64,000 nt of DNA, from the NCBI GenBank assembly GCA_950097015.1, contig CATNEN010000038.1, positions 27,962,001 to 28,026,000 on the forward strand, in the 5' to 3' direction. Below are positions 1-64,000 of this stretch, piece by piece. The DNA is from Macrostomum hystrix (lineage: Eukaryota; Animalia; Platyhelminthes). The first letter of the stretch is position 1; each line of letters opens with the position of its first letter. The position numbers and the translations under genes are program-made. The notes below the pieces were generated by a model. The model searched no databases. It had not been told where the DNA came from and worked only from the letters and a program-made list of their open reading frames with translations.

Positions 1-1897
1 ATTTCTGTGAATGAGGACTTCTGTGAATGAGGACTTCTGTGAATGAGGATTTCTGTGAATGAGGACTTCTGTGAATGAGGATTTCTGTGAATGAGGACAT
101 CTTTGAATGAGGATTTCTATAAATGAGGATTTCTGTGAATGAGGACGTCTGTGAATGAGGATTTCTGTGAATGAGGACTTCTGTGAATGAGGATTTCTGT
201 GAATGAGGATTTCTATAAATTAGAATTTCTGTGAATGAGGATTTCTGTGAATGAGGACTTCTGTGAATGAGGACTTCTGTGAATGAGGATTTCTGTGAAT
301 GAGGATTTCTGTGAATGAGGATTTCTGTGAATGAGGATTTCTGTACACGAGGATTTCTATGAATAAGGACTTCTGTGAATGAGGATTTCTGTGAATGAGG
401 ACTTCTGTGAATGAGGACTTCTGTGAAGGAGGATTTCTATGAATAAGGACTTCTGTGAATGAGTATTTCTTTGAATAAGGACTTCTGTGAATGAGGACTT
501 CTGTGAAGGAGGATTTCTATGAATAAGGACTTCTGTGAATGAGTATTTCTTTGAATAAGGACTTCTGTGAATAAGGATTTCTGTGAATGAGGACTTCTGT
601 ATATGAGGATTTCTGTGAATGACGACAAAGTGAATGAAGATTTCTGTGAATGAGGAATTCTATAAAGAAGGATTTCTGAGAATGAGGATTTCTGTACTCG
701 AGAATTTCTATGAATGAGGATTTCTGTGAAAGAGGACTTCTTTGAATCAGGATTTCTGTGAATGAGGACTTCTTTGAATGAGGATTTCTGTGAATGAGGA
801 CTTCTTTGAATGAGGATTTCTGTGAATGAGGACTTCTTTGAATGAGGATTTCTATAAATGAGGATTTCTGTAAATGAGGACTTCTGTGAATGAGGATTTC
901 TGTGAATGAGGACTTCTGTGCATGAGGATTTCTGTGAATGAGGATTTCTGTGAATGAGGATTTCTATAAATTAGAATTTCTGTGAATGAGGATTTCTGTG
1001 AATGAGGACTTCTGTGAATGAGGACTTCTGTGAATGAGGATTTCTGTGAATGAGGATTTCTGTGAATGAGGATTTCTGTGAATGAGGATTTCTGTACACG
1101 AGGATTTCTATGAATAAGGACTTCTCTGAATGAGGATTTCTGTGAATGAGGACTTCTGTGAATGAGGACTTCTGTGAAGGAGGATTTCTATGAATAAGGA
1201 CTTCTGTGAATGAGTATTTCTTTGAATAAGGACTTCTGTGAATGAGGACTTCTGTGAAGGAGGATTTCTATGAATAAGGACTTCTGTGAATGAGTATTTC
1301 TTTGAATAAGGACTTCTGTGAATAAGGATTTCTGTGAATGAGGACTTCTGTATATGAGGATTTCTGTGAATGACGACAAAGTGAATGAAGATTTCTGTGA
1401 ATGAGGAATTCTATAAAGAAGGATTTCTGAGAATGAGGATTTCTGTACTCGAGAATTTCTATGAATGAGGATTTCTGTGAAAGAGGACTTCTTTGAATCA
1501 GGATTTCTGTGAATGAGGACTTCTTTGAATGAGGATTTCTGTGAATGAGGACTTCTTTGAATGAGGATTTCTGTGAATGAGGACTTCTTTGAATGAGGAT
1601 TTCTATAAATGAGGATTTCTGTAAATGAGGACTTCTGTGAATGAGGATTTCTGTGAATGAGGACTTCTGTGCATGAGGATTTCTATAAAAAAGGATTTCA
1701 GTGAATGAGGATTTCTGTGAATTAGGATTTCTGTAAATGAGGATTTCTGTAAATGGGGATTTCAGTTTATGAGGATTTCTGCGAATGAGGATTTCCGTTT
1801 ATGAGGATTTCTGTAAATGAGGGTTTCTGTAAATGAGGATTTCTGTGAATGAGGGTTTCTGTGAATGAGGATTTCTGTGAATGAGGATTTCTGTGAA
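1..1897. repeat. 16-bp minisatellite (GAGGATTTCTGTGAAT)n with a 751-bp higher-order duplication
   Basis: Unit read directly; variant units recur at offset 751 (211/962, 921/1672; identical ORFs at 437 and 1188). Confidence 0.97.
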
Positions 1898-2373
1898 CTA
1901 GTATGATGATTCTAATTTCAGAGCTTTATAAAATTAGGTCTGATTGGATAAGTTTTGTTTTATTTACTAAAATTCTTTCTGCATTCACTGAAACTTTAAC
2001 TCAAAATTTGCTTGTTCCACATAATATTAATCAGCCAATCGGATAGCGCCTCTCATTCTCTGGACCCCCAGATGTTGTCTGCCTGTCCCGTCCACACTAT
2101 CTATTATCGATTTTCACCCCTGCCCCTTCGCGCCAATCGCTCTCCAGTTTTGCCTAGCCCGCAGCAAGTACATTCTGTCTACCCCCTTCATTTATCGATC
2201 GTTTTATCGATTACTATCGATAGCAGTGTTTTAATTGAGCAAACCTGACGCTGCGAATTCGAACTCAGGAACACCTTGCCAATAACAGAGTATAGAGTAG
2301 CATAATGACAGTGTATTTAAAAGCAACTTTTATCCAGCACCACACAGGTGAACTGAAATTTGAGTTCATTCAT

Positions 2374-2718
2374 TCACGACCTTCTTCTGTCGCACCTGCC
2401 CCTCCTGAGGCTGCGAATGCCGGCACAATTGGCCCTGCATTCGTTGCTGTAGGTCTTGCCATCGATGCCGCACACCGGCATGTAGATGCGGAAGCAGGGA
2501 CAGGACCTGAGCGACTTGCAGTAGCCGAACTTGGCCTTGGAGACTCCGGCGCAATGCGCCTCGCACTCGCTCGAGTAGTCCTTGCCATCAGTGCCGCACA
2601 CTGGCTGCTTGCAGTCGGGACAGTTGCAGCCTCTAATGTCCGCAGACACGTTTGGCAGACATTGCAGACTGACCAGAGCTCCTAGGAGCAGCAGAGGCAC
2701 GCACCGGGCGATCAGCAT
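2374..2718 (-). CDS. Secreted two-domain Kazal-type serine protease inhibitor (type A, copy 1)
   Basis: Hydrophobic signal peptide; two CxC...PVCGxDGKxYxxxCxAxC...GxC domains of the short bdellin/LDTI-like Kazal type; intronless. Confidence 0.93.
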   Translation of the reverse strand: MLIARCVPLLLLGALVSLQCLPNVSADIRGCNCPDCKQPVCGTDGKDYSSECEAHCAGVSKAKFGYCKSLRSCPCFRIYMPVCGIDGKTYSNECRANCAGIRSLRRGRCDRRRS

Positions 2719-3418
2719 GGTCGATGTGGCAATGAGCTCTGAATCACCGTATTCACGAGTTTGAGCTGATGTTTGAGGTACCCAGATTTCAATGCCTTTT
2801 ATGCATGTAGGGCACGTTGCAACTGATTAGCATGTGGCATCTCTCTGCTATGCAATACCCTGGGCCCGCACCACAAGCTCCAGGTGTGCTGTTCTAACAT
2901 GAACGATGATAGAAGTTAATATCTTGCAATAGTAGAAATTCTCTAATTTTTCTTGCGGTAGAAAGACTATGGGGCATTTTAAATGCCTGGCTATTTTCGA
3001 TTGACCAAAATGTTTTTTTTCCAAATTTGAAATAACATGTATTCGCTATACAGAGCAATCTTAGTTGTCCTTGCCACCAGGGTCTCTGGCAGGAATAGCT
3101 GAATATCTCGACGATGTTGACTCAGACGGCTCGGAAAAAATAGTTCATCGTAAATCGTTAACGGCGGAAAATATTCATTCTGATGGCGGAATTTCACGAA
3201 AATTGGTCATTCGGTTTGGGAGCTACCGTTAAGTAGGCAGTAATGTGTTGAAATATCCCCGTGTTTTTTCCTGAGGGAGAAAAATATAGTGGCATTTGCA
3301 CTGTTTCAATAAAATACTTTTGCGTCTTGAAAGTATAATTTTTGCTTTCACTTGTCGGTTTTCTAATGTGTTATCAACAGAAATTATTCGAAACAACTAT
3401 GACAGAAAGTCCCCAAAT

Positions 3419-4760
3419 TATTGCTGTCATTCTGTCTGTCAAATCCCAATCGAATTGCTGTCATTCTGTCTGTCAAATCCCAATCGAATTGCTGTCATTC
3501 TGTCTGTCAAATCCCAATCGTATTGCTGTCATTCTGTCTATCAGATCCCCATTGTATTGCTGTCATTCTGTCTGTCAAATCCCAATCGTATTGCTGTCAT
3601 TCTGTCTATCAGATCCCCATTGTATTGCTGTCATTCTGTCTGTCAAATCCCAATCGTATTGCTGTCATTCTGTCTATCAGATCCCCATTGTATTGCTGTC
3701 ATTCTGTCTGTCAAATCCCAATCGAATTGCTGTCATTCTGTCTGTCAAATCCCAATCGTATTGCTGTCATTCTGTCTATCAGATCCCCATTGTATTGCTG
3801 TCATTCTGTCTGTCAAATCCCAATCGAATTGCTGTCATTCTGTCTGTCAAATCCCAATCGTATTGCTGTCATTCTGTCTATCAGATCCCCATTGTATTGC
3901 TGTCATTCTGTCTGTCAAATCCCAATCGAATTGCTGTCATTCTGTCTATCAGATCCCCATCGTATTGCTGTCATTCTGTCTGTCCGATCCCCATCGAATT
4001 GCTGTCATTCTGTCTGTCCGATCCCCATCGAATTGCTGTCATTCTGTCTGTCAAATCCCAATCGAATTGCTGTCATTCTGTCTGTCAAATCCCAATCGTA
4101 TTGCTGTCATTCTGTCTATCAGATCCCCATTGTATTGCTGTCATTCTGTCTGTCCGATCCCCATCGAATTGCTGTCATTCTGTCTGTCCGATCCCCATCG
4201 AATTGCTGTCATTCTGTCTGTCAAATCCCAATCGAATTGCTGTCATTCTGTCTATCAGATCCCCATTGTATTGCTGTCATTCTGTCTGTCAAATCCCAAT
4301 CGAATTGCTGTCATTCTGTCTGTCAGATCACCATCGTATTGCTGTCATTCTGTCTATCAGATCCCAATCGAATTGCTGTCATTCTGTCTGTCAGATCCCC
4401 ATCGAATTGCTGTCATTCTGTTTGTCAGATCCCCATTGTATTGCTGTCATTCTGTCTGTCAGATCCCCATTATATTGCTGTCATTCTGTCTGTCAGATCC
4501 CCATTATATTGCTGTCATTCTGTCTGTCAGATCCCCATCGAATTGCTGTCATTCTGTCTGTCAGATCCCCATCGTATTGCTGTCATTCTGCCTGTCAGAT
4601 CCCCATCGAATTGCTGTCATTCTGTCTGTCAGATCCCCAAATTATTGCTGTCATTCTGTCTGTCAGATCCCCATCGAATTGCTGTCATTCTGTCTGTCAG
4701 ATCCCCATCATATTGATGTCATTCTGTCTGTCAGATCCCCATCGAATTGCAGTCATTCTG
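3419..4760. repeat. 34-bp minisatellite (ATTGCTGTCATTCTGTCTGTCAAATCCCAATCGA)n
   Basis: Unit read directly; gives a 34-aa periodic translation in all three + frames. Confidence 0.97.
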
Positions 4761-4990
4761 TTGGTCTTGCAATATCATAACATACGAGAGCCTTAATATT
4801 AAATGTAAATTAAATCAAATTTTCAGAGATGCGAGCTGTTGTTTATTCTGGAAACCTAGCTTCGCATGCTCAGTTTTCAACTCTAAATTATCAACTAATT
4901 AGCACTCCGAATTAATGTAATTGGAGGCAAACACACCGATATAATTGTTTGAGTGTGCCCATGGGCTTTGCACAGCGTGCCCCGCACCTG

Positions 4991-4997
4991 TATAAAA
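4991..4997 (+). promoter_or_regulatory. TATA box of Kazal B copy 1 (mirror at 8375-8381, minus strand)
   Basis: TATAAAA 100 bp upstream of ATG 5091; equivalent CATAAAA upstream of Kazal A (10714) and TATAAAA upstream of Kazal C. Confidence 0.7.
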
Positions 4998-5090
4998 GGC
5001 ATCGAACTCGGGGGTATCGGACAGCTCCACACTTGACTTTGAGCCATCTACTCATCTCGTAAATCGGTAGCTCATCGCCACACATCAACA

Positions 5091-5432
5091 ATGCTGATCA
5101 ACCGGTGCGTGCCTCTGCTGCTCCTAGGAGCTCTGGTCAGTCTGCAATGTCTGCCACAAGTGACTGCAGCTATTAGGGGCTGCACATGTCCAGATCACAA
5201 GCAGCCAGTGTGCGGCACTGATGGCAAAGACTACTCGAGCGAGTGCGAGGCCTTCTGCTCCGGAGTCTCCAAGGCCAAGTTCGGCTACTGCGGCACTGGC
5301 AGGGTCTGCTCCTGCGACCGAATGTTGTCGCCGAGATGCGGCATCGACGGCCAGACCTACGGCAACTACTGCGAGGCCGAGTGCGCTGGAATTTTCAGCT
5401 ACCGGCGAGGCGAATGCGGCAAGCCCTGGTGA
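5091..5432 (+). CDS. Secreted two-domain Kazal-type inhibitor (type B, copy 1)
   Basis: Signal peptide; CTCPDHKQPVCGTDG and CSCDRMLSPRCGIDG domains with six Cys each. Confidence 0.93.
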   Translation: MLINRCVPLLLLGALVSLQCLPQVTAAIRGCTCPDHKQPVCGTDGKDYSSECEAFCSGVSKAKFGYCGTGRVCSCDRMLSPRCGIDGQTYGNYCEAECAGIFSYRRGECGKPW

Positions 5433-5951
5433 AGCGGAGTTCATCAACTTCTTGCTTCTCGCAGTGTCAGACTGCTGCTGTTGTTGCTGTTTTATGAGGC
5501 CAATCTGTTTTTAAATACAATGCCACTAGAGTTCAATGATCTTGTTCGGTCTCTGGTTATTCCAAGCTAAAAATCGAGTGGCTTTTTGTTTGTTTTTCTT
5601 CTTAACTTAGCATGAGCAGTATTATTATTATTAATATTATTATTATTATTGAGGTGCGCACGCCGATTGGGTGCTGATGTTTTTGTTTATTTGATGTGTT
5701 AGGCTGAACATTTCGATTTTTTAAAGAAAGCGACAGGAAAACAGTAGGCGCATGCATAAGATTAATTTTAGGTGAATGAAATATTTGACAAAGAAACAAA
5801 TTTTTGAAATAAACAAAGGTATTAAAACAAAAAATGAAATATTGAAATTTAAAGAGAAAATTAAAACTGACTGAAATCACTTCGCTCCAGAAAGGAGAAT
5901 ATAGCTATTGTGTTTTCGCATTCTAACTATGGGCCTCAGGGCAGTGGCTTT

Positions 5952-6300
5952 TTATCTTGCTTTAAGTTTGCTTTCTATGAAGTCCACAAAACTGTCTGTT
6001 AATTCTGTGCTTTCCTGTGTCATTAAATACACTATTTTGTCATCAGCTGTTAGGCTTTCGAAATTTCGAACAGTGCCTGCCACTTTCTCTATGAATTTAT
6101 TTCTAATTGGAACATAAACGGACCAATCGCATCTAAAGAGAATTTGAGTTTCGTTCTCTACCTCGACTCTACATTTTGGACATGTTCTGTTTTCATAGGC
6201 GGTTTTCGGTCTCACAGTGCGCAATGTCTCACAGGCCAGTTTGTGGCTTCCTAGACGAAATCGGGACATTGTGCGCCTTTGTTCTGGGTTAGTGATTATT
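5952..6300 (-). mobile_element. 3' fragment of a non-LTR retrotransposon ORF2 (C-terminal Cys-rich region)
   Basis: SRFRLGSHKL..E...R.CPKC...VENE..ILF.C matches the C-terminal motif of LINE ORF2 proteins; no RT present. Confidence 0.75.
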
Positions 6301-6696
6301 GTTAGAAGTGGCTGAGCTTGGCTGATTTTCCCATCCTCTGAGTCCGGTGCCTTCGAAACTCTGACTCAAAGTTCTCCCTGTGCGTTTTGATGGACTTTGT
6401 TTTTCTAGTCTGTTGACAATTCCGCATTACTTCACTATTCATTTTTCCCCAATGCCAACATCGCTGTATTCTGTACCTGCCTCTGTATTAGCTTCTATAT
6501 TAGCTCAACGTGCTATTGCGCGGTGCATCTGAATGTTGCATTAGGCTGTTCAGTCCATGGACTGGGAGATGCCACACCCACCCTCAATCACACCAGCTCA
6601 TGATGGGGTGAATTGAAGCAATTCAGAATTAATCGTCTTACTACAGTCGAGAAAATGAAAATGAACAGTCTAGAAAAAAAACGTGACGGGTTTTTA

Positions 6697-6870
6697 GCCT
6701 AGTGGGTCGTGGGTTCGATTCTCGACTGTAGTAAGACGATTAATTCTGAATTGCTTCAATTCACCCCATCATGAGCTGGTGTGATTGAGGGTGGGTGTGG
6801 CATCTCCCAGTCCATGGACTGAACAGCCTAATGCAACATTCAGATGCACCGCGCAATAGCACGTTGAGCT
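6697..6870 (+). mobile_element. Degenerate tRNA-derived SINE spanning the palindrome centre (truncated mirror ~6500-6653, minus strand)
   Basis: B-box GGTTCGATTC; shares GAGGGTGGGTGTGGC..CCAGTCCATGGACTGAACAG with the SINE at 12.2-12.45 kb. Confidence 0.7.
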
Positions 6871-7071
6871 AATATAGAAGCTAATACAGAGGCAGGTACA
6901 GAATACAGCGATGTTGGCATTGGGGAAAAATGAATAGTGAAGTAATGCGGAATTGTCAACAGACTAGAAAAACAAAGTCCATCAAAACGCACAGGGAGAA
7001 CTTTGAGTCAGAGTTTCGAAGGCACCGGACTCAGAGGATGGGAAAATCAGCCAAGCTCAGCCACTTCTAAC

Positions 7072-7420
7072 AATAATCACTAACCCAGAACAAAGGCGCA
7101 CAATGTCCCGATTTCGTCTAGGAAGCCACAAACTGGCCTGTGAGACATTGCGCACTGTGAGACCGAAAACCGCCTATGAAAACAGAACATGTCCAAAATG
7201 TAGAGTCGAGGTAGAGAACGAAACTCAAATTCTCTTTAGATGCGATTGGTCCGTTTATGTTCCAATTAGAAATAAATTCATAGAGAAAGTGGCAGGCACT
7301 GTTCGAAATTTCGAAAGCCTAACAGCTGATGACAAAATAGTGTATTTAATGACACAGGAAAGCACAGAATTAACAGACAGTTTTGTGGACTTCATAGAAA
7401 GCAAACTTAAAGCAAGATAA
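7072..7420 (+). mobile_element. Mirror copy of the LINE ORF2 3' fragment
   Basis: Translation identical to 5952-6269. Confidence 0.75.
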
Positions 7421-7939
7421 AAAGCCACTGCCCTGAGGCCCATAGTTAGAATGCGAAAACACAATAGCTATATTCTCCTTTCTGGAGCGAAGTGATTTCA
7501 GTCAGTTTTAATTTTCTCTTTAAATTTCAATATTTCATTTTTTGTTTTAATACCTTTGTTTATTTCAAAAATTTGTTTCTTTGTCAAATATTTCATTCAC
7601 CTAAAATTAATCTTATGCATGCGCCTACTGTTTTCCTGTCGCTTTCTTTAAAAAATCGAAATGTTCAGCCTAACACATCAAATAAACAAAAACATCAGCA
7701 CCCAATCGGCGTGCGCACCTCAATAATAATAATAATATTAATAATAATAATACTGCTCATGCTAAGTTAAGAAGAAAAACAAACAAAAAGCCACTCGATT
7801 TTTAGCTTGGAATAACCAGAGACCGAACAAGATCATTGAACTCTAGTGGCATTGTATTTAAAAACAGATTGGCCTCATAAAACAGCAACAACAGCAGCAG
7901 TCTGACACTGCGAGAAGCAAGAAGTTGATGAACTCCGCT

Positions 7940-8281
7940 TCACCAGGGCTTGCCGCATTCGCCTCGCCGGTAGCTGAAAATTCCAGCGCACTCGGCCTCG
8001 CAGTAGTTGCCGTAGGTCTGGCCGTCGATGCCGCATCTCGGCGACAACATTCGGTCGCAGGAGCAGACCCTGCCAGTGCCGCAGTAGCCGAACTTGGCCT
8101 TGGAGACTCCGGAGCAGAAGGCCTCGCACTCGCTCGAGTAGTCTTTGCCATCAGTGCCGCACACTGGCTGCTTGTGATCTGGACATGTGCAGCCCCTAAT
8201 AGCTGCAGTCACTTGTGGCAGACATTGCAGACTGACCAGAGCTCCTAGGAGCAGCAGAGGCACGCACCGGTTGATCAGCAT
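7940..8281 (-). CDS. Kazal-type inhibitor type B, copy 2
   Basis: Protein identical to 5091-5432. Confidence 0.93.
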   Translation of the reverse strand: MLINRCVPLLLLGALVSLQCLPQVTAAIRGCTCPDHKQPVCGTDGKDYSSECEAFCSGVSKAKFGYCGTGRVCSCDRMLSPRCGIDGQTYGNYCEAECAGIFSYRRGECGKPW

Positions 8282-8925
8282 TGTTGATGTGTGGCGATGA
8301 GCTACCGATTTACGAGATGAGTAGATGGCTCAAAGTCAAGTGTGGAGCTGTCCGATACCCCCGAGTTCGATGCCTTTTATACAGGTGCGGGGCACGCTGT
8401 GCAAAGCCCATGGGCACACTCAAACAATTATATCGGTGTGTTTGCCTCCAATTACATTAATTCGGAGTGCTAATTAGTTGATAATTTAGAGTTGAAAACT
8501 GAGCATGCGAAGCTAGGCTTCCAGAATAAACAACAGCTCGCATCTCTGAAAATTTGATTTAATTTACATTTAATATCAATGCTCTCGTATGTTTATGATA
8601 TTGTGTGAAATTATGAGTTCTGAGACGAGTAAGTTAGGAGTAGAAACAAGCAGGCATTCATTAGCGTCCGTGCAGTCATATTTATTGTACTCGCACGACT
8701 CAATGGCTGACTCAGCATTTGCTACGAGATTAGGGGTGGGTGCTACAGCGCGAGAGAAAGTAAGCATTGGAAATCTAAAGACAGCACAGTGGGGTGACAT
8801 GGGTGCACGTGAACTATAGCCATGCAGATAGTAAATAGCGAGTATTGAAATGACAATAAACTAGCTGTTTTAGAGTGGCGCGCAAATGGTACTTTTGCTA
8901 AGCTATCCGACCTATTTCAAGACCA

Positions 8926-10097
8926 ACAGAATGACAGCAATTCGATGGGGATCTGACAGACAGAATGACAGCAATTCGATGGGGATCGGACAGACAGAAT
9001 GACAGCAATACAATGGGGATCTGATAGACAGAATGACAGCAATTCGATGGGGATCGGACAGACAGAATGACAGCAATACAATGGGGATCTGACAGACAGA
9101 ATGACAGCAATACGATGGTGATCTGACAGACAGAATGACAGCAATTCGATTGGGATCTGACAGACAGAATGACAGCAATTCGATGGGGATCGGACAGACA
9201 GAATGACAGCAATACAATGGGGATCTGATAGACAGAATGACAGCAATTCGATTGGGATTTGACAGACAGAATGACAGCAATACAATGGGGATCTGATAGA
9301 CAGAATGACAGCAATTCGATTGGGATCTGACAGACAGAATGACAGCAATTCGATGGGGATCGGACAGACAGAATGACAGCAATACAATGGGGATCTGATA
9401 GACAGAATGACAGCAATTCGATTGGGATCTGACAGACAGAATGACAGCAATTCGATGGGGATCGGACAGACAGAATGACAGCAATACAATGGGGATCTGA
9501 CAGACAGAATGACAGCAATTCGATTGGGATTTGACAGACAGAATGACAGCAATTCGATGGGGATCTGACAGACAGAATGACAGCAATTCGATGGGGATCT
9601 GACAGACAGAATGACAGCAATTCGATGGGGATCTGACAAACAGAATGACAGCAATTCGATTGGGATCTGACAGACAGAATGACAGCAATTCGATGGGGAT
9701 CTGACAAACAGAATGACAGCAATTCGATGGGGATCTGACAGACAGAATGACAGCAATTCGATTGGGATTTGACAGACAGAATGACAGCAATACGATGGTG
9801 ATCTGACAGACAGAATGACAGCAATTCGATGGGGATCTGACAAACAGAATGACAGCAATTCGATTGGGATCTGACAGACAGAATGACAGCAATTCGATGG
9901 GGATCTGACAAACAGAATGACAGCAATTCGATGGGGATCTGACAGACAGAATGACAGCAATTCGATTGGGATTTGACAGACAGAATGACAGCAATACGAT
10001 GGTGATCTGACAGACAGAATGACAGCAATTCGATTGGGATTTGACAGACAGAATGACAGCAATTCGATTGGGATTTGACAGACAGAATGACAGCAGT
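8926..10097. repeat. 34-bp minisatellite, inverted copy
   Basis: Reverse complement of the 3419-4760 unit; different length and variant order. Confidence 0.97.
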
Positions 10098-10800
10098 AAT
10101 TTGGGGACTTTCTGTCATAGTTGTTTCGAATAATTTCTGTTGATAACACATTAGAAAACCGACAAGTGAAAGCAAAAATTATACTTTCAAGACGCAAAAG
10201 TATTTTATTGAAACTGTGCAAATGCCACTATATTTTTCTCCCTCGGGAAAAAACACGGGGATATTTCAACACATTACTGCCTACTTAACGGTAGCTCCCA
10301 AACCGAATGACCAATTTTCGTGAAATTCCGCCATCAGAATGAATATTTTCCGCCGTTAACGATTTACGATGAACTATTTTTTCCGAGCCGTCTGAGTCAA
10401 CATCGTCGAGATATTCAGCTATTCCTGCCAGAGACCCTGGTGGCAAGGACAACTAAGATTGCTCTGTATAGCGAATACATGTTATTTCAAATTTGGAAAA
10501 AAAACATTTTGATCAATCGAAAATAGCCAGGCATTTAAAATGCCCCATAGTCTTTCTACCGCAAGAAAAATTAGAGAATTTCTACTATTGCAAGATATTA
10601 ACTTCTATCATCGTTCATGTTAGAACAGCACACCTGGAGCTTGTGGTGCGGGCCCAGGGTATTGCATAGCAGAGAGATGCCACATGCTAATCAGTTGCAA
10701 CGTGCCCTACATGCATAAAAGGCATTGAAATCTGGGTACCTCAAACATCAGCTCAAACTCGTGAATATACGGTGATTCAGAGCTCATTGCCACATCGACC

Positions 10801-11145
10801 ATGCTGATCGCCCGGTGCGTGCCTCTGCTGCTCCTAGGAGCTCTGGTCAGTCTGCAATGTCTGCCAAACGTGTCTGCGGACATTAGAGGCTGCAACTGTC
10901 CCGACTGCAAGCAGCCAGTGTGCGGCACTGATGGCAAGGACTACTCGAGCGAGTGCGAGGCGCATTGCGCCGGAGTCTCCAAGGCCAAGTTCGGCTACTG
11001 CAAGTCGCTCAGGTCCTGTCCCTGCTTCCGCATCTACATGCCGGTGTGCGGCATCGATGGCAAGACCTACAGCAACGAATGCAGGGCCAATTGTGCCGGC
11101 ATTCGCAGCCTCAGGAGGGGCAGGTGCGACAGAAGAAGGTCGTGA
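10801..11145 (+). CDS. Kazal-type inhibitor type A, copy 2
   Basis: Protein identical to 2374-2718. Confidence 0.93.
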   Translation: MLIARCVPLLLLGALVSLQCLPNVSADIRGCNCPDCKQPVCGTDGKDYSSECEAHCAGVSKAKFGYCKSLRSCPCFRIYMPVCGIDGKTYSNECRANCAGIRSLRRGRCDRRRS

Positions 11146-11620
11146 ATGAATGAACTCAAATTTCAGTTCACCTGTGTGGTGCTGGATAAAAGTTGCTTTT
11201 AAATACACTGTCATTATGCCACTCTATACTCTGTTATTGGCAAGGTGTTCCTGAGTTCGAATTCGCAGCGTCAGGTTTGCTCAATTAAAACACTGCTATC
11301 GATAGTAATCGATAAAACGATCGATAAATGAAGGGGGTAGACAGAATGTACTTGCTGCGGGCTAGGCAAAACTGGAGAGCGATTGGCGCGAAGGGGCAGG
11401 GGTGAAAATCGATAATAGATAGTGTGGACGGGACAGGCAGACAACATCTGGGGGTCCAGAGAATGAGAGGCGCTATCCGATTGGCTGATTAATATTATGT
11501 GGAACAAGCAAATCTTGAGTTAAAGTTTCAGTGAATGCAGTAAGAATTTTAGTAAATAAAACAAAACTTATCCAATCACACCTAATTTTATAAAGCTCTG
11601 AAATTAGAATTATCATACTA

Positions 11621-12020
11621 ATTCACAGAAATCCTCATTCACAGAAATCCTCATTCACAGAAACCCTCATTCACAGAAATCCTCATTTACAGAAACCCTC
11701 ATTCACAGAAATCCTCATTTACAGAAATCCTAATTCACAGAAATCCTCATTTACAGAAATCCTAATTCACAGAAATCCTCTTTTACAGAAATTCTCTTTT
11801 ACAGAAATCCTAATTTACAGAAATCCTTATTTTCAGAAATCCTTATTCACAGAAATCCTTATTCACAGAAAGCCTCATAAAATGAAATCCCCATTGACAG
11901 AAATCCTAGCTCATAAATGGAAATCTTCATTCACAGAAATCCTCATAAACTGAAATCCTCATTGACAGAAATCCTCCTAATGGAAATCTTCATTCACAGA
12001 AATTCTCATTCATAGAAATC
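11621..12020. repeat. 16-bp minisatellite, short degenerate inverted copy
   Basis: (ATTCACAGAAATCCTC)n. Confidence 0.95.
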
Positions 12021-12201
12021 TAAACGTATAAACCGTTCTGTTACTAATCCCCATCTACAAGGATATGGCACTTTTGTGTACGTTTATTAAACATCAAAGC
12101 GAGACAAGCACATTTGTAAGCCTGGAATCGTTCGTAGATTAACACATCAGTTTCTAGCCTACAATTGTCTCATCTCTGTGGCTAGCCTAGAAAGGAGGCT
12201 C

Positions 12202-12450
12202 GTATAGTGTATGAGTGGTTAGAGAGCGTCGAACTTACGACCTAAAGGTCGGGGGTTCGTTGCCCGACTTCACTTGTGTTCCTTCGCAAGACACTTACCT
12301 CTGAAAAGCTTCAGTCCATTCAGTTGATAAATGGGTGTCAGCATCAGCTGGGGTAATTGAGGGTGGGTGTGGCGTCACACCAGTCCATGGACTGAACAGA
12401 CGTACGCAGCCTGCAGATGCGCCGCACAATAGCTGCGGCTGTGCTGTCGG
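12202..12450 (+). mobile_element. tRNA-derived SINE with a CORE-like central segment
   Basis: tRNA-like head (TAGTGTATGAGTGGTTAGAG ... GGGGTTCGTTGCCC) followed by GTGTTCCTTCGCAAGACACTTACCTCTG, which resembles the CORE-SINE domain. Confidence 0.7.
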
Positions 12451-12748
12451 CTGCACATATTTTCAATCTGGATTTCTGATTCTTTTTATATCATTGCAAC
12501 TATTACGGTTATGACGACATCAGTTAGTGACAGTATTTCTTACCCTAATTGTACAAAAATGTAAAAAATGCTAAAACTTAGGTTCAGTGCCTTTATTTGG
12601 AAAACAAATAACCCGGAAGTTCTACTGTTAGTAGCAGGGGTGCAAATATCAAAGTCAATTAAATTTATGGCTTTGCAAATCCAATATTGTATTTAAAATG
12701 TTTATAATCCTCATTGAGCATCAGCAGTGCCCTGTGCTCAAACTATAC

Positions 12749-13090
12749 TCAGGGCCTAGAGCATTCGCCAATTTCGAAAGAGTAGATTCCAGCGCAATTG
12801 GCTGCGCAGTCGCTGCTGTAGGTCTTGCCATCGATGCCGCACACCGGCATGTAGATAAGGGGACAGTGGCACAGCTTTTTCGAGTTGCAGTATCCGTATT
12901 TGGCCTTCTCAACTCCGGCGCAGGCAGCCTCGCAGTCGTTTGTGTAGACTTTGCCGTCTTGGCCGCACACCGGTTGAATATATTGCAGACAGATGCAGGC
13001 AATGTTCTTGGCGGTGGCCTGACGTGGCAGAAACTGCAGCCCAATCAGTGCTGCCAGGAGCAGCAGCGGCTTCAGCTGAGCGATCCTCAT
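12749..13090 (-). CDS. Secreted two-domain Kazal-type inhibitor (type C)
   Basis: Signal peptide; CICLQYIQPVCGQDG and CHCPLIYMPVCGIDG domains; TATAAAA at 13188-13194 and AATAAA at 12592-12597 on the minus strand. Confidence 0.93.
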   Translation of the reverse strand: MRIAQLKPLLLLAALIGLQFLPRQATAKNIACICLQYIQPVCGQDGKVYTNDCEAACAGVEKAKYGYCNSKKLCHCPLIYMPVCGIDGKTYSSDCAANCAGIYSFEIGECSRP

Positions 13091-13670
13091 GATGGTTGAT
13101 AATAAAGTTATCGAATACTGTGACCTATCTTAGGCTGACTGAGGAACAAGTGTAAGAGCATAGATTTGAAGTGTGAGTTTGAATGGTTTTTATAACAGAT
13201 GAACAGAGCACGCTGCTCTCTTGATAGACTCAAACTGACGTGCCAGTTAACGCCGACAACGTGACAAATACTGATTAACGTACAAAGGCCAACTCATTTA
13301 TTTGGAAAGGCTTGTCCTTCGTACCCTCGTAATTTAGACCCATGAGGGTGTAAGGTGACTACTTTATAACATATTAGCTCGTATTATAATGAGCTATGTT
13401 AATAATAGCTATAACTAATTGCAGAAACTTGACCAGCAGCCAGCAGCCAGCGAGGAGGCAGTTCTGCCCGTTTCGCTGACACCTGAGCACACATGCACAC
13501 AGATACTGAACACGGGCACACGCTCACACAGGTGTGTATATCTGCCCTAACTTTCTCATCGTCAGGCATTTATACTTCACATTGCCTTGGAGGTTGGCCC
13601 TCAAAGGCGTAATTTGTAGGACAAGCCACTTCGCTCTTCTCTCCGCGGCTGCGCCAAATTGTGTAGCTTT

Positions 13671-15600
13671 CAGTAATCCCTTTTATCAATCAGTAATCCC
13701 TTTTATCAATCAGTAATCCCTTTTATCAATCAGTAATCCCTTTGATCAATCAGTAATCCCTATTAATCAATTAGGAAGCCCTTTGATCAATCAGTAATCC
13801 CTTTAATCAATAAGGAATCCCTTTGATCACTGAGGAATCCCTTTAATCAATCAGGAATCCCTTTGATCACTGAGGAATCCCTTTAATCAACCAGGAATCT
13901 ATTTAATCAATCAGGAATCCCTTTGATCAATCAGTAATCCCTTTGATCAATCAGTAATCCCTTTGATCAATCAGTAATCCCTATTAATCAATTAGGAAGC
14001 CCTTTGATCAATCAGTAATCCCTTTAATCAATAAGGAATCCCTTTGATCACTGAGGAATCCCTTTAATCAACCAGGAATCTATTTAATCAATCAGGAATC
14101 CCTTTGATCAATCAGGAATCCCTTTGATCAATCAGTAATCCCTTTAATCAATCAGGAATCCCTTTGATCACTGAGGAATCCCTTTAATCAACCAGGAATC
14201 TATTTAATCAATCAGGAATCCCTTTGATCAATCAGTAATCCCTTTAATCAATCAGGAATCCCTTTGATCACTGAGGAATCCCTTTAATCAACCAGGAATC
14301 TATTTAATCAATCAGGAATCCCTTTGATCAATCAGGAATCCCTTTGATCAATCAGAATTGCCTTTGATCAATTGAAGAATCCCTTTAATCAACCAGGAAT
14401 CTATTTAATCTATCAGGAATCAATTTAATCAACCAGGAATCTATTTAATCAAGGAGGAATCCCTTTGATCAATCAGGAATCCCTTTGATCAATCAGTAAT
14501 CCCTTTAATCAATCAGGAATCCCTTTGGTCAATCAGGAATCCTGATGTGTCTGTAGCTTGCACCTCAATGGAGACGAAGTAATGCTTAATGGGAGTGTGA
14601 CATGAAGTCCCTTTTTGTGCGTGTATTTGTAACAAGACTTTCTTTATATGTAAACATGCTGAGGGGATCCACAGAGATGCATCTCTGTGGGCTGCGGAAC
14701 ATAGACAAAAGGAGCAGAGCGTAACTTAAGTGTGTGATGGCTGACAAATAAAAGTCCATTAGCATTAGGGCTGGGATACAAGTTCAGCATGCAACAAATC
14801 CCTTTGATCAATCAGGAATGCCTTTGATCAATGAGGAATCCCATTAATCAACCAGTAATCCATACTAATCAATCAGTAATCCAGATTAATCAATAAGTTC
14901 TCCCTTTAATCAAGGAGGAATCCCTTTGATCAATGAGGAATCCCTTTAATCAACCAGGAATCCATTTAATCAACCAGTAATCCATATTATTCAATCAGTA
15001 ATCCATATTAATCAATCAGTTCTCCCTTTAATCAAGGAGGAATCCATTTGATCAATGAGGAATCCCTTTAATCAACTAGGAATCCATTTAATCAACCAGG
15101 AATATATTTAATCAATGAGGAATCCATTTAATCAACCTGGAATCTATTTAATCAATCAGGAATCCCTTTGATCAATCAGGAATCCCTTTGATCAATGAGG
15201 AATCCCTTTAATCAACTAGGAATTCATTTAATCAACCAGGAATCCCTTTGATCAATCAGGAATCCCTTTGATCAATGAGGAGTCCCTTTAATCAATCAGT
15301 AATCCCTTTGATCAACGAGGAATCCCTTTAATCAATCAGTAATCCATATTAATCAATCAGTAATCCATATTAATCAATCAGTAATCCCTTTAATCAATCA
15401 GTAATCCATTAATTCAATCAGTAATCCCTTTAATCAATCATTAATCCATTTAATCAATCAGGAATCTCTTTGATCAATCAGTATTCCCTTTAATCAATCA
15501 GTAATCCCTTTAATCAATCAGTAATTCCTTTGATCAATCAGTAATCCCTTTAATCAATTAGTAATCCATATTAATCAATCAGGAAATCCCTTTAATCAAA
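13671..15600. repeat. 20-bp minisatellite (AATCAGTAATCCCTTTAATC)n
   Basis: Unit read directly; interrupted at 14543-14796. Confidence 0.96.
14543..14796 (+). mobile_element. Solo LTR (254 bp) with 5-bp target-site duplication AATCC
   Basis: TG...CA ends; AATCC at 14538-14542 and 14797-14801; internal AATAAA. Confidence 0.85.
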
Positions 15601-16280
15601 CAGAAATCCATTTTATCAGACGTAAGTATTTTTCAATGAATCGAGAAGCTTCAAACGGTCTTACGGAACAGAAAACTATAAAGTTGTTTCTTGTTTTTGC
15701 TGATTCTATTAAATATACTTTTGCATAGATATGGCCTGTGACAATCGCTTATTTATTTTGAACAATCCCCTTTTACATTTACAAGCAAGTATTCGACAAT
15801 ACTGACTGCAGTCAGTATTGCAAATGGGTCATAATGTAATGAATTATCCGATGCTTCTAATGCTACTGCACATTCTCGTGAATAGAAGCAACAAAGCAGA
15901 CAAGCCAGCTGCAGTTGTTAGACAGAAAACCACACATTTAAAATCAACAAACCAACAAAGAAGTTTCTATTATATATCGAATAAGGAAGTTCTAGGAAAA
16001 ATGTGACGTTCAGATAGTACGTGTCAGAAAAAATGAAAAACGAAAGCTATAATAAAAATTCAATTCAATAATAACAAAAATCCGAATTCGCCCTTGTCGT
16101 TATATTTCCGGATTTACCTCGGGAACATCAGGCGCCGTTGAGTTTGTTTCACCGAGTTCGAAGCACTATTTTATTGTAGTCAGTGAAAAAGTGTTAGTTT
16201 GTAAACTCTTTTTATGCAATAATGAATTTCACATGATTAAGGTTACTATTTGACTGGGCATCGCGATTACAAGCTTTTTC

Positions 16281-16530
16281 CTACTGACCCTTCAACCCTG
16301 CTGACCCTTCAACCCTGCTGACCCTTCAACCCTACTGACCCTTCAACCCTACTGACCCTTCAACCCAACTGACCCTTCAACCCTACTGACCCTTCAACCC
16401 TACTGACCCTTCAACCCTACTGACCCTTCAACCCTACTGACCCTTCAACCCAACTAACCCTTCAACCCTACTGACCCTTCAACCCAACTAACCCTTCAAT
16501 CCTACTGACCCTTTAACCCTGCTGACCCTT
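16281..16530. repeat. 17-bp minisatellite (CTACTGACCCTTCAACC)n
   Basis: Unit read directly; longer copy at 28510-29167. Confidence 0.95.
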
Positions 16531-16738
16531 ACCGTACTTATCCTTCAATCCTATTGACCACCAAAATACGAACTGACCCTACAACCAAAAATAAGAAAAC
16601 AATCGGTTATACGTGGTGAAAACTATCAATACTCAAATTTGCATTCCAAAAAAACTCCTCTGACTCCTCTGACTACTGTGTCAGTCAATCTACTAGTCAA
16701 ACCAGTCAAAAACTGCTCAAAAACTGCTCACAGACAGC

Positions 16739-18076
16739 TCAGTGCTCCAGCAGCGAACTCGCTACAAGGTCCTGCATCGTCTGGACGCAGTTCCACAGGT
16801 GGCTGACAAACTCCGGATCGCTGATGGTCTCGGGATCGACATGGCAGTCCAGTCCGGCAGTGACTCGATGCTCCGCCCTCGGCTCGGCGACAATCACATT
16901 GCCGTCCAGTTTGTCACTGCTGAAGAACTTGAATTTGCGCAGCTTGACTTTGAACGGCCATTCGCCGTGCTGCTGCACAAAGCTGTGGTTCTTTTGCTCT
17001 CTCACGTACTCCAGGTTTCGAGCAAGGTGCGGCTGTCTCAGCCGATAGCGCTGTTCCGTGGTTTCCCACTCGTCTGTGAGATCAGCTCCTGGCTGGACTA
17101 TCTCGAACAGGTTCTGAAGCTCCTCCAGTTGGAATCCTTCCTTGACCAGGCACTCGTACACCTTTTCAGTCGAGTTGCTCGCGAATGAGGTGTCAAACTG
17201 CAGACGGAAGTCGGCCTTCTCACGAAACGTCCCTTTAAAATCCGAGCCCTTCGCTGTGACGAGGTCCAAGTTCCACTTATCCGTGATCATTGTGATGCTT
17301 TGCAGTTTGAGATCAGTTGCACCAAAGAACAGTTCAAACTTGTGCGTTTTGCCATTGAGACTCATTGAGATACAATGCTCAACATATTCCACAGCCTCAA
17401 AGCCTCGCATTTCGAGGAAGGCCTCTATTTTTTCATGACTGCCGCAATTCTTCTCAGTCATAAAGCTCGAATACATGAACATGTGGTTCGGGTTTTCTCT
17501 TATGGTAAAGAACCTCTGGAGAAGTCTTCGACCATCTCGGTAGGTGCTTCGATCAAGCAGCAGATTGAAGTCATCAAGTCGAGGTCCTGGTCTCTCATCG
17601 AACTTGAAGTACTTTTCAAACAATTTCAGGTCGCCGATTCGAAAGTGAACCATGAGACGGCACCTGTCATTGTGCAGCATCTCACAATTTTTAACATCTC
17701 TGACAATGCTCTGTAGCTTCTCACGAAATCGACGACAAACTTCTTCGTCGGTTGTCGGGTCAAACAGCGGGACACGGATATAACCTCGCCGAGTGAAATC
17801 ATGCAAGGTTTCAGGATCGTTATACCAAAAGCCCCTGTACTCTCCGAATGCGAGGGGCTGCTCAGCGCTTCCACAGAGAAGAATCCGAATTTCGCAGTCT
17901 CGATTCTGATATCTGAATCTCCTATCTGAATTGTTCCCAGGAGCGCATTCAGCTCTATTTCGTGGTCCATAGCGCGGAATGACAATTCGTGGTCCATAGC
18001 GCGGAATGACAATTCGTGGTTCAGCTCCTTGACGACCCGCTGCAGCTCCTTTGTTGACGCCTCCACCAGCTGACAT
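16739..18076 (-). CDS. Unknown protein family, subfamily A copy 1 (Gly/Arg-rich N-terminus + putative CYTH/TTM-like domain)
   Basis: 445-codon intronless, non-repetitive ORF from the first ATG (18076); alignable with four other ORFs in the window. Fold assignment is inference. Confidence 0.85.
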   Translation of the reverse strand: MSAGGGVNKGAAAGRQGAEPRIVIPRYGPRIVIPRYGPRNRAECAPGNNSDRRFRYQNRDCEIRILLCGSAEQPLAFGEYRGFWYNDPETLHDFTRRGYIRVPLFDPTTDEEVCRRFREKLQSIVRDVKNCEMLHNDRCRLMVHFRIGDLKLFEKYFKFDERPGPRLDDFNLLLDRSTYRDGRRLLQRFFTIRENPNHMFMYSSFMTEKNCGSHEKIEAFLEMRGFEAVEYVEHCISMSLNGKTHKFELFFGATDLKLQSITMITDKWNLDLVTAKGSDFKGTFREKADFRLQFDTSFASNSTEKVYECLVKEGFQLEELQNLFEIVQPGADLTDEWETTEQRYRLRQPHLARNLEYVREQKNHSFVQQHGEWPFKVKLRKFKFFSSDKLDGNVIVAEPRAEHRVTAGLDCHVDPETISDPEFVSHLWNCVQTMQDLVASSLLEH

Positions 18077-19580
18077 TGTGTCCAAGTGTGCAATGTGTTT
18101 GTTTAGGAATTTTCAGTTTGGGTTCTGATCAGTCGATTGCAAGTGCGAGCTATGGCAAGCTATCTGTCGCGGCTTTTAAATCTTTTCCGATATTGTAGGA
18201 AGGTTTCGAAATTTCTTGGAAATTCGTTCGGTTCGTGCACTTAAACACATTGGTAGTGATCTAATATTCATGTTGTTTTTTAAGTTCCAGACATATGGGA
18301 GTGTCGGGTTTATGCAAACCTCAATAAACAATGTACACTGCATACTGTACATTCTGCCCTATGCTTTCCTCTGGCCTAGCTCGCACTTGATTCTAAAAAT
18401 AGCTCGCACTCATGTCTCCCTCCATTTGTGCGCGACCCCACTCCCCTTCTAGAACATTCTGTAAGCCTTGCAAATACGCTTCAGAACATTGTATTTGCCA
18501 TGGCTCACAATCACATGATTCGCGTATACGACGAGGCGTCCGTGGATCGATACGGCCCAGGAATGTGAGGAAGAAGTTCGGCGAGCGTTCGCTGGGGAGC
18601 GTGTGCGTGTGGGACAAAGAAACAGCTGCCCCTGTGTTAGCAATCTCCCCATCTAACGGCCGCGGGCTAGCCGACACTTCCACTAGTCAAAAAATACTCG
18701 GCTAGCCGGGTGGACCCATGTGGACCCACGGGCGGCTAGCCTTACTGGCGGTGGACTTGGGGAATTCCGATAAATAATACATGAATCATGCTGCTCGTCT
18801 ACTGCAAGTAAAAAGTATAAAATATGAAGTATGTAACCCACGTGCATGTAGTAAGATAACTATATAAATAATTTATTTCCAAACATATAGGAAAGCAAAC
18901 CACAGTTCATACCAATTTATACTGTAATACAATACAACTTAAGCTGAATTAGTTCAGATGGGACTTACTGATTAAGTGCATTTTACATGTAAATAGATAA
19001 TATGACGCTTTTTCTATCGTGCTAAGTAAGAACCAATAAGTGATCACCCCGTCTCAAACAACTGATTATTTCCACATTAACAGTGAGGGCTTAATGGTTT
19101 GTCGGAAGCCAGAATTACAATTGCAACACATCTAATGTAAAACAAAATGGCTATAAAACTAAATAATTTGTGAACATTGAGTGTCACAATGAAATATCGG
19201 ATCAAAAGAAATTAAATATTAAAACCCTAGGAACAAAAAGGATTCGAACTCTCAAAACTCCTAGCAAATGACAAACTCTCTAACAACACGCCACACATTT
19301 ACCCATAAAAGAGCAGGAAAAGACAAATTTATACAGGCTAAAATACTAAAATCAAAATCAAATCATATCTATGGTACTTTTATTTTACGCCATATTACTT
19401 GGTTGCAGGATTAAATTGGCTAGCTGTTTAACAGCAGCTGAATTAAAAAATTAAATTAAAGCCGTTTTAGCCAGCTCTCCAACCCTAAAAATAGGCTTTT
19501 CATTCTACCCATTCTCCCCCACTTACTTCTACCCCTTCACTTCCTTCTTCCCCTCCACTTACTTCTACCTTCTACCTTCT

Positions 19581-19811
19581 ATGAATCCGTAAATGTACCC
19601 CCACTTCAACAGTTCAGATAGTCAACTATAAGCAGTATGTAGTTAACTCAGTGTAACCACTGATGAATCCGTAAATGTACCCCCACTTCATCAATTCAGA
19701 TAGTCAACGATAAGCAGTATGTAGTTAACTCAGTGTAACCACTGATGAATCCGTAAATGTATCCCCACTTCATCAATTCAGATAGTCAACTATAAGCAGT
19801 ACGTATTCAAC
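19581..19811. repeat. 82-bp tandem repeat, about 2.8 units
   Basis: ATGAATCCGTAAATG recurs at 19581, 19663 and 19745. Confidence 0.9.
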
Positions 19812-21103
19812 CAGTGTTGGGCAAGTTACTTTAAAAAAGTAACTTCCGGTCAAGTAACTTCCGGTTCTAAAGAAAGTAACTTCCGGTAGTAGTTCCGGTA
19901 CCGGCACTCGAAAATAAAAGTAACTTCCGGTTCTTCGGCACCGGTACTTTCTACTTTTGAAAAATCGCGTGTTAAAGAAGGGCTTAATTATGTTTTTATT
20001 ATTAAAAAACCAATAATAACATGCCTTTGCAACTGCCAACTTGTCTAGAGTAAAACCAAGTGGAAAATGATTAAATGAAATTATTGAAAACGAAAAATTA
20101 ATTTCTGAAAACCTATATTTTTATGGTTTTTGCTTCTTTTTCCAGCACTAAGGTTCAATCCTTGCTGTGGCAGAACTTTACCAATTACCACTCAAAAGTT
20201 TGGCCTGCGCAACTAAAAAAGCTGAAAAAAAATTAGATTTGCATGTATTTTACACCATAACATTACATTAAGTTTAAATTTGAATAAAGCGTGCGCAAAT
20301 AGACTAAACGTGATCAGTAAAAATGAAAATTCGAAAATTGAAAAATCGCGCCTCTGTTTGACGATAATTCGAGCCTGCCCTCAGAAATCGCATATTCGCG
20401 CCTCAATCACACCACTGAATAACTAACAACACAAGAGTCTTACAAACTAATGACATAAAGTGACAACTCTAAAAAGGTGGAAAGAGTAGCTCTAGTGGCG
20501 CTGCTGCCCTGCTGATAATTACCTTTATTAATTCAATAACCTTTTAAGCCCTGAAAAAACTACTTTGACATTTAGACAATTTAGCCTAGGTTAACAGCTG
20601 AGAAAAAAAGTTTGCATGCTTCTTAAAAGGAACCCCCGTAATTTAAACTTGAAAGCTTTAGCACTAGTGTAAAAGCTAGATATAGATAGTCATGTTGTCA
20701 CAATTCACATCAAATGCCTGTTGCCGCGAAGTAGTACAAGGCGGTTTAGTGTCGCGTCGGCAAGAGGTGCTCGCTTTGCTCGAATTAAAAATTTAATTTT
20801 TTAAAGAACCAAAAAGTTGTTAAAATTCACCAACTAAATAAAATTCGAAATTTCTCGGCATTTCTTACGACATTATGAACTGATGATATGAAAATTCTTT
20901 CAATTTGTATGTTTTCTTTACTTTCTTTCTCTTTTTTTCTCTGCATTTAAAAAAGTGCCGGAAGTACCGGACTTAACAAAAAGTAACTTCCGATACCCTA
21001 GTCCGGCACTACAAAAAAAAGAACCGGAAAAAAGTGCCGCTTTAAAAAACAGTAACTTCCGGCACAAAAAGTGCCGGAAGTGCCGGAAGGTTGCCCAACA
21101 CTG
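19812..21103. mobile_element. Non-autonomous hAT-type DNA transposon (MITE)
   Basis: 13-bp TIRs CAGTGTTGGGCAA / TTGCCCAACACTG; 8-bp TSD TATTCAAC (19804-19811, 21104-21111); subterminal AAGTAACTTCCGG repeats; no transposase. Confidence 0.92.
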
Positions 21104-21116
21104 TATTCAACTCAGC

Positions 21117-21845
21117 AAGTGGAGGGGAAGAAGGAAGTGGAGGAGTAGAAGGAAGTGGAGGGGTAGAGGGAAGTGGAGGGCTAGAAGGAAGTTGAGGGGT
21201 AGAAGGAGGTGGAGAGGAAGAAGGAAGTGGAGGGGTAGATGGAAGTGGGGCAGAAGCGGTAGGTCGAGCGGTAGAAGGAAGTGAAGGGGTAGAAGGAAGC
21301 TGAGGGGGTAGAAGGAAGTGGAGGGGTAGAAGGAAGTGGGGGAAAAGCGGGAAGTGGGGGAGAAGCGGGAGGTGGAAGGGAAGAAGGAAGTGGAGGGCTA
21401 GAAGGAAGTGGAGGGGTAGAAGGAAGTGGAGGTGTAGAAGGAAGCTGAGGGGGTAGAAGGAAGTGGAGGGGTAGAAGGAAGTGGGGGAGAAGCGGGAGGT
21501 GGAGGGGAAGAAGGAAGTGGAGGGGTAGAAGGAGGTGGAGGGGTAGAAGGTAGTGGAGGGGCAGAAGGAAGTGTAGGGGTAGAAGGTAGCGGAAGGGAAG
21601 AAGGAAGTTGAGGGGTAGAAGGAAGTGGAGGGGTAGAAGGAAGTGGAGGGGTAGAAGGAAGTGGAGGTGTAGAAGGAAGCTGAGGGGGTAGAAGGAAGTG
21701 GAGGGGTAGAAGGAAGTGGGGGGGAGAAGGAAGTGGTGGGGTAGTAGGAAGTGGAGAGGTAGAGGGACGTGGGGGAGAAGCGGGAGGTGGAGGGGTAGAA
21801 GTAAGTGGAGGGGAAGAAGGAAGTGAAGGGGTAGAAGTAAGTGGG
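21117..21845. repeat. Purine-rich 18-bp minisatellite (GGAGGGGTAGAAGGAAGT)n
   Basis: Unit read directly. Confidence 0.93.
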
Positions 21846-23286
21846 GGAGAATGGGTAGAATGAAAAGCCTATTTTTAGGGTTGGAGAGCTGGCTAAAACG
21901 GCTTTAATTTAATTTTTTAATTCAGCTGCTGTTAAACAGCTAGCCAATTTAATCCTGCAACCAAGTAATATGGCGTAAAATAAAAGTACCATAGATATGA
22001 TTTGATTTTGATTTTAGTATTTTAGCCTGTATAAATTTGTCTTTTCCTGCTCTTTTATGGGTAAATGTGTGGCGTGTTGTTAGAGAGTTTGTCATTTGCT
22101 AGGAGTTTTGAGAGTTCGAATCCTTTTTGTTCCTAGGGTTTTAATATTTAATTTCTTTTGATCCGATATTTCATTGTGACACTCAATGTTCACAAATTAT
22201 TTAGTTTTATAGCCATTTTGTTTTACATTAGATGTGTTGCAATTGTAATTCTGGCTTCCGACAAACCATTAAGCCCTCACTGTTAATGTGGAAATAATCA
22301 GTTGTTTGAGACGGGGTGATCACTTATTGGTTCTTACTTAGCACGATAGAAAAAGCGTCATATTATCTATTTACATGTAAAATGCACTTAATCAGTAAGT
22401 CCCATCTGAACTAATTCAGCTTAAGTTGTATTGTATTACAGTATAAATTGGTATGAACTGTGGTTTGCTTTCCTATATGTTTGGAAATAAATTATTTATA
22501 TAGTTATCTTACTACATGCACGTGGGTTACATACTTCATATTTTATACTTTTTACTTGCAGTAGACGAGCAGCATGATTCATGTATTATTTATCGGAATT
22601 CCCCAAGTCCACCGCCAGTAAGGCTAGCCGCCCGTGGGTCCACATGGGTCCACCCGGCTAGCCGAGTATTTTTTGACTAGTGGAAGTGTCGGCTAGCCCG
22701 CGGCCGTTAGATGGGGAGATTGCTAACACAGGGGCAGCTGTTTCTTTGTCCCACACGCACACGCTCCCCAGCGAACGCTCGCCGAACTTCTTCCTCACAT
22801 TCCTGGGCCGTATCGATCCACGGACGCCTCGTCGTATACGCGAATCATGTGATTGTGAGCCATGGCAAATACAATGTTCTGAAGCGTATTTGCAAGGCTT
22901 ACAGAATGTTCTAGAAGGGGAGTGGGGTCGCGCACAAATGGAGGGAGACATGAGTGCGAGCTATTTTTAGAATCAAGTGCGAGCTAGGCCAGAGGAAAGC
23001 ATAGGGCAGAATGTACAGTATGCAGTGTACATTGTTTATTGAGGTTTGCATAAACCCGACACTCCCATATGTCTGGAACTTAAAAAACAACATGAATATT
23101 AGATCACTACCAATGTGTTTAAGTGCACGAACCGAACGAATTTCCAAGAAATTTCGAAACCTTCCTACAATATCGGAAAAGATTTAAAAGCCGCGACAGA
23201 TAGCTTGCCATAGCTCGCACTTGCAATCGACTGATCAGAACCCAAACTGAAAATTCCTAAACAAACACATTGCACACTTGGACACA

Positions 23287-24417
23287 ATGTCAGCTGGTGG
23301 AGGCGTCAACAAAGGAGCTGCAGCGGGTCGTCAAGGAGCTGAACCACGAATTGTCATTCCGCGCTATGGACCACGAATTGTCATTCCGCGCTATGGACCA
23401 CGAAATAGAGCTGAATGCGCTCCTGGGAACAATTCAGATAGGAGATTCAGATATCAGAATCGAGACTGCGAAATTCGGATTCTTCTCTGTGGAAGCGCTG
23501 AGCAGCCCCTCGCATTCGGAGAGTACAGGGGCTTTTGGTATAACGATCCTGAAACCTTGCATGATTTCACTCGGCGAGGTTATATCCGTGTCCCGCTGTT
23601 TGACCCGACAACCGACGAAGAAGTTTGTCGTCGATTTCGTGAGAAGCTACAGAGCATTGTCAGAGATGTTAAAAATTGTGAGATGCTGCACAATGACAGG
23701 TGCCGTCTCATGGTTCACTTTCGAATCGGCGACCTGAAATTGTTTGAAAAGTACTTCAAGTTCGATGAGAGACCAGGACCTCGACTTGATGACTTCAATC
23801 TGCTGCTTGATCGAAGCACCTACCGAGATGGTCGAAGACTTCTCCAGAGGTTCTTTACCATAAGAGAAAACCCGAACCACATGTTCATGTATTCGAGCTT
23901 TATGACTGAGAAGAATTGCGGCAGTCATGAAAAAATAGAGGCCTTCCTCGAAATGCGAGGCTTTGAGGCTGTGGAATATGTTGAGCATTGTATCTCAATG
24001 AGTCTCAATGGCAAAACGCACAAGTTTGAACTGTTCTTTGGTGCAACTGATCTCAAACTGCAAAGCATCACAATGATCACGGATAAGTGGAACTTGGACC
24101 TCGTCACAGCGAAGGGCTCGGATTTTAAAGGGACGTTTCGTGAGAAGGCCGACTTCCGTCTGCAGTTTGACACCTCATTCGCGAGCAACTCGACTGAAAA
24201 GGTGTACGAGTGCCTGGTCAAGGAAGGATTCCAACTGGAGGAGCTTCAGAACCTGTTCGAGAGAGTCGAGCCGGGAGCTGATCTCACAGACGAGTGGGAA
24301 ACCACGGAACAGCGCTATCGGCTGAGACAGCCGCACCTTGCTCGAAACCTGGAGTACGTGAGAGAGCAAAAGAACCACAGCTTTGTGCAGCAGCACGGCG
24401 AATGGCCGTTCAATTAA
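23287..24417 (+). pseudogene. Unknown family subfamily A copy 2, 3'-truncated at a rearrangement junction
   Basis: Near-identical to copy 1 up to GEWPF, then runs into 20-bp satellite sequence and a TAA; lacks about 70 C-terminal residues. Confidence 0.8.
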
Positions 24418-25154
24418 TCAATCAGGAATCCAGTTAATCAGGAATCTATTTAATCTGACGTAATAATTTTCAATGAATCGAGAAGCTTCAATCGGTCTTA
24501 CGGAATAGAAAACTATATAGTTGTTTCTTGTTTTTGCTAATGTTATTAAATAGACTTTTGCATAGATATGGCCTGTGACAATGACCTATTTATTTTGAAC
24601 AATCCTCTTTTTCATTTGCGAGCAAGTATTCGACTATTACTGACTGTAGTCAGTATTGCAAATGGGTCATAATGAAAAGAATTATCCGATGCTTTTAATG
24701 CTATTGCACATTCTCGTGAATGAAAGCAACAAAGTCAGACAAGCCATCTGCAGTTCTTAGACAAATAAACCACATACACTTGTATTTAAAATCAACAAAC
24801 CAACAAAGAAGTTTCTATTCTCGAATAAGGAAATCCTAGGAAAGATCTGACGTTCAGATAGTACGTGTCAGAAAAATAAAAAAGAATAAAAATTCAATTC
24901 AATAATAACAAACATCCGAATTTGCCCTTGTCGTTATATTTCCGGATTTACCTCGTGTAGTGCACTGTGTTGCCCTCTCCCTCCCACGCTGGCATAGCGT
25001 CACGGTCAACGTGCACTGCTCTTGGCATGTAGGTGTTACGTAATGTGCTCATGACTGGGCTGCACGTCGGCAGCCACTATGTGGCTGCGACTATATAACA
25101 ACTCAAATATACGGCCCAAGAGGCCACGTTCCTTACTAACTCAACGGCACTACA

Positions 25155-26660
25155 ATGGCGTCGCAAGTCAGTATTCAAACCCCACCCGCACTGGACTTGC
25201 GCACGGACCCAAGCACAGCCCAAACAAAATGGAAGAAATGGCTCGCCCAGTTCCAGCTGTTCATGGTCGCCGCAGGCATCGACGATAAGAAGCGGCTGCG
25301 CCAGCTGCTACTGTACACCGCCGGCGAGGACCTGCAGGCGATCGCGGCCGGCCTCACCAACGAGGCGGTGGGCAAGGACGTCGACACACTCGTGGCCGCG
25401 CTCAATCAGCACTTCGACGGCAAGCGGAATCTGCCGTTCACCCGCTACCAGTTCAGGCTCTGCACCCAGCGCCCCGGTGAGCCCATAGATGACTGGCTCC
25501 AGCGCCTCAAGGACGCCGCCGACTGCTGCGCCTTCGGAGACCTGCGAGAGTCCCTGATCCGTGATCAGGTGATTGCATGCTGCAGCTCCGACCATCTCCG
25601 TCGAAAGCTGCTAGCCATCGACAACGTGGACCTGGAGCAGGCGGTGCGGGCGGCCCGGGCCATGGAAGCGGCGGAGGCCCAAGCGAGCGTTATGGAGGCC
25701 AACGATGCGTCTGTGCAGCGGCTCCGACGTCAGGAGGCCGGGGCAGCAGCCCCTGCAGCGCGGCGGCCGACAGGGCAGCCGCGAGACAAGCAGCCGAACG
25801 GCGGGCAGACCAGGTGCATCAGGTGCGGAGCCCCCGGCCACCGCACGTGCAGCGCAGCCGAAGGCAAGACGTGCAACCGCTGCGGCAAGCGAAATCACCT
25901 GGCGAGGGCCTGCCTGTCCCGGCCGAAGGAAGACGTCCACGTCCTGAAGGCCGAGAGCGACAGCTCAGCGGCGGAGGACGGCGTGTTCTGCCTGACCGTG
26001 GCAGCCACAGGAACCGCGGCAGCCGGAGCCCAGACGTCGGTGTTCGTCGGTTCAACGCAGCTGCCCGTGCTGGTGGACAGCGGCGCTGACTGCAACATCA
26101 TCACCGAGCAGGCCTGGCGGACACTGCCGGGACCCCCGCAGCTGCAGGCAACTCGCACGAAGATCTTCGCCTTCCGCTCGCCGAAGCCGCTCAGCACTCT
26201 GGGAGCCTGCAGCCTGCGGGTGTCAACGGGGCAGAACAGTAGGACGGTTCGCTTCATCGTCGTCCCCGGCGGCGGCACCAACATCCTGGGACGTGAGGCC
26301 TCGACTTCGCTCGGGCTCCTGAGCCTAGGGCCTCAGGTCCATGCGATCGAGGCAACCGAGATGGAGGACCCCGCGATCCAGGCGGTCGTCAGGCAATTTC
26401 CCGAGCTCTTCAGAGGCCTCGGAAAGGTCAAGGACGTCTCTGCGCAGATCAACATCAAATCCGACGCCAGGCCAATCTGCCACCCGTCCTCCCGCGTTCC
26501 GGTGCACCTCCGGGAGGCGCTGGACCGCGAGCTAGACGAGCAAGAGCAGCTGGGCATCATCCAGCCAGTCGAGGGCCCCACGCCGTGGGTCAGCCGCATC
26601 GTCGTGGTGCCGAAGGAGGACGCAAGAGCGTGCGGATCACGCAGGATCTGCGCGACGTGA
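25155..26660 (+). CDS. gag: Gypsy gag-protease-RT start
   Basis: CNRCGKRNHLARAC zinc knuckle; LVDSGAD aspartic protease motif. Confidence 0.9.
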   Translation: MASQVSIQTPPALDLRTDPSTAQTKWKKWLAQFQLFMVAAGIDDKKRLRQLLLYTAGEDLQAIAAGLTNEAVGKDVDTLVAALNQHFDGKRNLPFTRYQFRLCTQRPGEPIDDWLQRLKDAADCCAFGDLRESLIRDQVIACCSSDHLRRKLLAIDNVDLEQAVRAARAMEAAEAQASVMEANDASVQRLRRQEAGAAAPAARRPTGQPRDKQPNGGQTRCIRCGAPGHRTCSAAEGKTCNRCGKRNHLARACLSRPKEDVHVLKAESDSSAAEDGVFCLTVAATGTAAAGAQTSVFVGSTQLPVLVDSGADCNIITEQAWRTLPGPPQLQATRTKIFAFRSPKPLSTLGACSLRVSTGQNSRTVRFIVVPGGGTNILGREASTSLGLLSLGPQVHAIEATEMEDPAIQAVVRQFPELFRGLGKVKDVSAQINIKSDARPICHPSSRVPVHLREALDRELDEQEQLGIIQPVEGPTPWVSRIVVVPKEDARACGSRRICAT

Positions 26661-28270
26661 ACAAGGCGGCGCTGAGGGAGCGACACCAGATCCCGACATT
26701 CGAGGAGGCGACAAGCGACATGGCTGGCTCATCGATCTTCAGCAAGCTCGACATTTTCAAAGCATTCCACCAGATTGAAATCAGCGAGGACAGCCGGAAG
26801 TACTTCGTGTTCTCAACGCCCCGAGGAATGAGGCAGTTGACTCGCCTGAGCATGGGATTCGCCTCCGCGTCGGAGATCCTACAGCGTGTGATGCAGCGAG
26901 TGCTGGAGGGCCTGACGGGTGTTAAGTGGATCCACGACGACATCATCGTCCACAGCCGAGACCTGAAGGCTCACAAGACTCACGTGGCAGCCTGCCTGGC
27001 CAGACTGCGAGAGCACGGCATCACCCTCAACGGCAGCAAGTGCCGCTGGGGGATCGGCAAGGCCAAGTTCATGGCAATGACGCTGTCCAAGTTTGGGATC
27101 CAGCCATCTCAAGAGAAGATCGCCGAGCTGCAAGCCTTCAAAGAACCACAGTCCGTCAAGGAGGTCCGGTCGTTCCTCGGCCTGGCCAACCACCTGGAGA
27201 AGTTCATGCCGCAGCTAGCGGACAAGGCGGAGCCGCTCAGGCGGCTGACACGGAAGGGCCAGGAGTTCGTCTGGGACAGCGAGCAGCAGCAGGCCTTCCA
27301 GAACGTCAAGGACTGCATCTCAGAGAGCGGCACCCTGGCCTTCTTCGACAAGCAGCTGCCAACAGAGCTAGTGGTCGATGCATCGCCCGTTGGCGTCGGC
27401 GCCATCCTGCAGCAGCGGCACCCCGGTGGGCAGACCCGGCCGGTGGCCTACGCGAGCCGCACCCTCAGCGAGGTCGAGCGGAGCTACAGCCAGATCGAGC
27501 GCGAGGCCCTGGGCGTCAAGTTCGGCTGCCTAAAGTTCGCGTTCTACCTGGAGGGCTGTCCTCATTTCGACGTCTACACCGACCACAAGCCGCTGCTGGG
27601 CATTTACAGGCCAGACTCCCGGCCGCCGCCGCGACTCGAGCGCATCATGCTACAGACGCAGCACTTCTCATTCACGCTGCACTACCGCAAGGGCGAGGAC
27701 AATCCGGCCGATCCCCTGAGCCGCAACCCGCTGCCGGAGACGTCGCCGGGCAGGGACGAGGCCGCGGAGACCAGGCTGCTCAACGCCGTGGTCCGGGCCG
27801 CGACACCGAAGGGCCTGACGATGGACAGGATTCGCGCTGCAACCAAGAGGGACCCCGCTCTGACGGTCGTCATGCAAGCCCTAGCGACTGGGCACTGGCG
27901 CTGCGGCGCCGCGGCCCCGGCGCACAGCTTCCGGTCCCTGAAGGATGAGCTCAGCGTCCACGACGACGTCTTGCTCCGGGGCAGCAAGATCGTGATCCCG
28001 ACGGAGCTGCAGCAGCTGACCATCGCACTGGCGCACCAGGGTCACCTCGGCCAGAAGAAAACGTGCGACCGGCTGCAGCGGAAGGTCTGGTGGCCCGGCA
28101 TGACACAGCAGGTCGAGGCCGTTGTCTCCCACTGCCGCCCGTGCCAGGCGGCTCGACCGGACGGCGCCGTCAAGCAGCCGCCGATGCAGCCGACACCGCT
28201 GCCCTCGGGGCCGTGGCAATCGCTGAGCGTGGACGTCTGCGGACCGTTCCCGACTGGCGAGAACGTGGTG
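26620..28270 (+). pseudogene. pol: Gypsy pol (RT, RNase H, partial integrase), frameshifted relative to gag
   Basis: DLRDVNKA, FSKLDIFKAFHQI, WIHDDIIV, YSQIEREAL, AHQGH...CRPC, SVDVCGPF. Confidence 0.9.
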
Positions 28271-28509
28271 GTTCAGCCGGTACTTCAGCCGGTACCCGGA
28301 CACCTACGTGGTGCGCAGCCTCACGAGCACCAGCATCATCACCTGCGCTATGGCCATCAGGCGTCGTTGAGTTTGTTTCATCGAGTTCGAAGCACTATTT
28401 TATTGTAGTCAGTGAAAAAGTGTTAGTTTGTAAACTCTTTTTATGCAATAATGAATTTCACATGATTAAGGTTACTATTTGACTGGGCATCGCGATTACA
28501 AGCTTTGTC

Positions 28510-29167
28510 CTACTGACCCTTCAACCCTGCTGACCCTTCAACCCTGCTGACCCTTCAACCCTTCTGACCCTTCAACCCTACTGACCCTTCAACCCAACTA
28601 ACCCTTCAACCCTACTGACCCTTCAACCCTACTGACCCTTCAACCCTACTGACCCTTCAACCCAACTAACCCTTCAACCCTACTGACCCTTCAACCCTAC
28701 TGACCCTTCAACCCAACTAACCCTTCAACCCTACTGACCCTTCAACCCTACTGACCCTTCAACCCTACTGACCCTACAACCCAACTAACCCTTCAACCCT
28801 GCTGACCCTTCAACCCTGCTGACCCTTCAACCCTACTGACCCTTCAACCCTACTGACCCTTCAACCCAACTAACCCTTCAACCCTACTGACCCTTCAACC
28901 CAACTAACCCTTCAACCCTACTGACCCTTTAACCCTACTGACCCTTCAACCCTACTGACCCTTCAACCCTACTGACCCTTCAACCCAACTAACCCTTCAA
29001 CCCAACTAACCCTTCAACCCTACTGACCCTTCAACCCAACTAACCCTTCAACCCTACTGACCCTTTAACCCTACTGACCCTTCAACCCTACTGACCCTTC
29101 AACCCTACTGACCCTTCAACCCAACTAACCCTTCAACCCTACTGACCCTTTAACCCTGCTGACCCTT
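28510..29167. repeat. 17-bp minisatellite, expanded copy
   Basis: Same unit as 16281-16530. Confidence 0.95.
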
Positions 29168-29376
29168 ACCGTACTTATCCTTCAATCCTATTGACCACCA
29201 AAATACGAACTGACCCTACAACCAAAAATAAGAAAACAATCGGTTATACGTGGTGAAAACTATCAATACTCAAATTTGCATTCCAAAAAAAACTCCTCTG
29301 ACTCCTCTGACTACTGTGTCAGTCAATCTACTAGTCAAACCAGTCAAAAACTGCTCAAAAACTGCTCACAGACAGC

Positions 29377-30771
29377 TCAGTGCTCCAGCAGCGAACTCGC
29401 TACAAGGTCCTGCATCGTCTGGACGCAGTTCCACAGGTGGCTGACAAACTCCGGATCGCTGATGGTCTCGGGATCGACATGGCAGTCCAGTCCAGCAGTG
29501 ACTCGATGCTCCGCCCTCGGCTCGGCGGCAATCACATTGCCGTCCAGTTTGTCACTGAAGAACTTGAATTTGCGCAGCTTGACTTTGAACGGCCATTCGC
29601 CGTGCTGCTGCACAAAGCTGTGGTTCTTTTGCTCTCTCACGTACTCCAGGTTTTGAGCAAGGTGCGGCTGTCTCAGCCGATAGCGCTGTTCCGTGGTTTC
29701 CCACTCGTCTGTGAGATCAGCTCCCGGCTGGACTATCTCGAACAGATTCTGAAGCTCCTCCAGTTGGAATCCTTCCTTGACCAGGCACTCGTACACCTTT
29801 TCAGTCGAGTTGCTCGCGAATGAGGTGTCAAACTGCAGACGGAAGTCGGCCTTCTCACGAAACGTCCCTTTAAAATCCGAGCCCTTCGCTGTGACGAGGT
29901 CCAAGTTCCACATATCCGTGATCATTGTGATGCTTTGCAGTTTGAGATCAGTTGCACCAAAGAACAGTTGGAACTTGTGTGTTTCGCCATTGAGACTCAT
30001 TGAGATACAATGCTCAACATATTCCACAGCCTCAAAGCCTCGCATTTCGAGGAAGGCCTCTATTTTTTCATGACTGCCGCAATTCTTCTCAGTCATAAAG
30101 CTCGAATACATGAACATGTGGTTCGGGTTTTCTCTTATGGTAAAGAACCTCTGGAGAAGTCTTCGACCATCTCGGTAGGTGCTTCGATCAAGCAGCAGAT
30201 TGAAGTCATCAAGTCGAGGTCCTGGTCTCTCATCGAACTTGAAGTACTTTTCAAACAATTTCAGGTCGCCGATTCGAAAGTGAACCATGAGACGGCACCT
30301 GTCATTGTGCAGAATCTCACAATTTTTAACATCTCTGACAATGCTCTGTAGCTTCTCACGAAATCGACGACAAACTTCTTCGTCGGTTGTCGGGTCAAAC
30401 AGCGGGACACGAGTGAAATCATGCAAGGTTTCAGGATCGTTATACCAAAAGCCCCTGTACTCTCCGAATGCGAGGGGCTGCTCAGCGCTTCCACAGAGAA
30501 GAATCCGAATTTCGCAGTCTCGATTCTGATATCTGAATCCTTTCCTGAGACTTAGGCTATTGTTACCAGGAGCGTATTCAGCTCTATTCCGTGGTCCATA
30601 GCGCGGAATGACAATCCGTGATTCAGCTCCTTGACGACCCGCTGCAGCTCCTTTGTTGACGCCTCCACCAGTATTTTGTGGTCCATAGCGCGGAATGACA
30701 ATTCGTGGTTCAGCTCCTTGACGACCCGCTGCAGCTCCTTTGTTGACGCCTCCACCAGCACCAGCTGACAT
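29377..30771 (-). CDS. Unknown family subfamily A copy 3
   Basis: Intact ORF from ATG 30771; differs from copy 1 by an N-terminal duplication, in-frame indels and a few substitutions. Confidence 0.85.
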   Translation of the reverse strand: MSAGAGGGVNKGAAAGRQGAEPRIVIPRYGPQNTGGGVNKGAAAGRQGAESRIVIPRYGPRNRAEYAPGNNSLSLRKGFRYQNRDCEIRILLCGSAEQPLAFGEYRGFWYNDPETLHDFTRVPLFDPTTDEEVCRRFREKLQSIVRDVKNCEILHNDRCRLMVHFRIGDLKLFEKYFKFDERPGPRLDDFNLLLDRSTYRDGRRLLQRFFTIRENPNHMFMYSSFMTEKNCGSHEKIEAFLEMRGFEAVEYVEHCISMSLNGETHKFQLFFGATDLKLQSITMITDMWNLDLVTAKGSDFKGTFREKADFRLQFDTSFASNSTEKVYECLVKEGFQLEELQNLFEIVQPGADLTDEWETTEQRYRLRQPHLAQNLEYVREQKNHSFVQQHGEWPFKVKLRKFKFFSDKLDGNVIAAEPRAEHRVTAGLDCHVDPETISDPEFVSHLWNCVQTMQDLVASSLLEH

Positions 30772-31899
30772 TGTGTCCAAGTGTGCAATGTGTTTGTTTA
30801 GGAATTTTCAGTTTGGGTTCTGATCAGTCGATTGCAAGTGCGAGCTATGGCAAGCTATCTATCGCGGCTTTTAAATCTTTTCCGATATTGTAGGAAGGTT
30901 TCGAAATTTCTTGGAAATTCGTTCGGTTCGTGCACTTAAACACATTGGTAGTGATCTAATATATAGGTCATGGATTTGCAAATCTTGACTTTCAAGTATT
31001 CATGTTGTTTTTTAAGTTCCAGACATATGGGAGTGTCGGGTTTATGCAAACCTCAATAAACAATGTACACTGCATACTGTACATTCTGCCCTATGCTTTC
31101 CTCTGGCCTAGCTCGCACTTGATTCTAAAAATAGCTCGCACTCATGTCTCCCTCCATTTGTGCGCGACCCCACTCCCCTTCTAGAACATTCTGTAAGCCT
31201 TGCAAATACGCTTCAGAACATTGTATTTGCCATGGCTCACAATCACATGATTCGCGTATACGACGAGGCGTCCGTGGATCGATACGGCCCAGGAATGTGA
31301 GGAAGAAGTTCGGCGAGCGTTCGCTGGGGAGCGTGTGCGTGTGGGACAAAGAATCAGCTGCCCCTGTGTTAGCAATCTCCCAGCGTTTCTCCCTCTCTCC
31401 CCATTCTGTCTCTGTTGTGGGGAGCGTGTGCGTGTGGGACAAAGAAACAGCTGCCCCTGTGTTAGCAATCTCCCAGCGTTTCTCCCTCTCTCCCCATTCT
31501 GTCTCTGTTGTGCGCGCTGCTTGAATTTAAATACACTGGAGTCTGGAAGCGAGAGGCAGAGCTTCGCTGCCGCTTTTCATGTGACTCCGGAGTCCACACA
31601 GAAACGGGCCTCTGGCCCGTGGAGCGTTTATCTCTCTGTTGCTGTGGCAGAAGGTAACAGGAAGACAAAACTTTCCTGTTATACATTCTATAGGCTTCCG
31701 GCGCAGCTAAGTTGTCTACTCCTGCCCTGTCTCACGATCTTCCATCTTCTGAAATGTTATTCCAGAAATTTTCGGAAACCCAATAGTACACTAGTTCACT
31801 CGAATATACACTCAATATACTCTTATAGAAGTGTGAATTAGGAAACTAAGAAAACTCAGGGAAAATGATGGTATAACAATTGTGCATGATTTACTTGCC

Positions 31900-32834
31900 T
31901 TGGAAAGTTACTTTGGAAAGTAACGGAATTTACTTTTTCTTAAGGTGGTACTTTTTTAGTTACTTTTTCAACTGTGTAACGGAGTAGCGGTAACGTAGTC
32001 CGGTCCTCCGGTCCTCCGTTACTAGCCAATATCAAATAGCAAATGGCAAATAAAAAATGTTTACAAATTTACAATAACTTATAGTTTTTACTTTTTAAAC
32101 ACAATTTAACTTCCTTATTTACAATGCCAGCTCCCTTCCATTCCAGTCTCACTCTTGCCCGTTGTCAGTTGCCCGTTGTTGTTCATTGGCACGTCACGAC
32201 TCACGTCACTTCTCTTCCTCTACATTTCAGTTGTCCCTTTTCTAGTTTTCTCCGTCCTTCCATCCCTTCTCTCCATCCCTCTCCTTTCTCTCTCCTTTCT
32301 CCATTCGTCTCATCCATTCCTCTCACGCCAAAAATTTGAAAACGGAAAAGTTCCCAAAGGTTGTGACCCTGTTTGTTTATGTTTTTGTGTGTTTACTGTT
32401 TATGCGTCAGTGGTCACACTGGCTATCAATCTATAATATCGTAATGCATATTCTAATATTTTATTCATCCAAATTCACGTATCGTATTTAAATTTACAAC
32501 AAAATATTTGAAATTTATATATTTGAAAATTTTAATTTTATATAATTTTATAATATTTCAACCAACCTGTCCTGTCTAACCGCTAGACTGCAACTTTCAC
32601 ACCTAGCTTTTAGAAAATATTCGCCTTTTGGTCCTGGACTTAAAAATAAGTTAAATAAATTGTTTTCAAATCTAAAAATCTGAAAAAATGACATTAGTAA
32701 CAAAGTAACGGACAAAGTAACGGGGGTTACCAAAAAATCGAAAAGTACCGGTTACAAGTAACGAATTAAACATCTTTTTGGAGAATTTGGTAACGGAAGT
32801 TCCGTTACTTTTAAAAGTAACTTGCCCAGCACTG
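31900..32834. mobile_element. One-ended relic of a hAT-type element related to the 19812-21103 MITE (left boundary approximate)
   Basis: AAAGTAACTTGCCCAGCACTG (32814-32834) matches the MITE terminus at 20 of 21 bases; GTAAC subterminal repeats; second TIR not found. Confidence 0.6.
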
Positions 32835-32899
32835 CCGCCTTAAGAAACATTCATACACGGCTTCGAAAACAGAATTTCAATCCGCAGTTCGTCCAAACG

Positions 32900-33946
32900 C
32901 TGTAGATGCAAGCGCAGAGCCGACACGGGACGTAGAGTCTCTCGCCGAGTCTCTCGTCCACGTAGTACAAAATAGTAAATTTGGTGGAATATAACCCACT
33001 GCTACAGGACTCCGCAGTTTGTCCAATCAAAGTAGGCCATGATTTTGACTAGATCTTTCTTCTCGATGGCAGCGAACTCGTCTTGGACCTTTGGCTGGTT
33101 CCCGCCCTTGTATTTTTGGACCATGGACACTAGCATCCGATTGGCAGCGGTAAACACGAAATCTCCGATAATGTTTACCCGTGGACGGTTGATAGTGAAG
33201 AACCTATTGAGTCCGGAAAGGGCGGATAGCTCAGTCAGTAAGGTGTCGGACTCTGGATCAGATGGTCCTGGGTTCGACTCCCGACCTGGTCTAGAACTGT
33301 GCTGTTCTAGTTCTGTGCGGCAATTCTGTGGGGTTTGGATACTGCCGATATGTTTGGAAAAATAAATTCCATTGCTGACACGCGGCTGTGAACCGGTGTC
33401 CGAGAGAGCCGGGGAGTACAATAGGTGTGCAGTCCCCACCTGCTAGTGTGCCTGACACAACACCTGCACTGGCCCTTGGGTCTAGTGTCAATTATTATTA
33501 TTATAATTATTATTATTATATAATAATAATAATATATAATTATTGAGTCCGGCTCGAGTGCAAATCAGTCTTGGAGGCGCGTAGAACAGGCCATCCTGGG
33601 TCCTTAGCGTTGAATAGAAGAGACGCAGATAGCTGTTCAAAATAGTAGGCGGTACTCGCATCAGATCTGATGCCAATTGCTTATCAGTCAAAAACGTTTG
33701 AAACCTCGTCACAGCGTCCGCCATCTGTCTTTCAGAGGACTTCGGGATTCCTTCTCGTTCAGTTTCTTTAAGTTCCTCGAGCGCATCTTCGCTCAGGTCC
33801 TGAATCTCTTCAGTGTCTAGTTGTCGAGCGAACTCGACACTCAATTCTTCCAAATAGCGGCTTGCTGTCTCTGACGACACCAAATTCAACTCCTCTGTTG
33901 ACAGACCACTGATAAGTTTGTCGGGCAGATTCGCACAGTTCAACAT
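32900..33946 (-). pseudogene. Crypton-type (DUF3504/ZMYM-KCTD1-like) tyrosine recombinase, disrupted
   Basis: IPKSS...AV..FQ.FL...LNSYLRLFY..LR..DG..Y.P..L....AGLNRF once the SINE is removed; past an in-frame TAG at 33002-33004 it reads QWVIFHQIYYFVLRGRE, the catalytic-Arg motif. Confidence 0.78.
33217..33540 (+). mobile_element. tRNA-derived SINE with 12-bp TSD TATTGAGTCCGG
   Basis: A box TAGCTCAGTCAG, B box GGTTCGACTCC, (ATT)n/(AAT)n tail; TSD at 33205-33216 and 33541-33552. Confidence 0.92.
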
Positions 33947-33952
33947 TCTTAG

Positions 33953-34198
33953 TCAGTAGTTGATTAGACAGACAGAACTTTCTAGAATCGTTGCTTGAAA
34001 ACGCGGCTCCCTAGCCCCGTCCTCTTGACGTCCTCTCGAGAATAGTGGCATCTTTCGGATAGCATCTTTTAGGTTATCGAATGCCGGAATTGGATGTAAC
34101 AGTTTGGCTTCCGGGATGCGAGAAAGGCAATCGGCAACGGTGTTGTTTTTTCCCGCGATGTAGCGAAGCGTAAACTGGTAGTCTAGTAAATAAAGAAT
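33953..34198 (-). mobile_element. Retroelement RNase H C-terminal fragment
   Basis: Hand translation ILYLLDYQFTLRYIAGKNNTVADCLSRIP matches the Y..G..N..AD.LSR motif. Confidence 0.75.
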
Positions 34199-34199
34199 C

Positions 34200-35415
34200 T
34201 GTTATGTAGTGTCTTGCAGCGAGGGCGCGTACGCTGAGTACACCGCTCTGGCAGCCGTCTGTTTAACTGACTGACTGACTGAATGACTGAGATTGGTCAA
34301 TGATCGATTCATTGTACGCGCTATTTTATCACCTCTAATCCTTGCACCTAACGTGCCGTCGCCTAAAATATATTATATCGCCTGTTCTTAGGAGCGTGGA
34401 GCTCTGACAGCTTTCGTTGCTGTCGTGCACTAAATATCACCAGTCTAGAGTTATTTCAGTGGCGAAGAGACTTGGACCCAGCCTTGCCAGCCCACGGAAT
34501 CGGAGAATCTGATGACTCCGTCGAAACCTGGGATGAGTACCTGGGATCGTACGACGATATCTGTTCGCTGCTGAGCGGTCATTTCAACCCGAGACCAAGT
34601 GAGATCGTCCAGAGGTTCCACTTTAACAACCGAGCCCAGCGTGCTGGAGAGACTGTGGCAGAGTTTCTGGCGGAGCTGCGGAAGCTGGCCGAGTTCTGCA
34701 ACTTTGGCAGCAGCTTGTCGGACATGCTGCGTGACAGACTGGAGTGCGGCATCGCGGATCAGCAAATCCAACGCTGGCTGCTGATGGAGCCGACCCACAC
34801 CCTCGACACAGCAAAGGAGATCGCTCAGGCGGGCGAATCGGCAGCCATCAACTGCCGGTTGCTGGGATTAGCGAACTCGGCAGCACCGACGCCTTCGACG
34901 GAGAGCGATGCTGTGCTACGGATGGAGCAGCAGCGACCAGAGGAAGACAGCAAACAGCTGGGAGCCGAAAGTCGTCGGCGCTGCTTCCGCTGTCTCTCAA
35001 CCCGTCACCTGGCCAGCAAGTGCCCCTTCGTGGACAAGCGCTGCTTTAAGTGCAGCAAGACCGGACACACAGCGAAGGTCTGTAAGACAGATGCACTGCG
35101 GCAGCAGCAGACACACCAGCTGGTGGAGCAGGTGACCACGAGCTCGAGTCCAGATGAGTTGTCGTATCCGTTCTATCACCTGGGGTCGGATTGGCCTCAG
35201 TCAAGTTTTCCGCCGATCAGGTCTTCAGTCTTCATGTCTTCCAAGGCCTGGGAGAGTTTAACGGCAAGCCAGTATCTGTCAGTCTCAAGGAGACCGCCAG
35301 ACCGAAGTTCTTCAAGGCGCGGCCTGTTCCGTTCGCGCTGCGTGAAAAAGTCGTACAGCAGCTGCAGAAGAAAATCGACCAAGGAGTGCTGATGCAGGTC
35401 AAGAACTCCGTGTAT
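34200..35415 (+). mobile_element. Second Gypsy (Mag-like) element, internally deleted and truncated
   Basis: LTR 34200-34458 (TG...CA), PBS TGGCGAAGAG at 34460; gag with CFRC...H...C and CFKC..TGH...C; RT start FFKARPVPFALREKV; protease missing. Confidence 0.88.
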
Positions 35416-36297
35416 TCCTTCATCCATGAGTACGAGTAATTACAATTTCGCTTTTGTCGAGAAAAAGTCAAGAATAAAGCTAATCACGTTGAGAATCCCC
35501 ATTCACTACAGTAGCAGTCACTGACACAGATCTGCACGATACCATAGACAGAAAAGCAAACCAAGTAGAGAATTCCAAGCTGCACTCTTCTCTGGCCATA
35601 GACTATAATAAATCAAGCTAAGTCGTTTATTAAAAGTTCTTCTCTTTCGATTTCAATTCGAAAGAATTCTGAATTTTTTTGTTAACCTTCGGATGATTTT
35701 TATTAACTTGAATTTTTGAGTTTTTGTCTTTGGTCGAGTGTTGTTTCTATGGCAGTTGCTGCAACTGCAGTGAACCGGGATTTTCAGCGTGATTGAATTT
35801 TATTTCTCGACTTGGCTGACAAAAGTGATGCTAAATACTCAGTACTTGGTTTTGGTTGCTTAAATTTCAATGGAACTCCATTCCGTTTCCATTTACTTTT
35901 TTACCCCATTGTTCGTGCTTCGATAAGTCCATTGGTTTCTATGATTCGTGTTAAAAGTTTTTTAATGTACATTTTTATTGTGCACAGGCACATGAAGCCA
36001 GTGTACACTCTTGTGCACTCTTGCAAACTAACTGGCCATAAAAAAGAGTGTTTTAATGCACATATCCTTGTTACAGGCTAGATTCGACTAGAAAACTATC
36101 GCATTTTCCGAGATTTACGTTAGCAAATTATATACGTGATGCTCCTTAAACAAGGTACAAAGCAAGAATATTAAAACTTTGAAAGGCTTGGCTATTAGAA
36201 TAATTAATTAGAAGACGAAGTAGTCATAATTTTAGCTGTAGAACTTCTTGGCGACAAAATCCCACAATTTTTTAATAAACTTATTCACTTTTTAGGT

Positions 36298-36972
36298 ATG
36301 TGTGTCGACTCATTGCGTCAAGTCGTGATTTCGGCAGCGCTTTTGAGCTGCTGTTGCTGCAGCCAAGGCCAACCGGTCCGTTCTCCTAGGAGCTACTGTC
36401 CAACGAACACATATTTGAACAAAATGACGAATTTCTGCGAGAACTGCCCTCGGGATTGCACAAACTCAGAGCAGCATGACAGCAGCAGCAGAAGCAGAAG
36501 CAGCATCCAATACTGGTCAATGAAGTGTCAAAGGTTGTGGCAGTTCAATTACTGCCTGCCAACGACAGAAACAACGCCAACTTTAGCACACAGCACCTAT
36601 CAATTAGTTCCAGAGAGTGTCGAGTCGGCGACAGTGCCATCAGATGCTGAAAGGGCGGAGGCTTCCCTGACCTCCGTGATACTCAGTACACCATTGCTGG
36701 CTGCTGTGTTGGGCGTAGCCGGGACAATTCTGGTGGGCGGATTAATCGTTCTCATCCTGGTCATCGCTCGCCACGTTAACAAACAGAAATTAGCCGGAAG
36801 AAACTCTTCGGTCGCCAAGAAACAGTTTCACTCATTGCTGAAGATACCTTCCGATGGGAATTCATTGGATAAGGATCCGACACGAGAGCAAAAATCTGAT
36901 TATTTCAGTTCATTGGAAAGGATCTTCGCCAATGCATCGGCGCCTATATTTATTGAGAAATCTGGATTCTGA
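36298..36972 (+). CDS. Single-CRD type I membrane protein, TNF-receptor-like (paralogue 1)
   Basis: Signal peptide, CPTNTYLNKMTNFCENCPRDC...C...C, Ser/Thr stalk, hydrophobic TM segment, basic stop-transfer, cytoplasmic tail. Confidence 0.78.
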   Translation: MCVDSLRQVVISAALLSCCCCSQGQPVRSPRSYCPTNTYLNKMTNFCENCPRDCTNSEQHDSSSRSRSSIQYWSMKCQRLWQFNYCLPTTETTPTLAHSTYQLVPESVESATVPSDAERAEASLTSVILSTPLLAAVLGVAGTILVGGLIVLILVIARHVNKQKLAGRNSSVAKKQFHSLLKIPSDGNSLDKDPTREQKSDYFSSLERIFANASAPIFIEKSGF

Positions 36973-37203
36973 CAGTTGTCTTACTCAGCGAGAATAACTT
37001 GCTTTTATATAAAATTTCAGTTGCAGAATCGTGATAATTGCACATTTGTAGATGCATGTAAAGTTTGTTTGTTCAGTGTTCACTTCTTATTTTATTATAT
37101 TGAATCCATATTCTACATTCATTTAGCTGGCGTTTGGTAAAATGATTTAGCTCGTACAATCTGATAAATAATATGACATCGCCTTTTGCGGTTTTTATTA
37201 TCG

Positions 37204-38165
37204 AACTGATGGGGATCATTTTCTAACTGATGGGATAAGTTTCCAACTGATGGGATAAGTTTCCAACTGATGGGATAAGTTTCCAACTGATGGGATCATT
37301 TTCTAACTGATGGGATAAGTTTCCAACTGATGGGGTCATTTTCTAACTGATGGGATAAGTTTCCAACTGATGGGATAAGTTTCCAACTGATGGGATAAGT
37401 TTCCAACTGATGGGGATAATTTTATTGCTGATGGGGATCATTTTCTAACTGATGGGATAAGTTTCCAACTGATGGGATCATTTTCTAACTGATGGGATAA
37501 GTTTCCAACTGATGGGATCATTTTCTAACTGATGGGATCATTTTCTAACTGATGGTATCATTTTCTAACTGATGGGATCATTTTCTAACTGATGGGATCA
37601 TTTTCTAACTGATGGGATCATTTTCTAACTGATGGTATCATTTTCTAACTGGTGGGATCATTTTCTAACTGATGGGATAAGTTTCCAACTGATGGGATCA
37701 TTTTCTAACTGATGGGATAAGTTTCCAACTGATGGGATCATTTTCTAACTGAGGGGATAAGTTTCCAACTGATGGGATCATTTTCTAACTGATGGGATAA
37801 GTTTCCAACTGATGGGATCACTTTATAACTGATTGGGATAATTTTATTGCTGATGGGGATCATTTTCTAACTGATGGGATAAGTTTCCAACTGATGGGAT
37901 CATTTTCTAACTGGTGGGATAAGTTTCCAACTGATGGGATCACTTTATAACTGATGGGGATAATTTTATTGCTGATGGGGATCATTTTCCAACTGATGGG
38001 ATAAGTTTCCAACTGATGGGATCATTTTCTAACTGGTGGGATAAGTTTCCAACTGATGGGATCATTTTCTAACTGATGGGATAAGTTTCCAACTGATGGG
38101 ATCACTTTATAACTGATGGGGGATAATTTTATTGCTGATGGGGATCATTTTCTAACTGATGAGGA
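37204..38165. repeat. 20-bp minisatellite (AACTGATGGGATAAGTTTCC / AACTGATGGGATCATTTTCT)n
   Basis: Units read directly. Confidence 0.96.
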
Positions 38166-38501
38166 TAACTTTCTTACCGATAGGGGCTTATAAAAAGTAT
38201 ACGCGTATTTCTTCGAGAACTGGCTAGCTGCTTTTTAGAGTTCCAGCTTTCAGAAGCAAATCGTTTTCTCAAAAGCAGCACCAATATTGTACGTAGGTTC
38301 GAAATTCTCTAAAGGTTTCTACGGAGGTGTGCAGCGCGATCTGAAAGTGATTTTGAAGAAACATAATCTCATGTATATTTGACATACGGCTCGTACGATA
38401 CACAGAATCCAGTCAACTGGGTGTAATGATATGCCTATGTTTACAATTTCGATAAAAATTCACATTTTCGCTTTAACATGGCAGCCATAGTACAAGAATC
38501 A

Positions 38502-39332
38502 CTAAGCAGGAATAGATGGACTTTCGTTGTCATCGATATCACCAGCTTCTGCACTCGCACCAGAAGGAAAAGTCTCATGCGCACCATTTGTTAATGGCTC
38601 TGGGAGCTCGAGTGCTTGGGGTTTATCGGTTTTTTCTGGCCCATATTGTACAGTGGTTTCCGACCCTGCAGTCGCGGCTTCCGGTACAGTTGTGGTTTCC
38701 GACCCTGCAGTCGCGGCTTCCGGTACAGTTGTGGTTTCCGACCCTGCAGTCGCGGCTTCCGGTACAGTTGTGGTTTCCGACCCTGCAGTCGCGGCTTCCG
38801 GTACTGTCGTGGTTCCCGACCTAGTTGCGACTAAACCATTAGATTTTTCTTGAGTCAGCAGTTGCTCAAAAGACTTTGGGTCTGACTTCTGGCATTCCTT
38901 AGGCATTCCATCGGTTCGGTTTCTTAGTAGAAGCTTCGAGAAGCATCGAAATCTGTAGTAAGCCACTAAGAAGACAAAACAGAAGACGATGGCACAGGTT
39001 ATAACAATTAAAACAACGATGCCTGAAGAGATACTAGAATCATTCTGAGTAGCCGCTGAAGTTGCATCTGAGTTTGTCGAAGGCGCATCTGTTGGAGGGA
39101 CAGTCAGCTGCAGACATTCTTGAGCCAGGCTTCGACAGACGGACTCAAGCTGACCCGAGAGACATTCCGCTGGGCAAAGGTCGCACATCAGGCTCAGACT
39201 ATTAAAGTAGTGACCGGACGGACAATGAGACACTGTTGGCAGTGCCTCTGAGAGACCTGCCGAACAGACGATTATTAGCAGCAGAGTTGATGCCGAAACT
39301 GCAGACAATTTGATTGCGAAGGAACAAACCAT
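38502..39332 (-). CDS. Single-CRD TNF-receptor-like protein (paralogue 2) with a 4x13-aa cytoplasmic repeat
   Basis: Signal peptide, CPSGHYFNSLSLMCDLCPAEC...CRSLAQEC, TM segment, (TTTVPEAATAGSE)4. Confidence 0.8.
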   Translation of the reverse strand: MVCSFAIKLSAVSASTLLLIIVCSAGLSEALPTVSHCPSGHYFNSLSLMCDLCPAECLSGQLESVCRSLAQECLQLTVPPTDAPSTNSDATSAATQNDSSISSGIVVLIVITCAIVFCFVFLVAYYRFRCFSKLLLRNRTDGMPKECQKSDPKSFEQLLTQEKSNGLVATRSGTTTVPEAATAGSETTTVPEAATAGSETTTVPEAATAGSETTTVPEAATAGSETTVQYGPEKTDKPQALELPEPLTNGAHETFPSGASAEAGDIDDNESPSIPA

Positions 39333-40046
39333 GATGCTGTTTTATTTAGCGCTTTTCTGAAGGTCAGAAAGTAATGTCAGATAAATTATGATAATATGCT
39401 ATGCATTTAGGTGTGTTTCATCAACTGTACTAAAAATGAAACCTTATATATATATATATATGTCCATTCGTCACGAGAAAAAACTATTTGTAGACGTCTA
39501 ACTGTACTGTAAACTGCTAAATGTACGTATCTTTGAGGTGTACGTATCACTTCTGAGAGTGTGCTTTGAATATCAAGTGAACAATGGGAAGCAGTTATAT
39601 TTAGAAAGGGAACTTTCATGTAAATACATTAAAATACCTGAGTACAACTTTGTACTATACTACTGGGTACTACCTCGTCATCGTCATGGATCACAAATTT
39701 AGTGATGATTTCATCTTTTCAAATAGCTATTCTCTGACTAAATGTCACATGTTTTTAATATGTTTACTATATATATCCAAAACATTCAACTGAAAAGAGG
39801 TAGAGAAAATAATGAAGTTAAGCCAAAAAATATGTTTCTTTTGTTACAGAAAGCCAGGAAAAACTTTGTTGTCTAGTATATAATGGTACACGCAAAGGCC
39901 AACTGAAGTAAATTACATGTAGGACTTCAGTTCTGATTAGTAAGCAAAAAATTCAAGCAAATTAAGTTATTAAAGGTAAAACTAAAAAAGTGCAAGACGA
40001 GAAATGGTTTTTTTCATCGCAAACAAAAAATTCAATGTTTTCATAA

Positions 40047-40697
40047 TTAAACGTCAGATTGTTCTGGAATTTTAGGTACAGAAGTAACTTTTTTGTTTTC
40101 GTCATTTTGAAAATTTTCTTGCGAAGCTTCACGTACACCAGCGCCATTCGCAGCAGCTGCACTCGAGTCTCCATGAACCAGTTGAACAATTTCAGGGGAG
40201 CCTTCTTCGGGATGACTTTCTCTTCTCCGACGACAAAAGGCAAAAATTTTCGTCCGCTTCTTAACCAGCATGGCGATAACGGAAGCTAAAAGCACAAAGG
40301 CTAAAATCGCCGAAGTAACAATCGCCACGGCTACACCGTGACCGTAACTACTGTCAGCGCCACCACCAATGCCACCGTTTGCTCTTGGACGCTGTGAGCT
40401 CCGTTCTCCATCTTGTCGACTGGAGGTGTGAGCCGAAGAAGAAGATAATGTCGATGATGCTTGCGTGGTCGTCGCGACGAAGCACTCGGAGGCCAGCTGG
40501 CGACATCTCTCCCGCATGAAGTCGGACAGGTCAGTCGGAGGCGGGTTTGTCATGCAAGGAGTCGGGCAGGCGTCGCACAGCCTGCTCAACGTGTTGAAGT
40601 AGTGTCCACTTTCGCATAGCGAGCCGTACGCGTAGCTTAGCAGGACAAAAACGAGACTGAAGATTAGTTCTAACGTAAAAGTTTTTGCCTGTCTCAT
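40047..40697 (-). CDS. Single-CRD TNF-receptor-like protein (paralogue 3)
   Basis: Signal peptide, CESGHYFNTLSRLCDACPTPC...CRQLASEC, TM segment followed by KKRTK. Confidence 0.8.
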   Translation of the reverse strand: MRQAKTFTLELIFSLVFVLLSYAYGSLCESGHYFNTLSRLCDACPTPCMTNPPPTDLSDFMRERCRQLASECFVATTTQASSTLSSSSAHTSSRQDGERSSQRPRANGGIGGGADSSYGHGVAVAIVTSAILAFVLLASVIAMLVKKRTKIFAFCRRRRESHPEEGSPEIVQLVHGDSSAAAANGAGVREASQENFQNDENKKVTSVPKIPEQSDV

Positions 40698-40986
40698 AGC
40701 TGTAGAAAATTAAGCTTTTTCTGAAAAAAACTCAAACCTTAGCTAAAGCAGCCGAGCACTAGAATTCATACCGGTAAGAGACGAAAACAGAGTTTAAAAA
40801 AACAACACTCATGACCAGCCTATAAAGTGTGGAATGTGTGAGGCGGGCTAATTCCTGTACATAGATAGCGTGAGTGGGAGAGTAAGTGTCTATATTGTTC
40901 GCAGATTAAAGTACAGCGATAAAACGTACACGATACATCGAATCGCTTTTGTTTGTTGCTTAAAGAGTCTTTTAAGCCTAGCGCAC

Positions 40987-43012
40987 TGATTCTCAGTGTG
41001 GTTCTAGCTTGATTCTCAGTGTGGTTCTAACTTGATTCTCGGTGTGGTTCTAGCTTGATTCTCAGTGTGGTTCTAGCTTGATTCTCAGTGTGGTTCTAGC
41101 TTGATTCTCAGTGTGGTTCTAGCTTGATTCTCAGTGTGGTTCTAGCTTGATTCTCAGTGTGGTTCTAGCTTGATACTCAGTGTTGTTCTAGCTAGACTTT
41201 CAGTGTTGTTTTAGCTTGATTCTCGGTGTGGTTCTAGCTTGATTCTCGGTGTGGTTCTAGCTTGATTCTCGGTGTGGTTCTAGCTTGATTCTCAGTGTGG
41301 TTCTAGCTTGATTCTCAGTGTGGTTCTAGCTTGATTCTCAGTGGGGTTCTAGCTTGATTCTCGGTGTGGTTCTAGCTTGATTCTCGGTGTGGTTCTAGCT
41401 TGATTCTCGGTGTGGTTCTATAGCTTGATTCTTGACGTGGTTCTAGCTTGATTCTCGGTGTTGTTCTAAGCTTGATTCTCGGTGTGGTTCTAGCTTGATT
41501 TTCAATGTGGTTCTAGCTTGATTCTCAGTGTTGTTCTAGCATGATTCTCTGTGTTGTTCTAGCTTGACTTTCAGTGTTGTTTTAGCTTGATTCTCGGTGT
41601 GGTTCTAGCTTGATTCTCGGTGTGGTTCTAGCTTGATTCTCGGTGTGGTTCTAGCTTGATTCTCGGTGTGGTTCTAGCTTGATTCTCGGTGTGGTTCTAG
41701 CTTGATTCTCAGTGTGCTTCTAGCTTGATTCTCGGTGTGGTTCTAGCTTAATTCTCGGTGTGGTTCTAGCTTGATTCTCAGTGTGCTTCTAGCTTGATTC
41801 TCGGTGTGGTTCTAGCTTGATCCTCTGTGTCGTTCTAGCTTGATTCTCAGTGTGGTTCTAGCTTGATTCTCAGTGTGCTTCTAGCTTGATTCTCGGTGTG
41901 GTTCTAGCTTGATTGTCAGTGTTGTTCTAGCTTGATTCTCGGTGTGGTTCTAGCTTGATTGTCAGTGTCGTTCTAGCTTGATAATCAGTGTTGTTCTAGT
42001 TTGACTCTCAGTGTTGTTTTAGCTTGATTCTCGGTGTGGTTCTAGCTTGATTCCTGACGTGGTTTTAGCTTGATTCTCGGTGTGGTTCTAGCTTGATTCT
42101 CGGTATGGTTCTAGCTTGATTCTCAGTGTGGTTCTAGCTTGCTTCTTGGCGTGGTTCTAGCTTGATTTTTGACGTGGTTCTAGCTTGATTCTTGGCGTGG
42201 TTCTAGCTTGATTCTTGGCGTGGTTCTAGCTTGATTCTCGGTGTGGTTCTAGCTTGATACTCAGTGTCGTTCTAGCTTGATAATCAGTGTTGTTCTAGCT
42301 TGACTTTCAGTGTTGTTTTAGCTTGATTCTCGGTGTGGTTCTAGCTTGATTCTCGGTGTGGTTCTAGCTTGATTCTCGGTGTGGCTCTAGCTTGATTCTC
42401 GGTGTGGTTCTATAGCTTGATTCTTGACGTGGTTCTAGCTTGCTTCTCGGTGTGGTTCTAGCTTGATTCTTGACGTGGTTCTAGCTTGATTCTCGGTGTG
42501 GTTCTAGCTTGATTCTCGGTGTGGTTCTATAGCTTGATTCTTGACGTGGTTCTAGCTTGATTCTCGGTGTGGTTCTAGCTTGATTCTTGACGTGGTTCTA
42601 GCTTGATTCTCGGTGTGGTTCTAGCTTGATTCTCGGTGTGGTTCTAGCTTGATTCTCGGTGTGGCTCTAGCTTGATTCTCGGTGTGGTTCTATAGCTTGA
42701 TTCTTGACGTGGTTCTAGCTTGCTTCTCGGTGTGGTTCTAGCTTGATTCTTGACGTGGTTCTAGCTTGATTCTCGGTGTGGTTCTAGCTTGATTCTCGGT
42801 GTGGTTCTATAGCTTGATTCTTGACGTGGTTCTAGCTTGATTCTCGGTGTGGTTCTAGCTTGATTCTTGACGTGGTTCTTGCTTGATTCTCGGTGTGGTT
42901 CTATAGCTTGATTCTTGACGTGGTTCTAGCTTGATTCTCGGTGTGGTTCTAGCTTGATTCTTGACGTGGTTCTAGCTTGATTCTCGGTGTTGTTCTAAGC
43001 TTGATTATCGGT
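40987..43012. repeat. 23-bp minisatellite (TAGCTTGATTCTCGGTGTGGTTC)n
   Basis: Unit read directly; also at 48051-48933 and 53729-53812. Confidence 0.96.
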
Positions 43013-43378
43013 GTTATCTTTGAAATGTTAGGACTCGACAATGTAAAACTAATTTGTCGAGAACAATTAGTTTTTAAATGTTGATCAACGCGAAGGAAGG
43101 CTGGGCTGAATTGAAATGTTTATTAGAATCTTTTTTTGCTTTTCTGCACAAAAACAGTAGCGTAGGCAATTGGGTCTGCTATCAAACGAAGGTAGACGAA
43201 CTATTTCAACTAAGTCAAATGGTTAGATACGAGCATTAATGTTAGTTAAAGTCAGGCTTAGTTTCTAAAAAAAAATTATCGTCCTACTGCCTTGTACTAA
43301 CAAAGTAATAAGTTTTGTTCGCAAAGTGTTAATGAGTATTCTTCTCTCTCGAAACTGATGCGCTGATTTTGAAACCAG

Positions 43379-44683
43379 CTAATGTGCAACAGCGAGCTCA
43401 GCGTCCACCGAAGCGGCTACAAGATCCTGCAGCTGCCGGCAGCAGTCCCACATGTGGCTAACAAACTCCGGCTCGGTTAGAACCTCGCGATGCAACGGAC
43501 AGTCTAGATGGGCTGTGACTCGGAGCTCCACACCGGGCTGCGGAATGAGCTGTCCCTCAAGCGCATTGGTGAGCTTGTAAAATTTGATCTGCCTGAGAAG
43601 CACCAGGAAGGGCCATCGATTGTGACGTAGCACAAACGTTCTGTTCAGCTGCTCGCGGATGTACTCCAGCTTCTCGCCCAGGTGAGGATACCTGACACGG
43701 TAGGAGTGGTTCGGCGTTTCCCACAGCGCCGGAGCCCCGGCGGCAGAGGTTTCCAGGGGCGGCAATTCGCCGACCCTCTCAAACAGCTCCTGTAGCTCCG
43801 TCTCCAGAAAGCCTTCCTCGAGTAGGGTCTCGGCGACCTTGTCTGTTTCGTTGTTGACGAAAGAGGTGTCGAACTGCAGCCTGAAGTCGGCAACCTCGCG
43901 GAACGAGCCCTGGTAGTTGCTCCCTTTGGCAGTTACGATGTTCAGATTCCACTTGCTCTTATACAGCGTAATGGTCTTCATTTTCATATCCTCGAGGTTG
44001 TACATGAGCTCGAACTTTTTCAGCTGGCCGTTGAGCGAAGTGGTGAAAATCTGTCTCTCGTCACTACTGGCGACTTCTTCAAAGCCGCGCATGGCGAGAA
44101 AGTTCTCAATGGTGGCGTGATTCTCAATGGACTTCTCCGTCTCGAACGTCGACTTGATTCGCCTCACGTCTTCGTCATCGTTAAAGAATCTTTTTAGCAG
44201 CGCAGAACCCCGTTGAACGGTGCGATCTTCGAGCAATAAGCTGAAGTCTCCAAGGCGAGGTCCGGGCCGACTGTCGAAATGGAAGCTTCTGTGAACCAGG
44301 TACAGATCGCCTACCCTCATGTGCACCTTCAGGTGACAGGCTTCACTCCTCAGCTCCTCGCACTCAGCCACGGAAGCTGCGATCGACTGCATTTTTTCGC
44401 GAAATTTTTCGCAGATCTCTTCGTCAGTTGTGGCTTGAAACAGTGGCACCCTGATCCAGCCATTGTTAAACGATTCTCTAGCATAGTCGTTCAGGAAGCC
44501 CTTGTACTGTGAGAACACAAGCTGCGAACCATCAGAGCCGCACAGTAGGGTCCAAAAATTCCACGACTGGTCCCTGCCACCTCGACCGCGTCCTCTGCCA
44601 CCCCTGCCGCGTTCGCCTCCACGTCCTCTATTGTCTCCGCGTCCTCTGCCTCGCTCCCATCGGTTGTTAAAGTTGTTAGCCAT
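43379..44683 (-). CDS. Unknown family subfamily B copy 1 (RGG N-terminus + putative CYTH/TTM-like domain), 434 aa
   Basis: Intact intronless ORF; shares LLCGS, IRVPLF, VHxRxGDL, RPGPRL, MRGFE, VTAKGS, ADFRLQFDTSF, PEFVSH with subfamily A. Confidence 0.87.
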   Translation of the reverse strand: MANNFNNRWERGRGRGDNRGRGGERGRGGRGRGRGGRDQSWNFWTLLCGSDGSQLVFSQYKGFLNDYARESFNNGWIRVPLFQATTDEEICEKFREKMQSIAASVAECEELRSEACHLKVHMRVGDLYLVHRSFHFDSRPGPRLGDFSLLLEDRTVQRGSALLKRFFNDDEDVRRIKSTFETEKSIENHATIENFLAMRGFEEVASSDERQIFTTSLNGQLKKFELMYNLEDMKMKTITLYKSKWNLNIVTAKGSNYQGSFREVADFRLQFDTSFVNNETDKVAETLLEEGFLETELQELFERVGELPPLETSAAGAPALWETPNHSYRVRYPHLGEKLEYIREQLNRTFVLRHNRWPFLVLLRQIKFYKLTNALEGQLIPQPGVELRVTAHLDCPLHREVLTEPEFVSHMWDCCRQLQDLVAASVDAELAVAH

Positions 44684-45440
44684 TAGTTAATTAAAGAACT
44701 CAACTATTGTATCGTTGTATCGTTAGGTACCTATTAGCACTGGCAGCTAGTGGCCTTGCTTTCGGTTTTGTAGCTTCTACTTGGTCTGACTACCTTGTTT
44801 TTTATATCTAAAAAATATGAGATTGTCCTTAGCAATTTCTTGGAAATCTTATTTGGACTCGAAGCCTAGTCTAAAGTCTATCCTGATGGTAGAGAGTGGT
44901 GATAATAAATGTACACGAGAGAGAGAGAATGAGAGAGAAGAGAATGTACATCAGCCCCACCCCTCTACCCCAACAGCGGAGACAGTGTACAGTTTGTTCA
45001 TTTGTGTAGCGCACCAGAATCCAAGCTTACTATACCACTGCTATATACAATACTATACTATACTATACTATACTTACTGTACTCGTAGAAACAGCGAAAG
45101 CGAAAATTTATAATAGTTTCAAAAATCTCTGCATTCATGTGTTTATTTGCTCAGTTCATCCATGCTAGATCTGAGTGTGCTTCTGTATACATGTACAAAT
45201 TTGTATTCAAATGTATCCGTACAGGTAGCAGAACACACTAATTTATTTCAGCAACTATATCGATTGTTGAATCAATAGACTGAGATTGACAAGGTTGAGG
45301 GATACGAGACATTGGCATGAGTGGCATTGATTTCGGGGGGGGGGAGATTGACTCAGTTGAGATCGACACGGGGTGAACTTGAAAGTAAAACGAGTGAAAT
45401 GCCACAGGTAGGATTTATGCAGGTGAGAATGACGGATAAG

Positions 45441-46090
45441 ATTGACTCAGATGAGATTTATACAGTTAAGATTGACTCGAATGAGATTGACACGGATGAG
45501 ATTGACACGGATGAGATTGATTCGGGTGAGATTGACTCGAATGAGATTGACTCGGATGAGATTGACTAGGATGAGATTGACTAGGATGAGATTGAGTCGG
45601 ATGAGATTGACTCGGATGAGATTGACTCGGATGAGATTGACTCGGATGAGATTGACTCGGATGAGATTGACACGGATGGGATTGACTCGGATGAGATTGA
45701 CACAGGTGAGGTTGACGCAAATGAGATTGACACGGATGGGATTGACTCGGATGAGATAGACTCGGATGAGATTGACTCGGATGGGATTGACTCGGATGAG
45801 ATTGACTCGGATGAGATTGACACGGATGGGATTGACTCGGATGAGATTGACTCGGATGAGATTGACTCGGATGAGATTGACTCGGATGAGATTGACTCGG
45901 ATGAGATTGACACGGATGGGATTGACTCGGAGGAGATTTACACAGGTGAGGTTGACGCAAATGAGATTGACACGGATGGGATTGACTCGGATGAGATAGA
46001 CTCGGATGAGATTGACTCGGATGGGATTGACTCGGATGAGATTGACTCGGATGAGATTGACACGGATGGGATTGACTCGGATGATATTGA
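45441..46090. repeat. 15-bp minisatellite (GAGATTGACTCGGAT)n
   Basis: Unit read directly; second copy 56771-57570. Confidence 0.96.
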
Positions 46091-46404
46091 CAAAGGTGAC
46101 AAAGAGCAATTTAATTAGTGCTGTACAATCCGAATCTTTGTGCGGTCGAATATTTATTGTCTGTCAGCTGTATATTTGGCTAATAGTCATTGTCGGTACA
46201 CTATTTTGATTATAATGTATTTACGATTATAAAAAATATAGAATTAAAATTGACTTTTCATATGGTCGATATCTTTCTGAGTTTTTTTGAGTGCGCAAAT
46301 GACGATAGATTTATTACGAGCAAACTACTTAGCAGCCAAGGTCAAATAAGTAGTATAGTTGGAACGCGACAGTTCAAGCGAAAAGCAAAGAAAAGAAAAA
46401 CGCA

Positions 46405-46655
46405 ATATTCTATTCTATACTACTCTATTCTATTCTATTCTATTCTATTCTATTCTATTCTGTTCTATACTATACTATTCTATTCTATTCTATACTATTC
46501 TATTCTATTCTATTCTATTCTATTATATTCTATTCTATTCTATTCTATTCTCTTATACTCTATTCTATTATATTCTATTCTATTCTATTCTATTCTATTC
46601 TATTCTATTCTATTCTATACTACTCAATTATATTCTATTCTATTCTATTCTATTC
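46405..46655. repeat. (TATTC)n microsatellite
   Basis: Read directly. Confidence 0.96.
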
Positions 46656-46664
46656 CACTCTCAC

Positions 46665-46905
46665 CGCCGATCCGAGTTGTCCAGTCCGCAGTGCAGCACA
46701 GACGCCAGTGAAAAGTGCTGCCTGAAGAATTGTCTGCGCTGCTGATCAGTTAGTGTGATACCATCTGGTCCAATTCTGAGCTGGCAGTTGGACACAGCCG
46801 GGGTTGTCTGATTGGCTCCTAGCAGCGAGCTGACAGCTCGGGTGACTGCCTCACTGCCAGTGAGCGACTCGACACCGATTGTACCAAAGTAGGCAACCGG
46901 AAAAG
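46665..46905 (-). pseudogene. Orphan duplicate of the tensin PTB exon
   Basis: Near-identical to 59383-59623 with splice sites kept; neighbouring exons are absent from this copy. Confidence 0.85.
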
Positions 46906-47059
46906 CTGGCAAAGTGCAATTAGAGGAATATTCTTTCTTGATGAAAAAATATCCTTTTAAAAAGCTAAATATGTTTAGAAACCTTAACCAACGATTTGAG
47001 GAAATTGCATGTACAATTATAGAAAAATAAGCAATTCTAAGAAATATAAAATTTTCTTG

Positions 47060-48050
47060 GAAATTCTTGGAATATGCGTCTAAGATTCTTGGAAAACGCG
47101 TCTAAGATTCTTGGAAAAGCTTCAAAGATTCTTGGAAAAGCGGCTAAGATTCCTGGAAAACGCGTCTAAGATTCATGGAAAACGCGTCTCAGATTCTTGT
47201 AAAAGCGGCTAAGATTCTTGTAAAAGGCGTCTAAGATTCTTGGAAAAGGCGTCTAAGATTCTTGGAAAACGCGTCTAAGATTCTTGTAAAAGGCGTCTAA
47301 GATTCTTGGAAAACGCGTCTAAGATTCTTGTAAAAGGCGTCTAAGATTCTTAGAAAACGCGTCTAAGATTCTTGGAAAAGCTTCAAAGATTCTTCGAAAA
47401 GCGTCTAAGACTCTTTAAAAACCCGTCTAAGATTCTTGTAAAAGCGTCTAAGATTTATGGAAAACGCGTCTCAGATTCTTGTAAAAGCGTCTCAGATTCT
47501 TGGAAAAGCGTCTAAGATTCTTGTAAAAGCGTCTCAGATTCTTGGAAAAGCGTCTAAGATTCTTTGAAAATGCATCTAAGACTCTTTGAAAACGCGTCTA
47601 AGATTCTTGAAAAAGCATCTAAGATTCTTGGAAAAGCTTCAAAGATTCTTGGAAAAACGCGTCTAATATTCTTGGAAAACTCGTCTAAGTCTCTTTGAAA
47701 AAGCGTCTAAGATTCTTATAAAAGCGTCTAAGATTCATGAAAAACGCGTCTCAGATTCTTGGAAAAGCGTCTAAGATTCTTGGAAAAGCGTCTAAGATTC
47801 TTGGAAAAAGCGTCTAAGATTCTTGTTAAAGCGGCTAAGATTATTGTAAAAGCGTCTAAGATTCTTGGAAAAGCGTCTCAGACTCTTTGAAAACGCGTCT
47901 AAGATTCTTGCAAAAGCATCTAGGATTCTTGGAAAACGCGTCTAAGATTCTTGTAAAAGCGTCTAAGATTCTTGTAAAAGCGTCTAAGATTCATGAAAAA
48001 CGCGTCTCAGATTCTTGGAAAAGCGTCTAAGATTCATGAAAAACGCGTCT
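47060..48050. repeat. 21-22-bp minisatellite (AAGATTCTTGGAAAACGCGTCT)n
   Basis: Unit read directly; also 59775-60083. Confidence 0.95.
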
Positions 48051-48933
48051 TGATTCTCAGTGTTGTTCTAGATTGATTCTCAGTGTTGTTCTAGCTTGAT
48101 TCTTGGCGTGGTTCTAGCTTGATTCTCAGTGTTGTTCTAGCTTGACTCTCAGTATTGTTCTAGCTTGACTCTCAGTGTTGTTCTAGCTTGACTCTCAGTG
48201 TTTTTCTAGCTTGACTCTCAGTCTTGTTCTAGCTTGACTCTCAGTGTTGTTCTAGCTTGACTCTCAGTCTTGTTCTAGCTTGACTCTCAGTGTTGTTCTA
48301 GCTTGACTCTCAGTCTTGTTCTAGCTTGACTCTCAGTCTTGTTCTAGCTTGACTCTCAGTCTTGTTCTAGCTTGACTCTCAGTCTTGTTCTAGCTTGACT
48401 CTCAGTCTTGTTCTAGCTTGACTCTCAGTGTTGTTTTTGCTTGATTCTCGGTGCGGTTCAAGCTTGACTCTCAGTGTTGTTCTAGCTTGATTCTTGGTGT
48501 GGTTCTAGCTTGATTCTTGGCGTGGTTCTAGCTTGATTCTTGGCGTGGTTCTAGCTTGATTCTCAGTGTGGTTCTAGCTTGATTCTCGGTGTGGTTCTAG
48601 CTTGATTCTCGGTGTGGTTCTAGCTCGATTCTCGATGTGGTTCTAGCTTGATTCCTGACGTGGTTCTAGCTTGATTCTTGGCGTGGTTCTAACTTGATTT
48701 ACTGACGTGGTTCTAGCTTGATTCTTGGCGTGGTTCTAGCTTGATTCTCGGTGTGGTTCTAGCTTGATTCTCGGTGTGGTTCTAGCTTGATTCTCGGTGT
48801 GGTTCTAGCTTGATTCTCAGTGTGGTTCTAGCTTGCTTCTTGGCGTGGTTCTAGCTTGATTCTTGGCGTGGTTCTAGCTTGATTCTCGGTGTGGTTCTAG
48901 CTCGATTCTCGATGTGGTTCTAGCTTGATTCTC
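48051..48933. repeat. 23-bp minisatellite, second block (continues after the LINE at 53729-53812)
   Basis: Same unit as 40987-43012. Confidence 0.95.
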
Positions 48934-50287
48934 TCTCTCTCTCTCTCTCTCTCTCTACTGGCCCCTCGGCCAAAGGCCATACAGGGGGCGCGCCAGCGCG
49001 CCCGTTGCCTCCAGGAAATCCAGCACCCTCTCCGGGTGCTCCTGCAGCAGGGACATCGAGCCGATGCCTTCAGAGCAGCGGCGCTCCTCCTCCCATCTCG
49101 GGCAGTCCAGCAGGAAGTGTTCCGTGTTCTCGACAGGGGCTTGGCAATGTGGGCAGACCGGGCTCTCCACGCGGCCCCAGCGGTGTAGGGTGTCCCGAAG
49201 GAAAGGGGCCCGGTTGGCCCGCAGCTGATAAAGGGCCACTTCCTGGTCCCGCCGCCTCCTGTTGCTTGGCGGCAGTGGCCTGCCCCCGCAGCGCCGGTGA
49301 GGGTGCTCCGCCGGAACCTCAGCCTCGTACTGGGCTTTGGCCCGGACGACGCTCTGCCGCCGGACCGCAGCCTGAATGGCACCTGCTGAAGCCCGGGCGC
49401 CTTCCTGAGGCAGCGCGCAGCCTTCCCGGGCCAGCGAGTCGGCTTCCTCGTTCAGGTGCAGACCCGCATGTCCCGGGATCCAGATGACTGTGAGCCGGTG
49501 TTTTTCAGCCAGCTGGTGCAGCAGGGCCACTGCCTGTGCCGCCCCATGGTCGTCCTGACACCGCTCCGGGCGCTGCAGCTTCTCGAAGAGCGCGCGGGAG
49601 TCGAAGAGCAGCCAGATGGTACGATGGGTCTGCCCCTCCAGCAACTCCCACGCCGCCTGCAGCCCCGCCGCTGCCGCCGCCGCCTCTGCAGATGTTGAGC
49701 ACGTGAGGCGCCCTGTCGCGACTGACCCGTTGACATCCGGGCCCGGTGCCCGCCGCCGGATCACGTAGCCGCCTCCCCCGTTCCGGACTCCTTCCTCCGC
49801 TGCCCCGTCCGTCCAAATTTGCAGGTCAGGCGGGTCCTTCTGGTGCAGGTTGTCCAGAGTGATCAGGGCTTCCTGCCTCCGCCGCCACTCCGGGTCCTCC
49901 CTCTTCGTGTTGGGCGTGCAGACAAACGACACTGCCATACCCCTCCACGGCCTCGGCAGCATGGTCACAGGCACCCGCTCCTCGGGATTGTCGGCACTCC
50001 TCCTGCAGCCAAAACCCCTCAACACTTGCTTGGCGGTATCCCTCCAGCTGGGCCGCAAACCCCCGCCTCGCGCCTTCAGCCTGCGCGCCGTGCATGGCTC
50101 CTGGGCCAGGCCTCCGAGCGGATGGGCAGCCGGGAACTGCCGGCACCTGGTGAGCAGCGCAGCAGCCTTCTCCTCGCAGATGGGGCCCAGCGACAGCAGC
50201 TCCGCGTCCGTCGTCAGCGCTAGCGAACGCGCCCCTGCCCCGACCCCCGTGATGATGCGGGCCGCTTCGGCGTTCAGCCGTTCCAAC

Positions 50288-51169
50288 TGTTGTAGCCTTC
50301 GCGTTCTGTCGGCAGTTCGCCAACGCGGTAGTGGGGTTCGGGTACGGACCGCCCAAAGCTTGCCGGGAGTAGAGGGAGGGGAAGCAGCGACCCTCGAGGC
50401 GTCCAGGCACTCCGAGGAGAGACGGGATGGACTTGGAGCGTACCGACACTCGCTAAGCCCTGATTGAAGGTTTTGACTGCGAGCGGGCAGCCACTCGACA
50501 GCCCAAGAGAGAGGTAGATGATGGTCTGGAAGCGTACCGACACTTCTCAGACTCGAGGAAGACTCTGGATGAGAAGGATGATGGTGAGCTCTCGGCAACC
50601 GCAGAGGTCGGGCAGAGGAACAAGATTTGATAATAAATAAATAAATAACGCGTGAATACTTTTCTTACCGAGAGGGGTTGAATGTGGAACTCATGCAAAA
50701 TGGTGCTTCCGGCTGTGTATTATGGCTTCTACTTTCTACGTCCAATCGCTTCTGATTTTCAAATTAACTTCAGCAATGCTCTCGCACGAGTTCAGGTGGG
50801 GGCGGGCTGGCCACGGGCAGCGCGCGCAAATAAATAACCGCGCGGGGTGGGGCGAGGGCATAGGGCTGGGCGGGGTAGGGCTAAGCCACGCAGGGCTGGG
50901 GGTAGCAAACAGGGCTGGGCTGGGGTCGGCTGCAAGCCGAGAGAGAGAGAGAAGGGGACCGGCTAGCCAATCAGAAGCCTCCTTGGCGAGAGGCCTGATT
51001 GGACTAGCGAGGTCGGCACAGGGGACAGCCAATGGGCGAGCGAAAAACATGACAAAGGAGGGTGGCCTAAGCCGGGGCCGGCCAGAACTGGTTTGAGCAG
51101 GTGGCCGGGGTGGACGGGTTAGAGACGCAGGGGTCGGGGCAAGGTCATTGTGAGACGCAGCTCACAACA
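50288..51169. mobile_element. Solo LTR (882 bp) nested in the LINE, 4-bp TSD CAAC
   Basis: TGTTGT...ACAACA ends; CAAC at 50284-50287 and 51170-51173; removal restores THRQRLERLNAEAARIITG. Confidence 0.9.
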
Positions 51170-53648
51170 CAACCTCTGCCGGTGAGTTGGGGCCAGGAAG
51201 CTCCACCAGACCTCCGCGCAGTAGAGTCCAGCCGGCCTGACGTAGCTGCAATACAGCTGCCGCAGCGTACGAGCCTCCGCTCCCCAGGTGCGGCCTGCAA
51301 ACGCACGGAGAGCGATGAGCCTGCGGCGAATGGTGGCAGCCGCAGATTGGGCGTGCTCGGCGAAGGTCAGCTGGCTGTCAAGGTGCACGCCCAGGATCTT
51401 GACCGTGCTGCTGAGCGCGATCTGCTGGCCGCCGACTGTCAGCTGCACGGGGGCCTTGCCCTTGACCTCCCCCGGGTGCGTGGTAACCAGTAGGGCTTCG
51501 GTCTTGTCGGGCGCCAGCTCGAACTGATGATCCTTGCACCAGGAAGCCACTGCATCGATGGCGGTTTGCGACAGCTCCGCCGCCTCAGCTGCAGATTTCC
51601 CAGACGCGTTGACGGTCAGATCATCCGCATACTGCACTGGCCTGGACTCCGGCGCAGCGGCCTTAACGGCCGCCGGCAACGTGGAGGTAGCGATGACGAA
51701 GAGGAGGGGGGAGAGCGGACTGCCCTGCGGGACGCCTTCCTTGAGGACCCGGCACCGACTCTCAGCGCTCTCCCAGCGAACCGTGGCACGCCTGTCAGAC
51801 AGGAAGGCTCTAACCCACCTAAGCACTCTGGCCGGCGCGCGTGCCCGGGCCAACTCACGGAGGGTGCCTAACCGCCAGGTGCGGTCGAACGCTGCCTTGA
51901 AATCCACCGCCGTCACCATCGATCGGTGCATCGGCTGTTCCTGCAGGCTGTCGAACGCGGGCTGCGCAATCTGCGCAACGCAGTCAATGGTGCTGCGGCC
52001 TGTCCTGAACCCCGCCTGCTCGTCTGGGATCAGCCCGTGCAACTCGGCCCACACCGCCAGTCTCCGCTGCACCATGCTTTCCAGCAGCTTGCCGATGCAG
52101 CTCAGCAAGGAGATAGGCCGGTAGGACTTCGGGTCGTCCTTGTTCTTGCCCTTCTTCACAGCCAGCACAATGGTAGCCCGTCTCCAAGCACTCGGTAGCT
52201 TCGCTTCGACCCAGCTCCTGTTGAGCAGGGTGAGCAGCGCTACGAGCCCGCTGGACGGCAGCCGCTTCAGCAACTCGGGGTGGACCTCGTCACCGCCCGG
52301 GGCCTTGCCCTCACTCCGCCGGATGGCCTCCTGGAGCTCCGCAAGCTGGAATGGTGATGCCTCCGCGTCCTCAGGTCGCCGCCGCCATCTCCGCCTTTTC
52401 CTTGTCCGAGTGGGCCGTCCGCCCGTTGTGGACGAGCGGGCTGTCAGGGAGCGGGAGGCGAACGTTGCCGTCGAGCGCCCGGATGACCTGCCAGACCTTG
52501 GTGTCCGGCGTCCTCGCATCCAGCTTGGAAACGAAGGTCCTCCAGGCCTCCGCCTTAGCTGCCCTGAATGTGCGCTCCGCCTCGATCCTGGCAAGCCTGT
52601 ACGCTGCAACCTTCTCTGCGTTCCCGGGGTCGGATCTCAAGCGCTCCAGCGTCTCACGGAGGTTCGCGTGCGCCGCCCTGCACTCAGCGGACCACCAGGA
52701 CTTGGCCTTGGCGACCGAGCCCCTGGGTATGCTCTTGGCGGCTGACTCCAGAACCTTAGAGGTGAAGCTCCTGTTGGCCAGCTCCAGGGAGAAAAAACGC
52801 GAGGCGTCCCAGCCGGCAAAGCGGGAATCAACCTCGGCCTGAAACTTAGGCCAGTCCGCCCTCTTGATGTTCAGGTGCGTGCGGGCCCTTCTGCCCTGTG
52901 GCGCGACGTACTGCACCGTCAGCAGCAGTGGGAGATGGTCGGATCCGACGGGGTCCAGGACCTGCCAGATGGCCTTGCCGGCCCAGCTAGCATGGCCCAG
53001 GGCGACGTCCGGCGCAGTGCCTACTCCAGTCGCAGAGAACCGCGTCGGGGACCCGTCGTTGAGGGCTAGCCATCCTTGCCCAGCCAGCCAGTCATCCAGA
53101 TTCTCTCCCAGGTCGTCCGGGTCGCACTCAGGGTCCCAGCTGCCATGGGCGTTCACGTCCCCGAGAACCAGGTGGTCGGCTCCCCTCGGCCAGCTGCCGA
53201 GATGGAGGTCGCCGTCTCGCTGGTCCCCGTCGCCCAGGCGGACCGGCGGTCTGTAGATGTTGACGATGGTCAGCGGCTTGGTGTTGTTGCTCCGCACTCT
53301 GACACTCAGACTCTCCAAAGCAGCCCCGTCAGGCAGGCGCAGCCCGGGCTCCACTCTCTCATGCTGAATCCCGCGGCGAACAAGGGTCAGGAGACCCCCA
53401 TAGTGCCCTGGGTTGGCACCTCTGTGCACTTGACGCTCTCTTCTGTAGGCCGTGAAGTCCTTGAAGTCGGGGATGGGATCGTTGGGATGGAGATTCGTCT
53501 CTTGCAGCACGGCCACGTCTATCCTGTGCACATCGAGCAGCCGGCTCAACGCCGGTCCCCTCGATTTCAGGCCGTTGAGGTTGAGCTGCAGGATGTTAAG
53601 CGCTCTCTTCACTTGCTGCTGCTCCGGTCGTCTCTCGCCGCCTCTCGG

Positions 53649-53687
53649 TGGCCCTGGGTTCGACTCGATGTCCCCCGACAGCAGGAG
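53649..53687 (-). other. 2A-like StopGo peptide LLLSGDIESNPGP
   Basis: Hand translation, in frame with the APE domain; matches GD(V/I)ExNPGP. Confidence 0.9.
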
Positions 53688-54188
53688 CCGGCGGCGCGCC
53701 CAGTCGGGGTTGGACGTTGGTTAGTGAAAGCTTGATTCTCGATGTGGTTCTAGCTTGATTCTCTGTATGGTTCTAGCTTGATTCTCGGTGTTGTTCTAAG
53801 CTTGATTCTCGGTGTTATCTTTGAAATGTTAGGACTCGACAATGTAAAACTAATTTGTCGAGAACAATTAGTTTTTTAATGTTGATCAACGCAAAGGAAG
53901 GCTGGGCTGAATTGAAAGGTTTATTAGAATCTTTTTTTGCTTTTCTGCACAAAAACAGTAGCGTAGGCAATTGGGTCTGCTATCAAACGAAGGTAGACGA
54001 ACTATTTCAACTAAGTCAAATGGTTAGATACGAGCATTAATGTTAGTTAAAGTCAGGCTTAGTTTCTAAAAAAATAACTTTTTGGTTATTGTCCTACTGC
54101 CTTGTACTAACAAAGTAATAAGTTTTGTTCGCAAAGTGTTGATGAGTATTCTTCCCTCTCGAAACTGATGCGCTGATTTTGAAACCAG

Positions 54189-56021
54189 CTAATGTGCAAC
54201 AGCGAGCTCAGCGTCCACCGAAGCGGCTACAAGATCCTGCAGCTGCCGGCAGCAGTCCCACATGTGGCTAACAAACTCCGGCTCGGTTAGAACCTCGCGA
54301 TGCAACGGACAGTCTAGATGGGCTGTGACTCGGAGCTCCACACCGGGCTGCGGAATGAGCTGTCCCTCAAGCGCATTGGTGAGCTTGTAAAATTTGATCT
54401 GCCTGAGAAGCACCAGGAAGGGCCATCGATTGTGACGTAGCACAAACGTTCTGTTCAGCTGCTCGCGGATGTACTCCAGCTTCTCGCCCAGGTGAGGATA
54501 CCTGACACGGTAGGAGTGGTTCGGCGTTTCCCACAGCGCCGGAGCCCCGGCGGCAGAGGTTTCCAGGGGCGGCAATTCGCCGATCCTCTCAAACAGCTCC
54601 TGTAGCTCCGTCTCCAGAAAGCCTTCCTCGAGTAGGGTCTCGGCGACCTTGTCTGTTTCGTTGTTGACGAAAGAGGTGTCGAACTGCAGCCTGAAGTCGG
54701 CAACCTCGCGGAACGAGCCCTGGTAGTTGCTCCCTTTGGCAGTTACGATGTTCAGATTCCACTTGCTCTTATACAGCGTAATGGTCTTCATTTTCATATC
54801 CTCGAGGTTGTACATGAGCTCGAACTTTTTCTGCTGGCCGTTGAGCGAAGTGGTGAAAATCGGTCTCTCGTCACTACTGGCGACTTCTTCAAAGCCGCGC
54901 ATGGCGAGAAAGTTCTCAATGGTGGCGTGATTCTCAATGGACTTCTCCGTCTCGAACGTCGACTTGATTGGCTTGCGTTGCCGCTGCCTCACGACTTCGT
55001 CATCGTTAAAGAATCTTTTTAGCAGCGCAGAACCCTGTTGAACGGTGCGATCTTCGAGCAATAAGCTGAAGTCTCCAAGGCGAGGTCCGGGCCGACTGTC
55101 GAAATGGAAGCTTCTGTGAAACAGGTACAGATCGCCTACCCTCATGTGCACCTTCAGGTGACAGGCTTCACTCCTCAGCTCCTCGCACTCAGCCACGGAA
55201 GCTGCGATCGACTGCATTTTTTCGCGAAATTTTTTGCAGATCTCTTCGTCAGTTGTGGCTTGAAACAGTGGCACCCTGATCCAGCCATTGTTAAACGATT
55301 CTCTAGCATAGTCGTTCAGGAAGCCCTTGTACTGTGAGAACACAAGCTGCGAACCATCAGAGCCGCACAGTAGGGTCCAAAAATTCCACGACTGGTCCCT
55401 GCCACCTCGACCGCGTCCTCTGCCGCCCCTGCCGCGTTCGCCTCCACGTCGTCTATTGTCTCCGCGGCCTCTAAACTCGCTAGAGCCGAGAATTTCGTTA
55501 GCGTCGTTGTGTGGGTTGCTGCGGTCGTCATTAGGAAACTCGTTTTCGCCTCTCCAAGAGCCGCGTCCGCGTCCGCGTCCGCCACCACTACCGCCTCGAC
55601 TGAATCCTCTGCCGCGAATATTAGCGTCCCGTTGATACCAGCCGCCTCGTTCCGCCCTGAGCTCTGACGATGGAGGTCGATAGCTTCGCGGTTCATCATC
55701 CGTACCACTCTGCTGCCGCTGTGGCTGCCACTGTCGGGTCGAGTCTCTCGACGGAAGAAGCTGGGTCGATCTCTCGCCACTCTGCGCCGCGTCGTCATCT
55801 CGCCGTCTCTCGCGAACGTCTTGACCGCGCATCCAGGATTTGACAGATTCGGATTCAAATTGGCCTCTCTGTTGTCTGCCAGATCTTCTGCCTCTAGTCA
55901 CAGTGTGCCAATCGCCATTGGCACCACCTTGCCAGTTCTCCGGCTCGTTCCGATTCGATGACTGCGTTCGAGGCATCGCAGCGACGCCTCGCTCCCATCG
56001 GTTGTTTGGGCCGTTAGCCAT
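54189..56021 (-). CDS. Unknown family subfamily B copy 2, 610 aa with a long RG/RGG-rich disordered N-terminus
   Basis: Intact ORF; C-terminal part near-identical to 43379-44683. Confidence 0.88.
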   Translation of the reverse strand: MANGPNNRWERGVAAMPRTQSSNRNEPENWQGGANGDWHTVTRGRRSGRQQRGQFESESVKSWMRGQDVRERRRDDDAAQSGERSTQLLPSRDSTRQWQPQRQQSGTDDEPRSYRPPSSELRAERGGWYQRDANIRGRGFSRGGSGGGRGRGRGSWRGENEFPNDDRSNPHNDANEILGSSEFRGRGDNRRRGGERGRGGRGRGRGGRDQSWNFWTLLCGSDGSQLVFSQYKGFLNDYARESFNNGWIRVPLFQATTDEEICKKFREKMQSIAASVAECEELRSEACHLKVHMRVGDLYLFHRSFHFDSRPGPRLGDFSLLLEDRTVQQGSALLKRFFNDDEVVRQRQRKPIKSTFETEKSIENHATIENFLAMRGFEEVASSDERPIFTTSLNGQQKKFELMYNLEDMKMKTITLYKSKWNLNIVTAKGSNYQGSFREVADFRLQFDTSFVNNETDKVAETLLEEGFLETELQELFERIGELPPLETSAAGAPALWETPNHSYRVRYPHLGEKLEYIREQLNRTFVLRHNRWPFLVLLRQIKFYKLTNALEGQLIPQPGVELRVTAHLDCPLHREVLTEPEFVSHMWDCCRQLQDLVAASVDAELAVAH

Positions 56022-56770
56022 TCGTTAATTAAAGAACTCAACTATTGTATCGTTGTATCGTTAGGTACCTATTAGCACTGGCAGCTAGTGGCCTTGCTTT
56101 CGGTTTTGTAGCTTCTACTTGGTCTGACTACCTTGTTTTTTATAACTAAAAAATATGAGATTGTCCTTAGCAATTTCTTGGAAATCTTATTTGGACTCGA
56201 AGCCTAGTCTAAAGTCTATCCTGATGGTAGAGAGTGGTGATAATAAATGTACACGAGAGAGAGAGAATGAGAGAGAGAGAGAGAGAAGAGAATGTACATC
56301 AGCCCCACCCCTCTACCCCAACAGCGGAGACAGTGTACAGTTTGTTCATTTGTGTAGCGCACCAGAATCCAAGCTTACTATACCAGTGCTATGTACTATA
56401 CTATACTATACTATACTTACTGTACTCGTAGAAACGGCGAAAGCGAAAATTTATAATTGTTTCAAAAATCTCTGCATTCATGTGTTTATTTGCTCAGTTC
56501 ATCCATGCTAGATCTGAGTGTGCTTCTGTATACATGTACAAATTTGTATTCAAATGTATCTACAGGTAGCAGAACGCACTAATTTATTTCAGCAACTATA
56601 TCGATTGTTGAATCAATAGACTGAGATTGACAAGGACGAGGGATACGAGACATTGGCATTGATTTCGGGGGGGGGGATTGACTCAGTTGAGATCGACACG
56701 GGGTGAACTTGAAAGTAAAACGAGTGAAATGCCACAGGTAGGATTTATGCGGGTGAGAATGACGGATAAG

Positions 56771-57570
56771 ATTGACTCAGATGAGATTTATACAGTTAAG
56801 ATTGACTCGAATGAGATTGACACGGATGAGATTGACACAGGTGAGGTTGATGCATATGAGATTGACACGGATGGGATTGACTCGGATGAGATTGACACGG
56901 ATAAGATTGAATCAGATGAGATTTACACAAGTGAGATTGACTCGGATGAGAAAGACACGGATGAGATTGACTCAGATTAGATTTATACAGGTGAGATTGA
57001 CACAAATTATATTGACACGGATGAGATTGACTCGAATAAGATTGACACGGATGAGATTGACACAGTTGAGATTGACTAGGATGAGATAGACACGGATGGG
57101 ATTGACTCGAATGAGATTGACACGAATGAGATTGACACGGATGGGATTGTCTCGAATGAGATTGACTCGAATGAGATTGACTCGGATGAGATTGACTAGG
57201 ATGAGATTGACTCGGATGAGATTGACTCGGATGAGATTGAGTCGGATGAGATTGACTCGAATGAGATTGACTCGGATGAGATTGACTCGGATGAGATTTA
57301 TATGGATGAGATTGACATGGATGAGATTAACTCTGATGAGATTGACTCGGATGAGATTGACTCGGATGAGATTGACTCGGATGAGATTGACTCGGATGAG
57401 ATTGACTCGGATGAGATTGACTCGGATGAGATTGACTCGGATGAGATTTATATGGATGAGATTGACATGGATGAGATTAACTCTGATGAGATTGACTCGG
57501 ATGAGATTGACTCGGATGAGATTGACTCGGATGAGATTGACTCGGATGAGATTGACACGGATGATATTGA
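56771..57570. repeat. 15-bp minisatellite, second copy
   Basis: Same unit as 45441-46090. Confidence 0.95.
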
Positions 57571-58206
57571 CAAAGGTGACAAAGAGCAATTTAATTAGTG
57601 CTGTACAATCCGAATCTTTGTGCGGTCGAATATTTATTGTCTGTCAGCTGTATATTTGGCTAATAGTCATTGTCGGTACACTATTTTGATTATAATGTAT
57701 TTACGATTATAAAAAATATAGAATTAAAATTGAATTTTCATATGGTCGATATCTTTCTGAGTTTTTATGAGTGCGCAAATGACGATAGATTAATTACGAG
57801 CAAACTACTTAGCAGCCAAGGTCAAATAAGTAGTATAGTTGGAACGCGACAGTTCAAGCGAAAAGCAAAGAAAAGAAAAACGCGATTCAGTGATGAATTC
57901 AAGGAATTTCGGCGCCTTTTGGTTACCAAATTAAGCAGTGTTGGGTCATGTGGTCATGTGGTCATGGGGTCATGACTTAATGACAGAATTAGCAAACCAT
58001 TGTGGGGTCATGATGTCGTTGGGTGATGAGATAAAATAATATTGTTTTAGATTTATTTCATTAGTAACCAGGTAGTGATGTTAGCAGCGTTCACTCAAAC
58101 ACAGTCTGAGAGGTAGAACGCATATACGGGCGCTAAATTGTATTTTTTTAATACTCGTACAATACTAATTAGCCATGATCCAGTCAAATTATTCGATTTT
58201 CCGCTG

Positions 58207-61200
58207 TCAGTTAACTAGCAGAAGAGCTTGGTTAATTGTCGACACGATAAACTGCGCCGACTGCACCTGACGATATTGATTGCGGCCTAAACTAGTGTCC
58301 GCCTCACCCAGGACAAGGCAGCTGTGCTCACGACTGCGGCACTCTACAACCAGACCGAATATGCGACTGCCTTTGAGTCTAAAAATCAGTAGATGAACAA
58401 TTTATTGAGGTTTTCTGTTTTTTTTTTAGCTTTACACAATTCGCTCAATGAAGCTATTTTATTCTACTCTACTCTATTCTATTCTATTCTATTCTATTCT
58501 ATTCTATTCTATTCTATTCTATTATATTATATTATATTATATTATATTCTATACTATGCTATTCTATATTCTATTCTATTCTAATATATTATATTATATT
58601 ATATTATATTCTATTCTATTCTACTCTTCTCTATTCTATTCTATTCTGTTCTATACTACTCTATTCTATTCTATTCTATTCTATTCTATTCTATTCTATT
58701 CTATTATATTCTATTCTATTCTATTCTATTCTATTCTATTCTATACTAATCTATTATATTATATTCTATTCTATTCTATTCTATTCTATTCTATTCTATA
58801 CTACTCTATTCTATTCTATTCTATTATATTATATTATATTATATTCTATACTATGCTATTCTATATTCTATTCTATTCTAATATATTATATTATATTATA
58901 TTATATTATATTCTATTCTACTCTTCTCTATACTATTCTATTCTATTCTATACTACTCTATTCTATTCTATTCTATTCTATTCTATTCTATTCTATTCTC
59001 TTCTATTCTATACTACTACATTCTATTCTATTCTATTCTATTATATCAAATGTTATTCTATTCTATTCTATTCTATTCTATTCTATTATATTCTATTCTG
59101 TTCTATTCTATTCTATTCTATTCTATTCTTCTCTATTCTATTCTATTCTATTCTATTCTATTCTATTCTATTCTTTTCTATTCTATTCTATTCTATTCTA
59201 TTCTATTCTATTCTATTCTATTCTATTCTATTCTATTCTATACTACTCTATTCTATTCTATTCTATTCTATTCTATTCTATTGTATTCTATTCTATTCTA
59301 TTCTATTCTATACTACTCTATTATATTATATTCTATTCTGTTCTATTCTATTCTATTCTATTCTATTCTATTCCACTCTCACCGCCGATCCGAGTTGTCC
59401 AGTCCGCAGTGCAGCACGGACGCCAGTGGAAAGTGCTGCCTGAAGCATTGTCTGCGCTGCTGATCAGTTAGTGTGATACCGTCTGGTCCAATTCTGAGCT
59501 GGCAGTTGGACACAGCCGGGGTTGTCTGATTGGCTCCTAGCAGCGAGCTGACAGCTCGGGTGACTGCCTCACTGCCAGTGAGCGACTCGACACCGATTGT
59601 ACCAAAGTAGGCAACCGGAAAAGCTGGCAAAGTGCAATTAGAGGAATATTCTTTCTTGGTGAAAAGTATCCTTTTAAAAAGCTAAATATGTTTAGAAAAC
59701 TTAACCAACGATTTGAGGAAATTGCATGTAGAATTATAGAAAAATTAGCAATTCTAGGAAATATAATATTTTCTTGGAGATTCTTGGAAAAGCGTCTAAG
59801 ATTCTTGGAAAAGCGTCTAAGATTCTTGGAAAGCGCGTCTCAGATTCTTGTAAAAGCGTCTAAGATTCTTGGAAAACGCGTCTAAGATTCTTGGAGAACG
59901 CGTCTAAGATTCTTGGAGAACGCGTCTAAGATTCTTGGAAAACGCGTCTAAGATTCTTGGAAAAGCGTCTAAGATTCTTGGAAAGCGCGTCTAAGATTCT
60001 TGGAGAACGCGTCTAAGATTCTTGGAAAACGCGTCTAAGATTCTTGGAAAACGCGTCTAAGATTCTTGGAAAACGCGTCTAAGTTTCTGGGAAAATTTCG
60101 ATTTGATCCAAAATCCATAACAAAAACACTAAACCGTTGCCATAGTAACCCACTTGAATTCTGTCCACTCAGGTTTGAGCTAAATGAAGCGGTTGACGCC
60201 GATGCAGAAGCCGCCGCAGCCGCAGCCGCTGCGGCAATCTTGTCCGGATCGTCGTACATTCCAGCGTCTACCTCAGCTCCGACGCCGCCTTCAACAGCGG
60301 CACTCTCCGGCAGCCGCAGTAGACAGGGAAGCGCCAGCGTGTCTGTCGCGTGCTGAGCGACAAACGCGGCCAAGCCGGCGAAAGTTGGCTCGGTTGGCGA
60401 GCCGCGAAGCCTCACACCGCCGGCTGTCGGCTCCAGTAGAAAGTGACGAATATTGGACGCTTCGCCGAGATCCGACGATCCAACTGCGGCTTTGGGCGCA
60501 TCGGTGCGAATGGCCAGGCCGAAAGCGCCAGGATAGCTGGTCGAGTCGCGAATCAGAAAACTGCCCGGCTGTGCAGCGCGGAGTAGGTTCACGGCTGCGG
60601 GTGGCAAAGACAATCTTCTGGTTGAGGAGACTTGGGATCGACATTGAGACATTGGGTCAAGCAACATTGGGTCAAGGAACATTGGGTCAAGGAACATTGG
60701 GTCAAGGAACATTGGGTCAAGGAACATTGGGTCAAGGAACATTGGGTCAAGGAACATTGGGTCAAGGAACATTGGGTCCCAAGGAACATTGTGTCATAAA
60801 ACATTGGGTCAAGGAAAATTGGGTTAAGGAACATTGGGTCAAGGAACTTTGGGTCAAGGAGCATTGGGTCATAAAACATTGGGTCAAGGAAAATTGGGTC
60901 AAGGAACATTGGGTCAAGGAACATTGGGTCAAGGAACATTGGGTCAAGGAACATTGGGTCAAGGAACATTGGGTCAAGGAACATTGGGTCAAGGAACATT
61001 GGGTCAAGGAAGTTGGATTCGATAGTTGACTCAAACGCCGACTCACTCTCCTCCCTCGAGATGGCAGGTCTATACCACAGGTGCATGGTGTCCTGTACTT
61101 TATCCGCGTGTTGCTTCGCTAATCTAACAGCAGAACGGTCTAGCTGCTCAATTCTGATTGGCTGCTGCAGCTGTCTTGGTGGACTAATCGTTGTCGCCTT

Positions 61201-63535
61201 CTGGGTTGCAGATCCGTCGCCTGATTGGTCACCGAAATTTGCTGCAAAAATGTTTTCGTAATGTACATAATACTACTCACGTCATCGGATTAGAAGTATA
61301 TATTCTATTCCTTCCTTCCTTCCTTCCTCATTTTTTAAATATCTTTTTAACTCACACTTTCCGTTTCGTGGCATTGTTGCGACTGCTGCAGTTGCTTGTC
61401 GCATACTCGGGCCAGCAAAAGTGCCTAGACTGTGAATTCCCCGACCAATTGGCTGCATGGTGACTGTCTCCACTTCCTGATAGGTTCTGGGTGGCGATGA
61501 TGCTGACACCACTCGCTGCTGGATTGTCTGCGATAAGGTACGAACGGGTGTCAAATTAGATGCAGTGTCTTCTACCCCAGCCTGTCTTCTACCCCAGCCT
61601 GTCTTCTACCCCAGCCTGTCTTCTACCCCAGCCTGTCTTCTACCCCAGCCTGTCTTCTACCCCAGCCTGTCTTCTACCACAGCCTGTCTTCTACCCCAGC
61701 CTGTCTTCTACCCCAGCCTGTCTTCTACCCCAGCCTGTCTTCTTCCCCAGCCTGTCTTCTACCCCAGCTGTCTTCTACCCCAGCTGTCTTCTACCCCAGC
61801 CTGTCTTCTACCCCAGCCTCTCTTCTACCCAAGCCTGTCTTCTACCCCAGCCTGTCTTCTACCACAGCCTGTCTTCTACCCCAGCCTGTCTTCTTCCCCA
61901 GCCTGTCTTCTACCCCAGCCTCTCTTCTACCCAAGCCTGTCTTCTACCACAGCCTGTCTTCTTCCCCAGCCTGTCTTCTACCCCAGCCTGTCTTCTTCCC
62001 CAGCCTGTCTTCTACCCTAGCCTGTCTTCTTCCCCAGCCTGTCTTCTACCCCAGCCTCTCTTCTACTCAAGCCTGTCTTCTACCACAGCCTGTCTTCTTC
62101 CCCAGCCTGTCTTCTACCCCAGCCTGTCTTCTTCCCCAGCCTGTCTTCTACCCCAGCCTGTCTTCTTCCCCAGCCTGTCTTCTTCCCCAGCCTGTCTTCT
62201 TCCCCAGCCTGTCTTCTTCCCCAGCCTGTCTTCTTCCCCAGCCTGTCTTCTACCCCAGCCTGTCTTCTACCCCAGCCTGTCTTCTACCCCAGCCTGTCTT
62301 CTACCCCAGCCTGTCTTCTTCCCCAGCCTGTCTTCTACCCCAGCCTCTCTTCTACCCAAGCCTGTCTTCTACCCCAGCCTGTCTTCTACTCCAGCCTGTC
62401 TTCTACCCCAGCCTGTCTTCTTCCCCAGCCTGTCTTCTACCCCAGCCAGTCTTCTACCCTAGCCTGTCTTCTACACCAGCGTGATGTCTACCCCAGCCTG
62501 TCTTCTACTCCAGCCTGTCTTCTTCCCCAGCCTGTCTTCTACCCCAGCCAGTCTTCTACCCTAGCCTGTCTTCTACACCAGCGTGATGTCTTCCCCAGCA
62601 CTAGAATCATGCGAATGCATGCCATTTGCAATTAAACAACTAAATAAAATTGACTCGATTTAACAAAAAATTTTACTGTTGAAATGAAACCATTCAGCTT
62701 TACAACTAGAAAAAAACTCAAGATTTGACACTTCGGAAATAAATTGTGATACTGAATTAATATGCTGAAAAGGCATGACAAAAAGCTTGAAAAAAATTTT
62801 TTTTTAGTTAAGGGATTGATATCAGCTCACCACTTTAAATTGACAATCCGAGTCAGACTGGACATGAAAATAAAAATTATTGCTGTCAAAGAAAATTCAG
62901 TATGGCAAGAAAGGAAAAACGCTGCATAAAATTCACTTTTCATTCTGAATTGACAAAGTGATTTTTCTTCTAACAACTTATTCTGATATCATTGATTATA
63001 TGTTCCTAACCTCTTCCCCTTCTCCCTCTTCCCCTCTTCCCCTACTCCCTCTTCCCCTCTTCCCCTTCTCCCCTCTTCCCCTTCCCCCTCTTCCCCTTCT
63101 CCCCTTTTACCCTTCTGCCCTCTTCCCCTTCTCCCTCTTCCCCTTCTCCCCTCTTCCCCTTCTCCCTCTTACCATTCTCCCCTCTTCCCCTTCTCCCTCT
63201 TCCCCTTCTCCCCTCTTCCCCTTCTCACTTCTTCCCCTTCTCCCTCTTACCATTCTCCCCTCTTCCCCTTCTCCCCTCTTACCCTTCTCGCCTCTTTCCC
63301 CTTTCCCATCTTCTCCCTTCGTCACATTTTCTTATCTTCTCATCTTCCCCTGTTACTCCTCTTCCCATCTTCCCCTGCTACACCTCTTCCCATCTTTCCC
63401 TGTTACTCATCTTCCCATCTTTCCCGGTCACCCCTCTTCCAATCTTCCCATCTTTTCATTGAGAACTCACGGCGGTTGCTCTCCAATCTTGACGAGGCCA
63501 AAGTCGCTGCTGCTGCTGCTGCTGCTGCTTTGGAA

Positions 63536-63571
<36 letters not shown>

Positions 63572-63591
63572 GGAGCTGCTGGTGCTGCTGG

Positions 63592-63625
<34 letters not shown>

Positions 63626-63628
63626 GGA

Positions 63629-63661
<33 letters not shown>

Positions 63662-63697
63662 GGAGCTGCTGCTGCTGCTGCTGCTGCTGCTTTGGGA

Positions 63698-63730
<33 letters not shown>

Positions 63731-63904
63731 GGAGCTGCTGGTGCTGCTGCTGCTGCTTTAGGAGCTGCTGCTGCTGCTGCTGTTGCTGCTTTGGGAGCTG
63801 CTGGTGCTGCTGCACTCTAGTCTTGGTGGCGAACATCTGGGCTTGCAGCTCCTGCAGTCGGCGCTCCAGTAGATCACGTGATTTGGCCAGATTTTCTTGC
63901 TCCT
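58207..63904 (-). CDS. TNS: Tensin-like SH2-PTB protein, 3' exons: 63904-63471, 61527-61356, 61241-61047, 60594-60154, 59623-59383, 58378-58207; 5' part lies beyond the window
   Basis: WYRPAISREE/VNLLRAAQPGSFLIRDS..PGAFGLA (tensin SH2); ESLTGSEAV...GITLTDQQRR and IFGLV...C.V (PTB); all five introns are GT-AG and phase-compatible by hand. Confidence 0.88.
58455..59373. repeat. (TATTC/TATTA)n microsatellite in a tensin intron
   Basis: Read directly. Confidence 0.96.
59775..60083. repeat. 21-22-bp minisatellite in a tensin intron
   Basis: Same unit as 47060-48050. Confidence 0.94.
60648..61010. repeat. 15-bp minisatellite (AAGGAACATTGGGTC)n in a tensin intron
   Basis: Read directly. Confidence 0.95.
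61567..62597. repeat. 17-bp minisatellite (CCCCAGCCTGTCTTCTA)n in a tensin intron
   Basis: Read directly. Confidence 0.96.
63010..63455. repeat. Polypyrimidine (CT-rich) low-complexity tract
   Basis: Read directly. Confidence 0.9.
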
Positions 63905-64000
63905 CTAAACAGACGAGAAATCGATATTATCCATGTCATAACTATGTTATAAATAGTTCAAATTTTGACATTCTCTCACCGAACTGCTCGCTAAATCGTC

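Follow-up and report, generated by a model that had tools for sequence, protein, structure and literature searches.

What do the proteins of an intronless gene family do when their sequences resemble no named protein? A 64,000-nucleotide stretch of the Macrostomum hystrix genome (the window) raises this question, because an ORF listing with translations gives five paralogous intronless genes there, in two subfamilies, A and B. The initial annotation guessed at a triphosphate-tunnel (TTM) barrel that has lost its catalytic residues. We ask below whether these are genes of the animal at all, what fold they are predicted to have and what that fold might do.

Copies, flanks and transcription

Four of the five window copies are full length. 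A1 (54189..56021, minus strand) encodes 610 aa: an RG/RGG-rich disordered N-terminal tail of 216 aa (55374-56021, minus), and C-terminal to it a predicted TTM-like domain (54192-55373, minus). A2 (43379..44683, minus) encodes 434 aa, with a 45-aa RG tail and a domain 98% identical to that of A1. The two full-length B copies are B1 (16739..18076, minus; 445 aa from the ATG at 18076, in an ORF reaching 18085) and B3 (29377..30771, minus; 464 aa from the ATG at 30771, in an ORF reaching 30780, without an RGG tail). The exception is the incomplete B2 (23287..24417, plus; 376 aa from the ATG at 23287, in an ORF starting at 23278), which is an inverted duplicate of the B1 region 16950-19569 and 99.9% identical to it. 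At 24413 the homology gives way to LTR-like sequence, and B2 therefore lacks the last three barrel strands as well as the C-terminal helix. In pairwise alignment A1 and A2 are 97-98% identical, B1, B2 and B3 more than 95%, and A versus B about 49%; judged from these alignments, the likeness among the five copies is far above chance.

The initial annotation described a five-copy family in two diverged subfamilies with an Arg/Gly-rich disordered region fused to the domain. The five window ORFs and the two subfamilies stand, and all the conserved blocks it quoted are present: VH(F/M)R(I/V)GDL, S(S/T)FxT, FLxMRGFE, ADFRLQFDTSF, Y(V/I)REQxNx(S/T)F, WPFxVxLR, RVTAxL and EFVSHxW. Five is not the total, however. 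A search of the whole assembly (220 Mb, 42 contigs) finds a sixth, intact copy, A3, about 1 Mb away, and the six copies of the genome share a single contig, spread over about 1 Mb. The fusion with the disordered region holds for subfamily A and fails for B, whose copies have no RGG motifs: the tail is restricted to A1, A2 (where it is shorter), A3 (25 aa) and the M. lignano homologues. Much of the A1 tail is an in-frame 513-bp segment (55473..55985, minus; 171 aa) that is absent from A2. Public contigs contain forms with and without it. We considered whether the segment is a spliced intron and rejected this, since its ends on the gene strand (GT..TT) are not splice-like and the short form is the paralogue A2.

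Could the family be selfish DNA? A mobile-element gene, or an endogenised giant-virus gene captured recently and without host function, would fit genes that are intronless, richer in G+C than their own flanks, tandemly amplified, taxonomically restricted and embedded among satellites and retroelements. A1 also stands directly upstream of a LINE (endonuclease, reverse transcriptase, RNase H; 48934..53728, minus), on the same strand. We reject the idea that A1 is ORF1 of this LINE: the A2 flank (42928-43378, then a 23-bp repeat) is collinear with the A1 flank across the LINE, which separates the 3' flank of A1 from the 23-bp-unit tandem repeat found immediately after the 3' flank of A2. A Gypsy-type LTR retroelement fragment (gag-protease, reverse transcriptase-RNase H-integrase; 24413..28408, plus) lies between B2 and B3. 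Neither element is part of the family, and both are later, independent insertions. The other copies have no reverse transcriptase downstream, and no transposase, reverse transcriptase or terminal repeats travel with the copies. Because the A1 and A2 flanks are collinear save for the LINE, and because all six copies sit undispersed on one contig, the family is not a transposon. The copies are local segmental duplicates of two old subfamilies and are not themselves transposon ORFs.

Selection argues against a gene without function as well. The dN/dS of A versus B is 0.12-0.18, and homologues are kept in M. lignano; the family is under long-term purifying selection. Between A1/A2 and A3 the ratio is about 1.1, which may mean that some copies are decaying.

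A1 and A2 are probably transcribed, for which the initial annotation had asked for evidence. Contigs from four public runs, whose types were guessed by the tool, cover only about 53906-56139, a transcript-sized part of A1, at a depth of 160-180 in two of the runs, and neither the neighbouring LINE nor the flank upstream of A1 has any contig coverage. A loose 5' end looked like a candidate trans-spliced leader, and we rejected it, as the sequence is that of the genomic 5' UTR with 3 mismatches.

The predicted fold and its relatives

By sequence, the family is related only to unnamed proteins of Macrostomum; those of M. lignano are 46-55% identical. Pfam gives no match at E<=1, and none at E<=10 for seven family members. 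Searches of PDB sequences with phmmer and profiles return nothing. A2 and B1, searched by word index against 5.8 billion proteins, match nothing outside Macrostomum, and a profile HMM search of 1.84 billion representative proteins likewise gives no match beyond the genus. The PF02940 HMM has no match in the whole genome, and we found no literature on the M. lignano gene IDs of the homologues. An ESM feature search with A2 points to PF02940 (mRNA_triPase) clusters with a score of 0.87, which we treat as a lead only; it was not reproduced by an ESM Atlas search with B1. By these searches the family is confined to the genus Macrostomum. The initial annotation did not recognise a named family, and our searches match these proteins confidently neither to any other family nor to a transposon ORF.

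Two AlphaFold2 models were examined, model 1 for the A2 domain and model 2 for the B1 domain (the conserved domain is about 390 aa). Their confidence is low (mean pLDDT 50 and 52, pTM about 0.5), and they were built from 5-7 sequences, with alignment information common to both. Each has about 10 strands and a 30-residue terminal helix and shows, at a mean pLDDT of 50-52, the antiparallel tunnel barrel with C-terminal helix of the TTM fold. Foldseek against the PDB places RESC1/RESC2 first for model 1 (E 5e-8 to 1e-6), followed by Pct1, Cet1, T. cruzi Cet1, Vtc4, YgiF, Med18/20 and CYTH. VIA gives the same model a Z of 14.4 with 8cdp_B (251 residues, 4.7 A), then 11.8 with Pct1, 11.5 with Cet1, 11.0 with TcCet1 and 10.5 with the mimivirus enzyme. 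Among its top 46 rows, 44 are TTM-superfamily folds, Med18/20 included, and the remaining two are vaccinia RNA polymerase pre-initiation complex entries; the list below them includes an uncharacterised Geobacillus protein. For model 2 the Foldseek matches are again all TTM, and a Foldseek-independent search puts RESC1 (Z 10.1), Cet1 (9.5) and Pct1 (9.0) at the top of its long alignments. In BFVD, capping triphosphatases of giant viruses take all of the top 12 places and 17 of the first 21; the four remaining proteins either lack a name or are uncharacterised. From these matches we predict for the domain a TTM beta-barrel of the Cet1/RESC type, with a long C-terminal helix closing it. The earlier guess is supported in that both models retrieve almost solely TTM/CYTH-fold proteins. 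The initial annotation had also named three outcomes that would speak against it, a fold that is not a tunnel, a match to another family or a transposon ORF, and no transcription. We found none of them.

Low pLDDT leaves room for the fold call to be a modelling artefact, and outside this family RNA triphosphatases of the tunnel type are typically those of viruses, fungi and protozoa, which would suit an endogenised viral gene. However, two different query sequences lead to the same fold family, and the similarity to viral triphosphatases (best E 6e-5) is weaker than that to RESC (5e-8). Taken with the genomic evidence above, we think it very unlikely that the family is selfish or newly captured DNA or that its fold is an artefact.

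RESC1 and RESC2 (GAP2 and GAP1) belong to the kinetoplastid RNA editing substrate-binding complex (PDB 8CDP, 8FN6). They are an obligate heterodimer of paralogous inactive barrels with a swapped hairpin, and 5'-ppp RNA lies in one tunnel. Like the Macrostomum proteins as predicted here, they form a Cet1-like barrel of comparable size (about 350-400 aa, helices inserted), have lost metal-binding glutamates and are not shown to be TTM by their sequences; they too are a diverged paralogue pair, as A and B are. In contrast to this animal family, they are mitochondrial, kinetoplastid-specific and without an RGG tail, and a PDB profile search detects no sequence homology between the two. That a TTM barrel degenerated independently here is no less likely than shared ancestry with RESC.

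The Cet1/Pct1/Cth1-type enzymes (PF02940; mimivirus, PBCV, vaccinia) share with the predicted structure an N-terminal helix, a beta1 strand at the place of ExExK with a Gly after it, a long C-terminal helix and alternating basic strand residues, and match model 1 with VIA Z 10.5-11.8 over about 190-205 residues. Such barrels have been described from fungi, protozoa and large DNA viruses, and to our knowledge the only TTM-like folds generally known in animals are ThTPase and Med18/20. Animals cap their mRNA with a triphosphatase of the cysteine-phosphatase kind instead, and the usual guanylyltransferase gene is present in this genome. The CYTH proteins (ThTPase, YgiF, class IV adenylate cyclase, plant TTM1-3) and Vtc2/3/4 have the same superfamily fold (VIA Z 6-8.8) and score below the Cet1/RESC branch. 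Their barrels are smaller (about 160-200 aa), lack the inserted helices and have ExExK in active members. Vtc2/3 are further catalytically silent TTM paralogues.

Residues of the predicted tunnel

Whether the barrel could be active depends on its motifs, which we read across five lineages in domain numbering. We set beta1 and the last strand in register with Cet1 by strand position and polar/apolar alternation, not by superposition. Strand beta1 (77-85) reads C-H-L-K-V-H-M-R-V-G, with a polar face of [H/R/Q/K]78, [K/M/R]80, [H/F]82, R84 and G86. In neither possible register does any of the five lineages have Asp or Glu in place of the ExExK glutamates: Cet1 motif A becomes [K/M/R]-x-[H/F]-x-R, followed by x-G, and there is no PF02940 HMM match. 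The initial annotation had already proposed that these glutamates are replaced. We know of no characterised active TTM/CYTH enzyme that has lost them. The last strand reads V-E347-L-R349-V-T/S351-A-x-L-D. Motif C (ExExE) is not found on it, in the inferred register against Cet1 E492/E494/E496; the family has E-x-R-x-T/S and a single invariant Glu, E347. Any single mutation of Cet1 E305, E307 or E496 inactivates that enzyme, and RESC1/2, which are without two of these three metal-binding glutamates, are inactive (PMC10201420).

An active TTM enzyme with a rearranged site (a triphosphatase, polyphosphatase, nucleotide cyclase or RNA 5'-end processing enzyme), taking its metal through acidic residues of other strands, is rather unlikely in our opinion. 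It deserves attention since the fold matches include many enzymes of varied chemistry and the strong conservation of polar strand residues suggests a specific ligand site. Seventeen acidic residues are invariant. Those conserved away from beta1 (D87, E144, E186, D227, E305 and E347 of the family) could form a non-canonical metal site; E144, E186, D227, E305 and E347 are on or beside predicted strands. However, every lineage has K/M/R and H/F at the beta1 glutamate positions, and the nearest structural neighbours, RESC1/2, are inactive.

About fifteen Arg/Lys are invariant, many at alternating strand positions. They include R84, K184, K214, R229, R304, R325, K328 and R349, whose orientation we infer from the periodicity of their alternation along the predicted strands. 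In Cet1 the residues R393, K409, K456 and R458 line the tunnel and hold the gamma-phosphate. The absence of the metal-binding residues together with invariant basic strand residues makes non-catalytic phosphate binding most likely.

The barrel might instead be a pure scaffold or protein-interaction module with no ligand in its tunnel, and the RGG tail alone would contact RNA. Med18/Med20 set the precedent, being TTM-related open barrels without catalysis that appear among the structural matches, and loss of the catalytic motif and conservation of the B copies without any RGG tail agree with such a role. But the similarity to Med18/Med20 is lower (Z 6-8), and these Mediator head subunits, whose genes are universal and single-copy, have neither a charged tunnel nor an RGG tail. 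The ligand-binding tunnels of RESC, Cet1 and Pct1 clearly outscore the Mediator subunits (Z 11-14), and the alternating invariant residues R229-Q231-D233, R304-Q306-N308 and E347-R349 resemble a hydrophilic tunnel lining. We regard the scaffold as quite improbable.

Proposed function

The explanation we prefer, with a confidence only slightly better than even, is that this locally amplified Macrostomum family encodes a predicted inactive TTM barrel that binds a tri- or polyphosphate ligand non-catalytically. On beta1 the barrel would lack both of the glutamates by which active TTM enzymes hold their catalytic metal, on the last strand it would keep one, and its tunnel would bind the phosphate-bearing ligand with no catalysis. 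Both the lack of catalysis and the identity of the ligand are read from conserved residues and predicted structure. The RESC2 tunnel binds the gRNA 5'-triphosphate (PMC10201420), and by analogy the ligand here may be an RNA 5'-triphosphate end. Where an RGG tail is present, in the A-type and M. lignano proteins and with varying length, it would strengthen RNA binding independently of sequence.

A bolder proposal is an animal counterpart of RESC2, evolved or captured, in which a dead Cet1-type tunnel reads the RNA 5'-triphosphate, possibly as an A/B heterodimer and with the RGG tail serving association with condensates or RNA. We consider this unlikely. If the proposal is true, the protein might tag or protect RdRP products before their processing, or viral RNAs; the former are suggested because the genome encodes eukaryotic-type RdRPs. 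Since RNAi and transgenesis work in M. lignano, the idea is directly testable within the genus.

It is important to realize that this family is invisible to every sequence method and yet is placed by structure prediction from five to seven sequences. If it does read 5'-triphosphates, Macrostomum would recognise 5'-ppp through a module related neither to RIG-I nor to PIR-1, and this would be the second time, after kinetoplastid RESC1/2, that a capping-enzyme fold was independently turned into a probable 5'-triphosphate reader.

Gene copies and the elements around them

ORF listing and translation confirm the five related intronless ORFs of the initial annotation where it had placed them: in subfamily A, A1 (54189-56021, minus strand, 610 aa) and A2 (43379-44683, minus, 434 aa), and in subfamily B, B1 (16739-18076, minus), B2 (23287-24417, plus) and B3 (29377-30771, minus). 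All the conserved motif blocks it quoted are found in the protein alignment, which has 118 invariant positions over five lineages. Identity is 97-98% between A1 and A2, above 95% among the B copies and about 49% between A and B. The count of five holds for ORFs in the window, but B2 is not intact and the genome holds a sixth copy. B2 is an inverted duplicate of B1 (99.9% identical) whose homology stops at 24413 against an LTR-like sequence, so this damaged copy lacks the last third of the conserved domain. The sixth copy, A3, has an intact 396-aa ORF about 1 Mb from the others (L003:1516-2706, G000:C38:28987553-28988749). Six-frame searches with a protein query and a family profile found exactly six copies, all on one contig, among 220,453,370 bases in 42 contigs; the published M. 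hystrix assembly (PMC10468722) has 42 contigs totalling about 220 Mb.

A tandem segmental duplication of ~6.5 kb carries A1 and A2, and one of its copies has a LINE insertion. In the window self-comparison, the A2 3' flank (42928-43378) matches that of A1 (53729-54188), and the upstream flanks match as well (44648-46088 with 55986-57448; 46406-47379 with 59119-60095). A tandem repeat with a 23-bp unit adjoins the A2 flank (40987-43015) and recurs at 48049-48933. The collinear flanks and the recurring repeat identify 48934-53728 as a LINE inserted into one duplicate. This LINE, directly downstream of A1 on the same (minus) strand, encodes an endonuclease (52371-53612), a reverse transcriptase (51119-52609) and RNase H with zf-RVT (48955-50598), and no ORF1 was seen for it. 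We reject the idea that A1 is its ORF1 because the A1/A2 flanks are collinear on both sides of the LINE. Its ORFs lie in three overlapping or shifted frames with 57-63% G+C, and it sits ~200 bp or less from the apparent 3' end of the A1 transcript.

The B copies are also segmental duplicates. Between B2 and B3 lies a Gypsy-type fragment (24413-28408, plus) with gag (PNMA-like, zinc knuckle), protease, then reverse transcriptase, RNase H and an integrase zinc finger, ending before the integrase core. Because an LTR-like piece by the B1 flank (15570-16121) is 87% identical to LTR-like sequence at this fragment, the comparison suggests that the Gypsy insertion is older than the B1/B3 duplication. 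The window also holds many long satellite-like tandem arrays (1-1900, 3410-4761, 8926-10107, 13670-15618, 37197-38184, 40987-43015, 45344-46100, 47063-48933, 56676-57571, 61566-62599). They stand on both sides of every A copy, and several contain long ORFs that are spurious (3296-4780 and 8917-10221 among them). There is also an inverted duplication (1502-4590 against 12020-8927; 3.1 kb, 95% identity) enclosing ~4.3 kb, and three short ORFs lie in 36298-40697 between the B and A clusters.

Tail, transcription and selection

The proposed fusion of an Arg/Gly-rich disordered region to the domain holds for the A copies and the Macrostomum lignano proteins, but not for subfamily B. The RG/RGG-rich N-terminal tail measures 216 aa in A1, 45 in A2, 25 in A3 and about 240-265 in M. 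lignano; the B tails (65-90 aa) are Gly/Pro-rich and without RGG. A1 and A2 differ by an in-frame 513-bp tail block (55473-55985). In the tail-coding region of A1 (55274-55990), contigs from further runs and organism labels carry joints at which 52 and 591 bases are passed over and replacement letters stand in their place, so RG-tract length differs not only among paralogues but also among strains or closely related species. Given this variation and the B copies without RGG, the tail is an evolutionarily labile accessory and does not define the family.

Coverage was taken from Logan contigs of four public runs, which belong to two studies and bear three organism labels. In the A1 region it is confined to ~53906-56139, the ORF plus ~280 nt 3' and ~120 nt 5'. 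Two of the runs, both small with ~45 Mb of contigs apiece, reach a depth of 160-180. In the same runs the adjacent multi-copy LINE and the A1 upstream flank have no contig coverage. Contigs of both A1 and A2 type occur, the latter with a joint that skips 513 bp, along with further tail-length variants. No introns were seen in the coding region in Logan contigs on A1. A spliced leader at the 5' loose end is rejected, as the sequence there is a genomic UTR variant. The pattern is what RNA would give, and A1 and A2 are probably transcribed, only probably because the run type is a tool guess.

The suggested A-versus-B comparison of dN/dS (Nei-Gojobori, domain only) gives 0.12-0.18 with dS saturated, which indicates long-term constraint. 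B1 against B3 gives 0.31 on few changes. A1/A2 against A3 gives 1.05-1.18 at dS 0.06 (57 non-synonymous and 14 synonymous differences). These changes fall on both branches, nearly all at positions already variable; only F55I and T143A alter invariant sites, and all indels are in frame. The ratio points either to diversifying selection or to a relaxation of constraint on copies that are young and redundant.

Predicted fold and sequence relatives

We believe the domain probably has a triphosphate tunnel (TTM) fold, as first proposed, since AlphaFold2 models of A2 and B1 retrieve almost only TTM proteins. The A2 model, built from five sequences and of low confidence (pLDDT 50, pTM 0.50), shows some ten long strands and closes with a C-terminal helix of 30 residues. 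Foldseek against the PDB ranks the trypanosome RNA-editing proteins RESC1/RESC2 at the top (E 5e-8 to 1e-6), followed by Pct1, Cet1, T. cruzi Cet1, Vtc4, YgiF, Med18/20 and archaeal CYTH proteins. VIA-align gives Z 14.4 for the RESC chain 8cdp_B (251 residues, 4.7 A), 11.8 for Pct1 and 11.5 for Cet1 (about 200 residues each), 11.0 for TcCet1 (173), 10.5 for the mimivirus match (190) and 8.5 for YgiF (157). TTM-superfamily folds, Med18/20 included, make up 44 of its best 46 rows; the remaining two rows come from the vaccinia RNA polymerase pre-initiation complex, and an uncharacterised protein of Geobacillus follows at rank 47.

The B1 model, also of low confidence (pLDDT 52), has none but TTM proteins as its Foldseek matches. 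When it was compared with 48,161 chains independently of Foldseek, the long alignments that scored best were to RESC1 (Z 10.1), Cet1 (9.5), Pct1 (9.0) and YgiF (8.8). Against viral models, giant-virus capping triphosphatases are the first 12 matches and 17 of the first 21 (the other four being unnamed or uncharacterised), but these are weaker (best E 6e-5) than the RESC matches. A protein-language-model search with A2 reached clusters of PF02940, the Cet1-like RNA triphosphatases, below the score threshold; with B1 it returned nothing. On the models we take the nearest branch to be Cet1/RESC, not CYTH.

Sequence relatives in all searches are limited to three unnamed M. lignano proteins (PAA77625.1, PAA72380.1, PAA62700.1; 46-55% identity) and one unnamed Logan-derived protein. 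The profile HMM, run against 1.84 billion representative proteins, found nothing further. Pfam and PDB sequence searches with family members gave no match.

Putative active site and ligand

TTM enzymes carry ExExK at beta1. In the VIA-align alignments of the A2 model, the strand at this position is domain residues 77-85, where CYTH chains start aligning. Its apolar face is L79, V81, M83 and V85, and its polar face [H/R/Q/K]78, [K/M/R]80, [H/F]82 and R84, followed by invariant G86-D87. With equivalence taken from strand position, neither register has a glutamate at the ExExK-equivalent place. The last strand, V-E347-L-R349-V-T/S351-A, keeps one. The invariant basic residues (R84, K184, K214, R229, R304, R325, K328, R349) belong to stretches in which polar positions alternate, for example D227-R229-Q231-D233 and Y302-R304-Q306-N308.

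Cet1 requires E305, E307 and E496, and each single mutation inactivates it; RESC1/2 are inactive and lack two of these three, yet in RESC2 the Lys/Arg residues of the tunnel still bind the 5'-triphosphate of the gRNA (Dolce et al., PMC10201420). Among the structure matches it is these inactive barrels that the family domain most resembles. The catalytic motifs by which Cet1-like enzymes are recognised are not found in it, and we therefore advise against classing it as an RNA triphosphatase. Because the beta1 glutamates are missing and the last strand has one, it is reasonable to infer that canonical catalysis has probably been lost, in agreement with the pseudo-enzyme originally proposed. A capping role is unlikely, since the M. 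hystrix genome encodes an ordinary capping guanylyltransferase and gave no match to PF02940.

Binding of a phosphate ligand by the modelled domain is plausible, and RNA 5'-ppp is suggested as that ligand purely by analogy. The genome has eukaryotic-type RdRP (PF05183) genes at about three loci (G000 C32:34568-36371, C25:2819819-2820334, C7:2556477-2561124), which make endogenous 5'-triphosphate RNAs conceivable, though the link is circumstantial. As a working mechanism, the domain would bind tri- or polyphosphate, such as an RNA 5'-end, non-catalytically. The family is best described, on its predicted structure, as a new, Macrostomum-restricted, sequence-orphan TTM branch resembling the inactive RESC1/2 barrels.
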